Made by a program: the position numbers and the translations under genes. Positions 1 through 64,000 of a stretch of 64,000 nt of DNA are shown here, one piece after another. Below the pieces are notes generated by a model. That model saw nothing but the letters and a program-made list of their open reading frames with translations, was not told where the DNA came from and ran no database searches. This DNA is from a virus. Location of the stretch: positions 32,001 through 96,000 of the IMG/VR virus record IMGVR_UViG_3300023440_000002, one strand, 5' to 3'. Numbering within the stretch: position 1 is the first letter of the stretch; each line of letters begins with the position of its first letter.

Positions 1-951
1 CAGGAAGGCTCCACAGAGGATGACTACGCTAGCTATTTTGCAGATCAAGCTAGATCTTACGGTATTGATTTCGCCGAAAATACATCAAAATTCTACGTAC
101 CTTTCGAGTTTGGGTCAACACTAGAAACAATGGCCTACAAATACTTGGGAGATGACAGTAGGTGGATAGAGATTGCGGCAATTAACGCCCTCAAGGCTCC
201 TTATGTTGATGAGGAAGGGGATTACGTAGACTTCCTAGCTTCTGGCGCTGGAAACTCATTCTCGCTCAGCTCAATAACTAATTTATATATCGGCCAGGTG
301 GTTGAGTTGTCATCCGACACTCAAAGACCTGAACCTAGAACTATAATAGCTATCGATCAGGTCAGCGCGGTAGAGTCTATAATCTCAATAAAAGGAGAAG
401 GGGATCTAGCTAAATTCACTACGGCCGATAATGCAAAAATGAGATTTTTCTTACCTAACACAACAAACTCGAATCAATTAATAGCAATCCCATCAAAGGT
501 TGCAGTTAATATCCCTGGTGTGGTAAGGTTAAATCCGGACAAGGAAGATTTAGATTTAATATCCTTAACCGCTAAAGCTGATTTTATGTTGAATTTCAAC
601 AAACTTAATACTGCGGACATAGCTTTCACAGGGGCAGACGTTAAGGTTTCTAGGGGGATGACCAACCTAATTCAGGCCGCGAACGTAAAAATACTAACAC
701 AGAGAGGGGATTTATTGTATGATCCAACATTCGGCAATCCGATAGAGGTCGGATCTAGTACGGCCAATATCGACATCACCGATACCATCAGGCAGCTATC
801 TCAAATGTTCGAACAGGACCCTAGATTCCAAAGTGTGAAGGCGGGTAAGGTTGTCAAAAAAGGTAATGCTATTATCGTTGATTTGATTTTAGGTGTGCAA
901 AACTCGCAAGCTTATTTGCCGTTTTCCGCCGCAATACCGGTTTCGGCCTAG
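1..951 (+). CDS. Baseplate wedge protein, 5'-truncated; LysM/gp53-like segment plus C-terminal gp25/GpW-like domain
   Basis: Frame is open from position 1 (the track starts at the internal Met at 130). 'TLETMAYKYLGDDSRWIEIAAIN' resembles LysM-like baseplate motifs. 'ILTQRGDLLYDPTFG...EQDPRF' matches the gp25-like motif. Upstream of a baseplate-J-like gene. Confidence 0.7.
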   Translation, partial: QEGSTEDDYASYFADQARSYGIDFAENTSKFYVPFEFGSTLETMAYKYLGDDSRWIEIAAINALKAPYVDEEGDYVDFLASGAGNSFSLSSITNLYIGQVVELSSDTQRPEPRTIIAIDQVSAVESIISIKGEGDLAKFTTADNAKMRFFLPNTTNSNQLIAIPSKVAVNIPGVVRLNPDKEDLDLISLTAKADFMLNFNKLNTADIAFTGADVKVSRGMTNLIQAANVKILTQRGDLLYDPTFGNPIEVGSSTANIDITDTIRQLSQMFEQDPRFQSVKAGKVVKKGNAIIVDLILGVQNSQAYLPFSAAIPVSA

Positions 952-953
952 TT

Positions 954-1550
954 ATGCCAATGGATGAAGGTCTTTTGACCAAAAACATATTAAATAACAT
1001 AAGGTTAAACATGAAAACCTTAGACCCTAGAGCTGAACCTCAAAAGTTCCAGGAAGAGCTAGCGGCGGCGGTAGCCAAAGGGTCAATTAACACCCTAAAA
1101 ACACTACAAACTATCGGTGTAGGGAACGTAGCTATTGGCATTAGCGGGGTTGGACTAATAACGGACGGAAACCTAATGGCAATGGTCGCCATTAATGCAA
1201 TGAAGGGATTCACTGGTGGTGGAGGGATAGCTTTGTCGAAAATAATGGAAGCTTTACTTTTACCGATTTCTTTGCATTTATCGGCAAACACAGAAGTGTT
1301 TAGCGTGTCCGGTTTTGGGGGGCAAGGTGCACCTCCTGTAGGTGGAGTACCTTTCGTATTTGAGTCGGCGATATTCTCGGAGCTGTCAATAGAAACTCAA
1401 ACAAACATGAACAAATCTGACCAAGGGAAGTTGTTTATCAAGGCGATATCATTAGGTTTAAGCGCTGGGATCAGTGCGGGCACTCCGGCTTTTATACCTA
1501 TGGGTTCAACCCCTCCACCGCCTGGTCCGCTTATTGGCAACTTCAGATAA
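954..1550 (+). CDS. Hypothetical virion/baseplate-associated protein
   Basis: 198-aa Gly-rich ORF between two baseplate genes; function inferred from context only. Confidence 0.5.
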   Translation: MPMDEGLLTKNILNNIRLNMKTLDPRAEPQKFQEELAAAVAKGSINTLKTLQTIGVGNVAIGISGVGLITDGNLMAMVAINAMKGFTGGGGIALSKIMEALLLPISLHLSANTEVFSVSGFGGQGAPPVGGVPFVFESAIFSELSIETQTNMNKSDQGKLFIKAISLGLSAGISAGTPAFIPMGSTPPPPGPLIGNFR

Positions 1551-1553
1551 AAA

Positions 1554-1562
1554 CCTAATATT
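1554..1562 (+). promoter_or_regulatory. Putative late promoter motif CCTAATATT
   Basis: Same 9-mer lies in intergenic gaps at 12367, 26686, 41458, 42035 and 53195, with variant CCTAATGTT at 58486; mostly upstream of structural/lysis genes. Confidence 0.6.
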
Positions 1563-1595
1563 AATAACACGAAAATAGCTAATTAAGGAAACATA

Positions 1596-4500
1596 ATGGC
1601 TAACCTACCAGAATTAAGATCCAGAGAAAAAATAATTGGCGACCTTATCGATGGCTTCCTAGCTAGAGTTAAGGACGTAAACGACTTAAATAGAGGGTCG
1701 GTCATTAGCCAGTTTTTTCATGCTATTGGTCAATCAAACTTTAAGGCGGCCGCTGATGTCATATCTATGATCGACGCTTTGTCGGTTGATAGGGCAGAAG
1801 GTGAAGCTCTACAAAGATTAGCGGCTGATGCCAACGTAACGATCAGCTCTGGTACTTTTTCAGCTGGACGGGTCAGTATTCAAGATATTAGTTTTGCTAA
1901 GGTTTCTACTAATGTGTTCGCCGGGCAACCCGCTCCAGTGGCAGGATCAACAAAAATGTTTGTTGTTGATGCGTCAAAGATGAACACTAGTGGCGGTAAG
2001 ATTTACATCGGAAGGGGTACCCCTAACGTAGAAGGTCCATTAACTTTCACTACCGTACAGGCAGAAGCGGGTGGCGCATACTGGTCTATCACCTTAGATG
2101 TCGCAAGCCCTACAACTAAATTCCATAATATCGGTGAAGAGATTGTGGTTTCTCAAGGCCAAAACCGCAAAATCAACTCAGGTACGGTAGTTAAAACTCC
2201 GTCAGGTTCAGGTGTAAGTTCTGTTAATTTCAAAACAGTTTCGCCGGCAACTATCGCCGACGGGGAAACAAAAGTAGACGATGTGCCTGTTGTGGCTGAA
2301 GTTTTAGGAACAAAAGGTAATGTTCCTAGGGGTGCTATCCGCGAAGCTATAGGTTTGTCATTTTCAGCTATCGTATTTAACGACAACGCATTCGTAACCG
2401 GAACACCTCCGGACGACGAAACGACTATCAGAGATAAAATAAAGAGCGCTGAGCAAGCTAAATCAAAAGGTACTGAGCAGGCCATCAAAGCTTCTGCTAT
2501 TGGTGTCTCATCAACTGACGACCTTAAAAAGGTTATATCTTCTAGTGTATTAAGAAAAGCTGACTCTTCGTCGGCTTTGATTTTCGATGACGGATCAGGG
2601 TACGAACCTATCTTTTCTGGGATAGGATTAGAACAGATTATAGATGACGCCTTAGGCGGTGAAAGAGAACTTCAATTAAGACAGAGACCTGTAGCTGAAG
2701 CTCGAGTTAAGTCAATAGAGCTTGCCCCATTTAGAATACCAGAAAACTATGCCCTTTCGGTTGACGTGCAAGGTGTAACAACTACGCACACTTTCGTAGC
2801 CGGAGATTTCAGAGTAAAAGAGTCGGCTACAGCATTCGAAACAATTGCATCCATCAATGGTAATCCGAACATTAACTTTAATGCCGCAACATCAGATAGC
2901 GCAAGTAAAATAGTACTTTACCCTAGAGATCCATCTAAAAACGATATAACAGTTAAAAGACTTTCATCTAATGACGCTAACGACTTCTTAGGCTTACAAA
3001 CAACCACCCAATACACCTTACTGCTTTACAAGAACGATAAGATATTATTCCAAGATGGGCTTCCGGCTAACGTAACAACTCGACTTAAATCGGCATGGTC
3101 TACGTCAATCACTGAAGGCGACACTCTTGTTTTTTCAGTAGATGGAACACCTCCTTTAGAAGTTGCATTCACAAAAGAGATATTTCAAGAATTCGACCTT
3201 TCAGCTACCGTAAATGCTTTTACTGATATTGAAATCTGGGTTAAGGTTTTTAATCGACTTATGTCTGGAGTGGTAACCACTTCAAGCGGCGAAGAAATTG
3301 TAATGACTTCAGCTAGAGGAAAGAATAACTCAGCTGCGGTGCAAATCATCGGAGGCACATTAAAAGACAAGATCTTCGAGACCGGTATTGCTATTGAAGC
3401 TTTCGGTAGAGAATCAGACTACACCCTCAACAGACAAACAGGACAAATAGGTCTATCAGTTGGATTAAGTTCGGGTGACAAAGTGACGGCCGGGTCTTCT
3501 TTCACTAGAGCTAATATTACAACCACTCAACTTCCGGACGGGACAAGTTCCGCAGGTAACATATGGATGGTCGTTGATGGTGGAGTAAAGTATATTCCAT
3601 CAGGGTTGGAAGGCAACACCCTAACAACATTCTCTAAATCTGGATCTAAAATAACAATTGAATCAACAAACCCCAACCTAGACCCTGTAGCTTATGATGG
3701 AGTTTCCGTAGGTGACTGGGTGGTTGTGTGGCCAGAACAAACAGACTTAGCAAACTTCCCTTCTTTGTTTTCGTTCCAAGGTTTTTGGAGAGTAGAAAGC
3801 GTAGAAAGAGGGAAAATCGTAGTAGATGACGGCAATACCGTACGTAGTGTGCCAGGAACAGAAACGATCCCGACCGACCGCATAACTATACTTCAATCTA
3901 AAGCTCCGGTCCAAAAACTGAGTTTCGGAGTTAATCCGCTATCTGGGTTCGTACAAGAAATCGAAGATAATATTGAAGGTGTCACAGCTGATGTTATTGG
4001 ATCTACAATCAGAATATCTACCATATCCGCTGGATCTAATGGGGAACTAACCATAGTTGCCGCAGACTCAGAAGGTAAAGCTATCGGCATCGCAGTAAAC
4101 GAAATAGAGTCAAATATTCCATCACAAAAAGGGTTTGTGGTAACAGAAGACTCAGAAGTCGGGATGCCAAGCTTTACTTATTCAGAATTAGGAAGCTACA
4201 TCTCTGACACTCAATTCTCCGAACCTAAGTATGATGAGATAGGTGGAACTACAGATGATTTCGTAGAGATCCTTAATAGATACGACATAACATCAAACCC
4301 AGAACAACTAAGGGAGTTGTTAGATCCTAACAAGTCACGTAGGATGTTTGTAAGAAAATATGATCCAACAACCGACATACTGGAAATGCAAACAAAAGAG
4401 TTCAGTAAGGATGACTCTTCAGTACTAAAAGAGCTGGACAGGTATTTCCTTAGAACTTCTTATCAGTTCGACTCTACAGATACGGCTACGGCTATCGTTG

Positions 4501-7500
4501 ATGGCGACGTAACAACAAAAATATTCGGATTACCTGTAGCAAGAAAAGTTACTGTTAATAATCACTCAAGCCCTTCACTTAACGACTTTAGCGCCGACGA
4601 TGGAGAAAGCTCGCTAGAACTAAAAGACACGTCGTCTTTTTCTGGGTTTAACTTTAATGACTGGAAAGCTTGGCGGCAATCATCTGCCCTGCTTACTGAT
4701 GGCAGCACTTACAGCGTAAGAATAAAATCAGCCGATTACGGCCCGGCCGGTGACACTATAAGATCTGGTTTTGTTTACCCTACAAGTCTAGATCAAGATT
4801 CGCTAGATTTAATCATTAATAACGCAGAGATGATTGATGTTGGTGTTGTTTTACCTGTAACAACGGCTAGGGTACCTAATTGGGACGGAACTAGCTCATT
4901 CACTACGGACGTAACTCCTCTATCTTTAAGTAGAGATAAGGTAACATATCAATGGAGAGTGGGCGTTGAACCTAATTTTTTATCAGGAGGTGGAGGTGCC
5001 TCTTTAGTTGTTGGTGATGTAGCTATAATAAGCAAATCTTCTGACTTCTTAAAAGAAAACAAAGAGATAGAGGCTAAAGTTACAGATATATCTACTAACT
5101 CTTTCTCTATAGAGATTCCTTCTGGTATTAGCATTTCAGATAACATCAGTATAGATCAATCACAAAACATCGGCGGACTATATTCTATTACGACATCCAC
5201 CCCCCACCTTGTAAATCAAGGTGACCGTGTAGGTGTGTGGGATACTCAATTAATTGATGGAGTTAACGCTCCCATAGATGGTTCGTATTTTGCTACTGTT
5301 GTAAGCCCAAACACGTTCACCGTCAATCTTCCACCTTCCGTCCCTGGCGGTGAAATATTATCAGCCATTCACTCTGCAAATATTGTTGTTTGTACTTCAA
5401 GCCTACCTCATGGGTTAAGCGAAGGGAACGTTATAATTGTCGGAGGTTTTAGCACAGGAAACTATAACGGACTATCAATTATTCAGAGTGTATTATCACC
5501 TACCCAATTTTCTTATGTTAGAGATGGATCATCATCTAGCGTGATAAATGGAAGATTTGATTATCAGTCTTACGGGTCTGGCGTTTCCATATCGGCATTA
5601 ACTTTAAATCTCGTATCTGGCGTGGTAACAGTGGTATCTTCCGCAACTCACGGATTAATACAAGGTGATATTGTCAGCATAGATAGCTCATCTGTAGTGG
5701 CTTATAATTCTAGCGTAACATATGCAGTTGGTGATGTTGTATCATTTTCAGGTAACAATTACGAATCATTAGTTTCCAGCAACACAGGTAATACACCAAA
5801 CATATCACCATCAGATTGGAGCGTATCATCTATAGATTTAAACGGTATATATATTGTTTCTGTTGTAGACTCTACAACTCAGTTTAAATACAGCCACTAC
5901 CATACAGTAGGATCAATATCGTCTACGGGAGGGTCAATATCCAACCAAGCACCAAAAGGTAGACTAGCTCGATCTGTAGGTGACTCGGCCGCAGCATTAG
6001 CTTTTGCAGAAGTTGGGACTACATCTCAGGAGGTGGTAGATTACATAACAGAAAATAAATCAGATTTACTACAAGCTTCTATTGAGTTGCCATACGACGG
6101 GACAGAAATTATAAACACATCAACCAAAGAAAAAAACCTAAGTCCGGGTTTTCATTTTGGTATAGCCGTATCACTAACAACCATTAAAGCTTCCAGGAAA
6201 ATAACACTAAATGTTAATTCCTTTGTAGAGAGTGGTTCAACAGTATCATTAAAATCAACAAATGCACCTCAATATGACGGAACTTATTCTGTTTTTTCAC
6301 AAAAACAAGATGGAGCTGAGTATAAATTAACACTACAGTCCAATATATTATCACCAATAACGTCTACAACTATTTTAGTGTCAGGCACATACCAAGGGGT
6401 AACTGATTATGTTGCTTTACGTGATGGGGAAAACTCTATAAACATTACGGATCTTGATTCATCGGCCACCTTCCCTCAGTTCCAGCTCAAAAAAGACTGG
6501 TCTTTGATACCTACAGTAGGAGAAGAAATAAGGCTAGTTGCGACAAACACAAAACAACTTAACGAATTCTGGAACCGACTAGTGGTTACCGGCATTAGCA
6601 ATGTAGCAGAGGTGGAAAACTCAGAGTACGGAAGGCAGCTTCAAATAACTACCAATCAGTTCGGGTCGGAAGGTTCAATTCAGTTCACTGGAGGTACAGC
6701 GAATAATTCGAGCGTTGCTATTGTGGGTTCAGGTTCGGAACTAGCAGGTAAAGTAGGGGTATTTAAAATACCTTACGAGCTAAGGCGAGGTTTAAGCAGG
6801 AAGTCTTGGGTCAAGATGGAACAAACTGTCAGACTTAACAAGATTCTCGGGTTTGAAGGAAGCACAACACTTAACGTCTATTCTACTGGATTAGAAATAA
6901 CTGGCGGAACAGATGGGTCATTTCAAACAAAAAGAGCCACAAGTCACGACGAAACATCTATCTTTAAAGTGGAAAAGCACGGTAAGTTCACAGCATTCAT
7001 CAACATAGGAGGTCAGAACATAGGTCTTGATGTTGGAGGTGTTAAGGAAGGTGATTGGGTTCGAACAACTAATACGTCAGCCTTAGCTTATGATGTGCTG
7101 CAAGATTATGCGGCAGGTGATAGAGTTCTGTTTGCAGGGCTAAACTGGACAGCTGTTAGAGTGAATGGGGTATCATCTACCACGGTAAACCCAATACCTA
7201 GCGATATTTGGGACATAGATACAGATTATGCACAAAATTCCACTGTTACGTACAAAGGAAAGGCTTACATTCAATCATCCGCAACAGTAACTGTCGGCCA
7301 ATACCCTGACAGTGCAGCTTCTAACTGGAACCTGATTTGGGAAGTGCGTGAGTGGCAGGGTGGTAACACTGGAATATATAAAGTGGTTCGTGTTTTCGGT
7401 TCTGATTCATTTTGGGTAGAGAATGATAATTCCATTGAAGGTATGATCACTTTAGGTGATATTAATAACTTAACGTTCTATAGTCACGACTCGGTAATGC

Positions 7501-8291
7501 CTAATGATGTTTTGGTTATATCTGGCAATAAGCTAGGAACAGCCAACGCAGGTCGTTATGTTGTTAGGGATGAAACGTTCGGGTCGGCTTATCTTTTTCC
7601 TACAAGTACGAGAATATTCACCGATCCTATCCCAGTAGCTACCGGATCTGTCGCTTTAGGTGATTCAGTTAATCAGGTGAACGTCGAAGAGCAAAACCCT
7701 GTCCGGATATGGAAGCGCATATTAGCTGTAGGTCCAGCTGAAACAGGTTTAGCTAACATAATAGTGGACTCTCCAAACCTACTTAATCGATTCTCCTCCT
7801 CAAATGCGGCATTCATTGAAGCTCAAGGTAAAATTGGATACGATACGGTACCGGCTTTCGGTATTGATGCCTATAAGAGTTTCGGTGGTCTGATTAAAGC
7901 CCTCAATCGGGTCATATATGGCGACCCTACGTCTCCCGCAGAGTTTCCTGGAACAAGAGCTGCCGGAACAGACATCGGCATCAGAGAGGCTATTATCAAG
8001 CGAATTAAGGTATCTCTAGGTGTTAGGGTTAGGACTGGCATTTCCTTCTCTGATATTCGAGAGTCTATCAAGGCGGCAGTTGCTGGGTATGTCAACAACC
8101 TAGGCGTAGGCGAACAAGTGGCTATGTCAAAAATATTAGAAGCAGCTTCGAAGGTTGGGGGTGTCGCTTCAGTGGTGATAACTTCGCCAGACTATAACGT
8201 CAGCGCTGATCAGATAGCGGTAGGAGCACAAGAAAGAGCCCAAATCATAGATCCATCATTCGATGTAACTATTTCTATACTTGGATCTTAA
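1596..8291 (+). CDS. Giant baseplate J/gp6-like wedge protein with large internal insertion
   Basis: N-terminal 'DRAEGEALQRLA', 'GTKGNVPRGAI', 'DDETTIRDKI..A..SKGTEQAI' and C-terminal 'IKAAVAGYVNNLGVGEQVAMSKI' are baseplate-J-like. The interior is beta-rich, with CBM5/12-like motifs (YAVGDVVSFSGNNY; YAAGDRVLFAGLNW). Confidence 0.8.
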   Translation: MANLPELRSREKIIGDLIDGFLARVKDVNDLNRGSVISQFFHAIGQSNFKAAADVISMIDALSVDRAEGEALQRLAADANVTISSGTFSAGRVSIQDISFAKVSTNVFAGQPAPVAGSTKMFVVDASKMNTSGGKIYIGRGTPNVEGPLTFTTVQAEAGGAYWSITLDVASPTTKFHNIGEEIVVSQGQNRKINSGTVVKTPSGSGVSSVNFKTVSPATIADGETKVDDVPVVAEVLGTKGNVPRGAIREAIGLSFSAIVFNDNAFVTGTPPDDETTIRDKIKSAEQAKSKGTEQAIKASAIGVSSTDDLKKVISSSVLRKADSSSALIFDDGSGYEPIFSGIGLEQIIDDALGGERELQLRQRPVAEARVKSIELAPFRIPENYALSVDVQGVTTTHTFVAGDFRVKESATAFETIASINGNPNINFNAATSDSASKIVLYPRDPSKNDITVKRLSSNDANDFLGLQTTTQYTLLLYKNDKILFQDGLPANVTTRLKSAWSTSITEGDTLVFSVDGTPPLEVAFTKEIFQEFDLSATVNAFTDIEIWVKVFNRLMSGVVTTSSGEEIVMTSARGKNNSAAVQIIGGTLKDKIFETGIAIEAFGRESDYTLNRQTGQIGLSVGLSSGDKVTAGSSFTRANITTTQLPDGTSSAGNIWMVVDGGVKYIPSGLEGNTLTTFSKSGSKITIESTNPNLDPVAYDGVSVGDWVVVWPEQTDLANFPSLFSFQGFWRVESVERGKIVVDDGNTVRSVPGTETIPTDRITILQSKAPVQKLSFGVNPLSGFVQEIEDNIEGVTADVIGSTIRISTISAGSNGELTIVAADSEGKAIGIAVNEIESNIPSQKGFVVTEDSEVGMPSFTYSELGSYISDTQFSEPKYDEIGGTTDDFVEILNRYDITSNPEQLRELLDPNKSRRMFVRKYDPTTDILEMQTKEFSKDDSSVLKELDRYFLRTSYQFDSTDTATAIVDGDVTTKIFGLPVARKVTVNNHSSPSLNDFSADDGESSLELKDTSSFSGFNFNDWKAWRQSSALLTDGSTYSVRIKSADYGPAGDTIRSGFVYPTSLDQDSLDLIINNAEMIDVGVVLPVTTARVPNWDGTSSFTTDVTPLSLSRDKVTYQWRVGVEPNFLSGGGGASLVVGDVAIISKSSDFLKENKEIEAKVTDISTNSFSIEIPSGISISDNISIDQSQNIGGLYSITTSTPHLVNQGDRVGVWDTQLIDGVNAPIDGSYFATVVSPNTFTVNLPPSVPGGEILSAIHSANIVVCTSSLPHGLSEGNVIIVGGFSTGNYNGLSIIQSVLSPTQFSYVRDGSSSSVINGRFDYQSYGSGVSISALTLNLVSGVVTVVSSATHGLIQGDIVSIDSSSVVAYNSSVTYAVGDVVSFSGNNYESLVSSNTGNTPNISPSDWSVSSIDLNGIYIVSVVDSTTQFKYSHYHTVGSISSTGGSISNQAPKGRLARSVGDSAAALAFAEVGTTSQEVVDYITENKSDLLQASIELPYDGTEIINTSTKEKNLSPGFHFGIAVSLTTIKASRKITLNVNSFVESGSTVSLKSTNAPQYDGTYSVFSQKQDGAEYKLTLQSNILSPITSTTILVSGTYQGVTDYVALRDGENSINITDLDSSATFPQFQLKKDWSLIPTVGEEIRLVATNTKQLNEFWNRLVVTGISNVAEVENSEYGRQLQITTNQFGSEGSIQFTGGTANNSSVAIVGSGSELAGKVGVFKIPYELRRGLSRKSWVKMEQTVRLNKILGFEGSTTLNVYSTGLEITGGTDGSFQTKRATSHDETSIFKVEKHGKFTAFINIGGQNIGLDVGGVKEGDWVRTTNTSALAYDVLQDYAAGDRVLFAGLNWTAVRVNGVSSTTVNPIPSDIWDIDTDYAQNSTVTYKGKAYIQSSATVTVGQYPDSAASNWNLIWEVREWQGGNTGIYKVVRVFGSDSFWVENDNSIEGMITLGDINNLTFYSHDSVMPNDVLVISGNKLGTANAGRYVVRDETFGSAYLFPTSTRIFTDPIPVATGSVALGDSVNQVNVEEQNPVRIWKRILAVGPAETGLANIIVDSPNLLNRFSSSNAAFIEAQGKIGYDTVPAFGIDAYKSFGGLIKALNRVIYGDPTSPAEFPGTRAAGTDIGIREAIIKRIKVSLGVRVRTGISFSDIRESIKAAVAGYVNNLGVGEQVAMSKILEAASKVGGVASVVITSPDYNVSADQIAVGAQERAQIIDPSFDVTISILGS

Positions 8292-8345
8292 AGCATGGTA
8301 TGCTTTACAGGGATAAATAAACTTAACTAAAAGGATAAAGGGAAA

Positions 8346-8774
8346 ATGGCAAAATCTAAAGAAGAAAAGGAAGCTATCAAGGCGGCCAAGAAAGCAACAA
8401 AAGCAAAGAAAGAGCTTGAAATAGGGCACAGTGATGGAGCTAGTATTAAGAAGGAAACAGAAGAAGAAACCCCAGTGGTAGAAGAAGAAACCCCAGTGGT
8501 AGAAGAAGAAACCCCAGTGGTAGAAGAAGAAACCCCAGCTGAAAAAATAAGGTCGGGAATCAGAAAAAAAGAGACCCTTAAGATTGGAGATCACGTACTT
8601 ACTTCTGTAGAGGACGATAAGTGTCGGGGGGCGGTAGAGCTTTTTCTTCACACTAAAGGTAAGAAATTTAGAGGTCATACCTTAACTCAGGAAAAATTAG
8701 ACATTCTTATGAGTGATGGAGATTTCCTTAAGAAGCTCGGATACCTAAGACAGCACGTTAAGCCGAGAAAATAA
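8346..8774 (+). CDS. Hypothetical protein with Lys-rich N-terminus and EEETPVV repeats
   Basis: 142-aa ORF with SD-like AAGGGA upstream, followed by a hairpin. Confidence 0.7.
   Translation: MAKSKEEKEAIKAAKKATKAKKELEIGHSDGASIKKETEEETPVVEEETPVVEEETPVVEEETPAEKIRSGIRKKETLKIGDHVLTSVEDDKCRGAVELFLHTKGKKFRGHTLTQEKLDILMSDGDFLKKLGYLRQHVKPRK
8460..8538 (+). repeat. 21-bp tandem repeat (GAAGAAGAAACCCCAGTGGTA x3 plus a partial copy)
   Basis: Directly visible; encodes EEETPVV. Confidence 0.95.
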
Positions 8775-8794
8775 AATCAACAATTAAGTCAGTA

Positions 8795-8833
8795 ATTACA
8801 ATGCCTAGGGGTTAAATTCCTAGGCATTGTAAT
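8795..8833. terminator. 15-bp perfect inverted repeat, probable terminator
   Basis: ATTACAATGCCTAGG / CCTAGGCATTGTAAT, between the end of the structural operon and a sigma-28-type promoter. No long U-tract. Confidence 0.6.
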
Positions 8834-8841
8834 ATTTAAGC

Positions 8842-8868
8842 TAAAGTTATCCGCTATTCAGCCGATAA
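8842..8868 (+). promoter_or_regulatory. Sigma-28 (FliA)-type promoter
   Basis: TAAAGTTA-N11-GCCGATAA versus the established consensus TAAAGTTT-N11-GCCGATAA. Confidence 0.85.
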
Positions 8869-9193
8869 GTAATATGTAACAAGGAAACACTAACAACAAA
8901 AAGGGCGAAATATGACACACAAAATAGTAAAGCTAGAGTCTGTTTTTGTAAAGTTTCCTGATAGGTGCGCTAAAGCTTGGGCTAAAGGTCGAAGATTGAC
9001 AGCTAAAGACATCGAAGAGGAGTTACTTAAGATATCTGAAGAGATAGCTAGGACTGCAAAAAAATGCCGACGTTAAGCTTTTTTTTATGCCTATCTTGTG
9101 ATTATCGGTGGGTAAAAGATTGTGGGTATTCCGGGAAGTGTGATCTTTGCGGTAATTTGTACGTTAAATGGACAAACTATAAAGGTGGTATTT

Positions 9194-9880
9194 ATGACTG
9201 CAACAGAAAAGAAGTCAATAATCAAAAAAATACAGAAGCTTCTAAGTCTAGCAGGATCAGAAAACGAAAACGAAGCAGAGCTAGCCGCCGCCGCAGCAAG
9301 TAAAATGATAACCCAACATAACCTGTCAACTCAAGAAGTTGAAATGGATCAATCATACGAAAACGCCGAAGTGGTAGAAAAAAATAGATTATCCCAAGAA
9401 GATAAGTGGGTTTTGCCGATCATCAAAGCTTTTTTCTTTGTTAGTCCTATGATTTGCAGTAGGGTTGCAGGGTATAACAACAAAACTGGTAATGTTCGCA
9501 GGACTCATACTATTAAGTTTGTTGGTGAAGAGGTTAATGTTGCCGTAGCTAAAGAACTATATATCTTTTTGGTTCGAGAGTACAAGATTTTATTTACCAG
9601 TTATAGGATTAAAACTGGATGTAAACTAAGCAGTAGAGATTCCTATTATGACGGATTGACTTTCGGATTAACTAAAAAACTAAAAGAAGTAAGATCAGCA
9701 ACTGAAAGTGAAACAGGACTAGTTGTTTTGGAAGACCCTAAATTAAAAGACTTTGTTAAAGAACTTTACCCAACAGCAAAAAAAACAACCAGAAAAGCTA
9801 ACTTGAATGACCGTAAAGCCCAAAGTCAAGGGGTGACGGATGGAAAAACTATCAACTTAAATAAAAACATTAACAGTTGA
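9194..9880 (+). CDS. DUF2786-like domain protein
   Basis: 'IIKKIQKLLSLAGSENENEAELAAAAASKMITQHNL' fits the DUF2786 pattern. The Met at 9194 is the likely start. Confidence 0.75.
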   Translation: MTATEKKSIIKKIQKLLSLAGSENENEAELAAAAASKMITQHNLSTQEVEMDQSYENAEVVEKNRLSQEDKWVLPIIKAFFFVSPMICSRVAGYNNKTGNVRRTHTIKFVGEEVNVAVAKELYIFLVREYKILFTSYRIKTGCKLSSRDSYYDGLTFGLTKKLKEVRSATESETGLVVLEDPKLKDFVKELYPTAKKTTRKANLNDRKAQSQGVTDGKTINLNKNINS

Positions 9881-10060
9881 CACCTAACTAAAAGAAAGGG
9901 TAGTGTTATGGGCGAGATAATTAAACTTTTTAAAGATAAAAAGATCTCACACACAAAAAACAGTGAATTTAAAGACAAGGTGGAGAAAATTAAAGCTTCA
10001 TTACAAAGAATTCAAAAATTAATGGAAGTTCTGCGGGAACACCAAAAAAAGGAAACCTAA

Positions 10061-10714
10061 ATGAAAAACACCAAAAAGAAGATTTTTTTCTATTCCGACC
10101 CTCATTATGGGCACGATAACGTAATCGGTTTCTGCAAAAACAGAAAATACAACACAATCGAAGAAATGAATGAGGATTACATTAAAAAATACAACCAAAT
10201 GGTACCTGAAGATGGGGTTGTGTTTTGGTTAGGCGATTGTTTTTTTAAGACAAGTAAGGACAACGCAAAAAACATAATGGATCAGCTTAACGGAACTAAG
10301 GTTTTGATTAGGGGGAATCACGATTGGGGTGTTAATGCTATGTATAAATTGGGTTTTTCTGCGGTGGTAGAATACGCTGAAATGTATATTTCTGGTTTGC
10401 CCGTAAAATTAAAGCATTTTCCTAGCAAGTATACTTCCAGCAAGATCAAAAACTGGCTTAAGTTTAATAAGTTGACTAGGTGGCTATCAAGGGTTTTGCC
10501 TGTCAAGCCTATCTATATTCCTAGGTATTTCAATAGGTTTCCAGAGCAGGACGGGAAATGGTTACTTCATGGTCACACCCACTCTACGGATAAGGTCGAT
10601 TACAAACACAAAATGATTCATGTGGGCGTCGATGCTTGGGGCGGACGTCCCGTACCTTTTAGTAGTATAGAGTCAATCATAAACAGAACAATAACACAAA
10701 AAAAGAAAGATTAA
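10061..10714 (+). CDS. Calcineurin-like metallophosphoesterase
   Basis: SDPHYGH, LGD, GNHD, HGHTH and VGVD motifs. Confidence 0.9.
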   Translation: MKNTKKKIFFYSDPHYGHDNVIGFCKNRKYNTIEEMNEDYIKKYNQMVPEDGVVFWLGDCFFKTSKDNAKNIMDQLNGTKVLIRGNHDWGVNAMYKLGFSAVVEYAEMYISGLPVKLKHFPSKYTSSKIKNWLKFNKLTRWLSRVLPVKPIYIPRYFNRFPEQDGKWLLHGHTHSTDKVDYKHKMIHVGVDAWGGRPVPFSSIESIINRTITQKKKD

Positions 10715-10840
10715 AGCACACTCAAGGTTTCAAAGGCTTAACGGTAGGTTTAACTACGACAGAAGCCCCTCTTCGAGTTGATGGGTGTATTATTTTCATA
10801 GTTGAGTCCTAAAAAAAAGTGGTTATTTATTATATTAGGC

Positions 10841-10867
10841 TAAAGTTTTTCATCAAACGACCGATAA
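10841..10867 (+). promoter_or_regulatory. Sigma-28-type promoter upstream of the DUF6745-like gene
   Basis: TAAAGTTT-N11-ACCGATAA. Confidence 0.85.
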
Positions 10868-10903
10868 GGTTAATAACAATAACGCTTCAAAGGAGATAGC
10901 GAG

Positions 10904-11797
10904 ATGGCAGAACTAAAAGAGAAGTTAACGGCATTAACAAAAGATCAAGAAGGGGCTATGGAGGGGTACAAAGACGAAGGTTGTCGTATCGGTCTTACTC
11001 TTGAAGATAACAAAACCGACCCAAAAAGAGTTCATGATATTATGAATCAGTTAAGGGTTTCTTGTGGTTTTGAAGAAGCCGAAGATTTTGTTTACCTTGA
11101 TAGCCCTAAGGCGGCTGTTTCAGGGTATGAAGAGTGTAATGTGCATAATTGTATGTACGGGTATCATGACATCAACTGGATTCAACACTACATGTTCTTT
11201 AAGAAAGAAACTGAGATTGAAGTTGACGATCGGATTGATCTTATGTTGGAGTTAGCGGAAACAGCTGGCTGGATGTGGATGACACCTAAACTGAATATTA
11301 TCACCAAAAGACCGGTTAAGTTAAACATGATCAAAAAAAGCAACAACATTAAGGTTATGCATAACTACAACGGAAAAGCTGTCGAGTTTGCTGACGGTTA
11401 CGGGGTTTATATGATTAATGGGGTTCAAATCCCAAAAGATCTAACTTACTTGGTCGATATGCCGGCCGAAGAGATAGACATCAAAACTGTCCTTGATATT
11501 AAAAACACCGAAATTAGAACAGAATTCCTAAAAAAGGTCGGTATCGAAAAGGCTTTTGATTCTCTATCTAAAACAAAACTAGACGAAAAGGAGATGGAAA
11601 TTGGTGGAACTTACGAGTTGTTTTCTGTTCAATTAGGTGAAGTTACTCGCATTTACCTAAGAGGTGAGTGCCCAAGCAATCAAGAACCTTTCTTTGAAGG
11701 TTGCCATCCGGACTGCAAAACAGTAGAGCAGGCTTTGAATTTCCGTAACGGGTTCAAACTTAACCTTAAGTTTAATGCACCACTAAACTTAACCTAA
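10904..11797 (+). CDS. DUF6745-like protein with no internal low-complexity tract
   Basis: 'LTKDQE..Y...IGL', 'LDSP', 'YGYHDINW', 'AGWMW', 'RP', 'H..NGKAVEFADGYGVYMINGV', 'IKNTEIR', 'CPS', 'VEQALNFR' match the family layout as I recall it. Confidence 0.7.
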   Translation: MAELKEKLTALTKDQEGAMEGYKDEGCRIGLTLEDNKTDPKRVHDIMNQLRVSCGFEEAEDFVYLDSPKAAVSGYEECNVHNCMYGYHDINWIQHYMFFKKETEIEVDDRIDLMLELAETAGWMWMTPKLNIITKRPVKLNMIKKSNNIKVMHNYNGKAVEFADGYGVYMINGVQIPKDLTYLVDMPAEEIDIKTVLDIKNTEIRTEFLKKVGIEKAFDSLSKTKLDEKEMEIGGTYELFSVQLGEVTRIYLRGECPSNQEPFFEGCHPDCKTVEQALNFRNGFKLNLKFNAPLNLT

Positions 11798-11807
11798 AAG
11801 CCTAATA

Positions 11808-11845
11808 AAAAAAAAGAGGATGCTGAGGCACACCCTCTTTTTTTT
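11808..11845. terminator. Intrinsic terminator-like hairpin
   Basis: A8-GAGG...CCTC-T8 after the 11797 stop. Confidence 0.6.
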
Positions 11846-11920
11846 AAAAAAACACTTGAAACTTAATATTAATTGTAGTAGACTAACCAACGAAAAGAGC
11901 AATTAAGCTCAAAAGGAGAA

Positions 11921-12307
11921 ATGTATATGCAGTACTACCAGCAAGGTGACGTTTTGCTAAAGAAGGTTTCAGTCCTTCCAAAGGAAGCAAAAAAGATTAA
12001 AGGGAAGGTTCTTCAAGAATCTGAGATTACAGGCCATCACCATCATTTTAAGGGTAACGCAGCGGTTGATCTATATCAAACCCTCGAAACTCCAACTAAT
12101 GATAAAACCATCACACCGAACTTTGGCAAATTCATCATTGTTAAAGAAATGTCAGATCTTTTCCACGGAAAAGGCTTTGACGCCACCCCTGCGGCACTAA
12201 ACCGAGGCGACCATGACGCAATCTCTATTCCACCTGGAATTTACGAGATCGATATCGTTAGAGAGTACGACTTTGACGCAAATGAGGTTTCTCGAGTGGT
12301 CGATTAA
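11921..12307 (+). CDS. Small conserved phage protein, usual neighbour of DUF6745 genes
   Basis: 'YQQGDVLL', 'E.TGHHH', 'H..I.IPPG.YEI...REYD'; SD GGAG present. Confidence 0.7.
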   Translation: MYMQYYQQGDVLLKKVSVLPKEAKKIKGKVLQESEITGHHHHFKGNAAVDLYQTLETPTNDKTITPNFGKFIIVKEMSDLFHGKGFDATPAALNRGDHDAISIPPGIYEIDIVREYDFDANEVSRVVD

Positions 12308-12317
12308 TCGACCACTT

Positions 12318-12354
12318 AAAGGGGTGTCATTTTTACATGACACCCCTTTTTTTT
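12318..12354 (+). terminator. Rho-independent terminator
   Basis: GGGGTGTCAT-loop-ATGACACCCC followed by T8. Confidence 0.9.
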
Positions 12355-12748
12355 ATAGCAAAAAAACCTAATATTATAAGCAAAGAGAGGTAACTGATTG
12401 ATATGTTTGAACTGTAAATTAGGTTATATGACCAGGCATCATGAACAACCATTTGGTGTGAATGAGTGGGTTAAGTGTTCGTTATGTTCATACTGTTGCA
12501 AAGGAAGTACGGATGATAGTTGTTATAAAAAAAAGCACCTTAGCCGAAATGAAGAAAAGAATCCAGAGATTAGAAACCCTCCACTTGAAAGCAGTAGAAA
12601 GAGCTGAAAAAGCAATTAAAGACCTCGAAAAAGCAACTAAAAAAAAGAAACCTGAGTGCTCACACACTTTTAACCCAAAATGGGAATCACACATTGGACC
12701 AGCCCCTTGCTTGAAGTGCGGCCATGTAGTGTACCAAACGGACATCTA

Positions 12749-13171
12749 ATGACTTTACTAGTAGACCTACAAAACTTAACGATTGGCACACAGACGAAGC
12801 AGATCGACGCTAATGATTCATACATGGAACATGCCGGACCGGTAGACTTCCGTTCGTTCATGGAATCAAAAGCAAGAAAAGGCGAAACTTCCGCCATGTT
12901 CCACTTAGAAAAGGAAGGTAATGCCAGAATAAGAAAGGCAGGTTACCAGTCTCTCAGTGGTCAAATAGGCACCTTAAGACCAGAACCTGGTCGAGGACTG
13001 ATAAGTCGTAATGGGGTAGGGTGGCTTTATATGAACCTGTCCACTTTAAATGAAACACAATTCAAAGCAGAGGTGCAAGATTTTATAGATTATCTAGAAT
13101 CAGAGGGTATCGTAATAACATCAGAGATAGTAGGTACTTCCATGGCGGACATTGGGGTTTCTTGGGCTTAG
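12749..13171 (+). CDS. Hypothetical protein
   Basis: Part of track ORF 12680..13171; likely start MTLLVDL overlaps the previous stop (TAATG). Confidence 0.55.
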   Translation: MTLLVDLQNLTIGTQTKQIDANDSYMEHAGPVDFRSFMESKARKGETSAMFHLEKEGNARIRKAGYQSLSGQIGTLRPEPGRGLISRNGVGWLYMNLSTLNETQFKAEVQDFIDYLESEGIVITSEIVGTSMADIGVSWA

Positions 13172-13186
13172 CTCGCAAAACTTAAC

Positions 13187-13213
13187 TAAAGTTTTTCAGC
13201 AAAGATCCGATAG
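13187..13213 (+). promoter_or_regulatory. Sigma-28-type promoter heading the + micro-ORF array
   Basis: TAAAGTTT-N11-TCCGATAG, about 50 nt before the first unit. Confidence 0.75.
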
Positions 13214-13259
13214 GGTGTATGTAAATGGCAAGTAGCTAACCCAATAAGGGAAAACCTAG

Positions 13260-15494
13260 ATGGAAACTAAATCTATTGCAAGTAAGGTTCACAGGAAGGT
13301 TCACGAGCAGATTCGCTGGCAGGTTTTCGGGCAGATTAACTGGGAGATTAGCAACCAGGTTGCCGATCAAATAATCAATCCAATAATCAATCCAATAAGG
13401 GATGATCTAAATGGAAACTAAAGATATTACAAAAGATGTTCGCCAGCAGGTTTACGAGCAGGTTCGCCAGGAGGTTTACGAGCAGGTTAACCGGCAGGTT
13501 CGCTGGAAGGTTGACGAGCAGATTCACTGGCAAATTCGAGATCAGGTTTACCGGCAGGTTCGCTGGCAGATTAACTGGCAGATTAGCGATCAGGTTAACT
13601 GACAAATAACTGAACCAATAAAGGATAACCTAGATGAAAGCTAAAGATATCACAAAAGAGGTTTACCGGCAGGTTCGCTGGCCGATTCTCGAGCAGGTTG
13701 CCGATCAAATAATCAATCCAATAATCAATCCAATAAGGGAAAACCTAAATGGAAGCTAAAGTTATTACAAATATAACCGATAAGATTTACAGTCAGGTTC
13801 TCAACCAGGTTAGCGACCGGATTCACGAGCAGCTTTACTGGGAGATTTACGGGCAGGTCCACGACCAGGTTCTCGGGCAAATATCTGACCCAATAGAGGA
13901 AAACCTAGATGGAAGCTAAAGTTATTACTAATAATATTTACGACCAGGTTCGCCAGAAGATTAAACAGCAGATTTTCGAGCAAGTTTATTGGCAAGTTAG
14001 CTTGCAGGTTCGCTGGTATATTAGCGATCAGATTAACCAGCAGGTTCGCGAGCAAATAGCCACCCCAATAAGGGAAAATCTAAGTGGAAACTGAAGATAT
14101 TACAAAAGAGGTTCGCCGGCATATTGTCAAGCAGATTAACTTGCAGGTTCGCGATCAAGTAACTAATCCAATATGGACTGATCTAAATGGAAACTAAAGA
14201 CGTTACAAATACAGCCGATCAGTCCCGCCGGCAGGTTCGCTGGAAGGTTGCCGATCAGGTTTTCGACCAGGTTAATGATCAGGTTAATGATCAGGTTTAC
14301 TGGCAGATTAACTGGGAGATTAGCAACCAGGTTGCCGATCAAATAATCAATCCAATAATCAATCCAATAAGGGATGATCTAAATGGAAACTAAAGATATT
14401 ACTAATGAGGTTCGCCAGCAGGTTTACTGGGAGATTCACAGTCAGGTTAACTGGCATGTTCGCAACCAGGTTCGCAACCAGGTTCGCCGGAAGGTTTTCT
14501 CGCAGATTTACGAGCAGGTTTTCGGGCAAATAACTAACCCAATAAAGGAAGATCTAGATGGAAACTGAAGATGTTACAGATAAGATTTACTATCGAATTA
14601 CCGGACAGGTCCGCAATCAGGTTGAGTGGCAGGTTCGCAGGCAGGTTCGTGACCAGATTATTGACCAGATTTACGACCAGATTGACGAACAAATAGTTAT
14701 CCCAATAAAGGAAAATCTAAATGACTGAAGCTAAAGTTATTAAAAATAAGATTTACCGGCAGATTCGCGGCCAGATTTGCCGGCAGATTAACCGGCAGAT
14801 TCGCTGGCAGACTCGCAGTCAGATTTGCCGGCAGATTAACTGGGATATTCGCGATCAGGTTCGCATTCAGATTTACGATCAGGCTAATGATCAAATATTT
14901 AATCCAATAAGGGATGATCTAAATGGAAACTAAAGATATTACAAATACAGCCGATCAGTCCCGCCGGCAGGTTCGCTGGAAGGTTGCCGATCAGATTTTC
15001 GACCAGGTTAATGATCAGGTTTACTGGCAGGTTTTCGGGCAGATTAACTGGGAGATTAGCAACCAGGTTGCCGATCAAATAATCAATCCAATAATCAATC
15101 CAATAAGGGATGACCTAAATGGAAACTAAAGATATTGCAAAAGAGATTCACGAGCAGGTTTACGAGCAGGTTTGCGACCAGGTTAGCGAGCAGGTTCGCC
15201 GGCAGGTTCGCCGGCAGGTTTACTGTCAGATTGGCGACCAGACTTACTGGCAAGTAACTAACCCAATAAGGGATGACCTAAATGGAAACTGAAGATATTG
15301 CAAAAGAGATTCACGAGCAGGTTGGCGAGCAGATTCGCCGGCAACTTTACGAGCAGGTTAACCGGCAGGTTCGCTGGAAGGTTGACGAGCAGATTTACTG
15401 GAAGGTTCGCTGGCAGATTCTCAACCAGGTTTCCGAGCAAATTACCAATCAGATTATCTGACAGATTCAAAACCCAATAAGGGATAACCCCTAA
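13260..15494 (+). repeat. Micro-ORF array 1: 13 coupled QVxx-repeat units
   Basis: Unit starts read by hand at 13260, 13411, 13634, 13749, 13909, 14084 (GTG), 14187, 14383, 14558, 14721, 14923, 15119 and 15282. The conserved junction CCAATAAGGGAnnAnCTARATGGAAACTAAAGATATT holds an SD and an 11-nt start/stop overlap. Confidence 0.92.
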
Positions 15495-15516
15495 ATAAAC
15501 TAAGAAAGGAACTATT

Positions 15517-15738
15517 ATGGCAAAGCAAGAATCAACACCGTGGGATGACCTAGAAGGAAGATTGGTCAACTACAAAAAACTACACCAGAAGAAAGCCACC
15601 GGACCACTCAAGGAAGAACTGGCTAAGGCAAAAACCCTAACTCAAGCTAGAAAGGTACTCTTCGGAGAAAAGAAGAAAAGAATCAATTGCTCTAATTGCT
15701 CACACAAAGTTTGTGTTTGCGGGAAAACTTCCCGTTGA
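15517..15738 (+). CDS. Small hypothetical protein with C-terminal Cys cluster
   Basis: SD AAGGA; CSNC..VCVC. Confidence 0.55.
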   Translation: MAKQESTPWDDLEGRLVNYKKLHQKKATGPLKEELAKAKTLTQARKVLFGEKKKRINCSNCSHKVCVCGKTSR

Positions 15739-15906
15739 TTTTCGCAGTGAAGGTCAAAATAGAATCATTTGACTCGAGGTTTACTGAAATAACCCAAGAC
15801 CTTTATTTCAGTAAACCTCCTAGTGAACAAGAAATAACCAAAGAGGCTTCTATTGACCCGCAAGTAAAGTGGTCATACATCGTAAAAAGAGTAATCATAA
15901 TCAACA

Positions 15907-16161
15907 ATGAAGGTATTTAACTTAATATTATGGCTTAAGGGATTGTTCTCTAAAAAGGGTATATCACACACTATTATGAAACCCCAAGGATTTAACGCCC
16001 TTAAGCCTAGCACCCCATCTAATTGCATTTATTGCGAAAACCAATGGGAAGAATTCGACCAGCATTCTTATGAAAGATGCAGTAAATGCTTCGATCTAAC
16101 CAACCTCCACCCAAGCAAAGTAACTTTAAAGAACAATAAAATCACCATTAACTTCGAGTAA
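15907..16161 (+). CDS. Small zinc-ribbon-like hypothetical protein
   Basis: Two CxxC motifs. Confidence 0.45.
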   Translation: MKVFNLILWLKGLFSKKGISHTIMKPQGFNALKPSTPSNCIYCENQWEEFDQHSYERCSKCFDLTNLHPSKVTLKNNKITINFE

Positions 16162-16165
16162 ACCC

Positions 16166-18391
16166 ATGACTAAATACGAACAATTCAGACAATACATCGC
16201 CCAATTCCTCCAAGGCCCTAACGTAGAAGCGATACTTAATAGTTTAGCAGACGATTCAACTAAACTAGAAAACCTATCGAGATCCGTAACAGACCAGCTA
16301 ACCATATCGACAGCCTCAAGTGTTTACTTAGATAAAAGACTAGCTGACAAAGGAATAACTCGCCCACCAGAACTAGGCATGTCTGACATATCATTCCGTA
16401 AGATGGGAATACAAATAACTGCGGCTAAGCAACTAACTGGATTAATCCATACGATACTGGGCACTTTCTATGGTGAAGAAGCAGTAAGGGCTAACCTGAA
16501 GAATACTAAGACAGGACCTTACAACCTAGAAGAAGGAATGGAACTAGAGTTCGAACTAGAGGATGGTATTACTAGGGTGGTATCATTCAAAAACACAGAC
16601 TTCATAAACATCAACCAAGCTACGGCATCAGAGGTAGCATCAGTAATAACACGATTCATAAGAACACAGAACTTAGGAGCTTTTGCTAGTACAGTAAAGG
16701 ACTTAAACACAGGCTTAGAGTTCATAAAGTTGTTCGGTGGAGCTGCGGGGCCATACTCAACAGTGACAGTCACAGGAGGCGAAGCTAATACAATCCTGCA
16801 ATTTCCTAATATTAGAGGAACCGAGCTGTTAGTTAATGATACAGCATGGGAGATTACCCGTACCGTAGGCAGCACATTACGGTTCAGATGGGCAGGCAAT
16901 TCCAAACCGGCATTAGACTTGATATTTCCAACCGACCGCGTAATGATTTACGGGCAAAGTTTTGAGTCTATTGGACTGGCCGGAACTTTTATTGTCTCAA
17001 ACGTACGACCTCCACTGATCGGCCCAGACCTAGACGCAGGGTGGTTCGAGATAGAAGTCCCTGCTTTCAGTGGCTTACGTTCTACTCAGCCTGGCACAAC
17101 ACCCCCAACTAACGTACCACCCGACACTATCTATTCTTATACCATAGTTCAAGCCAACTGGGAAGAGCTAATGTTCATGAAGCCAGTCAAAGCTTTACCT
17201 AACCGCCAGGTGCGTTACGCCTTAGGTTGGGAGCCTAGAGGTGATTTGCTGCGAATTTATATGCCGGCAACAACTGGTATTGTCTCTAGGGGGATTGAAG
17301 GTGCAGCACACTTACATTCGCTTTACGAGGACGGTAATCTGGATGGGGCTTTCGGCTCTGTTACGGATCTTGACTCCGCAGTGGAAGTTATCTCAGATCG
17401 CATTATACGATACCGCCAACTAGGTTACGATAATCACGCTACGGGAGGAGTATTGTCTTGGGGTGGTAATGACTACGAAATCGATTATGTCCGGCGTGAG
17501 CAATTCACCTCTACCGTATTTTTGAATGAGCCCCACGGATTGCCGGTAGTGCAAGATTCTTTCGGGCGCGACGTTTCTTTGGAAGTGGTATCTGTTGTGG
17601 TGGATATTATGCAGACAGACGATTTAGAATTCAAATCCCCCTATATGGTTGACCTAGGTAAGAACTACACCGTCAGGTCTGAGTTTGTTACTTCTCGCGC
17701 TAAGGTGTTTGCGGGTTCCACCCTGTCCACTTTGGATGTGGATGGTATTTTACCTAATGAGCCAGGGGTATTATTGTTCGACTTAAACACCGACAAAGAA
17801 GAAGGCCCTATTCGTTATGTTGGGGTTCAGGCTCAAAACGCCCCTAACGTGGTGAATATAGTGACTATTTCCCAAAACGGGCTGAATGTTACCATTACCA
17901 CAGATGCTCCTCACGGCGCTACTAGTGGCAGCAACATAGTAATATCAGGTACAACTTTCTTTGATGGGGTGTATCCCGTAGTGGGCGTACCTAACCCGAC
18001 TACCATCCAAGCGATTTCCACTGTCGTCCAGGTGGAGAATGAGGTTGGGGTAGGTAGCTTGTCTGTTGTGGTGGATAATGTTCGGTCTACGTTGCTGCTC
18101 GACCCTAGCAATGAATTCAAGTTTGATCATGAAATAGGAGCTGACTTAACTTTGATGTCTTCTAGGAATGCCTACCAGCCTGCCTTAGATGGCTCAGATT
18201 ACCCGTTCTACGTTACTGGGGTAGCTGAGGGTAGAGTTTTCGCTGCGGACGTCATAGAGGCTATTACGGCGTTAGGGATTAATATCGAAATATTGATCGT
18301 CTACCCAAGCGATAAAGGCCTAGGCAACGAAGGAGGTTCAGATGGTAATGAAACCCCTGTGTCAGATAAAGTTACGGTTTGGGGTGTTTAA
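16166..18391 (+). CDS. Probable baseplate/tail structural protein
   Basis: 741 aa. N-terminal 'ISTASSVYLDK..GITRP..MSD.SFR' resembles wedge-subunit motifs. Shares 'F...ATA.E' and 'VTITTDAPHG..G..I.ISG' motifs with 1596..8291 and 42074..47227. Confidence 0.65.
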   Translation: MTKYEQFRQYIAQFLQGPNVEAILNSLADDSTKLENLSRSVTDQLTISTASSVYLDKRLADKGITRPPELGMSDISFRKMGIQITAAKQLTGLIHTILGTFYGEEAVRANLKNTKTGPYNLEEGMELEFELEDGITRVVSFKNTDFININQATASEVASVITRFIRTQNLGAFASTVKDLNTGLEFIKLFGGAAGPYSTVTVTGGEANTILQFPNIRGTELLVNDTAWEITRTVGSTLRFRWAGNSKPALDLIFPTDRVMIYGQSFESIGLAGTFIVSNVRPPLIGPDLDAGWFEIEVPAFSGLRSTQPGTTPPTNVPPDTIYSYTIVQANWEELMFMKPVKALPNRQVRYALGWEPRGDLLRIYMPATTGIVSRGIEGAAHLHSLYEDGNLDGAFGSVTDLDSAVEVISDRIIRYRQLGYDNHATGGVLSWGGNDYEIDYVRREQFTSTVFLNEPHGLPVVQDSFGRDVSLEVVSVVVDIMQTDDLEFKSPYMVDLGKNYTVRSEFVTSRAKVFAGSTLSTLDVDGILPNEPGVLLFDLNTDKEEGPIRYVGVQAQNAPNVVNIVTISQNGLNVTITTDAPHGATSGSNIVISGTTFFDGVYPVVGVPNPTTIQAISTVVQVENEVGVGSLSVVVDNVRSTLLLDPSNEFKFDHEIGADLTLMSSRNAYQPALDGSDYPFYVTGVAEGRVFAADVIEAITALGINIEILIVYPSDKGLGNEGGSDGNETPVSDKVTVWGV

Positions 18392-20671
18392 GATCTCCCC
18401 TTATCAGGTTAGCTACTTGCCAGCTAACCTGCCAGTGAACCCGGTTGCTAGTCTGACGTTGAATATGCCAGTAAACCTGTCCGCTAACCTGCTCGTAAAC
18501 CTGCCGGTAAATCTGCTCGCGAATCTTATTAGCAATATCATTAGTTTTCATCGATATCATCCTTTATTTGGTTAGCTACTTGCCAGCTAATCTGCTCGAG
18601 AATCGGCCAGCGAACCTGCCTTCTAATCTTATTGCTAACCTGCCAGCGGACCTGCCAGTGAACCTGCCAGATAACCTGCCAGTAAATCTGCTCGCGAACC
18701 TGCTGGCGAATCTCTTTTGCAATATCATTAGTTTCCACTTAGGTCGCTCCATATTGGATCAGTTATTTGCAGGCGAACCTGCTCGCAAGCCTGCCGGTGA
18801 ACCTGCCATCCAACCTGCCAGCTAACCTGCTCGATAACCTGCTCGAGAATCTGCTCGTAAATCTGCTCGCGAATCTTACTTGTAATATCATTAGTTTCCA
18901 TTCAGATTATCCCTTATTGGGTTGGCTATTTGCTGGCCAACTTGGTCGATAATCCGGTCGCTAACCTGCCGGTAAACCTGCTCGATAACCTTCCAGTAAA
19001 CCTGGTCGTCAATCTGCTCGAGAATATGCCAGCAAACCTGATCGTAAACCTCCTGGCGAATCTCTTTTGCAATATCATTAGTTTCCACTTAGGTCGCTCC
19101 ATATTGGGTTGGCTATTTGCTCTTGAACCTGCCAGTAAACCTGGTCGTTAACCTTCCAGTAAACCTGTCCGCTAACCTGCTCGTAAACCTGTCGGTAAAT
19201 CTGCTCGCGAACCTGATCGATAACCTGCCCTCGAACCTGCTGGCGAATCTCTTTTGCAATATCTTCAGTCATATAGATCATCCTTGATTGGATTAGCTAC
19301 TTGCAGGCGAACCTGCTCGTAAACCCGCCAGTTAATCTGGTCGTCAATATGGCCGTAAATCTTCCAGCGAATTTCTTTTGTAATACCTTTAGCTTTCATT
19401 AAGGTTATCCTTTATTGGGTTAGCTATTTGATCGAAAACCTGGTCGATAACCTGCCCGCTAACCTGGTCGTCAATCTGCTCGAGAATATGCCAATAAGCC
19501 TGGTCGTTAACCTGCCCCAGAACCTGCTGGCGAACCTGCCAACGAACCTCATTAGTAATAACTTTAGCTTTCATCTAGGTCGCTCCATATTGGATCAGTT
19601 ATTTGCAGGCGAACCTGGTCTCGAATCTCCCAGTGAACCTGCTCGATAACCTGCAAGTTAATTTGCTTGACAATATGCAGGTAAGCCTTCCAGCTAATCT
19701 CTTTTGCAATATCTTCAGTCATTTAGGTTTTCCTTTATTGGGTTAGTTATTTGCCAGCTAACCTGCTCGAGAATCTGCCAATTAACCTGCTCGATAACCT
19801 GCCAGTAAACCTGTTCGATAACCTGCCGGCGGATCTGGTTGCGAACCTGCCCGCTAACCTGGTCGTCAATCTGACAGTAAACTTGCCAGCTAATATCTTC
19901 AGTCATTTAGGTTATCCTTTATTGGGTCAGATATTTGATCATGAACCTGCCATCCAATCTGCCATCCAATCTGCCGGAAAACCTGCCAGTAAACCTGTCG
20001 GCGAACCTTCCAGAGAGCTTGGTCGTTAACCTGATCATTAACCTGCCGGTGAACATCTTTTGCAATATCTTCAGTTTCCATTTAGGTTATCCTTTATTGG
20101 GTCAGATATTTGATCATGAACCTGCCATCCAATCTGCCATCCAATCTGCCGGAGAGCCTGGTCGTTAATCTGCCAGTAAATCTGTTGGTGAATCTGCTGG
20201 TGAATCTCATTAGTAATATCTTTAGCTTTCATCTAGGTCTTCCCATATTGGATTAGCTATTTGCTCGAAAACCTGCTCGTAAACCTGCCGGCGAACCTGG
20301 TCGTAAACCTGCCCGCGAATCTGCCAGTAAATCTCCCAGTAAACCTGCCAGTTAACCTCTTTTGTGATATCTTCAGATTCCATTTAGATCTACCTTTATT
20401 GGGGTGGCTATTTGATTGCGAACCTGCTCGTAAACCTGCCGGCGAACCTGGTCGCAAACCTGCCCGCGAATCTGCCAGTAAATCTCCCAGTAAACCTGAT
20501 CATTAATCTGCCAGTGAAGCTTCCAGTGAACCTGGCCGTTAATCTGCTCTCGAACCTGCTGGCGAATCTCATTAGTAATATCTTCAGCTTTCATCTAGGT
20601 CATCCATTATTGGGGTGGCTATTTGATTGCGAACCTGGTCGCTAACCTGCCGACCTTACTTTACATAAACC

Positions 20672-20698
20672 TTATCGGTTATGTCTGTAATAACTTTA
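20672..20698 (-). promoter_or_regulatory. Sigma-28-type promoter inside an array unit
   Basis: Reverse complement TAAAGTTA-N11-ACCGATAA. Confidence 0.75.
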
Positions 20699-20958
20699 GC
20701 TTTCACTTAGGTCTCCACCTATTAGGTTACGAACCTGCCGGCGAACCTGCCAGTGAACCGGCAGGTTAATTTGCTCGACAATATGCAAGTAAGTCTTCCA
20801 GCTAGTCTGCTGGTTAACCTGCTGATGGATCTTCCAGTGAATCTGCCGGCGAATCTCTTTTGTAGTATCTTTAGTTTCCATTGAGATTTTCCTTTATTGG
20901 GTCAGTTATTTGATTGCGAGCTTGATCGTCAATTTGCCGACCTTACTTTACATAAACC

Positions 20959-20985
20959 TTATCGGCTATATCTGTAATAACTTTA
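20959..20985 (-). promoter_or_regulatory. Sigma-28-type promoter inside an array unit
   Basis: Reverse complement TAAAGTTA-N11-GCCGATAA. Confidence 0.8.
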
Positions 20986-23525
20986 GTTTCCATGCAGATC
21001 TTCCCTTATTGGTTCAGTTATTTGCCCATGAACCTGGTCGTGAACTTGCCAGTTAATTTGATCGAGAATCTGGCCGTGAACCTGGTCGCCAATCTGCTGA
21101 TAAACACCCCGGCTAATCTGATCATTAATCTGCTGGTGAATCTTACCTATAATATCTTCAGTTTTCATTAAGATCTTCCCATATTGGGTCAGTTATTTGC
21201 AGGCGAACCTCCCAGTAAGTCTGGTCGCCAATCTGCCAGTAAACCTGCCGGCGAACCTGCTCGAGAACATGGCCGCGAATCTGATGGTAAATCTCCCAAT
21301 CAACCTGCCAGTGAATCTTACTTGTAATATCTTTAGTTTTCATTTAGGTCTACCTTTATTGGAGAGGTTGTTTGCCAGCGAACCTGCATATCAACCTGAT
21401 CTAGAATCTGCCGCTGAATCTGCCAGCGAACCTGATAGTGAACCTGATCTCGAATTTGCCAGTAAATCTGCCAGTTAACCTCTTTTGTAATATCTTTAGT
21501 TTTCATCGAGGTCATCCTTTATTGGGTCGGATATTTGATTGTAAACCTGATTGTGAACCTGATCTAGAATCTGCCAGTAAGCCTGCCAGTAAGTCTGCCC
21601 GCTAGCCTGGCCTTTAATACGCTCGAGAATCTGGCCGTGAACCTCCCAGTGAACCTGATCGTAAATATGCCCGCTAGCCTGCTGGCCAACCTGATTGGTA
21701 ATTTGATCGTCAACCTGCTCGTCAACCTGCCAGTAAATCTGTTGACTAATCTGATTATGTACCTTGTCGGCTATATCTTTAGTTTTCATTTAGGTCATCC
21801 TTTATTGGGTTAGCTACTTGCTGGTGAACCTGCTCGTGAACCCGCCAGTAAACCTCCTCGTAAGTCTCCTCGTAAACCTCCCAATAAACACAATCGTAAA
21901 GATGCTTGCTAACCTTATCGAGAATCTGATTGCGAACCTGCCAGTGAATCTCATCGTGAATCTTACCTGTAATACCATCAGCTTCCATCTAAGTCTTCCT
22001 TTATTGGGATGGTTATTTGCCAGCGAATCTGATCGCGAACATGCCAGTTAACCTTCCAGCGAACCTGCTCGAGAATCTCCCAGTCAACCTGCTCGCTAAC
22101 CTTCCAGCGAATCTGACTGTAAATCTTACTTGCTATATCTTCAATTTTCATTTAGGTCATCCTTTATTGGGTCGGATATTTGATTGTAAGCCTGCTCGTG
22201 AACATGCTGGCGAACCTGCCGGTTAACCTGCTCGTAAACCTCCCAGCTAACCTGGTCGCAAATCTGCTCGAAAACCTGGTCGCGAATCTCCCAGTGAATA
22301 CCCCAATGAACCTGGTCGTAAACCTGCGAGCGAACATCTTTTGTAATATCTTTAGTTTTCATCGAGGTCATCCTTTATTGGAGAGGTTGTTTGCCGGCGA
22401 ACCTTACCGTGAATCAGCCAATTAACCTGTTCGCGAATCTGACTGTAAACCTGCCAGTGAACCTGCTCGTAAATCTGCCAGTGAGCGTGACTGACAATTC
22501 GATTGTGAATTTTGTCGGCTATATCTTTAGTTTTCATCGAGGTCATCCTTTATTGGGTTAGCTACTTGCTCGTGAACCTGATTGTGAACCTGATCTAGAA
22601 TCTGCTCGCTAATCTGCTTGCGAACCTCCCAGTAAGCCTCCCAGCGAATACCCCAATGAACCTGGTCGTAAACCTGCTTATAAACCTTATTTGCGGCAAT
22701 TTTAGCTTCCATTTAGTTCATCCCTTATTGGGTTGGCTATTTGATTTCGAATTTGCCTATGAATCTGCTTGCGAACCTCCCAGTAAACCTCCCAGCGAAC
22801 CTGCAAGTTAATCTGCTTGACAATATGCAGGTAAACCTCCCAGCTAATCTCTTTTGTAATATCATTAGTTTCCATCTAGATCTTCCTTTATTGGGTTAAG
22901 TATTTGATCACGAATCTGCCAGTTAACCCTCGAGTAAGCCCTCCAATAAACCAAATAATCAACCTGCTCGCGAACTTGCCAGTAAATCTTCCGGTAAACC
23001 TGCTGGCGAATCTCATTAGTAATATCTTCAATTTCCATTTAGGTCTTCCCATATTGGATCAACTCCTTGCTCACGAACTTGAGCGTAAATCTGCCAGTAA
23101 ATCTGCCAGCGAACCTTCCGGTTAACTTTCTCGTGAATATGATTGATAGTCTGCCGGCGAATCTGCTGGCGAACCTGGTCGTGAATCTCTTTTGTAATAT
23201 CTTCAGTTTCCATTTAGGTCATTCCTTATTGGGTCGATTATCTGTACGTGAACCTGCCAGCGAACATGCAAGCGAACATGCTCGAGAATCTTCCAGTAGG
23301 GGTTCCGGCCAACCTGATCAACGACCTGCTCTCGAACCTGGTCGTAAACCTGCTTATAAACCTTATTTGCGGCAACTTTAGCTTTCATTTAGATCTTCCT
23401 TTATTGGGATAACTATTTGCCCGCGAATTTGATCGTTAATCTGCTCGTTAATCTGTTCGCGAACCTGCCCTCGAACCTGCCAATAAGTCTGCCAGTCAAC
23501 CTTCCAACTAATCTCGCTACACACC

Positions 23526-23552
23526 TTATCGGTTATACCTGTAATAACTTTA
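23526..23552 (-). promoter_or_regulatory. Sigma-28-type promoter inside an array unit
   Basis: Reverse complement TAAAGTTA-N11-ACCGATAA. Confidence 0.75.
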
Positions 23553-23572
23553 GCTTTCATTTAGATCTTCCT

Positions 23573-24115
23573 TTATTCGCTCAAATACACAGCACCATCA
23601 ACAAAACCCGGAGCTATCTTGTCCAGGTACTCTCTATTCATATAGGTTTGGTTCTTGATTAGTTCTTTATAATTCGGAGGGTTAAATATCTTATTGATCT
23701 CTTTATGAATAAAAACATTATCTTTAATTGTCTTTTTAGAATCTTCCATTGTTACAATACATCGAGACGGACAATAATAATACAAGTTATGCATCATCAT
23801 TGTTGCTTTTGGCGTTAAGTGCCTGGTATCACACAAGGTTGAAATATAAAAGGCCATACTTAGGGCTTTCTTAATCAGGCAATGAACTTTAAACCCTCTC
23901 TTTTTAATGTCCTGAATTGAAGCCCCTAGCTGAAAAAAAGGCGTAACCGGCCCTCCAGGACTGTCAATTGTTAAATAAACATCCCGATGGGTCAACCTAA
24001 TATAAACTGCCAACGCAGATGCCGACATAGAATCGGTAAGCTTTAGTTTAGATACTTCACTAGCTGAAACCTGACTAGGCAACAGGATCATTAAAATTAA
24101 AAGTAAGTATTTCAT
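23573..24115 (-). CDS. ClpP/crotonase-fold serine protease with predicted signal peptide
   Basis: 'LTIDSPGG', 'ALSMAF' (catalytic Ser) and 'MMMH' (catalytic His); hydrophobic N-terminus MKYLLLILMILLPSQVSA. Confidence 0.75.
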   Translation of the reverse strand: MKYLLLILMILLPSQVSASEVSKLKLTDSMSASALAVYIRLTHRDVYLTIDSPGGPVTPFFQLGASIQDIKKRGFKVHCLIKKALSMAFYISTLCDTRHLTPKATMMMHNLYYYCPSRCIVTMEDSKKTIKDNVFIHKEINKIFNPPNYKELIKNQTYMNREYLDKIAPGFVDGAVYLSE

Positions 24116-24129
24116 ATTGTTCCTTTCTG

Positions 24130-26120
24130 TTAGGGTTTAATCTCTATTCCATTAACCTTATCGGCTATATCTGCAATATCTTTAGTTTCCATTTAGATCT
24201 ACCTTTATTGGTTCAGTTATTTGCTGGTCAACCTGGTCGCAAACCTGCCAGTGAATATGCCAGTCAACCTGCCAGCGAATCTCCCAGTGAGCCTGGTCAT
24301 TAATCTGACGGTCAACCTCCTGACGAATCTTTTTTGTAATATCTTTAGTTTCCATTTAGGTCTTCCTTTATTGGGAGGGTTATTCGGTCGTCAATCTTTA
24401 AGTGGATCTCCCAGAGAACCTCCCGGCGAATCTTCCGACTAATCTGCTCATCAACCTGCTCATCAACCTGCTTATAAGTTTGGTTGTCAATCTGCAAGCG
24501 AACCTGCTCGATAACCTCATTAGTGATATCTTTAGTTTTCATCTAGGTTTTCCTTTATTGGGTTAGCTACTTGCTCGTGAACCTGCTCGTCAACATTCCA
24601 GTAAATCTCCCGGCTCACCCCCCTGTCAACCTGCCGGTTAATCTGCCAATAAACCTGATCGCTAATCTCCCGACGAATTTTATTACCAGTATCTTCAGCT
24701 TTCATCTAGATCATCCTTTATTGGGTTAGCTACTTGCTCGTGAACCCGCCAGTAAACCTGCCTGTGAACCTTCCAGCGAACCTGCCCTCTAGCCTGCCAA
24801 TTAATCTGTTTGTGAACCTTCCAGCGAACCTGCTCGTCAAACTCTTTTGTAATATCTTTAGCTTCCATCTAGGTCTTCCTTTATTGGGAGGGTTATTTGC
24901 TCGTCAATCTTTAAGTGGATCTCCCAGAGAACCTCCCGGCGAATCTTCCGACTAACCTGCCAACAAACCTGCTCATCAACCTGCTTATAAGTTTGGTTGT
25001 CAATCTGCAAGCGAACTTTATTACCAATATCTTTAGCTTCCATCTAGGTCTTCCTTTATTGGGTCGAATACTTGATTGTAAACCTGGTCGTGAACCTGTC
25101 GGCGAACCTGTCGGTGAACCTGCCATCCAACCTGCCGGAGAACCTGACAGTTAGCCTGCCAGCTAACCTGCCAGCTAACCTGCCAGCTAACCTTTTTTAT
25201 AATACCTTTAGTTTCCATCTAGGTCTTCCTTTATTGGATTAGTTATTTGCTCGAAAACCTGGTCGCAAACCTGCCCGCGAATCTGCCAGTAAATCTCCCA
25301 GTAAAACTGATCATCAATCTGCCAGTGAACCTGGCCGCGAATCTGCCAGTAAACCTGGTCGTCAACCTCCCGACGAATCTTTTTTATAATACCTTTAGTT
25401 TCCATCTAGGTCTTCCCTTATTGGATTGGTTATTTGACCGAAAACCTGCAAGAGAGCATGCAAGCGAACATGCAAGCGAACCTTCCAATAAATCTGCCAG
25501 TCATCCTGCCAGTTAACCTGCTCGAGAATCTGGTCGCGAATCTCTTTTATAGTATCACTAGCTTCCATCTAGGTTTTCCTTTATTGGGTCGGTTATTTGC
25601 TCGAAAACCTGGTCGTAAACCTGTCGGCGAATATGCCGGCGAACCTGCCATTCAATCTGCCCTCGAACCTGCCATCCAACCTGCCGGAGAACCTGACAGT
25701 TAGCCTGCCAGCTAACCTGCCCGCGAACCTGTTCGATAACCTCTTTTGCAATATCTTTAGCTTCCATTTAGGTCTACCATTATTGGGTTAGTTATTTGTG
25801 TGCGGATTTTACTGTAAGTACTCCAGCTGACCTGCATGTTAACTTCTTTTCGAGCGTTCCAATCAAAAACACTGCAAGCGGGTAGATTAGACAGATTAGC
25901 AATCTCATCAGTAATACCCAACCGTAAATCAATTATGTCTGTCATCGAGATCTCCCTTTATTGAAGCCATCACCTGCAAGCGGACCTCCAAGTGAATTGC
26001 AAAAGTGGTTTGTTGGTAAATGTAACTCCGAACATTAAACCTAAAGAGATCTGGGGAGTTACGTGTGCATTGACTTAGAAGGTCGATGGCTATCTTATGT
26101 TGAATATCAAGGACTTTCAT
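24130..26120 (-). repeat. Micro-ORF array 2, proximal part: about 12 units (2 divergent, 1 truncated)
   Basis: Starts at 26120, 25945, 25767, 25568, 25405, 25218, 25043, 24868, 24705, 24542, 24355 and 24192. Confidence 0.9.
24158..24184 (-). promoter_or_regulatory. Sigma-28-type promoter in a truncated unit, upstream of the ClpP-like gene
   Basis: Reverse complement TAAAGATA-N11-GCCGATAA. Confidence 0.75.
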
Positions 26121-26329
26121 TTCATACCCTCTAGAAACTCAACTATATCTTCAATATCCAAGTATGAGTTGTAATGGTTAAGCACTTCCACGTCATTATG
26201 GTCCTTATCTATCAACATAAATTTCGTTGATAGGCCGTGAGTGTCGCCTTCCAAATTAACCCCTAAGTACATGTCATATTTAGCATATAATGCCCTTAGT
26301 TCTTCGCAAAACCCTTTAACCTTATTCAC
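26117..26329 (-). CDS. Hypothetical protein
   Basis: 70 aa, ATGA-coupled to the first array unit. Confidence 0.55.
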   Translation of the reverse strand: MNKVKGFCEELRALYAKYDMYLGVNLEGDTHGLSTKFMLIDKDHNDVEVLNHYNSYLDIEDIVEFLEGMK

Positions 26330-26606
26330 TACTAGCTCCTTTAACCATCTCTATGATTAAATCATATATTCCTTTACTTTTAAAGTATTTAATTTCGAAA
26401 GACATTAACCCGCCAATAGACCGTATTTGATGCACAGCTTCCGACACCTCACAGCAATCCTCATAAAGGGTTGATTCATCTTCTTCGTACATCTGCCTCT
26501 GCAAGAATTCTTTCGTTATGCAGCTGCTGGTGGACATATCAACGTCCATATGGGCGTAAGACTGGATAATGATATCCTTTATTAGTTCGTTTCGTTTTGC
26601 TGTCAA
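26322..26606 (-). CDS. Hypothetical protein, first gene of the array-2 operon
   Basis: SD AAGGAG, TTG start, downstream of the promoter at 26658-26684. Confidence 0.55.
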   Translation of the reverse strand: MTAKRNELIKDIIIQSYAHMDVDMSTSSCITKEFLQRQMYEEDESTLYEDCCEVSEAVHQIRSIGGLMSFEIKYFKSKGIYDLIIEMVKGASSE

Positions 26607-26657
26607 AACTGTGCTCCTTCATTGCGGGTGATTACGCGGGTTCGCCGCCTAAAGGGT

Positions 26658-26684
26658 TTATCGGTTGACTTGCGAAAAACTTTA
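26658..26684 (-). promoter_or_regulatory. Sigma-28-type promoter heading the - array operon
   Basis: Reverse complement TAAAGTTT-N11-ACCGATAA, back-to-back with CCTAATATT at 26686 on +. Confidence 0.85.
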
Positions 26685-26885
26685 GCCTAATATTAACATA
26701 GAAGAAAGTGAGTTGTTTTGCTAATTTAAAGGCCATATATATGTGTAAAGACGAAGAGTTAGAAGAACTCAAAAAAGATATAGCTGAAAACAGCCGCCAG
26801 TTAGACTCTGATGTCGAAAGAGTTATCTACGAAAACCTGTCAGAGGTTTTCGCCTAATCGATTCCCGCCGTAAGAGAGGTTAAAG

Positions 26886-28346
26886 TTGAAGAAAATACTA
26901 TCAAAATTGCAAATAAAACAAAAGCTTACCTCTTTAGCTGGCAAAGCCAAAGAAAAGATAGATCGCACCTCCCTCGGCAACCCTAGTGATAACTTATACA
27001 GTGAAATCAAGAGCTTACGTAATATGCAAAGAAAAGGTGCCCGTATGGGTAAGTCGGAAGCCGCTAAGCTACTTAAAGGTTCTTTGCAGCGACGTAACCC
27101 TTTCAATCCCGAAAACGTAGACCCGGACGAAAGGTACGACGTTAAAAGTTGGACTGACAGTTACGGCGACAGAGCTGACATTCCTCAAATGCAACCGGAA
27201 GCGAAACAGCGCGGCATGCATAAACTACACGGACTCACCCAGTCAAGGCAAAACGAATCAGGTGAAATGGAGTTCTTACTCCACAGGGGTATGAACCATG
27301 ATGAGCACGAAGCTATACAAACTTACGGCACCGGGGATAGTACCAGCTCTTGGACTCCTCATGTCGGAATAGCCCAAGACTTCGCCTCGCATTATCAAGA
27401 TCAATTCGACCCCCCATCTAAGGTTGTATCGGCCTGGATACCTGAATCTCAAATCCATCATATCCCAAACACCATCGGAGGAAAGAGGTACCCTGAAGGT
27501 AATATTTCTAACTCTAACCATAGCCACGAACAAGAAGTTATAGTTAAACCTCACAGATTCAATACGGTAGATTACCAGCAACCCGACAGCGACGACACGA
27601 TAAACTCAAGAATAAGTGCGAGAGGTAAAAATCTCACGAACTTTAGGTCTTACGCTAAACGCCGACTGGGAAAGAAGGAGGAACTAGAAAAGGGATCTTT
27701 GCAGCGCCGCAACCCTTTCAACCCAATAAAAGATGTTTCACCTAAAGACCGGCGAGACGTAGAAAAATGGCATAGAGGTGTAGGGGAGAGGTCGGACAGG
27801 GATTCTGCTCCAAGTAAAATTCCGGAAAACGCCACAAAGCGCGGCATGCATAAACTACATGGACTTACCCAGTCAAGGCAAAACGAATCGGGCGAACGAG
27901 AGTTCCTGCTCCATAGAGGTGCTGGCGCTCAAGAATCCGGATGGCTAAACAGCTCTAAGGTTCTTAGCGGACATTCGAGCTGGACTCCTAAGTATAAAGT
28001 GGCAGAACGATTTGCTAGTATGAACCCCCACGCAAAGGGCAATGTTTTTAGTGCGTGGATTCCTGAATCTCAAATAGCTGGAACACCTAATGCGATTGGG
28101 GAAGCTGGGTATTCTATAAAGCAAGATCACCACCTCCCCAAAGAAACCCCAGCCAAAATGATGAGGCCTGCATATTTTAGCAGCGAACAAGAAGTCATAG
28201 TTAAACCCCACAAGTTCAATATAGTAGACCATCAACACCCCGACGACCAAGAAACCTCCCTTAACTCCAGAGTAAACCTAAGAGGGTCAGGTTCGGACAG
28301 CTTCAAGGATTATGCCGAAAGGATCATCAGGAGGAGACAAAAATGA
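26886..28346 (+). CDS. Tandem two-domain ADP-ribosyltransferase-like protein
   Basis: Two copies of about 205 aa, each with LLHRG ... SSWTP ... EQEVIV (R-S-E clade pattern). Confidence 0.65.
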   Translation: MKKILSKLQIKQKLTSLAGKAKEKIDRTSLGNPSDNLYSEIKSLRNMQRKGARMGKSEAAKLLKGSLQRRNPFNPENVDPDERYDVKSWTDSYGDRADIPQMQPEAKQRGMHKLHGLTQSRQNESGEMEFLLHRGMNHDEHEAIQTYGTGDSTSSWTPHVGIAQDFASHYQDQFDPPSKVVSAWIPESQIHHIPNTIGGKRYPEGNISNSNHSHEQEVIVKPHRFNTVDYQQPDSDDTINSRISARGKNLTNFRSYAKRRLGKKEELEKGSLQRRNPFNPIKDVSPKDRRDVEKWHRGVGERSDRDSAPSKIPENATKRGMHKLHGLTQSRQNESGEREFLLHRGAGAQESGWLNSSKVLSGHSSWTPKYKVAERFASMNPHAKGNVFSAWIPESQIAGTPNAIGEAGYSIKQDHHLPKETPAKMMRPAYFSSEQEVIVKPHKFNIVDHQHPDDQETSLNSRVNLRGSGSDSFKDYAERIIRRRQK

Positions 28347-28609
28347 CAAACAAAGATTACTCCCTTTATGGGTTGCTAGATAAGTACTATGAAGCTAAGC
28401 GCACTTATTACCGTACCGGCAAATGCAGCATAACCGACCAGGAATACGACGCGCTAGAGGCATCTATCAAAACAATCCACGGCGAAAACACAACTATAGA
28501 GTTCGGCACCGTCGGTTATGACTCAGAAAAACACGACAAGATAAAACAGCTATTCAAACAACAAAAAGAACTATTCCGTTCTACATTTAATGGTAACAAT
28601 AATGATTAA
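28343..28609 (+). CDS. Stand-alone protein resembling NAD-dependent DNA ligase subdomain Ia
   Basis: 'YYRTGKCSITDQEYDALE' matches the YY..d.p.isD.eYD.L pattern; no KxDG motif. Confidence 0.6.
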   Translation: MTNKDYSLYGLLDKYYEAKRTYYRTGKCSITDQEYDALEASIKTIHGENTTIEFGTVGYDSEKHDKIKQLFKQQKELFRSTFNGNNND

Positions 28610-29039
28610 GCAACCCTTAATGGTCCCTACAGGGGAAAGCGAATATACCTTAGTTGAAGACTATAGTTACACCTGGGTTGCCATGGGTAACGACGGGAAA
28701 ATTAAAGAGCAGGTGATGGTAGTGCCAAAATACCACAAATCTGACGGTGCTAGTGTTCCTCGGTTTTTATGGTCTATTACTGGGATTCGACCTGATGGGC
28801 TAAACAGAGCTGCGGCGTTAATTCATGATTTCATTTATGAAAATAAAGGGGTTATGCCAAAACAATCCCATTTTGTGATAAAAAAAGATCGATGGGTTGA
28901 AGCTGACCACAAATGGACAAGAAAGGAAGCCGACAGGATCTTCTGTCGGCTCTTAAGGCAGGCCGGTGTCGGCAAGGTGAAAAGGCGCATGGCCTTTATA
29001 GCAGTGAGGGTTGGGGGGTATTTTTCATGGAAGGAATAA
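28602..29039 (+). CDS. DUF1353-like protein
   Basis: 'SDGASVPRFLWS', 'AALIHDFIY', 'RKEADRIF', 'AVRVGG'. Confidence 0.8.
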   Translation: MIKQPLMVPTGESEYTLVEDYSYTWVAMGNDGKIKEQVMVVPKYHKSDGASVPRFLWSITGIRPDGLNRAAALIHDFIYENKGVMPKQSHFVIKKDRWVEADHKWTRKEADRIFCRLLRQAGVGKVKRRMAFIAVRVGGYFSWKE

Positions 29040-29041
29040 CT

Positions 29042-32000
29042 TTATTTTGTCCAATTTTCATAGTGTCTTGTTGGGTTGTGGGGGATATCAGTTCTTCTGA
29101 TTGAATCCATAGCGCGAACGATTTTGTTTGCCGGTTGAACACTGCGAATTACTCCCTCATATCTAACTGTGACTTCAGAGCCACCTTTAATGTCTTTTAT
29201 TTTAATTATGTAGTTAATATTAATCCACACCCCTACTTTTATCTCTAGCATCATAACTCTACCTCCTTAAACCCATTAAAGTTTTCGGCGTATTCATCTA
29301 AAGCTAGCTCAGCTTTGAGTTTGTCTTGCTTACTTAAACCTTCCGGAAGTCCAACTTCCAAAAAACTAAAACCCGACATAGGAAACCCTCTATTGCCGTC
29401 TGCGTCAGCCCCATAGTTTGGGTCACTCCAGTATTCAATTATAGCAGACAGCTCGTGCTCTTCGCCTTTCTCGTCTGCCCAGTCAACATAAATAACTACC
29501 GTTTCGTTTTTCATTTCTCCACCTTAATGTAAAGTTTCTTTGTTTACCTTGAAGTTGACACTAATTGCCTTAGATCCCTCATCAATCAGCCTCATCAGAG
29601 ATTCAGGTGATGTTGAAATATTAATTACATTGGAATAAGCAGTAGTGTTCTTGTTCGCTAAACAAAGGTCGCAAAAATCCGTAAGTTTCGAGGTTTGGCT
29701 TTTGTTGAGTGCCCTTATTTTGTTTTGACCTATAATTGCGACATCTACGGTTGTCGCTTTTACGAAATTGTCGATATTTATAGGTTCGTTAGATTCTAGT
29801 TTTGCTCGCTCTACGTCAGCCATCATAACGCAAGCCCCTTTTGGGTGAATAAGCCACTGAACTCTACCTTCAGTTTTTAGGGCTACCTCATCACTTAATT
29901 TCATTTCTTCTAGCATTAGGTTGGCTGCCAAATCTTCTGATGTAGCAGACTTATTAATCAAACTAGACCATAAACCCTTCTTTCCATACCTTTCGAAAAA
30001 ATCAACCTGAAGGTTGGCTCTTTGTTTTTGTTCTAGGGTTAACCCCTTAATGATTTTGGTAGCTCTTTTCAGCACATCGTTTTTTTTGATCTCTTTAGAT
30101 GCATTAAGGATATTTCTTTTTTGCTCTTCTGTGCATCCTTCAAGCACCTTATCTAATTCGTCTTTATTTAAAACTATCGTCTCATCTTTCATGGTAAACC
30201 CTTCCCGGATTATGATTTGCTGCAACAGTCGCCTGCTTGCTGGTATGTGTAGTATTTAAGTTCGCACTCTTTGCATTGATGGTTTTTTGGTTGAGCTTTT
30301 CCGTCCGAGATAGTGTATTTGTATGGCACATTGCTCATTTTAAGCATCTGCACCAGATCTTCTGCGTGCTCTCTTTCGTCGAATTGCTCGGTTCGACCTT
30401 GAAATATAACTAAATGAGGCATCTTAATTCCTTCTTCAATTACCTTATCGGTTGTTTTTGGCTAAATCTTTAGCTTTAGTTGCGCTTTTCCAAAAAATTA
30501 TAATAGCTTCTTTGTCTGCCAGTAAAAAAGAGGTGTAATGACTCCTATAAACCGACTCTAGATTCAACAGGGCTTTATCTGTTATGTTGACGTACTCCTC
30601 TTCTGGAATCGTATCAAGCATATAAGCCAACATACTTCCGGCTTTATATGTATCTATCGTCGCCCCGCTAGACCATTTGCCGGTTAAGGTAGCTCTTGAG
30701 TATAAAGCTATAAGCCGGCTAAATCTAGCCCCTTCGGTTTTTGCTTTTCTGGTTTTGTTTGTTTTAGTTTTAAGCTTATCGACTAGTTCGTCGTAAGTGA
30801 AATTAAAGAAAATGTCCGTTACTTCACCTAATTCGGTGACCACTGGAGAATCCACAGGCGCTTCCAAGCTAAGAATATCCCCTTTTCTTAGTGTTACTTT
30901 TCTTCCTTCTGTTGCTTTCATGGCTAATCTCCGTAAACTGACGAACTACTGAAGAAAAAATCCCGCATCTTTTCTTTTTCGGTTGGTTCGTTTTCTGACT
31001 CTGTGAAGCCCTCTACGGCTTGGAACTGACTGGAATCAGCTCTTCTTATTAAGTCCATAAAGGTCGAATAAGTTACTTCTGGTTTGGGGCATGTCGAAAA
31101 ATAATCATCGATGTTTCGACTTATTATGTCGAAACCTTCATCGGCCGCATTGACTTCTAGCCAAGCCCCCAAAGAAGGAGCTATCACTCTAACGTGATCT
31201 AAATCTTTCGTTAGTTCTTTAATTTGACCTATTCTTTCTGGCGCTGACAAAACAGACAGCCAAACCTTGCATTCTTTCATTTTCATTGTCCGTTTACCAT
31301 CCCAATCACAATCATAGCTAAAAGGTTCATCTCAATCAAAACAAAAACAATAATCAGAGTAGCTCCGATATCTTCCAGTAGCTTTACCATTTTAGGGTTA
31401 TCTTCCTTTCGAGCTTTAACCCAAAGACGAGATAACATATAGAGACATATTACGATGATAATAAAAACTATAAACATCACTAACTCCTTATTGTTCTTAT
31501 CGGGTGTTCGGTGAGAAAACTTTAGCTAAAAACTTCAAGATTGTTCTTTTATCCATTTAGCTAGGTTTTCATAGGCGAACTGTAACGCTTTTTTGTGTGA
31601 TCTTGCCACGCCTTCAATATGATGAACCCTACCGAAAGGGGTTTCTACGCATGCTGTTACGTATCCTTTTTCTGGTACATCTTGAATAAACCAGGTGACG
31701 GTATCAAATGCGTCACCGTCTCGATCTTTAATTGATTCTAAATCTTCTGATAGTGTTGTTGTTCTCATGGTTAATCTCCGTAAACTGACGAACTACTGAA
31801 GAAAAAATCCCGCATCTTTTCTTTTTCGGTTCGCTCTTCTTTTTTTGGCATTCTAGGCGTAATAGGCGTGGTGGGTTCATATGTGACAGTTCTGGCTTCG
31901 GCAATCTCCTTCGTTAGCCCTCCCTTATCTACCACCATATAACCTGAAATGTCAATATTTGACGAATTAATAAACTCGGCAACAATATGACCATTATCAG

Positions 32001-32154
32001 TGTTTTCAAAAATAATAGCATCATTTGGACTATCTGGGGTGTTTAGGTTTGTTTTAGTTGAAATGCCGAAATCCCGAGACAACCATATAGATAAATGACG
32101 AGACACCCCACACCCTGAAATAAAATACATGATCAGGTTACTCTCCAGTCTCAT
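29042..32154 (-). other. Cluster of nine small hypothetical genes (29042-29254, 29251-29514, 29524-30225, 30210-30422, 30445-30921, 30924-31286, 31283-31480, 31535-31768, 31771-32154)
   Basis: Tightly packed co-oriented ORFs with no recognisable family. Sigma-28-like promoters with 12-nt spacers at 30445-30472 and 31497-31524. Confidence 0.6.
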
Positions 32155-32306
32155 CCGCCACCTCTTTATTTTTCATTTTTAAGGCCAGAGATTCTAAGGC
32201 GTACCTTATGGATGTGTTTTTATTTATTGAGATGCCTTCACCTTCTAGGTTTGTGAATTCCGGAAAAGATATGGTAGTCAAATAGCATCCTCTTTTTTTA
32301 TCCATC

Positions 32307-33167
32307 TTAATCATAGCTTTTAATTCCTATTTCATTCCCGGATCTAAACTCTAGGGCTTTATATAGCTCCACAACTTCCGGGGTTTTTAAGCAAAGTTCG
32401 CTAACTTTAAGTTGATCAATACTCAACCCTAGGTTTATGTGGGTTTTAATATCAACCAAAGATTTAGATAAATACGCATTATCTTTACCTTTAATTAGGT
32501 TCGCAGGTAACGCATTACCTTTAATGTTGGTGATGTTTTGGTAAACTCCATCCAATGTTCCGAACTCATTCAGCAAAGCAGAAGCTTTTTTTGCCCCCAC
32601 TCCTTTCACTCCTGGCACATTATCGGCAGCATCACCCATTAAAGATAAATAATCGATCATTTGATTGGCTTCGATACCCAACTTGAGATTAACCCCTTCA
32701 GCTCCAACGAAAGGCTTATCTGTCCACCCTAATGATACGTTAGGGTGGTCGAGGAGCTGCATGAAGTCCTTATCTGAGGATAGAATACCAACCTCTGCGT
32801 CGTCTTGAAAGAACCTTACAGCCGACCCTATGACGTCATCAGCCTCAAACCCCTTGCATTCAATCAAATGAATACCCATACGCTTGAACATATCGTAATA
32901 GTCTGGAATCTGCTCTAGGAATTCTGGATCTTTCGGCTTCCGTCCCGCCTTATATTCCGGATACATATCGTGTCTGAAGGTAGGGCCTGGGGCGTCGGTT
33001 ACCGCCAAGAAATGGGTGGGTTTTATTAGCTGGAAAACATCCACCATGAAGTTTCTAGCTCCGAAAACCATACCGGTATGTCTACCTTTGGAGTTCATTA
33101 GTTCTTTATGAACCCAATAGCATTTATGTGCCAGGTTCATTACGTCCAATATTAACAACTTAGTCAT
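32307..33167 (-). CDS. 5'-3' exonuclease / flap endonuclease (Pol I N-terminal-like)
   Basis: 'FRHDMYPEYKAGR', 'FEADDVIG', 'SSDKDFMQL', 'LMGDAADNVPGVKGVGAKKA'. Confidence 0.95.
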   Translation of the reverse strand: MTKLLILDVMNLAHKCYWVHKELMNSKGRHTGMVFGARNFMVDVFQLIKPTHFLAVTDAPGPTFRHDMYPEYKAGRKPKDPEFLEQIPDYYDMFKRMGIHLIECKGFEADDVIGSAVRFFQDDAEVGILSSDKDFMQLLDHPNVSLGWTDKPFVGAEGVNLKLGIEANQMIDYLSLMGDAADNVPGVKGVGAKKASALLNEFGTLDGVYQNITNIKGNALPANLIKGKDNAYLSKSLVDIKTHINLGLSIDQLKVSELCLKTPEVVELYKALEFRSGNEIGIKSYD

Positions 33168-33236
33168 TAAAGTGAAACCCCAAAAAAAGAATTACAATTG
33201 AAATCACTATAACGGCAATCCCCAACTCTGAATAAC

Positions 33237-33512
33237 TCATGTTTCCATCCGGTACATATAGGATTGATTACTGAACCCGCCTTCGCGTTTACATATCACT
33301 GTATGTCCGCCATATTTTTCCTTACGTAAATCCCTAAGTCTGGCTGAAACCGAAGCATCTGAACCGCCGCAAGAGTTTTTAATCTCCGACAGTTCATGCC
33401 ACTCACCGTCACTCATAGCATCACGAACCCGATCTAGCAGTGTTCCTCCGACTTGAGCGATTACTGGACTTGGAACCCCGAGACCGAAAATACCTTTGAT
33501 TGCATTAAACAT
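33237..33512 (-). CDS. Small winged-HTH-like protein
   Basis: 'MSDGEWHELSEI...ASVSARLRDLRK'. Confidence 0.55.
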   Translation of the reverse strand: MFNAIKGIFGLGVPSPVIAQVGGTLLDRVRDAMSDGEWHELSEIKNSCGGSDASVSARLRDLRKEKYGGHTVICKREGGFSNQSYMYRMET

Positions 33513-33522
33513 AACTAACCCT

Positions 33523-33924
33523 TTAATATGACTTGAAAACCGCATAACCCAATGAAACTAAAGCGTCATTGATATTGGTTTCGTTAATGAAAAGTTCGGC
33601 TATATACCTGCCGTACTTACCTTTTTTGATTTTAGTCGTCCGAATGGAAATGTCGGCAGCTGGATTAGAATAAACCTGAGACTTAAGCCAAACTTTAGCT
33701 TCCAGCCCCTTAGCTTTCATCTTCGGAGTTGTCCCTCTACCTAAACGGGTTTCGTAGGCGTCAATTCTAGCTAGGCGGATATCTAACCCCTTAAAGGTTA
33801 TTCCGAACCCTAAATCGACATCCACAATAATACTGTCACCGTCTTTAACCCTTACGACTTTTACTTTATATTCAAACACATTACACCTGCCACAAAGCAA
33901 TATCTTCTGGTACGTTAGCTTCAA
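33523..33924 (-). CDS. Thermonuclease (SNase) family protein
   Basis: 'VVRVKDGDSI.VDVDLGF', 'IRLARIDAYE', 'GKYGRYIA', 'INDALVSLGYA'. True start is probably the GTG near 33879. Confidence 0.9.
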   Translation of the reverse strand: MKLTYQKILLCGRCNVFEYKVKVVRVKDGDSIIVDVDLGFGITFKGLDIRLARIDAYETRLGRGTTPKMKAKGLEAKVWLKSQVYSNPAADISIRTTKIKKGKYGRYIAELFINETNINDALVSLGYAVFKSY

Positions 33925-35131
33925 CCCAGTCGATCATGATAGTTCGAGCTTCTTTAATACTTATGCTTCTGTTTTTAATGTCGATACTTTCCCACACATA
34001 TGAGATGGCCGTAATCCAGTTTTCAGGTAGAGCTTCGTCCCATGCTGTAGGAGAAGGTTTACCTTTAATTTGGTGAATAATATCATCCTCGACTCGAAGT
34101 TTAGTTTTCGAAGAAAACGACCTGAATGTTGAACCGACAGCGCAAACTTTACATTTATATTCCGATATAGGTAACCGGCTATCTTCATACATACTAACTT
34201 TAACCCAAGTCCCAAAACCTAAAGGTTCTGTTGCTAATGCTTCAACTAAGTCTTCTTTGTAAATGTTCATTTAAGTTACTCTCCAGTGGTGTAATATTTT
34301 CCATTTAACGTTTCTAAACTTTCTGCATTGCAAATATAAGATATTTCTTTTCGCCAACTTAAGGGTAGATTTGACAGGTCGCCGGACTCATCAAAAGACC
34401 AAGCTTTTTGACACTCACCCCTAAACCTAGCTAAGAATACCTCTTTTTCTTTGTAAGGTAAAGCTGTTTTTGTCGAAAAAGATATACTTTTATGATGCAG
34501 CTTACTTTGCGACTCTATCAGGTAATTTAACGTTCCGTCATCTTCTTTACCTGCTATAGATATCGACACGTAAACCATAAATACCATTTTAACCCACATA
34601 ACAACCCCTATTCTGGATCTCTAGGTATACCAACAGGGCGTTTAACGACCTTACTTCCTAGATATCTATCCCAATTTCTATTTCTTTCTTCGTCGTAGCT
34701 TTTCCTTAGTTTGCGTAGCTCGTCGCTGAGATTATTAATCGCAGCAAAGATAAGAACTAAAGAAAAGAACACAAAACTTAAACCAATACTAACCATATCT
34801 ATTCCTTTATAAATGATATTACCGTAACCTTATCCGAATTCGATATTTCTTTTTTGTTGTAGTATAAACGAAGAAAAGCTCGCAATGCCTCCTTAGTTAA
34901 CCCTTCGTTATCCAACACAAAATCCTCGGATAAGGAGCCAAAGCAAAGGTGCTGTATAGAGGTGACCCTCACTTTAATGTCTGGGGTTCCATCTACCAAT
35001 GTAGATATTATTGTAGTCTCACCTAAGGTTACCTTCTTTAATCCTAAACGCACCGTCGATTTTTTCAACCCGCACTCAACTAAGGTCATCCAAACTTCGT
35101 CCAGCATTAAAACCTGTTTATTATCTTTCAC
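33881..35131 (-). other. Four small hypothetical genes (33881-34270, 34276-34599, 34608-34796, 34799-35131; the last possibly ASCH/PUA-like)
   Basis: Packed co-oriented ORFs; 'GLKKSTVRLG' weakly suggests ASCH. Confidence 0.5.
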
Positions 35132-35335
35132 AGTTCCGCCTCATCAGTAATAAGTAATAATACACCAATAGACGCGAAAGCATAGAAAGGGTAAATAAAC
35201 CGCAGAGCACCCTCATGCATATCAAAATACAAAAACATTAACACATCACCCAAAACTACACCAAAAAAAATAAGAACATTGACAAAAAATGAGGTTTTTA
35301 GCATATCAACTCCCTTAATGTTAAACCTGTTACTC

Positions 35336-35362
35336 TTATCGGTTGTTTAATATAAAACTTTA
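35336..35362 (-). promoter_or_regulatory. Sigma-28-type promoter
   Basis: Reverse complement TAAAGTTT-N11-ACCGATAA. Confidence 0.8.
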
Positions 35363-35364
35363 GG

Positions 35365-35727
35365 TTAAACTTCTAGTGCTGCTGGTGATGTCATCAGTTT
35401 GTTATTCTTATATTCAACCCACTTAGCAAATAACACAGGCTCTTTGGTGTCCATCCGGATGAATGAATCACCTTCGTAGGGGTTATATCTTATTTCAACC
35501 GTGGCGTCAGTAGCTGGATGTTTATCGTCTGTTGTGTACACCGCACAAGCTACGTAAGCGTGCACGTTTTTGCGTTTTTCTTTTAAAACTCTTTCCCTGC
35601 CCTTTTGAGACACCTTGAATTCTACCGAAAAAGCTATTAAAGAGTTTGGACGTTCAATAACTAAACCCTTAAACTTAACCGACGCACATTTTTTATGTAG
35701 GTTTCTGTAGACGTAATATTTAGCCAT
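35365..35727 (-). CDS. Conserved phage hypothetical protein
   Basis: 'VYRNLHK', 'FKVSQKGRERVLKEKRKNVHAY', 'YNPY'. Confidence 0.65.
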   Translation of the reverse strand: MAKYYVYRNLHKKCASVKFKGLVIERPNSLIAFSVEFKVSQKGRERVLKEKRKNVHAYVACAVYTTDDKHPATDATVEIRYNPYEGDSFIRMDTKEPVLFAKWVEYKNNKLMTSPAALEV

Positions 35728-35801
35728 AACTTTACCCTATGAAAACCAATATCATTAATAATACCCAAATTACGGCCATTGCTAAAACAGTATAATTCAC
35801 T

Positions 35802-35993
35802 TTAATTTCCTTCCAGGTCTAAATCTTTAGGCGTACCAACAGGACGCTTAATAACCTTGCTTGCTAGATATTTATCTCAATCTCTTTCTTCGTCGTAGCT
35901 TTTTCTAAGTTTTTTTAGTTCATTGAGTATATCCATCATAACCCAAATTGTCCAAGATGTAACTACTACAGCTAAAAATATATTCATTATCAT
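35802..35993 (-). pseudogene. Paralog of 34608..34796 interrupted by an in-frame TGA
   Basis: NELKKLRKSYDEERD*DKYLASKVIKRPVGTP versus DELRKLRKSYDEERNRNWDRYLGSKVVKRPVGIP; TGA at 35877-35879. Confidence 0.6.
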
Positions 35994-36009
35994 CACACAT
36001 CCTTTGGTT

Positions 36010-36063
36010 AAGTCTCATCAGTTACGTCATCAACGTAAGACCACCCGAAGGTGGTTTCGACTT
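36010..36063 (-). ncRNA. Type II hammerhead ribozyme
   Basis: Minus strand reads AAGUC-GAAA-CCACC-UUCG-GGUGG-UC-UUACGU-UGAUG-ACGUAA-CUGAUGA-GACUU. The full catalytic core and three perfectly paired stems are present. Confidence 0.9.
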
Positions 36064-36065
36064 GG

Positions 36066-38060
36066 TTAATCGTCATCACTCGCAAGAGGTGATGGGCAGG
36101 TTACAGTTGGGATACTAAGAATTCTGGTTCGTGTAGACCAGTGATAGTGACCACCACCACCATGATAATATTTATATCGCTCTGATATAGCCACTGTGGA
36201 TACAGTCACGCTACACACTAAGTCAGGGTTTGATTCTAGAGCCGCGATAGCATCCGAGTTAGCCTGAATCAATGCGGTTAGTGTTTCGATGCTACCACCA
36301 GCACCAGAGATACTCTCAATGTCCGCCTGAACTTGAGTGTCATCATAAACAGTATCTGAATCATTTGCATCGGCGTAATCGTTAGCTGCTTGTTCAGCGT
36401 CATCAATTGCTTGAAGTAATGATGTATTTTGAGCATCTAGATCAGTTTGCAAATCATCAATCCTATTTGATAATGCTAAGTCAGCTCCATCAATATAACC
36501 CTTAGCTAGCAACAACACTTGATAAGCTACGTCATTTTGATAAGAGTTCTCAGAGTCAATATACAACTCTAATGTGCTAACCGCAGATGCTAATGCTTGA
36601 TCTTGTCTTCCATTTTCAGAGTCAACATAAGATCTCAACAACTGATCAGCTAATTCGCTAGCTGCCTGATTAGTATCAACATCTAATTGCAGTCTATCAA
36701 TCATCGCTACCAAGCTTGACCTTAATGCGCCGTCTTGTCTGTCTGCATAAGCCTTAGCAGATTGTTCAGATCTAGAGATTCTGTGTTCTAAAGAGTGAAC
36801 TGCCGAATTTAGCCGTCTAGACATTCTTGAATCTAATCGCCTGATCTTGTATCGCAATCTTCTCTTTACTCGTCGAATTTTAGATCGCAACTCACTTTCA
36901 AGGATGTCATCTTGATTGTCAGCGTACAATTTAGCAGCTTGTTCAGCTTGTCCAATTTCAACCCTCAGTTGAGCAAGTTCAGTTGCTAGTACTGTATCTT
37001 GATCTGTATTTGCTTGATTTAGGATACCTACAGCTTCCTGCAAAGCAGCTTCAGCGAGACTTACTGATTCAGCATCTCCTTCAGAAATTGCTGTGTTCAG
37101 GTTAGATATTGCAGTTGCTAGTACTGTATCTTGATCTGTATTTGCTTGATTTAGATCTTCGAGCATTGCAGCTATCGCGACTTCAATTTCACCTTTGGCT
37201 GTATTTAGTGCGTCCATTAGCTCCATATCAGCCTCTTCCATGTCGGATCGTAAAGAGTCCATATCGCTATCGACATCCCGAAACTCACCATCCACCAATA
37301 TAGCTCTTAATTCTGCTTCCAGTTCTAACTGGCTAATCAAAACAGTATGCGCTGATGATTGAGCCTCTTCAGCACTTAGACGCGACTCACTATTAGCCAT
37401 CCGCTCATCAGCAAGCTTCTCAGCTGCTAATCTATCCAAACGCTCTTGTTCGGCCTGATTTTGCAGTCGCTTAAGCTCCTCTCGCTCTTCTCGGTTAGGA
37501 TCTCTCATTTGATCAAGTCGATCGGTGGTATAGCCTTTGGTTATCTCACCTTTGCGCCGAACCTTACCTTCGTAGTCATCGAATTGCTTGCTGAAAGCAT
37601 CTCCGGTGATATTACGATCTCCAGTATAGCCGGCAGCTTTATTTTTGCTAGCTGAAACTTTGTCTTTGTTGTTCATATAACCAGAGTCAACTTTATCCCG
37701 ACTATTAACGTAACCTTTGTCGGTATCGCTAACTGTGTCGTTTTCAAAGTTTTGAAGGTCTTCGCCAGTCATATTCCGATCATTCATATAACCAGAAGCT
37801 TTCTTATCTGTGGCAACAACCTTCTCTTTCTGGTCAACATAACCTTTGTCGGTGTCACTCGCCACCTTGTTTTGGAAGTTTTGAAGATCTTCACCGGTCA
37901 TGTTGCGCTTAGTGAAGTAATCCTTAGCTCCTTCAGTACCAAACTCAAAAGTCGGAGCATTTAGTGAAACATCACTAACACCATTCATGCCATCAAGCTT
38001 CATCTCTTGAGTACCACACCCAAGGAATAACAATGCTAGCGTTAACAATAAATACTTCAT
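36066..38060 (-). CDS. Predicted lipoprotein with long coiled coil and internal repeats
   Basis: Start MKYLLLTLALLFLGC (lipobox) at 38060 with SD AGGAG. Repeats RNMTGEDLQNF..SDTDKGYV and LNQANTDQDTVLAT. Confidence 0.7.
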   Translation of the reverse strand: MKYLLLTLALLFLGCGTQEMKLDGMNGVSDVSLNAPTFEFGTEGAKDYFTKRNMTGEDLQNFQNKVASDTDKGYVDQKEKVVATDKKASGYMNDRNMTGEDLQNFENDTVSDTDKGYVNSRDKVDSGYMNNKDKVSASKNKAAGYTGDRNITGDAFSKQFDDYEGKVRRKGEITKGYTTDRLDQMRDPNREEREELKRLQNQAEQERLDRLAAEKLADERMANSESRLSAEEAQSSAHTVLISQLELEAELRAILVDGEFRDVDSDMDSLRSDMEEADMELMDALNTAKGEIEVAIAAMLEDLNQANTDQDTVLATAISNLNTAISEGDAESVSLAEAALQEAVGILNQANTDQDTVLATELAQLRVEIGQAEQAAKLYADNQDDILESELRSKIRRVKRRLRYKIRRLDSRMSRRLNSAVHSLEHRISRSEQSAKAYADRQDGALRSSLVAMIDRLQLDVDTNQAASELADQLLRSYVDSENGRQDQALASAVSTLELYIDSENSYQNDVAYQVLLLAKGYIDGADLALSNRIDDLQTDLDAQNTSLLQAIDDAEQAANDYADANDSDTVYDDTQVQADIESISGAGGSIETLTALIQANSDAIAALESNPDLVCSVTVSTVAISERYKYYHGGGGHYHWSTRTRILSIPTVTCPSPLASDDD

Positions 38061-38074
38061 TTTCTCTCCTAAAA

Positions 38075-38173
38075 AATTAAAAATAGGCGTGATTGCCAAG
38101 ATTAGTACTATTATCGGTTTATTTTCAAATAACTTTAGCGGTTTCTTATTATTTCTTCTACACCCTCAAAAGA
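38075..38173. repeat. 99-bp exact direct repeat, copy 1 (copy 2 at 39508-39606); contains a sigma-28-type promoter
   Basis: Identical sequence by eye; promoter TAAAGTTA-N11-ACCGATAA on - at 38111-38137 and 39544-39570. Confidence 0.9.
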
Positions 38174-38674
38174 TACGGAACAGCAGTGAGATGTTTCGCA
38201 CTTAGGGCATGCATTCTCAATAGATATGTATTCCCCACTTACTGAATCTTCTATTGTTCCGTCTATCAGTTCGGAATAGTCGAAAGTGGATTTACAATCA
38301 AAACACTTAACTTTTTTGGGTAGATATTCATACAGCCATTTCGGTTCCGGGGCCATAGACGTAAATACCTCATGAGGAGTATTTACTTCATAATCCCGCA
38401 AATTATATGCTTCCAACCCCTTCAGTTCAGTTTCAGTTAGCGGCCTACTTAAAACAACAACACATGTTTTATTTTTTGACCAGGTTTTTTGATAATCCAC
38501 TTTCCAGCACATTATGGCACCTATGGAGCCTAAACCTAAAGGTAAGGCCTCTTCAGGGTTACAGTCTAAAGTTAATGTTACCGTAGTTCTACCGCTAGGA
38601 ACCAAATATTGCGTTTCTCCTGCATCAGGATTCTTCTTTATGGAAGACTTCCTGATTTTTACTAAATACATCAT
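38135..38674 (-). CDS. Hypothetical protein with C-terminal zinc ribbon
   Basis: CFDC ... CPKC. Confidence 0.6.
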   Translation of the reverse strand: MMYLVKIRKSSIKKNPDAGETQYLVPSGRTTVTLTLDCNPEEALPLGLGSIGAIMCWKVDYQKTWSKNKTCVVVLSRPLTETELKGLEAYNLRDYEVNTPHEVFTSMAPEPKWLYEYLPKKVKCFDCKSTFDYSELIDGTIEDSVSGEYISIENACPKCETSHCCSVSFEGVEEIIRNR

Positions 38675-39492
38675 TGATTCATGACACTACGAACAAACTT
38701 AAAGATTTGCCCAGAAGCCCCTTTCGTAATTGCTTTGATTTCATCTTTGCTGCCTTTAATTTCGCCCTCATCGACAAGGTCTTTAGTGTATTGCTTAACA
38801 ATTAAACCTAAAGATTTAGGGAAGTTGCGGGTAAGAGCTTCATCTTTCGAAACCACCTTTTCTAATCTGATCGGCTGGCAAAGGTGAGAGTAATCAACCA
38901 CAACTCGAGATGTTTTAGTTTTTTTGTTTTTATCTCCACCAGTCCATTTGGTGCTTTCAGGTTCGAACACTTTTTTGTATCTTTGTCCGCCAATCATAAC
39001 CACAACACCTTCGACCCGCATAAAACCTTCAGCTCCTTCAACTTTAGATCCGCTAGTTTTAAGGGTTTCAGCTACTGTATTAATCATTGAACTAGATATG
39101 TCGTTTCCGTCGTAAAGTACCGGCACTGTACCTATGCGTTCTGGTAAAGACCTTTCGTATCTCCACCAGTCAAACAACAAAAACCTTCTCTCTTTTAGAC
39201 CTTCGCCAGAATTCACCCCTAAGCCACACCATTCACCGTCATGGCGACCTAAGCCTAACTTTTCGACAATCTCATCCTTGTTGCTGTAACAAAAAGAGGC
39301 GAACCCATAATTGTCGTTTTCTGGTGTTATGAATCTATTTCTAGAACCGCAAAGTAGGCCCTTAGATCCGTCTTCATTTTCGAATACTAGAATATGAGCA
39401 TTAGTTCCATGGATCTTCTGAGTTATAGTCATCCGAAGATCTCTGAGTTGTTTTATTTTCTTGAAAGACTTGAATTCTAAAGACATAAACAC
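38671..39492 (-). CDS. RNA ligase, Rnl2-like nucleotidyltransferase
   Basis: Motif I 'TQKIHGTN', 'GEWCG', 'FLLFD', motif IV 'EGVVV', motif V 'KK'. Confidence 0.8.
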   Translation of the reverse strand: MFMSLEFKSFKKIKQLRDLRMTITQKIHGTNAHILVFENEDGSKGLLCGSRNRFITPENDNYGFASFCYSNKDEIVEKLGLGRHDGEWCGLGVNSGEGLKERRFLLFDWWRYERSLPERIGTVPVLYDGNDISSSMINTVAETLKTSGSKVEGAEGFMRVEGVVVMIGGQRYKKVFEPESTKWTGGDKNKKTKTSRVVVDYSHLCQPIRLEKVVSKDEALTRNFPKSLGLIVKQYTKDLVDEGEIKGSKDEIKAITKGASGQIFKFVRSVMNQ

Positions 39493-39978
39493 CCCCTTAA
39501 GGACAATAATTAAAAATAGGCGTGATTGCCAAGATTAGTACTATTATCGGTTTATTTTCAAATAACTTTAGCGGTTTCTTATTATTTCTTCTACACCCTC
39601 AAAAGAAATAAATACCTCCTTAAGGATAATAATTAAAAAAATCGAAAACCATGCCAGTTATGTCGAACTGAACATCTAAAGCGTGGAATAAAATACAACC
39701 GATAAAACAAACAGTCAAGTGAATAACCGCCCCTCCTATAAATTCAGCCATCACGATACCTTCTTTCTTGTTAGGTGGTAAAGATTACAGTTAGGGCAAA
39801 GGTAAGGTTCTTGGTCGCTTTTATATAAATAAAAAGCCAAAACCGCTGCATCCTCTGCCTCTTCTTTTGTTGCTAGAGTTTTCTTGTTCCAGCACATTTT
39901 ACTTCTTGCTTTGAACTTATTTGATTTCTTCCTAAAACCAGACACTTTAACCTCCTAGCTGTCCTTATAATGTTAAGT

Positions 39979-40719
39979 TTAGTACACTGAGGGTGTTTTA
40001 TTTATGTAGTTTACGCTAAAAATATCCATAGATGGCCATAAAATACCCGAAAGCTTCCTTCCATGGCTAGTATCTACACAAACTGCAAACTTTTCTTTGT
40101 TTTTGGTGAAAAAACGCACGTTTTTCATTGCATTATGGCCATGAAATTGCATATTCACCCCCTTTATTGGAGTAGGTGCCCCTCTATTCCAACAAAGACT
40201 GTAATCCTCCATGGTGTTTACTTTTTTTAGTTTTTCAAATCCATAAACAGGATTGATAGGTGCATGGGTAATGATGATTTTACCGAAATTGTCTTCATGT
40301 TCAATAAACAGCGGAAGCCGATTAAGGAACTTAATGTGTTTTTTTGGGATTAAATCTACCCCACCATAAGAGTCTACAGTGCTAAACCCCCCATTGCCTT
40401 TCCATACACCCCAGTTGTATTTTTCGTTGTATTTCGGTAAGAAGCCCTCATTATGACCATTAACGAAATCTCGCATTAAGTCTTCGTGGTTTCCTAAAAT
40501 AGCTTTTGCGTCTTTTTCAGCAGAAAAGAATTCTAAAACCTTGTTAGATTCGCTACCCCTGTCAACCATATCCCCTACAGATACGACAGTAAAATCCCCA
40601 CAAGCTTTTCTTGCCATATCCATAAGCATCTCTAGTTCGGTAAACCGACCAGCAATATCACCTATTATTAGTATGTTATCTTTCACTTTCACCTTCCTTG
40701 TAGATAGTCGCCGCGCCAT
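39979..40719 (-). CDS. Ser/Thr protein phosphatase-like metallophosphoesterase
   Basis: GDIAG, GDMVDRG, GNHE, HA, HGHN and VDT motifs. Confidence 0.85.
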   Translation of the reverse strand: MARRLSTRKVKVKDNILIIGDIAGRFTELEMLMDMARKACGDFTVVSVGDMVDRGSESNKVLEFFSAEKDAKAILGNHEDLMRDFVNGHNEGFLPKYNEKYNWGVWKGNGGFSTVDSYGGVDLIPKKHIKFLNRLPLFIEHEDNFGKIIITHAPINPVYGFEKLKKVNTMEDYSLCWNRGAPTPIKGVNMQFHGHNAMKNVRFFTKNKEKFAVCVDTSHGRKLSGILWPSMDIFSVNYINKTPSVY

Positions 40720-41401
40720 CTATGGTTTCATGTGGCACAGTAGAACCTCTACTATACCTATCGGTTTTTTTGTTAGAAACTTTAATGTTATTTTCTTTTA
40801 TTGCTGAATTGTACCCTGCATAAAAACCCTGAGTGTAAGCTGTTTCGATATCTTCAAAACCTACATTCGCGATAACTCGCTTCCAGGCATCACACGATTT
40901 GATCCATAACCACATCTTAAATTTATTTTTTGACACCCTTTTCTCCTAACCTTTTATCTAGCTCTATAGCCAAATACGTACCCACAAAAGCCCCGGCAAT
41001 TGCCGCAGGTGCTTGTTCTGGATTACTAACAAAACCAGTAATAATAAAAACATTTGCCGCCATTATTAACATGGCATAGGCACTAGAAGCGAAAGATTTA
41101 CCTTCAGCTGCCGCCCTTGTATAAAAAGCAAAGAAAAAATCCAACAAAACTACCGCAAAAAAAGCAATTAAATGTTCCATCATGCGGCAATATCCCCCTC
41201 GTCTTTATTTTTTATGGTTGAAGCAACCCACAACTTCCAAAAAAAGAAATAATAATATTTAAAGTAAACAGAGTCGATAATCTCGACATAATTAGACATA
41301 TCCAATATAACCCCATCACCAACCTTAGGCGAAGAACCCCAAATCGGTGTTTTTATGATAGAGATGCCGGGTATGGTAGCTTCTGCTTTCCAAATATTCA
41401 T
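40676..41401 (-). other. Three small hypothetical genes (40676-40936, 40923-41183 membrane protein, 41180-41401)
   Basis: Overlapping stop/start codons; the middle ORF has three hydrophobic segments. Confidence 0.55.
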
Positions 41402-41539
41402 AAATAATACCTTTACCAGTAAAAAGGTTCAACTTAATCGCAGAATAGCACTTTAAACCTAATATTGAAAGGGAAATAATCCTCAAAAGCCTTATTCTGG
41501 GTTTTATTATTATATATAACAATAACGGTAACTTATAAT

Positions 41540-42010
41540 ATGGCACAATCACAATTAAGAACAGCCCCAAATATGACGTTAAAGGTTTCTTATGGCAGAT
41601 CAGAAGCTGCTGAAAAAACAATAGGTTACGCTCAAAACTTATCTTTTAGTCAAACCTTAGGTCAGAAATCTATCTACACTGTTGATTCTCCTTTTATTCA
41701 AGAGATAGCTCAAGGTGCTGCACCTAGCGCAATACGAGGCACCGTCACATTATTTATGCCTAAAGGGTCAGATCCGGTAAGGGCCGGACTGGTAACTCCA
41801 GCGACAAATATAGAAAAAAAAGACGGAGTTCCTTTGCAAGTAGCTAGCCAGTTTTTAAACTGGCGCTTTTATGATAGATTTACTCAAGAATTAGCGTTTG
41901 CTCTTAATTTCGTAAAAGTTTCCAGCTGGTCCGTTTCAGTGTCAGCAAAAAGAACTGTTCAGGTATCTTTAAATTTCGAAGGTATTTTTTATGAACAAGG
42001 AACCCAATAA
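41540..42010 (+). CDS. Tail tube-like protein
   Basis: 156 aa, beta-rich, 'IGYAQNLSFSQ...IYTVDS...EI'; first gene after CCTAATATT. Confidence 0.55.
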   Translation: MAQSQLRTAPNMTLKVSYGRSEAAEKTIGYAQNLSFSQTLGQKSIYTVDSPFIQEIAQGAAPSAIRGTVTLFMPKGSDPVRAGLVTPATNIEKKDGVPLQVASQFLNWRFYDRFTQELAFALNFVKVSSWSVSVSAKRTVQVSLNFEGIFYEQGTQ

Positions 42011-42073
42011 TCACACCAAAAAGTCAATTATTATCCTAATATTTACATTGACTAAACTGTAAGGTACAGATAA

Positions 42074-45000
42074 ATGAGTGTAAAAAGAAGACTAACAGGT
42101 TACAGCGGAATGAGAGTCGATTGGCCTCATATCCGATCTATTGAATCATCTATTTCGTTCGACTTTGATAGTGTTTTGCGTGGTATGGTTACCGGGCTGG
42201 ATTCTCCTTATCTAGTTCGAGGGTTTGAGATTCAAATACCTGACGCCGCAGTCAACGCTAATAGCCTACAGATTGAAGTGGCTGATACGGCCGTCTTACA
42301 TTCGACTGCCGGAGAATCAGGGACAATTTTTACTATCCCTAACGGAACCCCATCAGACGCACTAAACAACTCGAACAGTAGAGTTGTCGGATCTTTTCAA
42401 AGTGGAGTTCCAAATTATGTAAGTGTCGAGCTGGTTAGAGTTACAGATCCGGACTCAGCCGACCAAACAGCTGGATGGTCAGAAGCGCAAAAAACAGAAT
42501 TTCAAAGAACTGTTCCTATTGGGACAATGCTCGACTATCGCTATATTATCACAACTAGCGGCTTTTCAACAAACCTCCCACTTTACATTATCGGAGTTTC
42601 CTCTACAGGAGCCGTAGATTATATTCAAAACAGCCGGACCAATCTTTTTCGTTTAGGTAAAGGTGGCACAGTGCCGGACCCTTACTCTACTTTTGATTTT
42701 GGTGGGACCGGTAATGCACAATCACCCACTTCACCAAGAAGAGAGTGGATCAACCAAAACACAACAATAAACCCGAACCCTGTAGTTGTTACTCCTGGAG
42801 ATGACATTGCGGCGTTTCGTTACGGTGATTTTTCCATCACATCCTTAAAAGAATGGATGGATGCAATAATGACCCGAATTAAAGAAATTACGGGTTCTAG
42901 TTATTGGTACACAGACAGCACCCTTTTAGGTGATTCGATTAATACGTTTGATTTGTGGTGGGACTCTGTAGGTTCGGTTATGACCGGGGCGGGACAGATA
43001 TCTTATAATTTAATCATGGAAATAACATCGCTTTCAAGTGGAGCGTTGCAAACATCCTTTACCGACTCTAACGTTCTCCCTGGCGACAGCTACATCGAAG
43101 GTGCTATATCTGGCAATAAAGCAACATTACAAGCTTTTAATAATAATCAGCTAGTAATAAACTCTCTAATTAGAGAAGAGTTTGTTTATGATGAAGAACT
43201 AAGAAACCGAAGAATATGGCGACCTAACGCTTCTATTTTTGAAATAGATGATGATTCTGATCCGAATGCAGGTGAAAGGTACGGCGTAGTAAAAAGAGTT
43301 TCCACTGCTTCACTGTCTGGTCCCTTTTCTATTTCTTCCTGGGCATTTACTGGTAATATTATCACTATCAATACTGCGTCATCTCACGGGTATGAAGTAG
43401 GTGATTACGCATTAATTGAGAATCTAGAGCATACGGCTATACCTGCCGAGCTTAACAAGTTATTACCAAACGGGGTTCATCTCGTTAAACAAATAACAAG
43501 CCCAACTCAATTTCAATTTACAGCCCAGTTTACCCCTTTAGGTACCCCATCAACCGGAGGTGCACCTAAAACAAGTAAAGATAGCAGTGACTTCCACCCT
43601 TTTATGCCTAGATTTGCTGTAGAAAATTGGGATGTTGTGGGTTCCGAAGTGTTCTTTACTATTCCAGGGCATAGCTTTAAAGCTGGCGACGATATCGTCA
43701 TTAGCGGGACAACCGCTGCGACTAACGCCCCAAATGGAAGATTCCTAGGCATAAGTGTAGAGCCTGATTTAAAAATAAAAGTGGACGTAACGGGGGTTGA
43801 ACCTACTGTCCCTTCCATTACAGGTAACGAGATTTGCCGTGCCGACAAATACGAATTCCTACTTACTGTAGGTGGAACACAACCGGACACTTACGAAGTT
43901 AATAATATAGTAGCTACAGCCTGGTCTGACGCTCAATTATCTTACCTTATTGGTCCAGACACTTTACCTTCACAACCCACAGCGTCTGGGGCTATAATTT
44001 TAGATGGAGTTGTTGCCTCTACAACAGTGGCCAATCCAGTAAAAGTACTTCGAGTTGATAATGATGGATCAGGTAATCTATTAATATCCACAAGTGCAGC
44101 TCACGGACTATCAACAAATGCAGGACCTTTAACTTATACTATTTACGGCGACCAGTCTCTTTCCACCTACATCAGAACTTATGAAAATATGGGAATCAAC
44201 ACTATCAATAAAAGTATTGTTGGTATTGTTAAGGGTGGATTAAAGGCTAAGTCAACACTATCAATAACAAACAATACTTTTGATGGTGGAGAAACAGTAG
44301 AAATTAATACTGTGGATTTCACTGAAACTACAAATTGGGCTGTCGGAGTGGACGCCGATGCAACGGCCGTCAATATAGCCGCAGCCATAAACGCAAGTGT
44401 CGATATTTCTATTGCCGGTATTGTAACCGCAACCCCAATAGGAAGCACTGTCGAAATCGAAGCAGATCTGGAGGGGGTTAGTGGTAACTCTATAATGTCG
44501 ATTGTAACCAATGAAGGGGTTACAACTAACTTGCAATTCAGTTCGACTACACTAACGGGTGGGTACAGTTTCTTAGAAGTAACAACAACAACACCTCACG
44601 GGTTTTTTGTTGGTAATGAGATAGAAGTAACCGGCAATGCGGAAGTTGCGTTTAATTCGACATTCACACTAGACTCTATTTTAAGTGCTACGTCTTTTAG
44701 GTTAAATTTTGGCGGAAACGGAACACAAACATCTCAATTAGGCGGGTCTGTCGAAAATAACAGTCAATTCCAGTTGGTACCTATAGCTCCAGACGGAACA
44801 TTAATCACACCTCCTCCGTTTAGTTATGTTAACCCTGGGAATGAAGACACTTATGCTAGATTCCCTGATAATCCATACCCTGGTCCGATCCAATGGAATA
44901 AAGATATCTTTGTTAAAGGTATCGTTGGTGATAGGTATTTCAGAGTACCTCAAACAGCTTTAGCTACCGGCACAGCCCTAGCAAATAGATTTAACATTAA

Positions 45001-47227
45001 TGGGCTAACCGGAACTGCATTCTTGCAAGATGGGGAGGTTGCATACATAAACCTTGAGAGAGGTGGATTAACAAGCAATGGCGACTCCTACGAAATGTCG
45101 GGAAGTTTCACTATTATCGGTGCTACCCCTCCTGTTGATGAAGCTGGATCACCTCTAGTTTCTGGAGATTTCGTAAGGTTTGAATCTGATTCTGAAGCTC
45201 GCTGGCTTAGAATTGCGGGCACTTATGGGGTTCCTGTACTAACCAACACCTTTATTTTAGAGTCCGACAACGGACAGCCACCAACTCAAGATCAAAGACC
45301 CGCAGCTACCGGCAGGTTGATTTACGCTAAGACTACATATGACGAAGTTATTGTTAAACCTCACTGGGAAGTTACCCCTTCTCCAGATATTTACTGGTTA
45401 GCGGTAAGAAGAGATAATGGATCTGCTAAGTCTAAGATATACTTTAAAGGTTTGGAGTTGGAGCAAGGTGAAACTCGCGAAATTAACGACAACGAATTGA
45501 GCAATCACTTAATCTATACTGGAGCTAAAACAGAAGCGGCAATTAACCCTAATTACACAGTAATCGACTCGACCGGTAACTATGGACCTTCACAATCTCT
45601 AGTTGTAGGATCAAATATAGAAGATATTGATGTAAAAACAAAACAAATAACATTTAACGAAGGTCCAGAATTAGGTTTTGAAGCTGAAGATAAACTAACT
45701 TTCACTCATCCAGTTAGTTCACTTCCAATAACTTACATCATCAACTTTCTTATTAGTAGTAGAACTGTCGTAGTAAAAGAAGATATTTCTGATTTAACTT
45801 TAAGTCAAGATGTTCTTTTTATTAGAGATAATTATAAAATAGAAGATGCGGATAACCTAACTTTAGCTGTTAGAAAATCAGATAGAGAATCCGCAAGAAT
45901 CAACACGTCACTGGAAAGACCGGTTTATGATGAAAGTGTTTTTCCGGTACAAATAAACCTTTCCGGTGTAGGGGTTGTTAAATCGGGTAGCTTTATTTAT
46001 CAAGGACCTGAAGCTAACCCTACAGCGCTAGCTTGGGTTTTACACGGATCTGATGGAGTTACAGAAAAAATAGAATCATTCGACAAAAACATGCCGGGAG
46101 GTCACCCCTCTATAGGGTCAAATGCGATATTGGTTCATGTTTATTCAGGGCCATTCCTTGACACTACCTCGATATTCCAAAATGGGAGCAACACTGGAAG
46201 ATCGGTCGATAATGCCGGAAATCCAGACTTTGGCAGTCCTGAGTTGGCTGGAGGGAGCAATGGAATTGAATTGGTTTTACCTCCAAACAGAAGAACAAAA
46301 GTTGAAGGTACGGCTATAGTAACTTTCCCTTCTAATTCGATATATAAAGCTAGTGTTGAGGATGGGTTAGCTGGCGAAGAGTTGATGGTCATATCCAACG
46401 ACTCAATACGAGAAGCTAACGTAGATTACGAAGAAACTTTCGGCGGACCTAAAGCTAAAATAAAAATATTAAGAACTATGCCCCCTAGCACTAAACTAAG
46501 GTTTAGAGTTATGGCTGCTTTCGGTAGCGCCCTAGCTAAACTTGCAGGAAACGTAACGCTCCAGTTAGCTTATGATGGCGGTAGGATTATTTCCACCATA
46601 TCCGGAACTCCAGTTGATATTAGAGCGGGAGATGCAGTGACGGGAGGGTCAGCTCTTGTAACTAGAGGTTCTGTTGAAATCAACGGGCAAGGTTCCTCTT
46701 CGACAGATATAGTTGGTGGAATTTTCGGGCCAAGAACCCCAATCAATCAAGATCAAGCTTTTTTGATCGGAAGAGAGAATAATAAACCAAAAGAATCATG
46801 GAAAGGAGAAGATTATGTTAAATCACATTCAGGTTACACTGGCTCAGCTTGGGTACGTAAAACTGGAGCAGGTACTTCTACTGGCTCTAGTTCTTTCCCT
46901 TTGGTTAGTACCGGGTTAAGCACTGCCGTTAAAGTAGAGACAGGTAAATCAGCTAGAATAAAAATGAATGCTACAGCTAGAAGGACTGATGGAGACTTAG
47001 GAATAGCTTCTTTTGAGATAGAGGGGACATTCTATAATGACGGAACACTGAAAGCGGCCGGAAGCCCAACAACTACACATCTCGGAGGTGCAGGTGACGG
47101 AGACTTCTATGCTGTAAGTTTCGGGATTATAGGTGATGATGTTGTTTTAGTTGTTTTTGGAACTAACGGATCTACAATCCAGTGGGTTGTAGGTATGGAT
47201 TATCAAATCCTGGAGGATAGCCTCTAA
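42074..47227 (+). CDS. Large baseplate/tail structural protein
   Basis: 1717 aa, beta-rich, with repeated 'T...HG...GD.I.I.G' modules also seen in 1596..8291. Confidence 0.7.
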   Translation: MSVKRRLTGYSGMRVDWPHIRSIESSISFDFDSVLRGMVTGLDSPYLVRGFEIQIPDAAVNANSLQIEVADTAVLHSTAGESGTIFTIPNGTPSDALNNSNSRVVGSFQSGVPNYVSVELVRVTDPDSADQTAGWSEAQKTEFQRTVPIGTMLDYRYIITTSGFSTNLPLYIIGVSSTGAVDYIQNSRTNLFRLGKGGTVPDPYSTFDFGGTGNAQSPTSPRREWINQNTTINPNPVVVTPGDDIAAFRYGDFSITSLKEWMDAIMTRIKEITGSSYWYTDSTLLGDSINTFDLWWDSVGSVMTGAGQISYNLIMEITSLSSGALQTSFTDSNVLPGDSYIEGAISGNKATLQAFNNNQLVINSLIREEFVYDEELRNRRIWRPNASIFEIDDDSDPNAGERYGVVKRVSTASLSGPFSISSWAFTGNIITINTASSHGYEVGDYALIENLEHTAIPAELNKLLPNGVHLVKQITSPTQFQFTAQFTPLGTPSTGGAPKTSKDSSDFHPFMPRFAVENWDVVGSEVFFTIPGHSFKAGDDIVISGTTAATNAPNGRFLGISVEPDLKIKVDVTGVEPTVPSITGNEICRADKYEFLLTVGGTQPDTYEVNNIVATAWSDAQLSYLIGPDTLPSQPTASGAIILDGVVASTTVANPVKVLRVDNDGSGNLLISTSAAHGLSTNAGPLTYTIYGDQSLSTYIRTYENMGINTINKSIVGIVKGGLKAKSTLSITNNTFDGGETVEINTVDFTETTNWAVGVDADATAVNIAAAINASVDISIAGIVTATPIGSTVEIEADLEGVSGNSIMSIVTNEGVTTNLQFSSTTLTGGYSFLEVTTTTPHGFFVGNEIEVTGNAEVAFNSTFTLDSILSATSFRLNFGGNGTQTSQLGGSVENNSQFQLVPIAPDGTLITPPPFSYVNPGNEDTYARFPDNPYPGPIQWNKDIFVKGIVGDRYFRVPQTALATGTALANRFNINGLTGTAFLQDGEVAYINLERGGLTSNGDSYEMSGSFTIIGATPPVDEAGSPLVSGDFVRFESDSEARWLRIAGTYGVPVLTNTFILESDNGQPPTQDQRPAATGRLIYAKTTYDEVIVKPHWEVTPSPDIYWLAVRRDNGSAKSKIYFKGLELEQGETREINDNELSNHLIYTGAKTEAAINPNYTVIDSTGNYGPSQSLVVGSNIEDIDVKTKQITFNEGPELGFEAEDKLTFTHPVSSLPITYIINFLISSRTVVVKEDISDLTLSQDVLFIRDNYKIEDADNLTLAVRKSDRESARINTSLERPVYDESVFPVQINLSGVGVVKSGSFIYQGPEANPTALAWVLHGSDGVTEKIESFDKNMPGGHPSIGSNAILVHVYSGPFLDTTSIFQNGSNTGRSVDNAGNPDFGSPELAGGSNGIELVLPPNRRTKVEGTAIVTFPSNSIYKASVEDGLAGEELMVISNDSIREANVDYEETFGGPKAKIKILRTMPPSTKLRFRVMAAFGSALAKLAGNVTLQLAYDGGRIISTISGTPVDIRAGDAVTGGSALVTRGSVEINGQGSSSTDIVGGIFGPRTPINQDQAFLIGRENNKPKESWKGEDYVKSHSGYTGSAWVRKTGAGTSTGSSSFPLVSTGLSTAVKVETGKSARIKMNATARRTDGDLGIASFEIEGTFYNDGTLKAAGSPTTTHLGGAGDGDFYAVSFGIIGDDVVLVVFGTNGSTIQWVVGMDYQILEDSL

Positions 47228-47913
47228 TGGCAATAGCTAAAGTATCTGGTTTAAAAATTGGACCAGATAACATTAACAGTAAAAATTTAGAATGCGAAGT
47301 GTTCTCTTTTGATCGGAAACCTAAAGATGGCACCCCGGCAACGTTAGAGTGGGCTTCTGGTACCACGTACAATACAGGTGATGCGGTATTATTTGAAGAG
47401 ATTAGTTACAATTCACTTACGAATTCAAATAACGGTAATCAACCTGACACTTCACCTTTAAATTGGGTTGTTGTTGACGGGAAGGATGGCGATTTATGGA
47501 TTCAGGTTCCTGCCGGTGGATTTCCGGCTGGAGGTGGAGATACCGAAATTTACATCAAAAACTTCACTGTTTGGCGACCTTTAAGTGGATCTAACCCAAA
47601 AACTATAAGTTTGGTTGACGGACAAACCACCGAAGCTACAGCTTTTGAATTCCCTTCCGGTTTTTTACCGTATGCGACTATAGAATACACTGTACGCAGG
47701 GGTAGTGGACACGGAAGAAAAAGAAAAGGTGTGTTTAATATTCTTAACGCAAACGCAGACCCTGAATTTACTCACGAACTATTAGAAATAGGGTCTGATA
47801 TTAACGTACCTTTTAGTGTTGACTATTCAGGTGGAAAAATAAGATTAAGGTATACTTCCGTACTTGAAAGTTCGGCAATAGAGTTAAGGTTCCTACTTAA
47901 AGGGTGGCAATAA
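47227..47913 (+). CDS. Tail-associated protein with CBM-like motif
   Basis: 'WASGTTYNTGDAVLFEEISYNSL'; coupled to both neighbours. Confidence 0.6.
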   Translation: MAIAKVSGLKIGPDNINSKNLECEVFSFDRKPKDGTPATLEWASGTTYNTGDAVLFEEISYNSLTNSNNGNQPDTSPLNWVVVDGKDGDLWIQVPAGGFPAGGGDTEIYIKNFTVWRPLSGSNPKTISLVDGQTTEATAFEFPSGFLPYATIEYTVRRGSGHGRKRKGVFNILNANADPEFTHELLEIGSDINVPFSVDYSGGKIRLRYTSVLESSAIELRFLLKGWQ

Positions 47914-49151
47914 TGGCACATGACGACACAATAGAAAAAAAGCAAGGTGCTATCAAGGTCAGTGAAACCTACACTGACGAGCAACTAAAAATAATACAAA
48001 ACGCCGTCGGCGAATCTGGTATAAAAACCTTAAGATTGATCATGAATCCGATCAGTGATGCTATTCGGATGAACAACTTTATCCTACATAGTAGCGGGCA
48101 GATTAACTGGACTGGTACCGAAATACAATTCGACAGTGACAGTAAAGGTAATAATATTACACTTAGACTTTTAATGCTAGATGATGAAGCTAACGCAAAA
48201 ACTGTCGATCTGATACTGGAAGGCACTACAGGGGCAAACTCTGCACTTCTCTTTAATTCTATTTCGTTAAATAACCAAGAATTGCTTTATATAGAACTTG
48301 ATCGTCAAAAAATACTAGATGCCGTAAGTGTATCTCCTGGAACGGAACCAGCTAAGATTGTTATTGAAAATGGCGTAAGTGGAGGAGCTATCACCCCAGG
48401 TTCTATCCTGAAAAAGGTTAGTTTATCTGACACTTCCGGTATGCCTTCTATGTTAGCCACTGAAACCACATCCGAGACGGTAAATATACCACTAGTTTCC
48501 CGGTTTGATTGGAGTGATGGGATAACGCCAACAGATTTTCAGGATATTTGGTGGATACCTCACGGAATTAGATGGCCTACAGGAACAAGAAGTGTTCTGG
48601 GTGCCGTTGTAGTTAAGGGGCTAGAAACCTACCCTACAACGTTCGTTAGGAAGCAAGTCGAATTACAGAACGCACTTTTAGATATTAATGTAGCTGCGGA
48701 GGGTGGTATTATATTAGTCAGCGAAAATATCGATATAGACTCAGTAATAACAATCCCTTCTGGCGTTACTTTGCTTTCTAGGGGTTCACCTCAAGACGGG
48801 ACAGTTCCCGCAATTTCCAGTTTAAGGTTAGGTGTAGGGGGTAAGATAATCCTCGAAACAAGATCTAAGCTTTTCAATATTAATATTGAAGCTACATCCG
48901 TTTTCGGAGATGCATTAGAAGAAGATCTTGTTTTGGTTAGCGGCGATAACGTAGAAATAAGAGATTGCGCCTTCAAGTTGGATGTTTCATCTGGAGCGAC
49001 TAAGGCGAATTGCGTGAAAATAACAGGAAGCAATAATAGAATATGGAACTCTAAATTTAGAATTCAAAACATAGCCAACCATGTAGGTATTAGTTATTTC
49101 GCAGGGGCAAATAACGTAGATACTGATTCAATTTTTGATTATACGGTGTAA
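47913..49151 (+). CDS. Tail protein with C-terminal beta-helix-like region
   Basis: 'LQNALLD...GGIILV...ITIPSGVTL' followed by repeated 'V.G.N..I.N..F' strands. Confidence 0.55.
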   Translation: MAHDDTIEKKQGAIKVSETYTDEQLKIIQNAVGESGIKTLRLIMNPISDAIRMNNFILHSSGQINWTGTEIQFDSDSKGNNITLRLLMLDDEANAKTVDLILEGTTGANSALLFNSISLNNQELLYIELDRQKILDAVSVSPGTEPAKIVIENGVSGGAITPGSILKKVSLSDTSGMPSMLATETTSETVNIPLVSRFDWSDGITPTDFQDIWWIPHGIRWPTGTRSVLGAVVVKGLETYPTTFVRKQVELQNALLDINVAAEGGIILVSENIDIDSVITIPSGVTLLSRGSPQDGTVPAISSLRLGVGGKIILETRSKLFNINIEATSVFGDALEEDLVLVSGDNVEIRDCAFKLDVSSGATKANCVKITGSNNRIWNSKFRIQNIANHVGISYFAGANNVDTDSIFDYTV

Positions 49152-49155
49152 TTAA

Positions 49156-49968
49156 ATGGTAGATATAGCACAAAACACAACAGACCTTTTAACAGGTAGC
49201 GTAGCTCAAGAAAAGCTTGTGCCTTTAATGAATGGTGCCGGAATTATACCGGTAGGTGGTATAATTTCTATTATGCCGCACTTAGCCGGCACATCTAATA
49301 TCACAGCGACCACGATAGCTGGACTAGATGGATGGGTTAGATGTAACGGGCAGACCATATCTGACCCTCAAAGCCCAATGAACGGAACAGTTGTCCCTAA
49401 TATTAACAACAGCGTATTTTTGGAAGGACACACCACTTCCGGATCGACTGGCGGGTCTAATTCGAAAACTCTTGCTGTTTCTGAGATACCAACACATAAA
49501 CACGGAATGCTACACAGTCACAATATCAACCATGGACACGGATTAACTATAACATCTAACGCCATCGATAGTTCGCACGCTCATGTCGTAAATTCACACT
49601 CACATGATAGCGGATCTTACGGCGCAAGGATAGGTCAGCACGTCAACTCTATTACCACCCAAATAGCTCTTCAACATAAACCTATGCCTAATTGGACTTC
49701 AAACGTAATAGGTAACGTAATCCTTAATTACAGTTCGGCAGCAATCGCAACTCAATCTTGGGGTGTGGATGTTGCCGGGTTTTCCGGTACCAGCGCTCCT
49801 ACTACTGGGTTCGCAGGTAACTCACCAGCAACAATAACAGGCTCCGTAACGGATATGTCGGGTTTATCAGGCAATTCCCCATCAAACACATCAAACGAAG
49901 GTTCTTCAACTGCTTTTAATATGAGACCTAACTACATTACAACAGTTTACCTTATAAGGATTAAGTAA
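49156..49968 (+). CDS. Tail collar / fibre-tip protein
   Basis: 'PVGGII', 'GWVRCNGQ', 'EIPTHKH', HxH motifs, C-terminal 'RPNYITTVYLIRIK'. Confidence 0.8.
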   Translation: MVDIAQNTTDLLTGSVAQEKLVPLMNGAGIIPVGGIISIMPHLAGTSNITATTIAGLDGWVRCNGQTISDPQSPMNGTVVPNINNSVFLEGHTTSGSTGGSNSKTLAVSEIPTHKHGMLHSHNINHGHGLTITSNAIDSSHAHVVNSHSHDSGSYGARIGQHVNSITTQIALQHKPMPNWTSNVIGNVILNYSSAAIATQSWGVDVAGFSGTSAPTTGFAGNSPATITGSVTDMSGLSGNSPSNTSNEGSSTAFNMRPNYITTVYLIRIK

Positions 49969-50204
49969 TGGAATATAAATTCAAATACAGAAGAAAGTGG
50001 TTTTGGAGGTCTATTAAGATTGCTGGTCACTCTTATCAAGAAAACCAAGACAAGATGGTTTTATACAAAAAAGACGGATCTATAGAAGAGATTCACCACT
50101 GGAAAGATTGCAGCGCCAAGCTGGGCACCGACTGGGTTTTGTTTACTAAAACACAAATGGAAAAACAATCAGGTCAACAAATAAATATAAACCAAGAAGG
50201 TTAA
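49968..50204 (+). CDS. Small protein, paralog of 58222..58440
   Basis: Y.(F/I)KY++.(W/F)FW...I.GH....D+M.L shared between the two. Confidence 0.6.
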   Translation: MEYKFKYRRKWFWRSIKIAGHSYQENQDKMVLYKKDGSIEEIHHWKDCSAKLGTDWVLFTKTQMEKQSGQQININQEG

Positions 50205-50205
50205 A

Positions 50206-52341
50206 ATGAGTATTGGATTTAAACAATTTGAAGCTGGATTGCGAATAAAACCTCATTCGTCATTTACTAGTGATCCTATCACCGGCAAAGTCGGGCAAAT
50301 ATACTGGAACGTAACTCGCAGTGTGCTCCGGATTTGTATTTCTGCGACACCGGAATGGCAAGATCTTTTTATTCATAACCATACAATTGACGACGCAACC
50401 TTAAGGTGGGATTCGACAGCAGATAGATGGATTCAAAATGATGACCTGAGGATCAACTCAAGTTCAATCTACACCCCCGACGGAACAACAGCGTTAGGAT
50501 TAAACTTAACAACCGGAGACACATCAACAGTTTCAGTTGACGGAGCGGACATCACATTAACTCCAGGTTCAGGTGGAGCCGGAGCAAACCAAGGTCGATT
50601 AATATTAGACCTGGCTGAAATTACAGCACTACCTGTAGCTGGCGGTAAGGCGTTAAGCTTTTCGACTCCAGATAATACAACCGCAGGTCAGTTTGGTAGC
50701 GACTTTACTTTTTCTACGGGATCTGGACCTCTAGGTCTTGGGTCATCCACCTGGAACGCAGAAAACGAAACCCATAATGTAACCCAATCATTTAATTTAT
50801 CATCAACATCTGCCTTTATAGAAGGCACAACCAGAATAAACCTTTCATCTCAGCGTATTGGAATTAAAGCTCAATCTTTAACTGATCCATTAACTGCGGA
50901 AGAGGGCGATATTTATTACAATTTAGAATTCAAAAGATTAAAAAAATATATAGGGTCGAGGTGGGAGTTTTGGGATGTCAACGACAAACACCAAAATATC
51001 AATCTTATCACCTACAAAGACGACATCTCTACCATTTACCCTGCAACAGACGCCACCTTAATTGAAGGTCAAACTATAGTTGACGGCGATTATGTTATTT
51101 TCACTAATTTAACTGTCGCTCCTAATAAAATGTACAAAGCTAACGTTGACGGATCAGGCAACATTATATGGACCGATCTTGTCTTTAGTACTGACGCTAC
51201 AGGGAACCCAACAAAAGGTCAAGTAGCTTTTATTACGTCCGGAAATACCAACACTGACTATTTGTTTATATGGGATGGAACCCAATGGTTAAATCATGGT
51301 TTATTTCGAGGCGAAACTGACGATATTCTTCGTTGGGGTGGCACTCAATGGGAACCTAACGAATTTATACACTCAGACGGACAAAAATTCTACCTAAAAG
51401 ATAATGCAATAGCTGATACAGTAAAAGCGGAAGACTTCACATTAAGAGCTAGCAATAAAACTGCCGGAACCGGAGATGGTGGAGATTTAATTGTTCGGCC
51501 AGGAACTTCTCTAGGTGGCATCCAAGGACGAACAATACTAGAAGGAGATAGGGTTAAGTTTGCGGCACAAAGCGCCGGAAACCCTGCCGCAGAGGAAGAA
51601 TCCGACGTTTATTACGACACCGTAGATAAAAACCTCAAGCTTAGAAATGATGGTGCATGGAACAGACTGGAAAGTTCTCGAGTTATCAACGAAAACCAAA
51701 TAACTACTGTTACAGGTGGCGGGACTATCACATGGGACTCAACATCAAGTTCTTTAGCGTGGGCTAGCGAGATCTCAGTAAATATCGCCGGAGTCGATAT
51801 AACAAAAAACAAAATAGCTGCATCTAACTTACTATTAAGTAGCGATGGAGATGCCGCCTATGCAATAATAGATCGCACAGGGGCAACCACCATAATTACA
51901 GCTACAGTACAATCAATGTCAACAATCGCAACCCAAAATAACGTAAGTGAAAACAAGGTAATGTTAGCTTTCCGCGACAAAGGTGAAATCTATTGGGGTT
52001 CTGGAAATGACATTAAATCAACCGTAAATGGCGGAATATTTACAAAGAAAACAATCACTAATAATACCTCCGGAATTGTTTTTGCGGTAGATGCATCGGA
52101 AAATGACGCAATTATCGTTAAATATTCCATAAAAAGAGGTACAAATATCGAAGTTGGGCAGTTTTTTATCACAAATGACGGAACTAACGCCGGAATCAGT
52201 AATCAAAGTAACGCTTTGTCGCCTACAGGTATCGTTTTTGATGCAAATATTAACACAACGGACATAGAATTAACCTATATGGCCGATAATTCGGGATTAG
52301 GCGCAGAAATTAGGTATTCTTTGTCTAAATGGACAGCATAA
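50206..52341 (+). CDS. Tail fibre-like protein
   Basis: Repeated 'GDIYYN/YW..W' knob motifs, Gly/Thr-rich; C-terminal module shared with 52373..53194. Confidence 0.7.
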   Translation: MSIGFKQFEAGLRIKPHSSFTSDPITGKVGQIYWNVTRSVLRICISATPEWQDLFIHNHTIDDATLRWDSTADRWIQNDDLRINSSSIYTPDGTTALGLNLTTGDTSTVSVDGADITLTPGSGGAGANQGRLILDLAEITALPVAGGKALSFSTPDNTTAGQFGSDFTFSTGSGPLGLGSSTWNAENETHNVTQSFNLSSTSAFIEGTTRINLSSQRIGIKAQSLTDPLTAEEGDIYYNLEFKRLKKYIGSRWEFWDVNDKHQNINLITYKDDISTIYPATDATLIEGQTIVDGDYVIFTNLTVAPNKMYKANVDGSGNIIWTDLVFSTDATGNPTKGQVAFITSGNTNTDYLFIWDGTQWLNHGLFRGETDDILRWGGTQWEPNEFIHSDGQKFYLKDNAIADTVKAEDFTLRASNKTAGTGDGGDLIVRPGTSLGGIQGRTILEGDRVKFAAQSAGNPAAEEESDVYYDTVDKNLKLRNDGAWNRLESSRVINENQITTVTGGGTITWDSTSSSLAWASEISVNIAGVDITKNKIAASNLLLSSDGDAAYAIIDRTGATTIITATVQSMSTIATQNNVSENKVMLAFRDKGEIYWGSGNDIKSTVNGGIFTKKTITNNTSGIVFAVDASENDAIIVKYSIKRGTNIEVGQFFITNDGTNAGISNQSNALSPTGIVFDANINTTDIELTYMADNSGLGAEIRYSLSKWTA

Positions 52342-52372
52342 TTAACCTTAGTGGATCATGGGAAACTAGGAA

Positions 52373-53194
52373 ATGTCAAAAAAGTTTTTAACAATACGTA
52401 ACGGGATTTTACTCACCCCGCAGTCGCCACCTCCAAGTGACCCATCGGAAGGGGATTTCTATTTTGATTCCTCTTTAGGTCTCCAGATATATCAAAATGG
52501 AGCATGGCAAACACCTTCAGGGGCAATAAGTAACAGCGACAGGAACAGTGCTCTGTTAGGCGGCGGAACAATCAAATGGAAGGAATCTACTACAACTTTA
52601 AGTTGGTCTAAAGATGCCTTTTTGCAAGTGCCGGGAACTGCCTCTGCTAGAAACAAAATAACTACAGGGTCTCTTTCCCTTCCGAATGATGGAGATGTGG
52701 CTTACGTTGACGTCAACAGGGAATCTGGAGCTGCCGCAACACTAACACCTGTCGTTATTAATATTTCAGCTTTAGGTATCGACAACCCTACCAATGAAAG
52801 CCGTTTCGTTATTGCTAGAAATAGCGGCGGCGAAATATATTGGGGATTACAGGACGGACAAAGAATATCTACCGACGGTGGAGTTTTAATAGAAAAAACA
52901 CTAACCGACAATACGACGGCCGGATTCGTCTTAGATGAAAACGCCGCAGACAATGACACATTAATTATCAAATACTCACTAAAAAGAGGTTCCGCTGTAG
53001 AGGTTGGACATCTTTACGTTACCAATAATGGAACCATTGCGGGATTAAGCGGATCTAGCAATGAATTGTCCACTGTGGGGGTTACATTTCAAGCTGTAAT
53101 TAACGGAATTAACGTAGAATTACAGTACGATACAACAAATACAGGCACCGACGTAGAAATGCGATATATCGTAGAAAAGTGGGACGCTTCATAA
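52373..53194 (+). CDS. Tail fibre-associated protein
   Basis: N-terminus paralogous to 53239..55152; C-terminus paralogous to 50206..52341. Confidence 0.65.
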   Translation: MSKKFLTIRNGILLTPQSPPPSDPSEGDFYFDSSLGLQIYQNGAWQTPSGAISNSDRNSALLGGGTIKWKESTTTLSWSKDAFLQVPGTASARNKITTGSLSLPNDGDVAYVDVNRESGAAATLTPVVINISALGIDNPTNESRFVIARNSGGEIYWGLQDGQRISTDGGVLIEKTLTDNTTAGFVLDENAADNDTLIIKYSLKRGSAVEVGHLYVTNNGTIAGLSGSSNELSTVGVTFQAVINGINVELQYDTTNTGTDVEMRYIVEKWDAS

Positions 53195-53238
53195 CCTAAT
53201 ATTATTACTAATAACCTTGATGGATTGGGAAATCAAGA

Positions 53239-55152
53239 ATGTCAAATCAGCATCTAAAAGTTCGAAAAGGTCTAAATCTAACACCTCAAAGCGTGGAACC
53301 TACAAACCCTGTAGAAGGGGCTATGTATTTTGACGTCGTTGTTGGTTTACGATTAAGAAAAAATGGCGTATGGCAAACAGCCGGAGGTCAAGGTGAAGTA
53401 AAGGTCGCTTTAGTTGATAGGTCGGCAACATCACTCCCTTTGATTGCCGGGGGCATCATAGACGGCGAAGTTATCTTAGATGGAGATAAAGTACTTTTCT
53501 CCAACTTAAGTATTGATAATAATAGAGTTTATAGAGCTTCTATTTCTGGCGGGGCAATATCATGGTCTGCTCAACCTGATTTTGCCGGCCAGTTCGACCC
53601 AGCTCAAGCTGATGTTGTTCGAGTTATCAAAGGTACGGTTTACTGTAAATCTCAGTTTATATTCCAAGGGTCAGTTTGGCTTTGGGGTATGATCAATATC
53701 GATCAGAAAGAGTTAGGATCTGCGGCTGAAAGTTGGTCATCTGCACATATCGACTCACTTATAGGTAAGACGGTAGCAATCACCACCGACTCCACAAATG
53801 GCGATGCAGTTATTTCCGGAACAGAAAGTTTAATTATTAGTGCTTCCGGAGGTTTAAATGTAAACAGCGGAGTTACTCAAACAAAATCTGTTTTTCAATT
53901 AACTCAAGTAACTGATATATCACAGCTGTTTTCTGACGCCAACTTAGGTGGAGATATAGGTCAATCTTTTACTCCTACCCAAAACGGCAAACTTAAAGAA
54001 GTCAAACTTGATTTAGGTATTTCCGGAACAGGCAGTGTTGTTGTTGATATTTACGCTGATGGTTCAGGGGTACCTACAGGTCCGATTTTACAGACTAGTG
54101 CACCAATAGCAGCACCCGTATCTCAAGGGTCATTAACTTCGTTTATTTTCGATGGAACCTTTGATTTAGTTGCAGCGACTAAATATCATTTTGTTATTAA
54201 TTTGGTATCACTCTCAGGTAGCGTTTCCGTTAAAGGATCTTTAGGTGGAAACGTTTACACTGGGGGTACTTTCATATTCTCTACTGATGGAGGGGTGACG
54301 TGGAATAATAACGCATTCAGGGATTTACTTTTTGAAGTTGATCTACTTGCTAATTCATCAACCGCAAACCCTAACATTAAACTAAATGCCGCAACTTCAG
54401 GTAGTGTTGGTTTAGGTACCCCTGCGACGGTTACTGATTATAATTTATTATTACCTGACGCTCAGGGAACCTTAGGGCAATTCATGAGTAATGATGGCCT
54501 AGGAGGGTTGTCTTGGTCAGATCCAGTAATAGGGTTCAGTTCATGGACCGTGATCAACTCAAACATCACAGCTTCAGTGTTTAATGACCTAGGGGTAGAA
54601 ACAAACCTTAATACTGTTGATATTACATTACCAGCAACGCCAATTAATGGAGCTAAAATAAGAGTTATAGATCGATTAGGAACATTCTCTACCAACTCTT
54701 GCTTTATCAAAACAACCGACGGATCAACAATATCAAACCAAGCTCAACCTTTAGAGATTGATGTTTCGTATATTTGGGCTGAGTTTCTTTATGATTCGGC
54801 GGCCAACAACTGGGTTATTTATGGGCCTTTAGCGGATGACTCTCTCAGTCATTGGGGAACCAAAACCAAAACAAGCGCCAATAATGGCGACGTAATATTA
54901 GAAAGAGATCAGGCTTTAATTGATTCAACTGGCGGAGTTTTCGGGTTAGTTCTACCACCTATAACTAAAGACGGCATGTCTGTAAGATTCTTAGATGCCG
55001 CGTCGAATAATGATATCAATAATGTAACCATCACACCAGACGGAGCAAATACAATAAATGGAGCAGCTACTTTAGTGCTGAACATCAAAAATGGACACGT
55101 AGAGTTAGTGTCCTCTGGAACAAACTGGATTGTTCTTGGTTTATATTCATAG
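53239..55152 (+). CDS. Tail fibre protein
   Basis: Two C-terminal repeats 'ITLPATP..G..I...D' of T4 gp9/gp10-like or long-fibre type. Confidence 0.7.
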   Translation: MSNQHLKVRKGLNLTPQSVEPTNPVEGAMYFDVVVGLRLRKNGVWQTAGGQGEVKVALVDRSATSLPLIAGGIIDGEVILDGDKVLFSNLSIDNNRVYRASISGGAISWSAQPDFAGQFDPAQADVVRVIKGTVYCKSQFIFQGSVWLWGMINIDQKELGSAAESWSSAHIDSLIGKTVAITTDSTNGDAVISGTESLIISASGGLNVNSGVTQTKSVFQLTQVTDISQLFSDANLGGDIGQSFTPTQNGKLKEVKLDLGISGTGSVVVDIYADGSGVPTGPILQTSAPIAAPVSQGSLTSFIFDGTFDLVAATKYHFVINLVSLSGSVSVKGSLGGNVYTGGTFIFSTDGGVTWNNNAFRDLLFEVDLLANSSTANPNIKLNAATSGSVGLGTPATVTDYNLLLPDAQGTLGQFMSNDGLGGLSWSDPVIGFSSWTVINSNITASVFNDLGVETNLNTVDITLPATPINGAKIRVIDRLGTFSTNSCFIKTTDGSTISNQAQPLEIDVSYIWAEFLYDSAANNWVIYGPLADDSLSHWGTKTKTSANNGDVILERDQALIDSTGGVFGLVLPPITKDGMSVRFLDAASNNDINNVTITPDGANTINGAATLVLNIKNGHVELVSSGTNWIVLGLYS

Positions 55153-55161
55153 TAGGAACTA

Positions 55162-55785
55162 ATGGCAAAATTAAGTGAAGTTTACAATTCGTTTTTACCT
55201 GTAGGCGCTGTACAGCACTCTATCCTTACGCTTGCTCAGTTTCAGGCAGTTATGGGAACTGATTGGGTGCTAATGAATGGTGCTAGCATTGTAGGATCTA
55301 AACTTGCCGGAATTACGGGGGATACAAATCTACCCGACGCAACAGGACGTTTCCTTAGGAATGCTGGAGGTTCTGCGGCAGCGCTTAAGGCGGCACAAGG
55401 ACAAGGGACGGCTAAAAACGGTTTAAGTAATGCGGCATCCTCTGTTAGTGGATCAACCAGTATTAACCACAGCCATGGAACAATTCCGTCGAACACTGTT
55501 TCTGCTAATCATACCCACTCAGGAGATCGTATTCCTTTTGGTCATACTTCCGTCCCATCCAACTCTAGACTCGGTAGCAGTACGAACAACCAAGGTACTT
55601 TTGGCACAGGTCAATCAACTGGCACTATTTCAGCTAATCATACCCATACAGTTCCAATTCCACCATACAGTACAGGAAATAGAGCTTTAGTTTCAGGTAA
55701 TGCCGCAGCACAAGCAATATCATCAACCGACGGCGAAACAAGACCGGTAAATATAACAATCAATATTTTTATAAAAATAAATTAA
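55162..55785 (+). CDS. Tail collar / short fibre tip, paralog A
   Basis: 'PVGAV', 'WVLMNG', 'LPDATGRFLR', HTH motifs, 'ETRPVNITINIFIKIN'. Confidence 0.8.
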   Translation: MAKLSEVYNSFLPVGAVQHSILTLAQFQAVMGTDWVLMNGASIVGSKLAGITGDTNLPDATGRFLRNAGGSAAALKAAQGQGTAKNGLSNAASSVSGSTSINHSHGTIPSNTVSANHTHSGDRIPFGHTSVPSNSRLGSSTNNQGTFGTGQSTGTISANHTHTVPIPPYSTGNRALVSGNAAAQAISSTDGETRPVNITINIFIKIN

Positions 55786-55797
55786 AAAGGAACAATC

Positions 55798-56340
55798 ATG
55801 GGTTTTGCTAATTTTTTAATAAATGGATCTTACACTAGCATCGAAAGGGTTGTGTATAGTAAAAATACAAAAAGTATATCTTTTAGTTTAGTTACGTACG
55901 CAGACAACACTAAAACAGCGCTAATTAAGGAAGATGCCTATACGTTTGAAAAAATGGAAGAATTTTTCTATGATGGGGAAGTTGTTAATGAAACTGACGT
56001 AGACATCCTACCTGACGGAGAATACCTATCTTTAACTGGAGGTGTTGGTTATTCTGGGTCTCCTCAAATATTTAAAAAAGGTGACCAGTTCCAACTTAAG
56101 CAGCAACCCTGCACTTACGGAACCGTTTATATTTCTAAGATAGATAATTCTAGAAAGATACTAGACGAAACAAACAAAATATGGACGGAAGCGGACGAGA
56201 GAAATTCATTTTCACTTGGGGTTTTTAATAAATATTTTAGTTTATCAGATATGAACGGCCAAGGTCAAGATATTTACAGGCAAATATATTTATTTCTGAA
56301 AACACTGCCAGAGTTCGGCAATACGATCGACATATACTAA
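55798..56340 (+). CDS. Putative fibre chaperone/adhesin, paralog 1
   Basis: N- and C-termini shared with 57123..57671 and 57684..58241. Confidence 0.55.
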   Translation: MGFANFLINGSYTSIERVVYSKNTKSISFSLVTYADNTKTALIKEDAYTFEKMEEFFYDGEVVNETDVDILPDGEYLSLTGGVGYSGSPQIFKKGDQFQLKQQPCTYGTVYISKIDNSRKILDETNKIWTEADERNSFSLGVFNKYFSLSDMNGQGQDIYRQIYLFLKTLPEFGNTIDIY

Positions 56341-56351
56341 CAGGTTTACTT

Positions 56352-57113
56352 ATGACTAAATGGAGCGACATATTTGTAAAGACGGTACCTACAAGGGCCT
56401 ATAACCCTCCAGTTGGTACTGTAGTGCAGTCCATACTGTCTCTAGCTCAATTCCAAGCTGAAATGGGAGACTTAAGCTGGGTATTGATGGATGGGTCTAA
56501 TATCGCAGGATCTACATTATCTGGACTAACAGGAAATGTATTACTACCTGATGCTACAGGTAGATTCCTAAGAACAGCTGGGGGTGATGCTGCGGCCCTT
56601 GGTACAATTCAACCTCAAGCCACTGCGGTGAATGGACTAACTAACGAGCCCAGTGCTGTAACAGGAACAACTAGTATAAATCACACCCATAGCCCTGTTA
56701 CATCAGATCCAATCTCAGCTAACCACACCCACACAGCAACCCACAACCATCCAGCTCAAGGATCTACAGGGGTTTCAGCGAATCACGTACACAATATTAG
56801 TGGTGGAAACTGGATGTTTCGCATTTCATTTACCACTTACGTCCAAACTGGAGGTACCGGATGGGATTTCAACACAGCAACCCCAACAATGGGCGGTGTT
56901 ACCTCTGATCACGGACACACAACTGACCTTCCTAATTTAGGAGTAACGACAGGTACAGTTTCATCTAATCATACACATCTCGTATCTATTCCGGCATTAA
57001 GTACGGCGGGAGTGGCTTTGTCTGGCGGATCAGCAGCCGCTCAAAACCAGACAGGTGACACAGAAACAAGACCAACAAACGTAACAGTTAATACGTTTAT
57101 TAAAATTAATTAA
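56352..57113 (+). CDS. Tail collar / short fibre tip, paralog B
   Basis: Same motifs as 55162..55785, with more HxH repeats. Confidence 0.8.
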   Translation: MTKWSDIFVKTVPTRAYNPPVGTVVQSILSLAQFQAEMGDLSWVLMDGSNIAGSTLSGLTGNVLLPDATGRFLRTAGGDAAALGTIQPQATAVNGLTNEPSAVTGTTSINHTHSPVTSDPISANHTHTATHNHPAQGSTGVSANHVHNISGGNWMFRISFTTYVQTGGTGWDFNTATPTMGGVTSDHGHTTDLPNLGVTTGTVSSNHTHLVSIPALSTAGVALSGGSAAAQNQTGDTETRPTNVTVNTFIKIN

Positions 57114-57122
57114 GAGGTTGAT

Positions 57123-57671
57123 ATGGCAATAGCTAACTACATAACAACAGGAACATACTCTACCGTAGAATTCGTTAATTTTTCGTCTGAATCTCAAACT
57201 TTGGCTTTTTTGTTAGTTGTTTACTCTGACAGCAGCAAAACAGACAAAATAGCCGAAAAAACTTTCGACTTTATGATGAAAGAAAAAAAAGAATCCCTGT
57301 TAGGAGTTGAGCAAACAACTCCACCGCAAAACCCTACCCCTGGAGATAAATATATCATAGCTTCAACAGGAGCTATTGGTGAGTGGGCCGATTACCCAAA
57401 TAAAATAGCTACATGGAGGGAACACAGTGGAGGGTGTTGGACCTACGAACAACCTAGCGTCGGGACTATATATTACGACGAAATTACAACATCTTACGTA
57501 AAAATAACACAAAACGGATACATTACAAGGAATAACCTTCCAGACTCTAGGGTTTGGGAGTTGTTTTTTAATAAAAACGCAATTTTTAACACCCCGGGGA
57601 ATAATTTGCATACCCAAATCTACAAACTGTTAAAAACCCAAAAAGGGTTTGAACTTACAGTTGACACATAG
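57123..57671 (+). CDS. Putative fibre chaperone/adhesin, paralog 2 (DUF2793-like core)
   Basis: 'TPPQNPTPGDKYIIASTGAIGEWA...IATW'. Confidence 0.6.
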   Translation: MAIANYITTGTYSTVEFVNFSSESQTLAFLLVVYSDSSKTDKIAEKTFDFMMKEKKESLLGVEQTTPPQNPTPGDKYIIASTGAIGEWADYPNKIATWREHSGGCWTYEQPSVGTIYYDEITTSYVKITQNGYITRNNLPDSRVWELFFNKNAIFNTPGNNLHTQIYKLLKTQKGFELTVDT

Positions 57672-57683
57672 AGAGGAAGTACG

Positions 57684-58241
57684 ATGGCATTGGCTGACTA
57701 TATAGGAACAGGAACATATTCTATGGTGGATCACATAGGGTTTAATGAAAAAATCAAACACGTTAAATTTCAACTAAATGTCTTTGCGGATAACACCAAA
57801 GAGGATAAGATAGCCGAAAAGTTTTTTGATTTCGTTATGGATACACCAAAAGAATCTGTAATTAATATTGAACAAACCACCCCTCCGATAACGCCAAATA
57901 CAGGAGATAGATATATCGTAGCTTCAACAGGAGCTACTGGTGAGTGGGCTGACTATCCAGGCCAGTTAATGACGTGGGATTTTGATGGTTCGGGTGAGTG
58001 GATGAGCATGAAATTGCAAAAAGACTTAGTTTTGTTTAACGAAACATCAAACTCCTACATAAAAGTGATAGATGATAGTGGTACTTACACACCTTACATA
58101 GAGAATGAATGCTCTAGAATCTGGGATTCTTATTTCACTAAAACATTAGTTTTTAACACTCCAGGTAATAACTTGCACACTCAAATCTACAAGCTACTAA
58201 AAACCCAAAAAGGGTTTGAATTTACATCTGATGTTTTTTGA
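57684..58241 (+). CDS. Putative fibre chaperone/adhesin, paralog 3 (DUF2793-like core)
   Basis: Close paralog of the previous gene; identical 'FNTPGNNLHTQIYKLLKTQKGFE'. Confidence 0.6.
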   Translation: MALADYIGTGTYSMVDHIGFNEKIKHVKFQLNVFADNTKEDKIAEKFFDFVMDTPKESVINIEQTTPPITPNTGDRYIVASTGATGEWADYPGQLMTWDFDGSGEWMSMKLQKDLVLFNETSNSYIKVIDDSGTYTPYIENECSRIWDSYFTKTLVFNTPGNNLHTQIYKLLKTQKGFEFTSDVF

Positions 58242-58440
58242 TCGGTGTGTTTTTTGAGTTTATTTTATGAAACTCAGAATCTAATTTGAATGTGTACTTA
58301 GACCATTTAGGGATAGAAATCATTGATAGATCAACGAAAAACAAATCCATTCTATCTAGTTTTGGGTCTAATCTGTGACCTGTTATTTTACTTTTCTTCC
58401 AAAAAAACACTTTCTTGTATTTAATAGTGTACTCGTCCAT
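58222..58440 (-). CDS. Small protein, paralog of 49968..50204
   Basis: SD GGGGG; motif similarity to 49968..50204. Confidence 0.55.
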   Translation of the reverse strand: MDEYTIKYKKVFFWKKSKITGHRLDPKLDRMDLFFVDLSMISIPKWSKYTFKLDSEFHKINSKNTPIKKHQM

Positions 58441-58517
58441 AATTTACCCCCTAATAAGTCTACCTTACTATTATAGCACAAAAAACCTAATGTTTAACAA
58501 CAAAAAGGGAACGAACT

Positions 58518-59282
58518 GTGAATATTTTTAAAATAATAATGAGCTTCTTCAAAAAGAAAAATAAACAAAAAACACTAGAAAGAAAAGTGCAGGAAAGGCG
58601 CATACTTGAACCACCAAAGCCGATTAATTCGGCACATCACGAACCAGAAATAAAAAACCAACCAAAAAGACAAGAAGATATTTCTTGGGTTTACCCTAAC
58701 AATCACAAGTACGTAGTTGACCCTGATGGTGGAAAGAAGTTACTTAAAACAAAAGGAAATAAGCCGATAGGTGTAGTTATTCATCACACAGCAACCTATA
58801 ACTTAAAATCAACTGTTAACTACTTTAAAAGAAACGCCGTTGATGTTCAGTTTGTCTTAGGTCACGACGGAAAAATAGTGCAAATGGTGCAATGCAACAG
58901 AAATGCGGCACATGCCGGAAAATCAGAATGGAATGGAAAGAAATGGTTGAATAATTATTATGTAGGTATCGAAGTGATAAATATCGGATGGCTAAACAAA
59001 AAAGGCGACAAATACATAGATGGGTACAAGAGGGAATGGAAAGGTGCTGTCAGGGAACGTAAAGCAGAAGGTTACAGGTATTGGGAGCCATTCACAAAAA
59101 ACCAAGAGAAGGCACTTAAAGAGCTTTGTGTGTGGTTAGTTAAGGAGTACGACATACCAATAGAAAACATAGCAGCTCACTATGAAGTGTCGCCAGGTCG
59201 CAAAAACGACCCGGCCGGAGGATTATCTATATCGATGGATCAATTCCGAAGTCTGGTACAGAGGTCGGTATCTCAGAACTAA
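58518..59282 (+). CDS. N-acetylmuramoyl-L-alanine amidase (Amidase_2), probable endolysin
   Basis: 'VVIHHTA', 'AAHAGKSEW', 'GIEVIN', 'AHYEVSPGRKNDP'. Confidence 0.92.
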   Translation: MNIFKIIMSFFKKKNKQKTLERKVQERRILEPPKPINSAHHEPEIKNQPKRQEDISWVYPNNHKYVVDPDGGKKLLKTKGNKPIGVVIHHTATYNLKSTVNYFKRNAVDVQFVLGHDGKIVQMVQCNRNAAHAGKSEWNGKKWLNNYYVGIEVINIGWLNKKGDKYIDGYKREWKGAVRERKAEGYRYWEPFTKNQEKALKELCVWLVKEYDIPIENIAAHYEVSPGRKNDPAGGLSISMDQFRSLVQRSVSQN

Positions 59283-59480
59283 TTCTATCAACAGACCTGT
59301 CGAGATCTTGCATTGCGGCCTTCAGTTCCTTGAAACTAACCTTGACTTTCATGTAGTCCATCAAGGTTAATGTCGGATCTCTCTCGTTCAGGTTTTTATT
59401 TAAAACATAAAGTTCGGTGTTTAATCTAGATGTTATCTCAAACACCGAGCCGAACTCAGAAATAAGACTTAACATTGGCA

Positions 59481-60200
59481 TTAAAGCCTACTCCTTTCCA
59501 TAAGATAAACAAATTCTTCAACTTCATTATTAAAGGCTGACAATGTTCCTTTATTATCAACTTGGAAATCCATAGAATAGTCATCTAAATCTCTTTCTGA
59601 TGGGTCAGAGCTTGGGGATTTTGAAAACCTGTTTATTCTACAAGTAACTAAGTTTTCGCCGAAAGCGTAACTTAATTGTCCAACCTCGCTTTGATATCGC
59701 ATATCAGTTATTACAAATTTAGCTAAAGGGTCTTCTTTTGTTTTTTTATCTATCTGAGAAACAACCTGTTCCACCCAATACTCCGAAGATACAGATCTTT
59801 TCACTGACCCTTCCAAGATACACAAAGCTCTAGGTGTCCAAAAAACTGGAGCATAACGAACAAACACCCCCTTATTGTCTAAAATTAACCCTCTTGTTCC
59901 GTCGTCAGTGTTTTCTATTTTGGTTGGAATCTCGCCCGAACTAGACCTAAACTCCTTAATCATAAAATTATGAAGCATTAAAGTGAAGTTGTCCTCACTC
60001 TCAACAGGGAACTGAAAAAGAGGGGCCTCTTTAGTTTCTGGTGTATGGCAAACACTAACTGGAATCCCGTACTGTTTCGCCACCATCTCTTTTAGCACAT
60101 CAGCAAAAGAAAATCTGATGTATTTATGGTCTTTGATGAGCGTTTCGGCTAAGGTGTCTTTTCCAGACCCTTTCCATCCAGATAAAGCAAGAACTATCAT
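59481..60200 (-). CDS. Deoxynucleoside monophosphate kinase
   Basis: 'LSGWKGSGKDT', 'SFADVLK', 'VITDMRY..E', 'PSE..LD'. Confidence 0.88.
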   Translation of the reverse strand: MIVLALSGWKGSGKDTLAETLIKDHKYIRFSFADVLKEMVAKQYGIPVSVCHTPETKEAPLFQFPVESEDNFTLMLHNFMIKEFRSSSGEIPTKIENTDDGTRGLILDNKGVFVRYAPVFWTPRALCILEGSVKRSVSSEYWVEQVVSQIDKKTKEDPLAKFVITDMRYQSEVGQLSYAFGENLVTCRINRFSKSPSSDPSERDLDDYSMDFQVDNKGTLSAFNNEVEEFVYLMERSRL

Positions 60201-60943
60201 TCAACATCTCCTTCAATAAAGTTTATTATGTCATTAGAGGTAACAGCTGTGCCCCAACCTCTTTTATCCATAGACTTAATTACACCAACTACATCGCCCA
60301 TAATATTAAAAACAGGACTTCCTGAGTTGCCTAGTCGTATATCTATGTCAGTTTTTATCGTGTCGTAAAAAAAACTGCACGAACCATCACTATAAACAGC
60401 CGACAATTTTTCTTTTTTGCATTCACCTGTAGATGTGTCGTAATGGGTTGTGCCCCATCCTCCATTCACACCTATAAGGTACCCTTTACTTAACTTAAGT
60501 CCGTAACCTAATGGGTAACCTAAGACGTATAAAGGGGCCCTATAAAAGACTTCTACAGATCTAGATAAAGTAACCGGATTTGCACCTTCAACTGAACTAA
60601 GAAGGCATAAATCTCTTGTTTTATGCATTTTAATAATACGAATGTTCTGTTTTTTTATGTTAATTGTTAAGGCGGAAATATCCTTATTTTTTGAGCAAAA
60701 GTGATAGTTAGTTAATATGAAGCTTTCACCTTTAGAGTTTTCAACAAAAAAACCTGTCGCATTACGTTCTGGCGAATCTAGGTATACCACCTTTTTTATA
60801 TTATTGTTAATTAGCAATGACTCTTGTATAGGAGCAGATAGCAACCCAACAGAAACCAACAAGAAGAGAAGAACTAATACATTCACAACACGAACAGTAA
60901 AAAGCATCAAATTGCGATATAAAAAATCTAAAAACTTAAACAT
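60197..60943 (-). CDS. Membrane-anchored trypsin-like serine protease
   Basis: TNYH, DLCLL and GNSGSP catalytic triad motifs; N-terminal transmembrane segment. Confidence 0.88.
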   Translation of the reverse strand: MFKFLDFLYRNLMLFTVRVVNVLVLLFLLVSVGLLSAPIQESLLINNNIKKVVYLDSPERNATGFFVENSKGESFILTNYHFCSKNKDISALTINIKKQNIRIIKMHKTRDLCLLSSVEGANPVTLSRSVEVFYRAPLYVLGYPLGYGLKLSKGYLIGVNGGWGTTHYDTSTGECKKEKLSAVYSDGSCSFFYDTIKTDIDIRLGNSGSPVFNIMGDVVGVIKSMDKRGWGTAVTSNDIINFIEGDVE

Positions 60944-60952
60944 AATTAACTC

Positions 60953-61516
60953 CTAAAAAGTAAAACCGACGCTAACTCCGAATTCGCCGGAAGATATGCC
61001 ATACCCTCCGACCGACACGGGCCCTAAAAATTGATAAGTTGCATGAACCCCATAGGTTAGCTGGTATTTGCCCGTAAAATCAAAAGGGTCTTTAGATTGA
61101 GTTAAAGCTGAGGTTCCGACCAACACAGAAACTTGCACTTTTTTCGTGTTGTATTTAGTTGTTTTTTCGACTTCCTTAATAGTGGTCTTTTCTTTTACAT
61201 TAGATAGATCTGTAGCTTCTTTTTCTGTGGAGTCTGCAAAAGTAACATCCTCCTCTGACTCTATCTTCTCTTCCACTATAGTTCCGTCAGGTTTTGTTAT
61301 TTTCTTGGTAATCACATGCTTCTTTTTTGCTGTTTTTTTGATTTCCTGTTTAATGAAAACCTTTTTCTCTACGGTAACTATTCGTTCAACTTCGATGTTT
61401 TTGGTTTTAATTACCACCTTTTCTGGTGTGGCATACCTACCAAAACCTACACCTATAATTAAAGACAGAACAACCGCAATAATCATAGATCGATTCTTTT
61501 TTAGTATTTCTTTCAT
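60953..61516 (-). CDS. Membrane-anchored hypothetical protein
   Basis: N-terminal TM, charged middle, beta-rich C-terminus ending in Phe. Confidence 0.55.
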   Translation of the reverse strand: MKEILKKNRSMIIAVVLSLIIGVGFGRYATPEKVVIKTKNIEVERIVTVEKKVFIKQEIKKTAKKKHVITKKITKPDGTIVEEKIESEEDVTFADSTEKEATDLSNVKEKTTIKEVEKTTKYNTKKVQVSVLVGTSALTQSKDPFDFTGKYQLTYGVHATYQFLGPVSVGGYGISSGEFGVSVGFTF

Positions 61517-61528
61517 AGTTAAACCTTT

Positions 61529-62149
61529 TTATTTAGTTGAGTACAATTCAAATAAGGACTTTGTAATTCTATCTTCAGGCTTAACACCTAAAGGCGATAA
61601 TTTGCTTTCCCAGTAAACGATCTCATCAAAAGCTGCTTTTTCGTCAGTCCAAGGAAACTCTTCATTAGCTTCGATTTCTATAAAAGTATCCAGCATTGCA
61701 CCTTCTATGTCGAATGTTGTATATCTAGAAAAAACCACCCTATCTAACCAGTAAACTTGAACATCTTTTCTTATAGAAAAATCATGCTCAAGTCCATGCA
61801 TCAACGAAAAAGCCGAAGCTTTATCGAAACTCATATCTTTCGAAACTAAAGGGATGTTAATTTCTTCCCTTATGTTGTTGTCATGAGAATTGGTTTTGAT
61901 TTTAGATGTCAACTCCCAAAGGTCGCCACTATTGTTATCTTGACCTTGCCTCCACCTCATAAACCTAGAGGTTTTTTTATCTGAGAAGTAATAATCTATC
62001 GGGGCTTGACCTTGACTTGGATATGCAGGTCTTTCAATACTTGAGTTAGGAAGGAACCCTTCGATTAGTTCACAAAAAGCATTTTTAGATATTCTTAGTC
62101 CGTAATACTTAAACTCCACCTCTTTAAATTTCATAACAACCCTTTCCAA
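61529..62149 (-). CDS. CYTH-domain (triphosphate tunnel) protein
   Basis: ExExK 'EVEFKY', 'D.YF', 'MRWR', 'REEIN', 'FIEIE'. Confidence 0.75.
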   Translation of the reverse strand: MERVVMKFKEVEFKYYGLRISKNAFCELIEGFLPNSSIERPAYPSQGQAPIDYYFSDKKTSRFMRWRQGQDNNSGDLWELTSKIKTNSHDNNIREEINIPLVSKDMSFDKASAFSLMHGLEHDFSIRKDVQVYWLDRVVFSRYTTFDIEGAMLDTFIEIEANEEFPWTDEKAAFDEIVYWESKLSPLGVKPEDRITKSLFELYSTK

Positions 62150-62198
62150 TTGAATGTGACTACCACAGACGAAAGATTAAGGCAGGAATACTCAAAAG

Positions 62199-63218
62199 TC
62201 AAGTATTAATCTTACCATCTGATGGTACCTCAACCCCAAATTTCATTTTAATTAATTTCATCTCTATTATCGGTATATTATTAATAGCGAAACCGACTTT
62301 AGAAAGCAACTCTTTGGATAAAAAACTGGATTCTGGGGATGGGGCGTCAGATTTAACGAAATCTTGAAGTGTGAGTTCGGTGTCGCCTGTTTTCTGATCT
62401 AAACTTGCAACTCCGGACGACGCAGACATAATACTTCTTAATCGATAAAGTGAGACGTTCTTGAACGACTCTCTAACATAATTCAATATATCTTCAGGTT
62501 CGGTAAGCTTAGCTTTAATTCGTGCATTGTTAGCTCGATATAGGATTCTTTTTTCTACGGGTGACAGTTTCAGCATAGTAGAACTCGAGTCTGTTATCAT
62601 ATTTAGCGTCATTCGGCCTATAGCGGTAGACCTAAAAACCGCCTTATAGGGAGGTACGAATTTATCTATAGCTGTCATTAATCCTTCATTTGCGTCTTGT
62701 ATGAAGTCCATATAATCTAAACTGGAATTTGGAGACTTTGACCAAAAAATCTTAGCCCTGTTGATAGCTAAAGGGATATTATTTTCACATAAAACTTTTC
62801 TTAGTTTAATGATATCATCAAAAATACTCAACAATTCTTCTTTGTTTTTTCCTTCATATTTCGAACAAACCCACTTAGCGAAACTGTAATTAATTGAAAA
62901 TTTATATAGAACCCAATAATTATTGTTTTTAAAGCATTTAGATATCTTGCTAGAAAAAACAGCCTGCCTCTCTCTAAAGTAAACTCGAGCTGATAGGATA
63001 TTGCCTTTTTCTTCCACAATAAAATTAACAAACTCTTTATATATTAATCTACCTTTAGGGGAAGAAATTAATAGATTTTTAAATTTATTCTCAAGGTCGA
63101 ACAGGTCTTCTAATAGTTTTTGCTGACCTCTTCCATCTTCTTTGGAGTTGTCAGCTAGAACGCCGTTCATTGCGGAAATAAATTCCTTAAAAACATCTTT
63201 ATCCATAAAATTAACCAA
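62199..63218 (-). CDS. Phage-encoded sigma-70-family sigma factor
   Basis: Region 2 'LCENNIPLAI..A...DFIQDANEGLMTAIDKF'; region 3/4 'SLDQ...TLQDF...IKMKFG'. Confidence 0.85.
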   Translation of the reverse strand: MVNFMDKDVFKEFISAMNGVLADNSKEDGRGQQKLLEDLFDLENKFKNLLISSPKGRLIYKEFVNFIVEEKGNILSARVYFRERQAVFSSKISKCFKNNNYWVLYKFSINYSFAKWVCSKYEGKNKEELLSIFDDIIKLRKVLCENNIPLAINRAKIFWSKSPNSSLDYMDFIQDANEGLMTAIDKFVPPYKAVFRSTAIGRMTLNMITDSSSTMLKLSPVEKRILYRANNARIKAKLTEPEDILNYVRESFKNVSLYRLRSIMSASSGVASLDQKTGDTELTLQDFVKSDAPSPESSFLSKELLSKVGFAINNIPIIEMKLIKMKFGVEVPSDGKINT

Positions 63219-64000
63219 TTATATCCACAGAATAGTCTGTTAATGTAGAGTAGATTCCAGCTCGGCTATCTGCATGGCGCTCTAAAATAGGAGATCCTTC
63301 TATTTTAAAATCACAAACCCACAAATCCTCATGAGCTACAGGTCTGGTACCTCTCCCGATCCCTTGTTTTACTTTTATTTCAGATAAACCACCTTGAAGA
63401 TAAATCACACACCCGGTAGGTTTAATATCTACGCCGGTAGAAATAGCTGTGGTTCCGATAATACAAGGAAGATCCCCGCTATTGAACTCATCGACAATAT
63501 CAGCAATATCACACTTCCAGTACTCTTCAGGTAGCACTTTTTTTGTTTCTTTTGTGACAGTCCCATGGGCGAATTTATAGGCAATTTTCATATGATTCTT
63601 AAGTAGAACGAATTGACTATATTCTTCAATTAAAATAACAACTTGACGCCCAGACAACCTGTAAGCTTTCTCTGCCAGCATAGCGGCAAGTCTGATTGCG
63701 TTCGGATTTTCGTATAAATTAACCCTGGTTTCTTTTTTTGGATCTTGATGTGATTTCCTCGAAGGGGCACATTTAAACACCCTGGCTTTTATTTTTTTTA
63801 GATATTTACTTTCAGCTAATTCTTTATATTCTTTTCTGTAAACCACCGGACCTGTAACGCCCTCTAACAGCAAAGCTGAGCCGTCCGTTCTAGTTTGGGT
63901 AGCCGAGACAAAGAATCTTAGCTGGGCGGCACTGGCGACCCCATTAAGGCATATCTTCTTGAATGATTCGGAAGGTACCACGTGAGATTCGTCAAAAATT
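63211..64000 (-). CDS. SF2 helicase (UvsW-like), 5'-truncated
   Basis: 'FDESH' at the window edge, 'SATQTR.DG', 'STGVDI', 'QGIGRGTR'. Confidence 0.85.
   Translation of the reverse strand, partial: IFDESHVVPSESFKKICLNGVASAAQLRFFVSATQTRTDGSALLLEGVTGPVVYRKEYKELAESKYLKKIKARVFKCAPSRKSHQDPKKETRVNLYENPNAIRLAAMLAEKAYRLSGRQVVILIEEYSQFVLLKNHMKIAYKFAHGTVTKETKKVLPEEYWKCDIADIVDEFNSGDLPCIIGTTAISTGVDIKPTGCVIYLQGGLSEIKVKQGIGRGTRPVAHEDLWVCDFKIEGSPILERHADSRAGIYSTLTDYSVDIIG

Follow-up and report, generated by a model that had tools for sequence, protein, structure and literature searches.

The 64,000-nt stretch of phage DNA analysed here (the window) belongs to a contig of 108,381 bp that is estimated to be approximately 68% complete, and its accessory genes are accompanied by sequences resembling promoters of the flagellar sigma factor, sigma-28. 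This factor, which reads class 3 flagellar promoters, is FliA in Proteobacteria and SigD in Bacillus. The usual explanation of phage transcription combines the primary sigma of the host with factors encoded by the phage. The locus raises the question of whether these sequences are promoters and, if so, which sigma factor reads them.

Sigma-28-type sites in the accessory island

A search of the window with the pattern TAAAGWY-N12-DCCGATMR returned 15 exact matches, against 0.02 expected from 100 dinucleotide shuffles of the window (maximum in any shuffle, 1). All 14 sites listed in the original prediction were recovered by the pattern search, with the same coordinates and strands, and an additional exact site, absent from that list, was found at 40758–40784 (−). 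The two variants with a 12-nt spacer were also present at 30445–30472 (−) and 31497–31524 (−), and the near-perfect sites in the window thus number approximately 17 (Table 1). Beyond the window, a 16th exact site is located at genome 23374–23400 (−; window position −8626). A PWM scan of the whole contig, which had been proposed as a check, gave 18 matches of at least 14 bits versus 0.2 in shuffles, and the strong matches all fell between window positions −8600 and 40784. The scan detected no sigma-28-type site in the structural blocks (1–8291 and 41540–58241), and all 17 sites share the orientation of the local genes; the earlier statement that the sites point with the downstream genes, none heading a structural operon, holds. 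By comparison, sigma-70-like sites in 8000–16500 were not enriched (18 versus 18.1 expected). At approximately 17 in 50 kb, the phage sites are packed far more densely than the sites of any bacterial regulon.

Table 1. Candidate sigma-28-type promoters and embedded sites in the window, with the genes that follow them
Feature	Coordinates	Strand	Remarks
Sigma-28-type promoter	8842..8868	+	PWM 38.3 bits; intergenic; 44 nt from end to ATG
Genes of the 8842 unit	8912-9076 (54 aa); 9122-9880 (DUF2786/DUF7168); 9908-10060; 10061-10714 (metallophosphoesterase)		
Sigma-28-type promoter, one-gene unit 10904-11797 (DUF6745 protein)	10841..10867	+	PWM 44.2 bits; intergenic; 37 nt to ATG
Sigma-28-type promoter heading the + strand mini-gene array (first unit 13260)	13187..13213	+	PWM 34.6 bits; −10 CCGATAG
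Site within codons 3-12 of intact mini-gene 13749-13919 (MEAKVITNITDK...)	13757..13783	+	PWM 35.8 bits; promoter activity putative
Weak embedded site (CCGATCA), mini-gene 14187-14393	14195..14221	+	PWM <14 bits; doubtful promoter
Weak embedded site (CCGATCA), mini-gene 14923-15129, paralogue of the 14195 unit	14931..14957	+	PWM 20.9 bits
Site in truncated mini-gene stub, then mini-gene 20594-20373	20672..20698	-	PWM 30.1 bits; in 287-bp tandem duplication
Site in truncated mini-gene stub (METKVITDIADKVYVK, then stop), then mini-gene 20881-20696	20959..20985	-	PWM 27.3 bits
Site inside intact mini-gene 23560-23378, directly 3' of ClpP-like gene; array restarts	23526..23552	-	PWM 26.2 bits
Site in 19-codon mini-gene stub, ~42 nt from ATG of ClpP-like gene 24115-23573	24158..24184	-	PWM 25.6 bits
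Sigma-28-type promoter for 26606-26322 and the - strand mini-gene array	26658..26684	-	PWM 37.5 bits
Sigma-28-type promoter, one extra spacer base, for 30422-30210 and 30225-29524	30445..30472	-	−10 box overlaps stop codon of upstream gene
Sigma-28-type promoter, one extra spacer base, for 31480-31283, 31286-30924 and 30921-30445	31497..31524	-	
Sigma-28-type promoter for - strand gene run from 35304 down to 32307	35336..35362	-	PWM 42.0 bits
Sigma-28-type promoter for large ORF ending at 36066 (likely ATG near 38060)	38111..38137	-	PWM 42.1 bits; copy 1 of 102-bp repeat
Sigma-28-type promoter for RNA ligase gene 39492-38671 (PF09414) and 38674-38135	39544..39570	-	PWM 42.1 bits; copy 2 of 102-bp repeat
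Sigma-28-type promoter for metallophosphoesterase gene 40719-39979 (PF00149)	40758..40784	-	PWM 32.9 bits; −10 CCGATAG

As originally predicted, both boxes and the spacing match the FliA consensus, TAAAGTTT-N11-GCCGATAA (PMC7286023). In the −35 element (TAAAGTTT), TAAAG is invariant and is followed by TT in 10 of the 11 non-array sites, usually then by another T; in the −10 element (GCCGATAA), CCGATA(A/G) is invariant among the non-array sites. The base 5′ of it is mostly A (G, T or C in the remaining sites), whereas the class 3 consensus has G before CCGATAA. The class has 11 nt between the 8-mers, or 15 nt between TAAAG and CCGATA; 15 of the window sites keep this spacing exactly, the other two have one additional base, and the local consensus of the contig sites reads GC-TAAAGTTnT...CCGATAA-G. 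Outside the arrays, the sites are intergenic or overlap the preceding stop codon, and most of them end 12–55 nt from a Shine–Dalgarno sequence and start codon. Class 3 flagellar promoters share these boxes, this spacing, and this placement just upstream of, and co-oriented with, their genes; however, they drive flagellar and chemotaxis genes, whereas the phage sites would drive nucleases, RNA ligase, phosphoesterases, and mini-gene arrays.

The accessory island spans approximately 32 kb and contains two arrays with about 50 mini-genes; it also encodes phosphoesterases, an RNA ligase, nucleases, a ClpP-like protease (24115–23573, −; PF00574, E 1.1e-5), and DUF proteins. The gene run behind the 35336 site includes an SNase-like nuclease (33924–33523) and a 5′-3′ exonuclease (33167–32307). 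Several sites are not independent. Those at 38111 and 39544 count as one origin because both lie in a 102-bp direct repeat of 99–100% identity, and those at 20672 and 20959 lie within a 287-bp tandem duplication. Seven of the 17 sites, two of them weak, reside inside coding sequence in units of a tandem mini-gene family, where the stop codon of the preceding gene supplies the TAA of the −35 box and TAAAG(T/A)T forms codons 3–5 of the next; these seven are therefore paralogous copies. Each sigma-28 site would head a short unit, and in the arrays the first codons of some units appear to contain the promoter, which elsewhere is left as a promoter-only stub. Short units with their own promoters between conserved blocks are also typical of the morons of temperate phages, which are autonomous and consist of promoter, gene, and terminator; unlike morons, the units here together form an island of 32 kb, the genome is large and of myovirus type, and some of the candidate promoters lie within coding sequence.

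The sigma factor of the phage and other promoter classes

The sole sigma gene of the 108-kb contig lies at 62199–63218 (−), and a profile search of the contig found no gene of the Sigma70_r4, r4_2 or FliA_WhiG families. The match of the sigma to RpoD models extends to region 4.1 and no further; the profile alignments stop approximately 46 positions short of the model end (3–192 of 238), and E. coli RpoD is matched up to residue 570–575. Against TIGR02479 (FliA/WhiG) it scores 14.3–14.6 bits, far below the cut-off of 189.6 bits, and its best models are RpoD-type. The Pfam r2 and r3 matches are below cut-off, and its PDB sequence matches are to RpoD/SigA, down to E 9e-8. In an AlphaFold model of the protein only two helices follow region 3, and the top Foldseek matches of this model are all primary sigma chains (probability 1.00). 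By alignment and predicted structure, the protein is a member of the sigma-70 superfamily that has regions 2 and 3 and a sigma-like fold; the helix-turn-helix of region 4.2 is lacking. The family comprises 266 proteins, and none of the 26 members that were aligned continues beyond the 4.1 helix into region 4.2, which reads the −35 box. In addition, 38 of the 40 IMG/VR records with this sigma family have no site, including all 14 that are at least 90% complete, and Myxococcus phage Mx1 has none. The only other sigma-family record with sites, G077, has a completeness of 84% and a G+C content close to that of the contig. We rejected the phage sigma as the reader on these grounds: it lacks region 4.2, and its family is nearly always found without the sites. 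Because the phage's own sigma almost certainly cannot read the sites, the phage probably needs a motility regulator of the host for part of its programme.

Two other motifs mark different parts of the genome. Sigma-70-like TGCTATAAT extended −10 sites precede replication and recombination genes, and CCTAATRTT sites occur only on the + strand, ahead of structural and lysis genes. The earlier proposal that the sigma-28-type sites are the early promoters is not supported. The phage appears to use three promoter classes: the TGCTATAAT sites, for which the primary sigma of the host is the probable reader; the sigma-28 sites ahead of the accessory island; and the CCTAATRTT sites, possibly read by its own truncated sigma. 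A CCTAATATT motif (26686, +) stands back to back with the 26658 (−) site; the motif is not conserved in G077, and a link to the phage sigma therefore stays a guess. The only FlgM-like frame in the contig scored 15 bits and contained three stops. The genes to the right of the helicase, once considered as terminase, portal, and capsid genes, were identified as encoding a wHTH protein, a GroEL-like chaperonin, an SbcC-like protein, and an Mre11/PolD-small-like protein, which ruled out the former assignment.

Several promoter classes per genome are also found in large lytic phages that encode a sigma of their own: T4 (late promoters, gp55), phiEco32/7-11 (gp36), and SPO1 (gp28). T4 gp55, like the phage sigma here, is without −35 recognition, and in the present phage CCTAATRTT would be the candidate for a late motif with only a −10 element. 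T4, phiEco32/7-11, and SPO1 read their non-sigma-70 classes with factors that they encode themselves, whereas the bipartite class described here matches an alternative sigma of the host and is not accompanied by the phage sigma family.

Occurrence of the motif in other viral contigs and the host search

The extended motif was found in at least 80 other IMG/VR contigs versus 5 for a reversed control, i.e., at least 16-fold above the control. These contigs span 29–60% G+C and include complete genomes without a sigma gene of their own. Their sites are mostly located 18–60 nt before small ORFs, and 24 loci have at least two sites, which nearly always share a strand. Contamination of IMG/VR by bacterial flagellar promoters was rejected as an explanation, as none of the 94 proteins encoded downstream of sites in other contigs belongs to a flagellar family. 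No region-4 match was found in 17 of the 21 motif-bearing records that are at least 90% complete; some motif-bearing contigs encode full-length sigmas, and those examined were RpoD-like, ECF or RpoH-like, none FliA-like. In a Yersinia-type lambdoid prophage, a single sigma-28 site is followed by an 84-aa ORF with its own terminator, as in a moron. An apparent proximity of the sites in G006 to a physical genome end was dropped; the terminal repeat of this record is only approximately 127 bp, so that its start is arbitrary. The literature searched contained no description of sigma-28 promoters in phages, which does not prove that none exists, and no precedent for a lytic-type phage relying on FliA.

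The phage is uncultured and falls in a broad group in which Myxococcus phage Mx1 is the one relative in culture. The contig contains no tRNA genes, and megablast of the contig against a phage collection gave no match. Its 5′-3′ exonuclease matched bacterial genome contigs at only 31–39%, with the matches spread over many phyla, and the flanks of the best one contained no other phage gene. The suggestion that the phage targets flagellated cells found no support among flagellotropic phages: Chi, 7-7-1, phiCbK, and PBS1 have 0–1 loose sites each and no clusters.

Host sigma-28 as the probable reader

The sites are probably promoters for host RNA polymerase carrying host sigma-28 (FliA), which is the best-supported reader of the motif. 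Three observations favour it: the only sigma of the contig is without region 4.2, the sigma family does not travel with the motif, and many motif-bearing viral contigs encode no region-4 sigma. The analysis shows the motif with its statistics, placement, and orientation, the absence of a matching phage sigma from the contig, and the recurrence in other phages; that FliA is the reader and is present in the host, and any link to timing or to host motility, is inferred. The original proposal that the accessory genes are wired to a host sigma thus stands as regards the promoter-like position and orientation of the sites and host sigma-28 as their best reader; its early, flagellotropic, and Bdellovibrionota parts are not supported.

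A phage sigma with FliA-like specificity had also been considered, and as none is present in the contig we disfavour it. However, since the contig is only about two-thirds complete, a captured fliA or a new specificity protein could sit in the unsequenced third of the genome, and the promoters would then be a phage-controlled middle class rather than host-gated. Phage-encoded sigmas are common, full-length ones occur in some motif-bearing contigs, and the sites of G077 could reflect a factor shared by the lineage. Nonetheless, such a factor is unlikely: neither the 108 kb nor G077 contains a region 4 or FliA-family match, most of the near-complete motif-bearing genomes have no region-4 match, the sigmas found there are of other types, and only one protein, of 644 aa, is common to the contig, G077, G006, and G002. 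A division of labour in which the truncated sigma, with its regions 2 and 3, reads CCGATAA and a separate phage DNA-binding protein reads the −35 box (a split sigma or MotA-like arrangement) fares worse. The wHTH protein (237 aa), encoded divergently beside the helicase-sigma operon, was a candidate −35 binder, but its homologue is present in the motif-less G056 and absent from the motif-bearing G006, G002, G004, and G005; no family match was obtained for the 206-aa gene that follows the sigma, nor is this gene conserved in G077. With the phage sigma itself so rarely accompanied by sites, this arrangement is very unlikely.

Another host sigma with sigma-28 specificity, primary or stage-specific, might also read the motif, as in Bdellovibrio. 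FliA is a global regulator in B. bacteriovorus that drives most attack-phase genes (PMC3627812), the nearest cultured relative of the phage infects a member of the former Deltaproteobacteria, and in both systems sigma-28-type promoters stand ahead of many non-flagellar genes. However, the published attack-phase consensus, TTAAG-N16-CCGATA (Karunker et al. 2013, PMC3627812), belongs to a bacterial chromosome and differs in −35 box and spacing from the TAAAG-N15-CCGATA of this phage; this also weakens the earlier suggestion of a Bdellovibrionota host. Moreover, the TGCTATAAT extended −10 sites that this genome also contains point to a canonical primary sigma, and the exonuclease-based scan yielded no host link. 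We consider this reading very unlikely. Finally, the motif might be no promoter at all but an operator to which a regulator of the phage binds, or a passenger in the duplication of cassettes and mini-gene units, as the repeat-borne pair, the tandem duplication, and the seven paralogous coding copies would suggest. Yet the approximately ten non-array sites have unrelated spacers and flanks and still keep the boxes, the exact spacing, and the distance to the start codon; the same geometry recurs across many unrelated contigs, and identity to the sigma-28 consensus in both boxes and spacing is an unlikely coincidence. A non-promoter role is therefore very unlikely.

FliA is released from FlgM, and hence active, only once the hook-basal body is complete. 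If host sigma-28 reads the sites, phage gene expression would therefore track the physiological state of the host, and part of the phage programme would be gated by whether the host is motile, or would be spared when the primary sigma is competed for or shut off. Here the strategy would cover approximately one-third of the contig, and the mini-gene units of the arrays would double as promoter cassettes. The comparative result suggests more than a one-off, and we tentatively propose that placing accessory or early genes under the flagellar sigma of the host may be a widespread, undescribed phage strategy. Since FliA specificity is conserved, the idea is testable with standard sigma-28 reagents, and Yersinia lambdoid phages offer a cultured entry point. 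If it is true, the motif would be a simple sequence marker that predicts phages of flagellated hosts.

Sigma-28-type sites in the phage contig

The studied contig is an IMG/VR viral sequence of 108,381 bp, estimated to be 68% complete, and the window covers its bases 32001–96000. An exact-pattern search for TAAAGWY-N12-DCCGATMR returned 15 matches in the window, where 0.02 were expected; every one of the 14 sites listed in the original prediction was recovered, together with an additional one, and two variant sites have a spacer one base longer (Table). The entire contig holds 16 exact sites, the one outside the window lying at window −8626 (−). A whole-contig scan, which the original prediction had proposed, used a position weight matrix (PWM) trained on the 11 sites outside the mini-gene arrays (non-array sites); it gave 18 hits of at least 14 bits, compared with 0.2 in shuffled sequences, and the strong hits were confined to window −8600 to 40784. 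The local consensus of the sites, GC-TAAAGTTnT...A-CCGATAA-G, matches the published FliA consensus, TAAAGTTT-N11-GCCGATAA (PMC7286023), in both boxes and in spacing. The sigma-28-type site set is real and strongly non-random. Canonical sigma-70-type sites were not enriched in 8000–16500 (18 vs. 18.1 expected).

Non-array sites either fall between genes or overlap the preceding gene's stop codon, with 12–55 nt between the site end and the Shine-Dalgarno sequence and start codon, and, as originally claimed, they are co-oriented with the genes in every case. The sites are not all independent, since 38111 and 39544 lie within one 102-bp direct repeat (99–100% identity). The two repeat copies flank a cassette of the RNA ligase gene and a 179-aa gene, and recombination between them would amplify or delete this cassette.

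Seven further sites belong to a pair of convergent arrays in which mini-genes overlap one another; together the arrays comprise at least 47 units of 52–97 aa made of x-x-Q-V/I tetrads. The ends of each mini-gene are conserved, METKDIT at the N-terminus and NPIKEDLNGN at the C-terminus, and enclose a varying number of tetrads. The stop codon of each unit falls within the start region of the following one. At the array sites, TAAAG begins with the preceding unit's stop codon (TAA), and TAAAG(T/A)T makes up codons 3–5 of the following unit; within the arrays, the CCGATAA box is restricted to a subfamily that has an additional (T/A)-D-K segment. Two of the four sites in intact units have CCGATCA and a low score. 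The other three sit in truncated stubs: a ClpP-like gene begins approximately 42 nt beyond 24158, and 20672 and 20959 precede mini-genes within a 287-bp tandem duplication. These stubs, each followed by a real gene, speak for the retention of at least some array copies as promoters and not as coding sequence.

Table. Coordinates of promoter-like sites and associated features (window numbering)
Feature	Position	Strand	Context
Non-array site	8842		heads unit encoding a DUF2786/DUF7168 protein and a metallophosphoesterase
Non-array site	10841		heads DUF6745 protein gene
Variant sites (pattern search)	30445–30472, 31497–31524		head small ORFs
Non-array site	35336		heads gene run with SNase-like nuclease and 5'-3' exonuclease
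Non-array site	38111		heads large ORF
Non-array site	39544		heads RNA ligase gene
Additional site (exact pattern)	40758–40784	−	heads second metallophosphoesterase gene
Mini-gene arrays	13260–15461	+	
	18372–26120	−	
Array sites	13757, 14195, 14931, 23526		within intact mini-genes
Array sites	24158, 20672, 20959		within truncated stubs, real gene next
102-bp repeat copies	38072–38173, 39505–39606		
CCTAATRTT	1554, 12367, 26686, 41458, 42035, 53195, 58486	+	intergenic
CCTAATRTT	16805, 49396	+	inside genes
Block headed by TGCTATAAT (locus L276)	64889–74628 (genome 96889–106628)	+	right of helicase
Phage sigma gene	62199–63218	−	downstream of helicase gene

Other promoter-like motifs

The motif CCTAATRTT occurs nine times in the window (1.9 expected) and 11 times in the entire contig, with all nine and all 11 copies on the + strand. 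Seven copies are intergenic. The motif stands mostly just ahead of structural, tail-fibre and amidase genes and is a candidate late, −10-only promoter class; the related record G077 does not conserve it. An extended −10 motif, TGCTATAAT, has seven copies in the contig, four of them intergenic, and its count within the window alone has no significance. One copy heads a block encoding a winged helix-turn-helix (wHTH) protein, a GroEL-like chaperonin (587 aa), an SbcC/Rad50-like protein, and an Mre11/PolD-small-subunit-like phosphoesterase.

Two divergent promoter pairs share the same build, at window 26658–26694 and at genome 23374–23428 (window −8626 to −8573): in each, a sigma-28-type site (−) adjoins or lies near a CCTAATATT motif (+). 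ATATTAGG, which corresponds to the greater part of the CCTAATATT motif in reverse complement, likewise precedes the 10841 site. For window 36010–36063 (−), an Rfam search over the whole window gave no match at gathering scores, and no hammerhead was detected at E ≤ 1 in 35800–36300.

The phage sigma and the distribution of the motif

The contig carries a single sigma gene, whose position relative to the helicase gene is the same in Myxococcus phage Mx1, which has an orthologue. The protein (335–339 aa) consists of an N-terminal extension of approximately 135 aa and regions 2, 3, and 4.1, with no region 4.2. It can be aligned to RpoD/SigA from region 1.2/2 through region 4.1 and no further (E. 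coli residues 374–575; TIGR02393 positions 3–192 of 238), and against the FliA/WhiG model it reaches 14 bits, where the cut-off is 189.6 bits. The family has 266 members of 302–364 aa on contigs of up to 173 kb, and all 26 members aligned terminate directly past the 4.1 helix. In the AlphaFold model (mean pLDDT 78.9), no more than two helices follow region 3, and the model's top structural matches are primary sigma chains. On this evidence, the family is without the helix-turn-helix by which a −35 box is read. Six-frame searches of the contig for Sigma70_r4, r4_2, and FliA_WhiG genes found none, and the originally offered alternative of a phage sigma with FliA-like specificity is disfavoured.

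Members of this sigma family were found in 40 IMG/VR records (30–64% G+C around the gene), of which 38 have no site; these 38 include each of the 14 records with a completeness of 90% or more (144–172 kb). Mx1 has none either. Sites occur only in G077 (8 sites) and in G092, which is of the same lineage; G077 is syntenic with the studied contig in the structural genes, shares almost nothing of the accessory island, and has no region-4 match. A homologue of the helicase-adjacent wHTH protein exists in the motif-less record G056, and four motif-bearing ones (G006, G002, G004, and G005) have none. Given these distributions, the phage sigma and its neighbours fail to explain the motif, and both the sigma as its reader and the wHTH protein were rejected.

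The motif in other viral records and its probable reader

Searched as an exact pattern, GCTAAAGTT-N13-CCGATAAG has at least 80 loci in IMG/VR, compared with five for the same pattern reversed. The motif loci listed span 29–60% G+C and hold 117 sites, mostly 18–60 nt ahead of small ORFs; 24 have at least two sites, nearly always on one strand. None of the 94 downstream proteins of these loci belongs to a flagellar family: most have no match at all, and the rest resemble dCMP deaminase, NUDIX, DUF932, helicase and similar proteins. One locus is a Yersinia-type lambdoid prophage. Its moron (L014:9966–10280, −) comprises a perfect sigma-28 site, an 84-aa ORF, and a terminator, and lies on the strand opposite the nin-region genes. 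The complete 108.9-kb record G002 (IMGVR_UViG_3300047160_021165), a distant relative, encodes a full-length RpoD-like sigma of 415 aa (L085:1420–2667, −). Besides six sigma-28-type sites, it carries 11 TGnTATAAT sites, which are confined to a single strand.

FliA specificity is conserved across bacteria, and the factor common to the motif-bearing phages is most simply host FliA. We consider it probable that the sites are host FliA-dependent promoters driving the accessory island of this Mx1-related uncultured phage; their originally proposed early expression is conjectural. A phage factor encoded in the missing part of the genome may instead read them, since the contig lacks roughly one-third of the genome. 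Of the 21 listed motif records with a completeness of 90% or more, 17 lack a region-4 match at E ≤ 0.01, and G006 (complete, 87 kb, four sites) also has none; the sigmas examined in motif-bearing records are RpoD-like (G002), ECF (G021), and RpoH/RpoD-like (G051). Host FliA as the reader does not bring with it the originally suggested targeting of flagellated cells: four classical flagellotropic phages are without such site clusters, so flagellotropism is not implied by the motif. For the Bdellovibrionota host originally named as plausible, a comparison of consensus sequences gave no support: the one published for Bdellovibrio attack-phase promoters, TTAAG-N16-CCGATA (PMC3627812), differs from the motif of the phage sites.

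FliA reading can be tested by sigma-28 assays of the standard kind, and the cultured Yersinia phage vB_YenM_30.14, which carries a site with one mismatch immediately downstream of cI, before the next gene (L278:1922–1948, −), offers a system for testing FliA control over phage genes. Our literature search found no description of sigma-28-read promoter classes in phages. Collectively, the sites represent a known promoter type whose role here is apparently undescribed, and its spread across viral records suggests that this role is common among uncultured phages.

Follow-up and report, generated by a model that had tools for sequence, protein, structure and literature searches.

DUF6745 (PF20530; phrog_31813) is represented by ~8,900 clusters (50% identity) in the protein library that was searched, and no paper mentioning the family was found in the literature. 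In most of its phage and bacterial members, the motifs SP and YGxHD are separated by a run of tetrapeptide repeats, in which a polar and an aliphatic residue are followed by two positions of any kind (x, x); this tract is typical of the family, but lies outside the Pfam model. In structure prediction, the in-cis tract folds into a long helical hairpin standing out from the globular domain. The AF2 model of the tract-bearing member P0080 has this form, with a helical hairpin (H64-119, H126-180) on a confident globular domain. The protein gp38 of Mycobacterium phage prophiGD102-1 (481 aa), which is encoded among early recombination and replication genes, is probably a tract-bearing DUF6745 protein, judging from its match over residues 78-314 of P0080. 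Variable repeats of a comparable kind occur in Tweety gp54, whose gene lies among small genes downstream of an antirepressor, and in which repeat changes retune specificity. Targets of diversity-generating retroelements (DGRs), such as Mtd of Bordetella phage BPP-1, represent another phage-encoded system, in which hypervariation is focused on the surface residues of an otherwise constant scaffold.

The window analyzed here is a stretch of 64,000 nucleotides, positions 32,001 to 96,000 of the 108-kb viral record IMGVR_UViG_3300023440_000002; all coordinates below are those of the window. It belongs to an uncultured large phage, which, we hold with moderate confidence, has split DUF6745 into a scaffold and a germline library of exchangeable variable helices, probably for use in phage-host conflict. 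No publication on a split DUF6745 or on such a mini-gene architecture was found.

The Tract-Less DUF6745 Gene and Its Partner

The first operon of the locus consists of the following elements:

10841-10867, plus strand: sigma-28-like promoter motif, TAAAGTT-N12-ACCGATAA, 37 nt before the DUF6745 ATG
10904-11797, plus strand: tract-less DUF6745 scaffold gene (Pfam PF20530, alignments, AF2 model)
11921-12307, plus strand: gene of a His-rich partner, 128 aa (phrog_27831, E 4e-10)
12318-12349, plus strand: intrinsic terminator-like hairpin with 13 pairs and a T run, closing the DUF6745-partner operon

A first, sequence-only reading of the window had described the gene at 10904-11797 (297 aa) as DUF6745-like, and the Pfam search bore this out, with a match to PF20530 at E 1.5e-11 and 44.4 bits against a cut-off of 27 (44.6 bits in the genome-level search). 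The motifs conserved throughout the family (N-terminal LTxEQ, SP, YGxHD..W, GW.W, LH..G.A..Y.DG...LNG, N.E.R, PS....E.V, and T..A...R) are present, and the nearly invariant columns of the family are all kept (L11, Q15, G30, P68, G86, W92, W123, P137, H153, D164, G173, N201, R205, Y237, P257, S258, E265, T273, A277, and R281). LDSP occupies residues 65-68 and YGYHD residues 85-89, and both the sequence and the alignment leave just 16 residues between them, as had been counted at the outset. These residues are non-repetitive, the internal tetrapeptide tract being absent, and the period-4 identity score of the protein is 5, compared to 12-23 in tract-bearing members.

The AF2 model of the scaffold has a pLDDT of 95.6 and a pTM of 0.83. 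Foldseek searches of the PDB gave no match at E <= 0.001 for this model or for the tract-bearing one. The VIA wide search gave a best Z of 5.2 for the scaffold (rmsd 3.6 over 72 aligned residues, a beta-meander) and generic long helices only, with a best Z of 5.6, for the tract-bearing model. These fold matches of the models are too weak for naming the fold, which does not imply that the fold is novel, and neither search revealed a recognizable fold or catalytic motif in the scaffold. Profiles of the scaffold and the partner, searched against PDB sequences, returned nothing below E 0.03, and PADLOC and NCBIfam returned nothing meaningful for the scaffold, the partner, or the units described below. 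Megablast of 10000-18500 against 50,697 phage records gave zero matches, and an alignment of close scaffold homologues, used as the query, found no related loci in viral contigs or genome contigs; an alignment of the units described below proved too variable to serve as a query.

The second gene carries the QGDV and TGHHH motifs by which it had been picked out as a partner, within YYQQGDV and ITGHHHH, and its overall pattern is QQGDV ... GExTGHxH ... HEEH-type ... D. In an alignment of 36 members, Q8, G9, D10, G38, H39, H41, H98, G106, and D128 are invariant, and all nine are found in the window protein. This partner is a conserved neighbor of DUF6745, adjoining it in about half of the viral loci.

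Organization of the Mini-Gene Arrays

Downstream of the operon, the repeat is found in free-standing units that form two arrays:

13260-15461, plus strand: plus array, 13 coupled mini-genes (37-70 aa), with an internal promoter motif at 13757-13783
24182-26120, minus strand: first block of the minus array, 11 units, with a promoter motif at 26658-26684 upstream of the operon
23573-24115, minus strand: ClpP-like protease gene within the minus array (Pfam CLP_protease, E 1.1e-5; phrog_1827)
20983-23560, minus strand: second block of the minus array, 14 units, the longest at 21496-21789 (97 aa)
18372-20881, minus strand: last blocks of the minus array, one unit at 20696-20881 and 13 units at 18372-20594

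The units number 52 and encode 37-97 aa, with 13 on the plus strand (13260-15461) and 39 on the minus strand (18372-26120). The arrays had been placed about 1 kb beyond the partner gene and credited with about 55 modules; the arrays are real and the distance holds, the first unit starting at 13260, 953 nt past the partner gene, but the count is 52. Each unit of the plus array consists of an M-E-T-K-D-I-T cap, (Q-V/I-x-x)n, and an N-P-I-K-D-D-L-N-G-N cap. The two most upstream units of the minus strand (25929-26120 and 25757-25945) are degenerate, with the C-terminal cap kept, and the last minus unit overlaps the 3′ end of a convergent 741-aa gene (16166-18391). The periodicity greatly exceeds chance: a five-tetrad CARRT pattern has 53 matches in the record, all in the arrays and on the coding strand, compared to 0 for the reversed control. 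The antisense ‘NLxx’ frame was considered as the coding frame and rejected, since its ORFs have TTG starts and lack a Shine-Dalgarno sequence, and since it is the QV frame that agrees with the orientation of the genes.

One and the same promoter motif is found at the scaffold gene and at the arrays, in agreement with the earlier claim that sigma-28-type promoters precede both: TAAA-N14-16-CCGATAA occurs in 12 copies in the window versus 0.17 expected. The other copies within or ahead of the arrays start at 13757, 20672, 20959, 23526, 24158, and 26658. The copy at 23526-23552 sits in the N-terminal codons of the first unit of the second minus block, and that at 24158-24184 lies ahead of the ClpP-like gene, whose product has a signal-peptide-like N-terminus. 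Those at 20959-20985 and 20672-20698 are carried by two 101-nt unit remnants that separate the last minus blocks. Sigma-28-like motifs inside some unit 5′ ends, and the fact that the two arrays are mutual inverted repeats (70-82% identity), would be consistent with an element that acts as DNA or RNA, serving as a set of promoter cassettes, as a substrate for recombination or inversion, or as a regulatory or structured RNA, with the peptides as by-products. This is very improbable: the motif is present in only ~6 of the 52 units, Rfam has no family in 10000-27000, a periodicity of three and twelve bases, together with conservation at the amino-acid level, indicates coding, and the in-cis tract homologues are clearly protein sequence.

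Neighboring units overlap by 11 nt (variants 8, 17, and 20 nt), the ATG of a unit lying inside the ...LNGN stop region of the preceding one, with an AAGGA Shine-Dalgarno sequence ~9 nt upstream. Judged from these junctions, the mini-genes are translationally coupled. Successive units overlap one frame apart, as they also would if an array were read as one or a few long polyproteins via programmed frameshifting. That reading, to which we give almost no credence, was rejected: it needs ~50 consecutive frameshifts, and the junctions show the canonical Shine-Dalgarno/start/stop layout typical of termination-reinitiation coupling.

Repeat Composition and Mutation Pattern

The units contain 468 tetrads, 201 of them distinct. 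Within the 12-nt repeat, nucleotide positions 7, 8, and 10 carry 0.09, 0.25, and 0.10 bits, so the bases that set tetrad residues 3 and 4 are near random, while the four codons have frozen silent third positions (G 82%, T 88%, C 78%, and G 60%). Codon usage in the units is opposite to that of the rest of the phage, with CAG at 83% versus 24%, GTT at 92% versus 42%, and CGC+CGG at 79% versus 14%. Frozen silent positions combined with variable amino-acid-determining bases point to shuffling of cassettes or to slippage, with selection favoring new residues, rather than to a retroelement.

Frozen silent sites and phage-foreign codon usage are also what DNA-level repeat dynamics predict, and the other frames and the antisense strand of the arrays are open as well. 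The arrays might thus be selfish or decaying repeat DNA, either a runaway 12-nt satellite or a fissioned tract, whose ORFs are incidental and unselected as proteins. However, a start codon (ATG or GTG), a Shine-Dalgarno sequence at fixed spacing, a stop, and both caps are preserved in every unit, and unit lengths change by multiples of 12 nt. Q/E/K and V/I are kept in the tetrads while adjacent bases are randomized, the units share 60-87% DNA identity yet are intact across 10 kb, and the split architecture, with different caps, arose in several phage lineages. We therefore consider an origin as unselected repeat DNA improbable. ‘Massively amplified’, as the arrays had been called, is a fair description of 52 units, but their divergence makes them old, and the amplification was not a recent burst.

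Tracts in Relatives and Co-Occurrence of Arrays with Tract-Less Genes

The homologue sequences confirmed the position that had been given for the tract, between SP and YGxHD: the tracts of relatives sit exactly at the gap of the window protein, as QVxx, SVxx, NVxx, NIxx, SAVx, SQLx, NLxx, DSLx, or QATx. It had also been proposed that tract-less DUF6745 genes and arrays would occur together across phages. A pattern scan revealed 10 further viral contigs with tandem QVxx mini-ORFs, most of them fragments. DUF6745 is encoded in six of the 10, and the tetrad tract is absent in all six genes; five of them lie directly beside or inside the arrays, and in the sixth contig (G008) the nearest units are ~8.5 kb off. 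Three of the six contigs also encode the partner. The in-cis tracts of P0063 and P0080, for example, are indistinguishable from the units of one array contig (G007: QVWD, QVRA, and QVGD). Among the cases examined, the window is the largest.

In a comparison sample of 80 viral DUF6745 loci, chosen without regard to arrays, no tract-bearing gene has a clear free array (L145 is an ambiguous exception), and a clear array was found in none of ~46 tract-bearing viral and MAG loci. An array or free unit was found at four of the ~13 tract-less loci in the sample (L211, L221, L205, and L195). About nine tract-less loci have no array within 10 kb, indicating that a tract-less scaffold can exist without nearby units. 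The proposed association is thus borne out, in that arrays accompany tract-less DUF6745 genes and none clearly accompanies a tract-bearing one.

The mini-proteins could have descended from the tract and now act alone, as self-associating helices, sponges, or decoys that bind host factors, with adjacency to DUF6745 reflecting common origin or co-regulation. Array contig G005 (63% complete), which encodes no DUF6745, fits such a role, as do small QVxx proteins found elsewhere alone or fused to a membrane anchor (P0015, P0019, and P0021), and 52 units per scaffold would be odd for a 1:1 complex. We nevertheless judge a stand-alone role unlikely. The array-linked DUF6745 genes examined are tract-less in 9/9 cases, a state found in only ~15-20% of viral DUF6745 genes; no tract-bearing gene is clearly accompanied by an array; and the docking model described below puts the constant face of the unit on the most conserved motifs of the family.

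The detached state requires five changes on the tree, at least three of which are forced by well-supported branches, and a single clade for it was rejected (p-AU 0.0027, lnL difference 127). The tract-less L211 is sister to a tract-bearing gene (support 99*). Both trees place the window scaffold amid tract-bearing rows; its branch is long (1.6), which makes the exact position uncertain.

A Docking Model and a Proposed Mechanism

A co-fold of the chassis, partner, and a unit peptide had been proposed as a check of the split reading. With the unit at 14383-14568, the unit docked at the tract insertion site with a score of 0.87, compared to 0.00 for the best of three controls, in a calculation that covered one unit and concerns an amphipathic helix, which may dock readily. 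The pass mark is reached by 58/80 solved complexes and 2/110 mismatched pairs, counts that apply only roughly here, since custom alignments and three chains were used. At least 88% of the contacts are shared between runs, and the unit has a pLDDT of at least 81. The lowest-error contacts link V34, V38, I42, V46, K37, Q41, and Q45 of the unit with scaffold residues 19-30 and 91-98, and scaffold residues 68-85 also contact the modeled unit. Unit residues without contacts are almost all at tetrad position 4. The constant Q-V/I face is thus predicted to pack on conserved scaffold helices at the tract insertion site, leaving position 4 free.

Under the split reading that we favor, the scaffold has lost its tract, and the repeat is encoded instead as 52 separate, translationally coupled mini-genes, putatively transcribed from promoters of the sigma-28-like type that also precedes the scaffold gene. 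Each mini-protein would be a helix, whose constant Q and V/I pack in a groove formed by scaffold helices 19-30 and 91-98; these are the two most conserved helices of the scaffold and would adjoin the empty insertion site (68-85). The fourth tetrad residue, and often the third, would face outward. With the constant face docked and these residues exposed, one scaffold with its partner could take any of 52 surfaces. A repertoire stored in one genome would thereby replace the between-genome variation in repeat number of in-cis tracts, and its diversity would arise in the 12-nt cassette, in which silent positions are frozen and amino-acid-determining bases vary. By analogy with the non-homologous Tweety gp54, on which the counter-defense, host-protein-binding, or decoy roles suggested at the outset would likewise draw, the system likely serves the recognition of variable targets in phage-host conflict, for instance by neutralizing defense proteins.

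A more specific version of this proposal is a tentative one, which may well prove wrong. A conserved scaffold and a metal-binding partner would be armed in trans by any of the 52 helices. Shuffling of 12-nt cassettes would diversify the outward residues of these helices, in a codon frame that largely avoids stops (NNY for residue 3; mostly N-R-G for residue 4). A single virion genome could thereby face many variants of a host target at once, for example of a defense protein, and the arrangement would have evolved at least three times from an in-cis tract.

The split form gives DUF6745 a testable mechanism, in which a variable helix, provided in cis or in trans, would occupy a docking groove of a constant scaffold. 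Should the units prove to be exchangeable specificity modules, they would represent a new way of storing viral diversity, as a multigene repertoire rather than through mutagenic retroelements or invertible cassettes. They would also offer a natural protein-engineering platform, with short helices that have two fixed and two free positions per turn.

Comparison with Known Systems

Small phage proteins of 56 aa grouped as phrog_33514, for which no function or link to DUF6745 is recorded, match the QVxx tracts of P0080 and P0063 as well as a free G007 unit, indicating that free QV-repeat mini-proteins are already present, unnamed, in isolated phage genomes. The window units gave no match to phrog_33514 at E <= 0.01, repeat profiles being poor membership tests.

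The locus resembles DGR targets such as Mtd of BPP-1 in its focused surface hypervariation on a constant scaffold. DGR-driven variation was judged unlikely here: the 108-kb record (~68% complete) has no reverse transcriptase (RVT_1) match and no template/variable repeat pair, the variation is not adenine-specific, and the diversity is stored as paralogous genes.

In the tetrapeptide repeats of Tweety gp54, two residues are likewise fixed and two variable, and the 12-bp unit that encodes them has invariant third-codon positions and variable first and second positions. The system of the window may work as gp54 does, by repeat changes that retune specificity. In gp54, however, the repeat is flanked in cis by an N- and a C-terminal domain of the protein's own and varies between phage genomes, whereas the window holds a library within one genome. 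Homology was rejected: Pfam gave no DUF6745 hit for gp54, an hhalign comparison with the DUF6745 profile yielded a probability of 0.3%, and gp54 belongs to phrog_3416, whereas DUF6745 proteins belong to phrog_31813. The frozen silent sites common to both suggest a general, still unexplained, mode of phage repeat diversification.

Among the known systems, in-cis DUF6745 proteins (e.g., P0063 and P0080) are close to the one in the window. The scaffold is homologous, the QVxx repeat type is alike, the tract lies exactly where the window protein has its 16-residue gap, the same His-rich partner is adjacent, and the 12-nt cassette has the same frozen silent sites. The window differs in that the tract is off the scaffold and divided over 52 genes, each with caps, a start, and a stop of its own, and in its 201 distinct tetrads, compared to roughly six per in-cis tract, with a far larger alphabet at positions 3 and 4.

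The DUF6745 locus and its neighbours

The gene at 10904-11797 was found to belong to DUF6745 (Pfam E 1.5e-11; 44.4 bits, cut-off 27), as the sequence-only reading had proposed, and only 16 residues separate LDSP (65-68) from YGYHD (85-89) in its product, hereafter the scaffold, also in line with that reading. The window spans bases 32001-96000 of its source, an IMG/VR virus record of 108 kb that is 68% complete by CheckV estimate. The main features of the locus are as follows.

10841-10867, promoter motif, 37 nt upstream of the DUF6745 start
10904-11797, plus strand, DUF6745 scaffold, 297 aa
11921-12307, plus strand, His-rich partner, 128 aa, with YYQQGDV and ITGHHHH (phrog_27831, E 4e-10)
12318-12349, terminator hairpin of 13 pairs, after the partner gene
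13260-15461, plus strand, array of 13 small ORFs
26120 down to 18372, minus strand, array of 39 small ORFs

A 36-member alignment of the partner family revealed the pattern QQGDV...GExTGHxH...HEEH...EYDHF...D, with invariant Q8, G9, D10, G38, H39, H41, H98, G106 and D128, a pattern that suggests a metal site; searches found no PDB or Pfam relative of the partner. At roughly half of viral loci the partner adjoins DUF6745, both where the DUF6745 gene carries an internal repeat tract (in cis) and where it does not; gp175/gp174 of phage Ma-LMM01 is one case. By position, the small gene gp37 of the Mycobacterium prophage prophiGD102-1, adjacent to gp38, may be another partner. The DUF6745 genes of Ma-LMM01 and prophiGD102-1 sit amid early replication and recombination genes. 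Some DUF6745 proteins (P0012, P0136, P0140 and those of loci L211 and L215) carry, in the C-terminal region, an insertion (...ENG.DW(Y/F)QQGDV...) that copies the N-terminal QQGDV strand of the partner, suggesting that this strand is the partner-scaffold contact.

Upstream, 1596-8291 (plus strand) encodes a 2231-aa protein with a Baseplate_J-like region and a CBM5/12 carbohydrate-binding module, likely a baseplate or tail-fibre protein, which would place the DUF6745 locus just downstream of structural genes. Beyond the minus-strand array, 26886-28346 (plus strand) encodes a 486-aa protein without a family match, whose two similar halves of ~230 aa each repeat ...KGSLQRRNPFNP...RGMHKLHGLTQSRQNESGE.EFLLHRG...SSWTP...SAWIPESQI...SEQEVIVKPH.FN.VD.Q.PD....

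Arrays of mini-genes

The arrays comprise 52 free-standing units of 37-97 aa (median about 61), the largest such set encountered, and two 101-nt remnants. Each unit consists of M-E/K-T/A-K-D-I-T..., 7-22 Q-(V/I)-x-x tetrads, and N-P-I-K-D/E-D-L-N/D-G-N. The ATG of a unit sits within the preceding ...LNGN-stop, giving an 11-nt overlap between neighbours, and an AAGGA Shine-Dalgarno sequence lies ~9 nt upstream of unit starts, within the K-E/D-D codons; this is the classic arrangement of termination-reinitiation coupling. A five-tetrad DNA pattern matched 53 times in the whole record, every time within the arrays and on the coding strand, and its reversed control had 0 matches there. No Rfam family matched the arrays. 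Midway through the minus-strand array, 23573-24115 (minus strand) encodes a ClpP/NfeD-like serine protease (Pfam CLP_protease, E 1.1e-5) whose N-terminus (MKYLLLILMILLPSQVSASE) resembles a signal peptide; the gene is preceded by a promoter motif of its own.

The window contains 12 copies of the motif TAAA-N14-16-CCGATAA, where 0.17 would be expected. Nearly all of them read TAAAGTT-N12-(A/G)CCGATAA, in the direction of the genes; the motif resembles the sigma-28/FliA consensus and is spread phage-wide. Besides the copy at the scaffold gene, it was located at the following positions.

26658-26684, ahead of the minus-strand operon
24158-24184, preceding the ClpP-like gene inside the array
13757-13783 and 23526-23552, within unit N-terminal codons
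20672-20698 and 20959-20985, within unit remnants
8842-8868, 35336-35362, 38111-38137 and 39544-39570, further copies

Since the motif is present at the scaffold gene and at the arrays, one promoter type is common to both, in agreement with the sigma-28-type promoters claimed earlier; the plus-strand array is preceded by an imperfect copy only (13186-13213). The product of 62199-63218, which matches sigma-70 region 3 weakly (E 9e-4, below the Pfam cut-off), might read this promoter-like motif.

The repeat tract of DUF6745 relatives

A profile built from the closest homologues matched 8,896 cluster representatives. None of the closest relatives, with 36-52% identity and lengths of about 290-330 aa, has a tract. 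Longer members aligned in two stretches, with an insert exactly at query position 57-75, and this insert is a tetrapeptide tract, always lying between the SP motif and YGxHD, where the sequence-only reading had placed it. Examples include QVRDQVGDQVWAQV... in the homologues P0063 and P0080, SVWDSVRASV... in P0090, and NVRD, NIxx and SAVx types; 80 viral loci and 15 bacterial/archaeal MAG loci added SQLx, NLxx, DSLx and QATx. Across types the rule is constant: polar, aliphatic, x, x. An AF2 model of P0080 (pLDDT 88) combines a confident globular domain with a tract predicted as a long antiparallel helical hairpin (H64-119 and H126-180, tract pLDDT 46-83).

In some DUF6745 proteins, such as those at L230:6473-7609 (gp174 of the cultured Microcystis phage Ma-LMM01) and L229:9259-10458, a non-repetitive insert of 60-90 residues occupies the tract site, a third state besides the in-cis tract and no tract. 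Three proteins of 135-139 aa (P0015, P0017 and P0020), with two predicted membrane helices and a QVxx tract ending in a ...QENLTT cap, read as a membrane-anchored version of the mini-protein, with a cap like that of the units.

Association of free arrays with tract-less DUF6745

A search of viral contigs for runs of seven CARRT-N7 units recovered many tract-bearing DUF6745 genes and ten contigs with tandem free QVxx mini-ORFs, most of them fragments (4-73% complete). PF20530 was found in six of the ten, and none of the six proteins has a tetrad tract. The gene lies directly beside or inside the arrays in G001, G002, G003, G004 and G007, and about 8.5 kb from the nearest units in G008; the QGDV/TGHxH partner was found in G002, G004 and G008. 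The units of G007 (QVWD, QVRA, QVGD) have the same appearance as in-cis tracts.

The 80 viral DUF6745 loci were selected without regard to arrays. No tract-bearing gene among them has a clear free array, the sole ambiguous case being an S-x-repeat ORF in a putative reading frame (L145:7115-7372). About 13 genes are truly tract-less, and four of these have an array or free unit.

L211, 7 or more units
L221, 4 units
L205, one long DR(V/I)x unit
L195, array of a different, S-rich type

At L195:7575-9304 the mini-ORFs beside the DUF6745 gene contain, in a putative frame, MTTHMMTQSNRW and then S-x repeats such as SWSRSGSWS. All nine DUF6745 genes found with QV-type arrays, the window's included, are tract-less, compared with ~15-20% of viral DUF6745. 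The converse fails: about nine tract-less genes have no array within 10 kb. Outside phage collections, small ENLx-tetrad ORFs (ENLRENLGENLRENLW...) directly upstream of a weak-tract DUF6745 (L012:8534-9607, MAG labelled Candidatus Hermodarchaeota) may be a detached or frameshifted tract.

Unrooted trees were built from the globular domain, with the tract columns dropped. The detached state (tract-less DUF6745 plus free units) needed five changes, of which well-supported branches forced at least three (IQ-TREE) or all five (FastTree). A single clade of all 11 detached rows was rejected (cost 127 log-likelihood units, p-AU 0.0027), and L211 was sister to a tract-bearing gene (99*). The window scaffold, on a long branch, fell among tract-bearing rows in both trees; in FastTree it joined a set of 12 rows (support 99*), of which 9 carry the tract. 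Detached rows are nested in a majority of tract-bearing ones, cellular genomes among them, which suggests that detachment from an in-cis ancestor happened repeatedly.

Variation of the repeats

The 468 clean tetrads encode 201 different peptides. Within the 12-nt unit, positions 2 and 5 are invariant (A of CAG, T of GTT/ATT), the third codon positions 3, 6, 9 and 12 are strongly biased (G 82%, T 88%, C 78%, G 60%), and at positions 7, 8 and 10 the base is close to random (0.09, 0.25 and 0.10 bits). The units and the rest of the phage's genes have opposite codon preferences.

Codon usage in the units and in the other genes of the phage
CAG among Gln codons: units 83%, other genes 24%
GTT among Val codons: units 92%, other genes 42%
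CGC + CGG among Arg codons: units 79%, other genes 14%
GAG among Glu codons: units 87%, other genes 28%

With pairwise DNA identities of 60-87%, the units are not recent copies of one another. In-cis tracts likewise have frozen silent sites; only positions 7, 8 and 11 vary, which gives small alphabets, e.g., W/R/G by D/A. Coding of residue 3 as NNY would never yield a stop, whatever the first two bases become. DGR-driven variation is unlikely, since no reverse transcriptase is present in the 108-kb record (68% complete) and the tetrad variation is not adenine-specific. The simplest account is slippage, unequal exchange and cassette shuffling on a conserved 12-nt frame, with selection for new residues.

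Modelled docking of a unit

The scaffold was modelled with high confidence (pLDDT 95.6, pTM 0.83). It had no Foldseek match at E <= 0.001, and its best VIA hit (Z 5.2, rmsd 3.6 over 72 aligned residues) gave no convincing structural relative. The multimer modelling proposed in the sequence-only reading was performed with scaffold, partner and one unit (14383-14568), each with its own alignment. The unit docked in the prediction, with a score of 0.87 compared with 0.00 for the best of three controls. Of 80 solved complexes 58 reach the pass mark, as do 2 of 110 mismatched pairs; these counts are only a rough guide here because own alignments and three chains were used. Three runs had at least 88% of contacts in common, with unit pLDDT of at least 81, and the model supports binding of this unit to the scaffold.

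The lowest-error contacts in the model involve V34, V38, I42 and V46 (tetrad position 2) and K37, Q41 and Q45 (position 1), which meet scaffold residues 19, 22, 23, 26, 27 and 30 and 91, 94, 95 and 98. These two scaffold helices bear the most conserved motifs of the family (Y22, G30; G86, D89, W92). Residues 68-85, the tract insertion site in relatives, are also predicted to contact the unit; the partner does not. Contact-free unit residues (12, 16, 20, 23, 24, 28, 31, 32, 36, 48, 52) are almost all at tetrad position 4, with some at position 3. This pattern would correspond to a rule in which the unit docks by its constant face and leaves its variable face exposed.

Interpretation and comparison with known systems

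The locus is most likely a split DUF6745 system that draws its variable helix in trans from a co-regulated library of 52 genes. Its anatomy, the homology of the scaffold, the tract position in relatives, the co-occurrence and the mutation pattern are direct observations, and the docking geometry is a model. The role may be to recognise variable targets in phage-host conflict, because the exposed positions carry interface-like W, R, Y, D, E, H and N, because the genomic setting in cultured phages is early or accessory, and by functional analogy with the phage protein Tweety gp54.

The literature search found no paper mentioning DUF6745 and, on tetrapeptide-repeat phage proteins, only the Tweety work. 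Among known families, the unnamed small-protein family phrog_33514 (PHROGs) matches QV tracts, and the ESM Atlas holds several all-viral clusters of unit-like, unannotated proteins (52-66 aa), with 50-270 members each. Tweety gp54 was rejected as a DUF6745 homologue (no Pfam match, hhalign probability 0.3%, different PHROG). Changes in its repeat retune counter-defence against Phrann gp29/gp30 (PMC9262239). Third-codon positions of that repeat are invariant, and first and second positions variable (PMC2884959), the same frozen silent-site pattern as in the units and in-cis tracts.

Follow-up and report, generated by a model that had tools for sequence, protein, structure and literature searches.

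Only one phage protein with a tunable tetrapeptide tract has been studied, the counter-defence protein gp54 of mycobacteriophage Tweety, which is grouped with Che8 gp57 and PMC gp51. Its tract, A-A-x-x, is present in 40-48 copies between unique end domains (PMC2884959, PMC9262239). In the underlying 12-bp repeat, positions 1-6, 9, and 12 are invariant, and positions 7, 8, 10, and 11 are variable (PMC2884959). The gene is non-essential, and changes in repeat number lead to escape from the Phrann gp29/gp30 defence (PMC2884959, PMC9262239).

A tetrad tract is also carried, in a central position, by most members of DUF6745 (PF20530), a mostly viral family. A literature search found no paper on DUF6745 or on mini-gene arrays such as those described below. 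The tract has the motif (xx[Q/S][V/L])n, read in frame, and forms a single covalent stretch between the N- and C-domains of one polypeptide; in the metagenomic sequences P0014-P0019 the domains on both sides of it are conserved. Examples from cultured sources are gp38 of the M. abscessus prophage prophiGD102-1 (QSM05137.1) and UOF77368.1 of MW202476.

The DNA considered here, referred to as the window, is a stretch of 64,000 nucleotides from a 108-kb IMG/VR virus record (IMGVR_UViG_3300023440_000002). It shares with the DUF6745 tract proteins a repeat of four residues, often with Q-V, in which two are fixed and the other two vary. In contrast to the single tract of those proteins, however, the tetrads of the window are spread over about 50 genes, and each of these brings a head, a tail, an SD, and a start. 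The features of the locus are the following:

10904..11797, plus strand: DUF6745 (PF20530) gene, 297 aa, no internal tetrad tract (Pfam E 1.5e-11)
11921..12307, plus strand: 'QQGDV' partner gene, 128 aa, phrog_27831 (PHROG E 4e-10)
13226..13259, plus strand: orphan junction (tail remnant and SD), AGTAGCTAACCCAATAAGGGAAAACCTAG then ATG, preceding the first plus-strand unit
13260..15461, plus strand: mini-gene array A, 13 coupled units of 37-70 aa
15517..18391, plus strand: three unrelated genes (73, 84, and 741 aa) separating the arrays
18372..23560, minus strand: mini-gene array B1, 28 clear coupled units and two TAA-broken units
20585-20706 and 20872-20993, minus strand: the broken units, each with an in-frame TAA, inside a 287-bp tandem duplication (families D8 and D10)
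23573..24115, minus strand: ClpP-like gene, 180 aa, hydrophobic N-terminus (PF00574 E 1.1e-5; PHROG protease families)
24133..24192, minus strand: unit head fragment (family D10), METKDIADIADKVNGIEIKP and a stop, severed by insertion of the ClpP-like gene
24182..25767, minus strand: mini-gene array B2, 9 coupled units of 57-69 aa, 11-nt overlap throughout
25757..26120, minus strand: two divergent leader units of 62 and 63 aa, with tails ITNPIMVDLNGS and MASIKGDLDDRHN that resemble unit tails

The mini-gene region covers about 9.5 kb and parses into about 55 units over both arrays, the number given by an earlier sequence-only reading of this DNA. That reading described one continuous array, whereas there are two on opposite strands, with the three unrelated genes between them and the ClpP-like gene within the minus-strand array. 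The ClpP-like gene sits inserted in a unit, splitting the array, and its stop codon falls in a junction remnant. The last unit of the minus-strand array converges with the 741-aa gene, with a 20-nt overlap. A terminator-like hairpin is located at 15719-15735.

Fifty units are clear, 13 on the plus strand and 37 on the minus strand (28 in B1 and 9 in B2), including two in array A (13411-13602 and 15282-15461) that end early at a TGA in the usual TGG (Trp) site. Each is built from a conserved head METKDITKEI, n tetrads [Q/E/K]-[V/I]-x1-x2, and a likewise conserved tail NPI[K/R]xDLxGN; the leader units keep a unit-like tail and lack a clear tetrad core. Lengths range from 37 to 97 aa, with modes at 57 and 61 aa, and 36 of the 50 equal 1 mod 4. 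As foreseen by the sequence-only reading, many units (23 of 50) fall below a 60-aa cutoff. The start codon is ATG in 47 units and GTG in three. A Pfam scan found no domain in the units, and all 52 tetrad matches in the 108-kb record fall within the arrays.

A degenerate 32-nt junction pattern has 39 matches in the window and none in 100 shuffles, so the pattern originally noticed is real. At 40 of 48 junctions the stop and the next start overlap by 11 nt, with the conserved start used (ATGGAAACTAA type), as had been reported to be typical, and four further junctions overlap by 8 nt. The start-to-start distance is 12n+7 in 37 of 48 cases, which bears out the claim for most distances. An SD before each gene had also been described, and an SD-like site is present at -17 to -5 in all 50 clear units. 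The stop thus overlaps the next start and the SD lies inside the upstream coding sequence, which is the arrangement of a translationally coupled operon. The explanation favoured here, which we hold to be rather likely as a whole, takes the arrays as two long operons with putative translational coupling in a large, uncultured tailed phage, and we infer that every unit is translated. The tail codons double as the carrier of the SD and start of the next gene. Because these signals overlap the tail codons, conservation of the tail is not cleanly protein-level.

The 12-nt repeat unit is CAG-[G/A]TT-NNC-NN[G/C/T]. The proposed analysis of variability by codon position shows it to be concentrated at the first and second positions of the x1 and x2 codons (1.3-1.9 bits), while the third positions vary less (0.9 and 1.5 bits). 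Position 9 is C in 78% of repeats and position 12 is G in 60%, so these positions are biased and not invariant. CAG usage is 83% in the arrays versus 26% in the rest of the phage, and GTT usage is 91% versus 43%. The frozen codons differ from lineage to lineage. Together with the translation signals and the stop depletion, these patterns speak for selection at the protein level. No two unit peptides are identical, as had been noted; the closest pair shares 91% identity, and the median is 44%. The variable tetrad residues are rich in R, Y, H, W, D, E, and N.

Near-universal openness of the units had been claimed. Four in-frame stops occur in the whole array, against about 62 expected per 534 tetrads under a model with independent positions. 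Two units are broken by TAA and two end early at TGA. The openness is partly built into the template, since a codon of the form NNC never spells a stop. The arrays are nearly open in the antisense frame as well (6 stops in 2637 codons), evidence that an open frame can arise as a template by-product. These features would suit a tolerated, self-expanding repeat, that is, a gene fragment multiplied by unequal crossing-over, with frames open by template and little or no function. The 287-bp tandem duplication, the multi-tetrad blocks common to different units, and the four or five broken units point the same way. However, TA[A/G] at the x2 codon is virtually missing where about 50 are expected, every unit retains its SD and start, three further lineages hold coupled units with other overlaps and tails, and some 9 kb is a heavy burden on a packaged genome. 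We consider such a repeat improbable. A point against the favoured explanation is that the ratio pN/pS at the variable codons is just 1.1-1.4 and saturated.

The periodic architecture might also be that of a non-coding satellite or CRISPR-like region, or of an assembly artefact. The 'repeat-spacer-like' architecture of the sequence-only reading is a visual likeness and nothing beyond that. A CRISPR array was rejected, since the 'repeat' corresponds to a junction that is coding, and the would-be 'spacers' are 12-nt periodic and mutually homologous. Against non-coding DNA stand the in-frame protein homology described below and the lack of any Rfam family match. Against an artefact, the units are 60-87% alike and the longest exact repeat is 101 nt, so that short-read collapse is not forced, and independent contigs from other samples display the identical design. 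It is hard to give this explanation more than a slight chance. The opposite claim of the sequence-only reading, a protein-level library and not a satellite, is supported by the tract homology, the translation signals, the stop depletion, and the recurrence.

Systems that store diversity in tandem copies offer another comparison. The pilS/pilE, vls, and DGR systems resemble the window in having many diverged tandem copies of a short module, with stop-proof variable codons. They differ in that the window units each have their own translation signals and are probably all expressed, and neither an expression site nor a reverse transcriptase was found. A silent cassette reservoir, from which recombination would transfer copies to an expressed tract at another site in the manner of pilS/pilE or vls, would suit the mosaic nature of the arrays: different units have 38 multi-tetrad blocks in common versus 1.3 expected, and 42 inverted repeat pairs (70-82% identity) link the two opposed arrays. 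A silent role is nevertheless very unlikely, given that an SD and a start accompany every cassette and that the 108-kb record (68% complete) has no tract-bearing expression site. Targeted mutation, by a diversity-generating retroelement or another mutator, is suggested by the likeness of the NNC variable codons to the AAC-derived codons of DGR variable regions. Its chance seems close to negligible: no reverse transcriptase (PF00078) is matched in the same incomplete record, a single template repeat is absent, positions 7 and 10 take all four bases, and the pattern is common to every lineage despite different frozen codons.

The origin of the units is indicated by homology. The search of other sequences with a unit profile, which had been proposed, recovered the tract of DUF6745: a profile of the 50 units, run against 1.84 billion proteins, matched 781 of them at E<=1e-3, of which 133 reach E<=1e-10, and 8 of the 10 best long matches scanned carry PF20530. 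The unit peptides match the internal (xxQV)n tract of DUF6745 proteins with E down to 7.5e-35. A 12-nt unit with two fixed codons is shared by the window, the tracts of loci L011 and L036, and the arrays of loci L023 and L025, and in all of these the two remaining codons vary at their first and second positions. Window units and DUF6745 tracts also have in common that third codon positions are largely frozen. In the window, the units are apart from the globular DUF6745 domain, which is encoded by a separate, tract-less gene. With tract and domain in separate genes, the units are derivatives of the family's repeat and not members of the domain family. The favoured explanation accordingly includes their being detached, multiplied, and diversified copies of the DUF6745 central tract, a view that is on balance probable.

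The tract-less gene at 10904-11797 is the sole DUF6745 gene in the 108-kb record and lies 1.5 kb upstream of the first array. Both this partner gene and the detachment of the units from the repeat of a known protein were overlooked by the sequence-only reading. Homologues P0002-P0011 of the encoded protein are likewise without a tract. Its AF2 model has a pLDDT of 86, and a PDB fold search with this model gave no match. The QQGDV module encoded by the next gene is fused C-terminally to DUF6745 in proteins P0016 and P0012.

A tract-less DUF6745 gene together with coupled tetrad mini-genes recurs in three further metagenomic lineages, and in each the array adjoins the DUF6745 gene and has a junction of its own. 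One (L023/L024) has 6 units of an SV-type repeat that overlap by 4 nt and carry the tail DWV(K/R)ERNKEV. Another (L025/L026/L035) has about 15 units with a 17-nt overlap and the tail QKLKEYDFNK. In the third (L010) the units are of QV type and overlap by 11 nt. Free mini-genes are absent from the examined flank at all seven loci where a tract was detected inside the DUF6745 ORF. Some tract-less loci with long flanks, such as L017, are without an array, so that a library is not required for the core to exist. In the family tree, the arrays belong to two clades that are separate from each other and consist of tract-less members throughout (support 100/100 and 98/89); the clade of the window protein is wholly tract-less, and the second array clade has a tract-bearing sister. 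Excision of the tract and its multiplication into separate genes seems to have happened in at least two branches of the DUF6745 family.

Structure prediction suggests how units and core might be related. The unit at 25208-25405 is modelled as a single helix over residues 2-63 (pLDDT 90.8). The peptides had been called amphipathic, which does not fit helix geometry: the hydrophobic V/I stripe would spiral round the helix, with no single amphipathic face. A complex model of mini-protein and core scored 0.88, and the best of three controls scored 0.00; as a rough calibration, with own alignments used, 58 of 80 solved complexes attain this mark, as do 2 of 110 mismatched pairs. The score is model confidence, and pairing a long helix with a helical surface poses little difficulty for models of this type. 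At least 83% of contacts recur between the docking runs, with a partner pLDDT of at least 76. Contacts with the lowest error run between mini-protein residues 42-61 and core residues 22-30, 68, 90-95, and 151-168, which include or adjoin the conserved columns Y22, G30, P68, D89, W92, H153, and A159. Helix and docking alike are model predictions.

A long single helix with a periodic hydrophobic stripe might also belong to a structural subunit. The mini-proteins would then be real and independent of DUF6745, self-assembling into a heterogeneous fibre, virion decoration, or scaffold, and made in bulk from coupled operons within the genome's structural part. Coupled translation fits stoichiometric subunits, and the arrays lie between baseplate and tail genes, flanking the 741-aa protein, which is similar to the 'kelch repeat protein' of Myxococcus phage Mx1. 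Four points make this a minority possibility: the units are homologous to the tract of DUF6745 proteins; in four lineages they are found together with a tract-less DUF6745 gene; structural subunits are usually conserved, whereas two of every four residues are hypervariable here; and cultured phages place the DUF6745 gene among early or non-structural genes.

The preferred explanation, with somewhat better than even chances, is one of coupled operons of about 50 single-helix mini-proteins that serve a tract-less DUF6745 core. The phage's own DUF6745 gene would have lost its tract. At the 11-nt stop/start overlap, ribosomes would move on to the next gene, and all variants would be made together. 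Each helix may dock through its last tetrads and tail on a conserved surface of the core, near the site where the tract would be. One core, probably with the QQGDV partner, could then meet about 50 alternative helical surfaces that differ by length steps of one tetrad and by two residues per tetrad.

The biological role of the mini-proteins can be approached by analogy. Tweety gp54 is the only functional analogue and not a homologue: gp54 matches neither PF20530 nor any other Pfam family, and its alignment with the core gave an hhalign probability of 1.1%, so homology was rejected. Window array and gp54 both have two fixed and two variable residues encoded by a 12-bp unit, although third positions in the window are merely biased. 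Where gp54 is one gene tuned by mutation, the window has a standing library of free modules. By this analogy, the likeliest use would be the binding of variable proteins of the host or of rival phages, as a broad counter-defence. In PADLOC, no family was matched by the core, the partner, or the units.

TAL-effector repeats, with their repeat-variable di-residues, are 34 residues long, bind DNA, and lie in one polypeptide. They too have near-identical DNA repeats with variation at two residues per repeat, and by analogy this points to a recognition code that would be read along a periodic target. It is tempting, although decidedly tentative, to speculate about germline combinatorial recognition, in which a core of DUF6745 and QQGDV is armed non-covalently by about 50 co-expressed helices, the variable residues and the tetrad-step length being the code. 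We know of no system with this architecture. If this reading is true, the phage would have many binding specificities at once, for example against diverse variants of host defences or receptors.

The locus would also show that dozens of real genes can fall near or below common length cut-offs. DUF6745 would gain a testable hypothesis, and one helix with two variable residues per turn is a possible compact natural scaffold for binder design. If the helices do reattach to the core, the virus would have a new mode of carrying diversity, a standing inherited library of interchangeable subunits, which would replace mutation, recombination, or retro-mutagenesis as the source of diversity.

Reading of the region followed by script parsing gave 50 clear units, each a mini-gene with a conserved head, a run of tetrads of the form [Q/E/K]-[V/I]-x1-x2 and a tail NPI(K/R)xDLxGN. 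The sequence-only reading had counted about 55 units in a single array. The count was right (50 clear units, two leader units, two units broken by TAA and one head fragment), while the units were found to lie in two arrays in converging orientation, with three unrelated genes in between.

Features of the arrays and their surroundings (window coordinates)
10904-11797, plus strand: DUF6745 gene (PF20530; E 1.5e-11), the only one in the record, here called the core
11921-12307, plus strand: QQGDV partner, the next gene after the DUF6745 gene; 128 aa, starts MYMQYYQQGDV, phrog_27831
13260-15461, plus strand: plus array, 13 units
15517-18391, plus strand: three unrelated genes between the two arrays
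16166-18391, plus strand: 741-aa protein between the arrays, with 34% identity over 64% of its length to a Myxococcus phage Mx1 protein annotated 'kelch repeat protein'
18372-23560 and 24182-25767, minus strand: minus array, 37 clear units
23573-24115, minus strand: ClpP-like protein inside the minus array; 180 aa, hydrophobic signal-like N-terminus, PF00574 (E 1.1e-5)
24133-24192, minus strand: unit head fragment left by the ClpP-like gene
25757-26120, minus strand: two divergent leader units upstream, with a tail of the same kind

The units are closely chained. Neighbours overlap by 11 nt at 40 of the 48 junctions and by 8 nt at four, where the conserved start codon is used, and the start-to-start distance is 12n+7 in 37 of 48 cases, much as had been described from the sequence. 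An SD-like site is present at -17 to -5 in all 50 clear units, which start with ATG (47) or GTG (3). A degenerate junction pattern has 39 matches compared with 0 in shuffles. Sigma-70-like promoters are not enriched within the arrays (21 found, 25 expected), and an Rfam search matched no family. A search of the whole record for unit matches returned 52, every one of them within the arrays.

No two unit peptides are identical, as had been claimed, and their median identity is 44%. An exact repeat of 101 nt (13330-13430 and 14302-14402, plus strand), the longest in the arrays, spans the ...NWEISNQVADQIINPIINPIRDDLNGN end and the junction; this peptide end is common to units 1, 7 and 11 of the plus array. 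The NWEISNQVADQIINPIINPIRDDLNGN end carries a doubled INP(I) motif, a doubling that was not seen in the minus array. Two units are broken by an in-frame TAA after 16-17 codons, and both lie inside a 287-bp tandem duplication. Two of the clear units are cut short at 13602 and 15461 (plus strand) by a TGA in place of the usual x2 codon TGG (Trp), with the conserved tail still in frame behind it. Since 15 other units have TGA as their regular stop, nonsense mutation from TGG to TGA looks more likely than recoding. The ClpP-like gene took the place of one unit's body, and its stop codon lies within a junction remnant. The 3' end of the 741-aa gene and the last minus-strand unit are convergent and overlap by 20 nt.

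The 12-nt repeat that encodes the tetrads is CAG-[G/A]TT-NNC-NN[G/C/T]. The entropies of its positions 1-12 are 1.06, 0.34, 0.92, 1.11, 0.39, 0.61, 1.91, 1.73, 0.91, 1.90, 1.33 and 1.47 bits; these values and codon usage were relied on because pN/pS is saturated (1.1-1.4 at x1 and x2, 0.55 at Q, 3.9 at V/I). Two checks suggested with the sequence-only reading, of codon-position variability and of stop depletion, both came out in favour of coding. In each of the two variable codons, positions 1 and 2 vary most and position 3 is held; the residues encoded are chiefly R, Y, H, N or S at x1 and W, D, E, R or N at x2. If positions were independent, 534 tetrads should contain about 62 stops, nearly all of them TA[A/G] at x2; the whole array has four. 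Codon use in the arrays is far from that of the rest of the phage: CAG 83% versus 26%, GTT 91% versus 43%, CGC plus CGG 75% versus 15%, and AGC 58% versus 13%. In other lineages this pattern returns with frozen codons of their own (TCT GTT, TCT GTA, TCC GTG, CAG GTC), which argues for concerted repeat evolution and against a fixed sequence requirement. Two-tetrad blocks are common to units in 38 cases and three-tetrad blocks in 16, compared with 1.3 and 0 expected from shuffled tetrads. As judged from these sequence comparisons, the codon pattern is the footprint of concerted repeat evolution together with diversification of two residues. Diversification by a DGR is made unlikely by the absence of a reverse transcriptase from the record (68% complete).

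Two frames through the arrays are nearly free of stops, namely the sense frame (Q-V-x-x) and one antisense frame (N-L-x-x; 6 stops in 2637 codons). The openness of the antisense frame follows from the template, because the complement of NNC NNG is CNN GNN, which never stops. An ATG and SD at every unit, as well as protein relatives, are found for the sense frame only. The antisense frame was therefore rejected as a by-product of the NNC/NNG template, and the sense frame is taken as the coding one.

The origin of the units is indicated by their protein relatives. Single units gave only sub-threshold noise against Pfam and PHROGs, and a word-based homologue search with one unit against proteins of similar length found none; nor did the junction pattern match anything in viral_contigs. 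A profile of 50 unit peptides, searched exhaustively against 1.84 billion representative proteins, matched 781 proteins at E<=1e-3 and 133 at E<=1e-10. The few short matches that were checked turned out to be units of the window itself, and most of the others are proteins of 300-550 aa in which an internal stretch is matched. In the sequences that were read, (xxQV)n tracts of 100-250 residues separate a conserved N-domain from a C-domain, the latter being DUF6745 by Pfam in 8 of the 10 best long matches scanned. Cultured or complete genomes also supply examples: an (xxQL)n tract occurs in gp38 of the Mycobacterium abscessus prophage prophiGD102-1 and an (xxSL)n tract in a protein encoded by MW202476, a circular phage genome. 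The window's own core has no tract: within a dozen residues the segment DSPKAA leads into the helix that other members have behind their tract.

The QQGDV module is fused at the C-terminus of some DUF6745 proteins (homologues P0016 and P0012); given these fusions, the QQGDV protein and the core probably act together. In a cyanobacterial ESM Atlas cluster, DUF6745 is joined to leucine-rich repeats (LRR_4 in 89% of members), and an (xxNL)n tract is present in the metagenomic DUF6745 protein L015:2-706. Repeat modules of more than one kind thus seem to be compatible with the core. Searches for the core in viral_contigs, and with the core alignment in genome_contigs, found none. PADLOC gave no match for the core, the QQGDV partner, the units or their neighbours, and no papers were found that name DUF6745 or PF20530 or use the repeat strings in this sense.

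Similar arrangements occur elsewhere. A search of metagenome contigs with the tract-less core alignment gave 28 loci. Searching such contigs with a unit HMM, as had been proposed from the sequence, together with a lag-4 periodicity scan, revealed free tetrad mini-genes beside tract-less cores in the loci L010, L023/L024/L030 and L025/L026/L035. In L010, with a core sharing 40% identity with that of the window, the units are of the QV type and overlap by 11 nt. The six units of L023 bear the tail DWV(K/R)ERNKEV and are linked through ATGA overlaps with a strong SD in front, whereas the units of L025, about 15 in number, bear the tail QKLKEYDFNK and overlap by 17 nt. At seven loci a tetrad tract was detected within the DUF6745 ORF, and no free units were found in the available flank of any of these; some tract-less loci, e.g., L017, have no free units either.

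In an unrooted maximum-likelihood tree of DUF6745 C-domains, the arrays are split between two separate clades in which no member has a tract: the clade of the window and L010 (support 100/100) and that of L023 and L025 (98/89), the second of which has a tract-bearing sister pair. The simplest reading of this unrooted tree, though not a proof, would be that the tract was detached at least twice. Genes flanking the metagenomic arrays are phage-like, and Atlas clusters of tract-less DUF6745 proteins are 69-91% viral. The 34-kb contig of L025 (Ga0209770_10000217) also carries an IS607-like pair, a serine recombinase and a TnpB-like transposase by PHROG, at L025:1214-3077 (minus strand), 6.5 kb upstream of the DUF6745 gene and array.

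The source virus is a large tailed phage. The record is linear, with 108,381 bases and a CheckV completeness of 68% (the window being bases 32001-96000), and encodes a baseplate J-like giant protein, baseplate and tail-fibre proteins, an endolysin, an RNA ligase, an exonuclease and a sigma factor; a search for tRNAs in the phage DNA found none. In a DNA search against 50,697 phage records, window positions 13000-16200, covering the plus array, had no relative. A 2231-aa protein (1596-8291, plus strand) has a baseplate J-like domain and a CBM_5_12 carbohydrate-binding module. A 486-aa protein without family match (26886-28346, plus strand) has an internal duplication of two module copies of about 200 aa, both starting near KGSLQRRNPFNP and both containing MHKLHGLTQSRQNESGE.

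AlphaFold2 models the unit at 25208-25405 as a single helix (residues 2-63, pLDDT 90.8). From helix geometry, V/I at every fourth residue would form a stripe turning 40 degrees per tetrad, with about 6 Å added by each tetrad. The core was modelled with a pLDDT of 86, and a fold search with this model matched no solved fold (Foldseek best E 0.2; VIA-align best Z 4.9, C-terminal sheet only). A two-chain model of the core with the same unit scored 0.88, compared with 0.00 for the best of three controls; this level was reached by 58 of 80 solved complexes and 2 of 110 mismatched pairs, counts that are rough because own alignments were used. Three complex runs agreed in at least 83% of contacts, with a partner pLDDT of at least 76. 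The lowest-error contacts join unit residues 42-61, the last tetrads and tail, to core residues 22-30, 68, 90-95 and 151-168. The contacted core residues include or adjoin conserved columns of the core family and flank the site of tract insertion in other members. The models support, but do not show, binding of the unit to the core.

The one studied analogue of the units is mycobacteriophage Tweety gp54, which has 40-48 A-A-x-x tetrads between unique end domains. In its 12-bp repeat, positions 9 and 12 are invariant and positions 7, 8, 10 and 11 are variable, and gp54 escape mutants with altered repeat number overcome the Phrann gp29/gp30 defence (PMC2884959, PMC9262239). Tweety gp54 is not a DUF6745 protein, so the likeness is one of design, and perhaps of use, rather than of descent.

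The view that the arrays are a protein-level library is supported by the homology to DUF6745 tracts, by an SD and start at every unit and by the depletion of stops. The arrays are best explained as encoding detached DUF6745 tract helices, a library whose members would be made together by coupled translation and are predicted to dock on the tract-less core. By analogy with gp54, we infer that such a library may serve the phage in variable target binding, such as counter-defence.

Follow-up and report, generated by a model that had tools for sequence, protein, structure and literature searches.

The window analysed here, a 64-kb stretch of DNA from a microbial-mat metagenome, comprises bases 32001–96000 of a 108,381-base IMG/VR virus record. 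Between two of its genes, both on the minus strand, lies a complete type II hammerhead ribozyme of 54 nt (36063..36010, minus strand), recognized by reading of the sequence, by its fold, and by matches to two covariance models, R1 (described below) and RF02276. The gene upstream (36066..38060, minus strand) encodes a lipoprotein-like, coiled-coil-rich protein of 664–677 aa. Its mechanical start is a TTG at 38099; the likely start is the ATG at 38060, which follows AGGAG and gives the protein a lipobox, LFLGC. The protein carries NMTGEDLQNF...SDTDKGYV repeats in tandem; its middle is long and coiled-coil-like, and its tail is rich in Gly and His. It matches no Pfam or PHROG family, and a peptide-pattern search found no relatives of it among IMG/VR viral contigs. 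The gene downstream is a 38-aa hydrophobic, membrane-like ORF (35877..35993, minus strand), for which the ATG at 35993 is inferred from the Shine-Dalgarno spacing. Further downstream come a 22-aa hydrophobic ORF, an L5 gp82-like protein (PF25735), a 58-aa membrane ORF and an ASCH protein. On the same strand, upstream of the lipoprotein gene, are genes for an RNA ligase (38671–39492; PF09414/phrog_548) and for a NinI-like, calcineurin-like metallophosphoesterase (39979–40719), both assigned by family match.

A recurrent motif resembles a sigma-28 promoter. The motif, TAAA-N14-17-CCGATA, occurs 17 times in the window against 0.78 expected, and none of 100 shuffled sequences reached 17. In its fuller, FliA-like form, TAAAG(T/A)T...CCGATA(A), each copy stands just upstream of one or more co-oriented genes. 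The putative promoters of interest here are all on the minus strand: one (38112..38137; TAAAGTT-N-CCGATAA) precedes the lipoprotein gene, one (39545..39570) the ligase gene and one (40759..40784) the phosphoesterase gene, and the next copy downstream of the ribozyme lies at 35337..35362. Other copies in the window include those at 8842–8867 (plus strand) and 20673–20698 (minus strand). Between 38112 and 35362 there is no copy, and the frequency of terminator-like sites does not exceed that in shuffled sequences; the genes from the lipoprotein through the gp82-like protein therefore probably form one transcription unit, of which the ribozyme is probably the sole internal punctuation.

Architecture of the ribozyme

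Read 5′ to 3′ in the RNA, the element opens after a 2-nt spacer, CC, that separates the TAA of the lipoprotein gene (36068–36066) from the first strand of stem II. This strand, AAGUC (36059..36063; C36059 is position 11.1), is the 3′-side strand by hammerhead convention, and pairs with GACUU at the far end of the element. It is followed by the core residues G12 A13 A14 (36056..36058), which are invariant in alignment A1 (see below), and by the stem III hairpin (36040..36055), which consists of the A15.1–U16.1 pair and CCACC/GGUGG, capped by a UUCG tetraloop. C17 is at 36039, and the hammerhead consensus (PMC3088659) places the predicted scissile bond between it and 36038. The stem I hairpin comes next (36022..36038), 17 nt in all: six base pairs, UUACGU/ACGUAA, and a 5-nt loop, UGAUG, whose 5′ U is U36032. 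The second half of the core, CUGAUGA (C3 U4 G5 A6 U7 G8 A9; 36015..36021), leads into the 5′-side strand of stem II, GACUU (36010..36014; G36014 is position 10.1), and beyond this lie AACC and AAAGGA (36005–36000). Stems I and III are thus closed by loops, and because stem II is the open one the element is of type II.

Perreault et al. (PMC3088659) accepted hammerheads on the basis of the core C3 U4 G5 A6 N7 G8 A9, G12 A13 A14 A15 U16 H17, of pairing at 10.1–11.1, 1.1–2.1 and 15.1–16.1, and of short stems free of mispairs. The element has all of these. None of the 13 consensus core positions is missing; the core-adjacent pairs G36014–C36059 (10.1–11.1), U36038–A36022 (1.1–2.1) and A36055–U36040 (15.1–16.1) are in place; and stems II, III and I, of five, six and six pairs, contain 17 Watson–Crick pairs and no mismatches. 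The earlier note on this DNA had described the same stems, core and type II topology on the minus strand, 2 nt past the lipoprotein stop and ahead of AAAGGA, and this description is borne out base by base and by the coordinates of the flanking signals. Its predicted cleavage site, 36039/36038, likewise coincides with the consensus position of C17, on sequence grounds.

A strain from a second sample carries an identical element, with three substitutions within the gp82-like gene. Another contig, of 1646 nt and with a depth of approximately 20 versus 48, comes from what is likely the source sample and shares positions 36044–36077 with one mismatch. These 34 nt span the last lipoprotein codons, the first strand of stem II, GAA and half of stem III, and upstream of them the contig diverges; it could represent a second strain or phage in which the same ribozyme stands behind a different gene. 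Elsewhere, blastn of the locus against the phage collection gave no match, and an exact 31-mer of the locus was absent from metagenome contigs. In viral contigs, an exact 23-mer of stem III matched only unrelated, pseudoknot-type hammerheads, and 80 loci encoding homologs of the gp82-like protein (at most 52% identical) contained no type II hammerhead.

A compact subclass of type II hammerheads

The element resembles the type II hammerheads described previously (RF02276; PMC3088659) in its circular permutation, catalytic core and GUC cleavage triplet, and, like those of PMC3088659, it sits between phage genes, where the same transcript-cutting role has been proposed. It differs from the RF02276 consensus in the periphery. 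In the consensus, stem II is 2–3 bp long, loop I has approximately 10 nt, and loop I forms a pseudoknot with the 3′ tail; in the element, stem II has 5 bp and loop I 5 nt, and there is no complementary tail. A pseudoknot of at least four pairs, between loop I and bases 3′ of stem II, occurs in the majority of type II hammerheads (PMC3088659). We looked for one here, and rejected it: loop UGAUG and the tail AACCAAAGGAUG can form at most three pairs (UUG/CAA).

These differences affect how the element appears to Rfam. The earlier note had named a search with Rfam hammerhead models as a check, and this would have been misleading. With a 68-nt slice (36003–36070), RF02276 (Hammerhead_II) aligns over its full length (model positions 1–66) with 24.6 bits and an E-value of 0.0013, below its gathering cut-off of 37 bits. 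Larger scans were blank: no hammerhead appeared in the 64-kb window at gathering thresholds, nor in 301 nt at E ≤ 10, and RF02276 had no match in the whole record. We attribute the blanks to speed filters together with the sub-threshold score, rather than to absence of the element; Infernal's filters hide short, sub-threshold ribozymes when the slice scanned is larger. The score itself is low because the element lacks the 2-bp stem II, the approximately 10-nt loop I, and the pseudoknot tail of the Rfam consensus.

A search pattern made from the core and inner stem II of the element matched at least 120 viral contigs, against the approximately seven that we estimate would match by chance. Among the matches listed, a descriptor identified 184 type II hammerheads, and these fall into two groups. 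One is Rfam-like: its stem II has 3 bp and its loop I approximately 10 nt. The other, which we term ‘compact’, has a stem II of 4–5 bp, mostly GGUC/GACC or AGUC/GACU, a stem I hairpin of exactly 17 nt, and no pseudoknot. At least 54 distinct compact members have a 6-bp stem I with a U-N-A-N-G loop. The element's own loop, UGAUG, conforms to this formula, and its loop-closing pair, U–A where the class usually has G–C, is changed on both sides.

Alignment A1 comprises 54 compact members from other viral contigs, with the present element left out, so that covariance model R1, built from A1, is independent of it. Of the cells in A1, 99.5% are paired, and 11 of the 15 base pairs vary in both partners; covariation scores 0.748, versus 0.157 for shuffles and no more than 0.116 for slid partners. 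The compact class is a real structured RNA. R1 matches the element without gaps over model positions 1–52, with 61.7 bits and an E-value of 6.8e-17, although 21 of the 52 positions match by construction, the seed pattern having come from the element's own core and inner stem II; the next-best site in the window scores 12.3 bits. Three class features that lie outside the search pattern—the 17-nt stem I hairpin, the U-N-A-N-G loop, and an A at position –1, just 5′ of stem II—are all present in the element. A second, independent set was drawn from species-representative genomes, and comprises 98 loci with 84 distinct elements, in which the U of loop I was fixed by the pattern. The compact form of the type II hammerhead is widespread: viral contigs yielded at least 54 members, and species-representative genomes 84.

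Rfam overlooks other compact members, too. At the gathering cut-off it recovered none of them in 10 loci, whereas pseudoknot-type members were recovered in three control loci; and three compact members of a single locus, L117, score 26.8–27.9 bits with RF02276. Because these members and the 10 loci also fall short of the cut-off, the compact subclass as a whole is sub-threshold in Rfam. Ribozymes in phage genomes are consequently under-counted by standard annotation, the compact form scoring below the cut-off and being filtered out.

Members of the class also share a position with respect to genes. Among the 54, the gap between the preceding stop codon and the ribozyme has a median of 3 nt and is 20 nt or less in 40, and the ribozyme is followed, at a median distance of 19 nt, by a start codon preceded by a Shine-Dalgarno sequence. 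The gaps of the present element, 2 nt after the TAA and 13–16 nt before the start codon, are typical of this layout. Flanks of class members are commonly A/C-rich (64% A+C) and AACCAA-like on either side. This accounts for a direct repeat, TTAACCAA (36069–36062 and 36011–36004), that might be taken for a target-site duplication left by insertion of the element. We rejected that interpretation given these flanks; a search for an empty site with which to test for insertion found none.

Several arrangements within the class deserve mention in passing. In L117 (2150–5077), nine compact type II hammerheads are packed into 3 kb, each in an intergenic gap of its own and with GGAGAAC and a start codon following it within 0–10 nt. 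A tail, AUCAG, that is complementary to CUGAU of the ribozyme's own core occurs directly 3′ of some members (in L094, L142 (two copies), L150, L183 and L117:4745–4801), and is offset by one base in another (L176:2788–2843); the present element lacks it. And many metagenome-assembled genomes of gut Gastranaerophilales/Melainabacteria carry two compact hammerheads approximately 300 nt apart, in what is apparently one conserved locus (e.g. L221, L222, L224, L227, L228, L235 and L237, among others).

The probable loop I contact and competing explanations

In natural hammerheads, a contact between a 5′ U of loop 1 and a 3′ A of loop 2 forms above a purine:A opposition (PMC2632901). It occurs in the loop–loop hammerheads of viroids and satellite RNAs such as CChMVd and sTRSV, in which the U at the 5′ side of loop 1 pairs with the A at the 3′ side of loop 2 (PMC2632901, PMC2553840). 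The compact class seems to share this contact, along with the 4-bp stem II and the purine:A opposition, at positions that are conserved and covary. Of the 48 viral members among the matches listed, 45 have A at –1 of a 4-bp stem II and three have U; the former 45 begin loop I with U and the latter three with A, such that all 48 combinations are complementary (z approximately 6). In the genomic set, –1 is A in all 84 members, and stem II has 4 bp in 82 of them. The base at +1, which would oppose the A, is a purine in 42 of the 48 viral members and in 78 of the 84 genomic ones (A in 72, G in six). The covariation of U and A in the class thus seems, by analogy, to reflect the viroid-type loop contact, with one difference of note. 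The CChMVd and sTRSV hammerheads are of type III and have a closed loop 2; in the compact class, loop 2 is open, and ordinary mRNA bases, beside the stop codon and ahead of the Shine-Dalgarno sequence, serve as its two ends. That a conserved, covarying U:A contact should form while loop 2 is ‘open’ is a simple hypothesis for tests by mutation.

The element carries the two contact bases, U36032 in loop I and A36063 at –1. Its +1 base is U36010, which replaces the purine of the CChMVd and sTRSV opposition and, instead of opposing A36063, pairs with it to form the fifth pair of stem II. The element thus lacks the R:A opposition, in the sense of an unpaired purine 3′ of a 4-bp stem II. Stems of this length are rare, occurring in five of the 48 viral members and in one of the 84 genomic ones. 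In another type II hammerhead, one extra pair in stem II made activity substantially lower (PMC3088659), and the fifth pair could lower the activity of the present element for this reason.

Carried further, this argument leads to the most serious of the competing explanations, namely that the element is a hammerhead by descent which is now slow or crippled—the A36063–U36010 pair locking up the contact adenine—and which would cleave only weakly at cellular Mg2+ and serve mainly as two stable intergenic hairpins. The unusual U at +1, the rarity of the 5-bp stem II, and the loss of activity when stem II was lengthened in the tested type II hammerhead (PMC3088659) all speak for this. Against it, a Watson–Crick A–U pair leaves the Hoogsteen face of the adenine free, so that the contact may survive. 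Six other members of the class share the A–U extension, moreover, and three of these belong to the nine-ribozyme array of L117. The core and stems are intact in a genome that has no other copy, which argues for selection, and the element is unchanged in the strain from the second sample. On balance we consider it unlikely that the element is impaired in this way.

The minimum-energy structure of the isolated 54 nt is the hammerhead shape, at –16.1 kcal/mol. When 76 nt of context are included, the hammerhead fold is surpassed by approximately 1.4 kcal/mol by a rival at –17.5 kcal/mol, in which CCUU of stem III is paired to AAGG of the Shine-Dalgarno sequence. Such rival folds are common for hammerheads, since nearest-neighbour energies do not model the core.

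A second explanation concerns not whether the element cuts but what the cutting is for. The earlier note had raised, as a speculation, a connection with the nearby RNA ligase and phosphoesterase. On the fullest form of this view, the ribozyme and the two enzymes would cooperate, the RNA ends being healed and resealed so as to splice, circularize or repair phage RNA. The two proteins do resemble an RNA healing-and-sealing pair. Their genes are on the same strand as the ribozyme, 2.6–4.7 kb upstream, and the phosphoesterase has a further match, to the middle of a 737-aa ‘RNA ligase’ PHROG, which recalls healing-and-sealing repair enzymes. The wider evidence runs the other way. The record contains a single hammerhead in 108 kb, and none of type I or type III, which leaves no segment to be excised for circularization; no polynucleotide kinase is recognizable nearby; each of the two genes has a promoter-like motif of its own; and tblastn of 130 hammerhead loci (1.2 Mb, each of at most 15 kb) found no homolog of either protein. 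Hammerhead cleavage leaves 2′,3′-cyclic phosphate and 5′-OH ends, and ligases of the PF09414 type require a 5′-phosphate and a 3′-OH, not raw hammerhead ends. Phage ligase and phosphatase sets serve to repair tRNAs cut by host nucleases, as in T4, and tRNA repair is the ordinary explanation of this pair as well. A link between the enzymes and the ribozyme is thus unsupported, and we consider it very improbable.

There remains the matter of chance. A loose descriptor (core, GAA, A/U, H, and stems of at least three pairs) finds a single site, the present one, on both strands of the whole 108,381-base record, and loose matches arise at 0.2 per genome in 40 Markov-shuffled genomes. When stems II, III and I are required to have at least four, five and five pairs, respectively, the 40 shuffled genomes contain no match at all. 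Descriptors of type I and type III hammerheads have no match in the whole record, nor in 10 shuffles. That the element might be a fortuitous look-alike, or mere intergenic hairpin or terminator, as the silence of the Rfam gathering scan and the few U residues after the UUCG hairpin could be taken to suggest, is of negligible likelihood in view of the shuffled genomes, the R1 score, the 13 core positions and 17 Watson–Crick pairs in register, and the fact that no terminator-like site is called at the element. As far as computation allows, a chance origin is ruled out.

A probable processing site in a phage transcript

We are confident, although short of certain, that the element is a functional compact type II hammerhead in a leftward transcript, and that it cuts between the lipoprotein gene and the small genes that follow. 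The sequence, the fold, the class membership and the gene layout are matters of observation, and from these we infer cleavage, co-transcription and the consequences for expression. Most likely, to judge from the sequence, a single phage transcript is cut in two. The suggestion in the earlier note that the ribozyme processes a polycistronic mRNA is the usual interpretation of phage and prophage hammerheads (PMC3088659), and is in keeping with the co-directional genes and with the interval, 38112–35362, that is free of the promoter-like motif.

The course of events might be as follows. The leftward transcript probably begins at the putative sigma-28-like promoter at 38137–38112. Behind the advancing RNA polymerase, stem III would form first, then stem I, and then stem II, and U36032 of loop I would dock on A36063 beside stem II. 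Self-cleavage after C36039 would occur during transcription or soon after it. The 5′ product would be a lipoprotein mRNA of approximately 2 kb, with the GC-rich UUCG hairpin of stem III and a 2′,3′-cyclic phosphate at its 3′ end. The 3′ product would start with a 5′-OH and the stem I hairpin, would have its Shine-Dalgarno sequence 4–9 nt past the ribozyme, and would encode the small membrane-protein gene, followed by the L5 gp82-like gene. Because only the 5-bp stem II joins them, the two products should part, after which each half would be stable, and be translated, independently of the other.

Such a role has precedents. Hammerheads of phages and prophages were proposed in 2011 to cut long transcripts into gene-length mRNAs (PMC3088659), and type II hammerheads beside phage-like genes in Desulfovibrio vulgaris cleave in vivo (PMC8782182). 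The latter, and the prophage clusters, also lie between co-directional phage genes (PMC3088659; PMC8782182). Unlike the clusters, the present element occurs as a single copy, in DNA of a microbial-mat virus.

A parallel of another kind comes from synthetic biology. In insulators of the RiboJ type, a hammerhead is placed just upstream of the ribosome-binding site, where it creates a defined 5′ end that is independent of the sequence upstream; these were engineered from a type III hammerhead of a satellite RNA. Unlike these, the present element is natural, and is predicted to shape the 3′ end of the upstream mRNA as well.

The class layout also raises a further, and doubtful, idea. In members of the class, the stop codon is followed after 0–5 nt by the adenine that docks and by the 5′ strand of stem II, both of which would fall inside the footprint of a terminating ribosome. 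Given spacing as tight as this (class median 3 nt; here 2 nt), cleavage could depend on translation of the upstream gene: folding would be blocked while a ribosome occupied the stop codon, and cutting would be confined to transcripts free of ribosomes. If this were true, the ribozyme would sense translation and switch the mRNA between polycistronic and monocistronic forms, instead of cutting constitutively. We give this idea a low probability.

Intergenic phage hammerheads are already well known, and this one is an ordinary, genuine instance of them; it leaves knowledge of the hammerhead mechanism unchanged. Of use beyond this instance is the definition of a compact subclass that is invisible to Rfam, together with its covarying U:A contact. 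For the phage, the element is likely an RNA processing site that separates, inside one transcription unit, a large lipoprotein gene from the small membrane-protein genes behind it.
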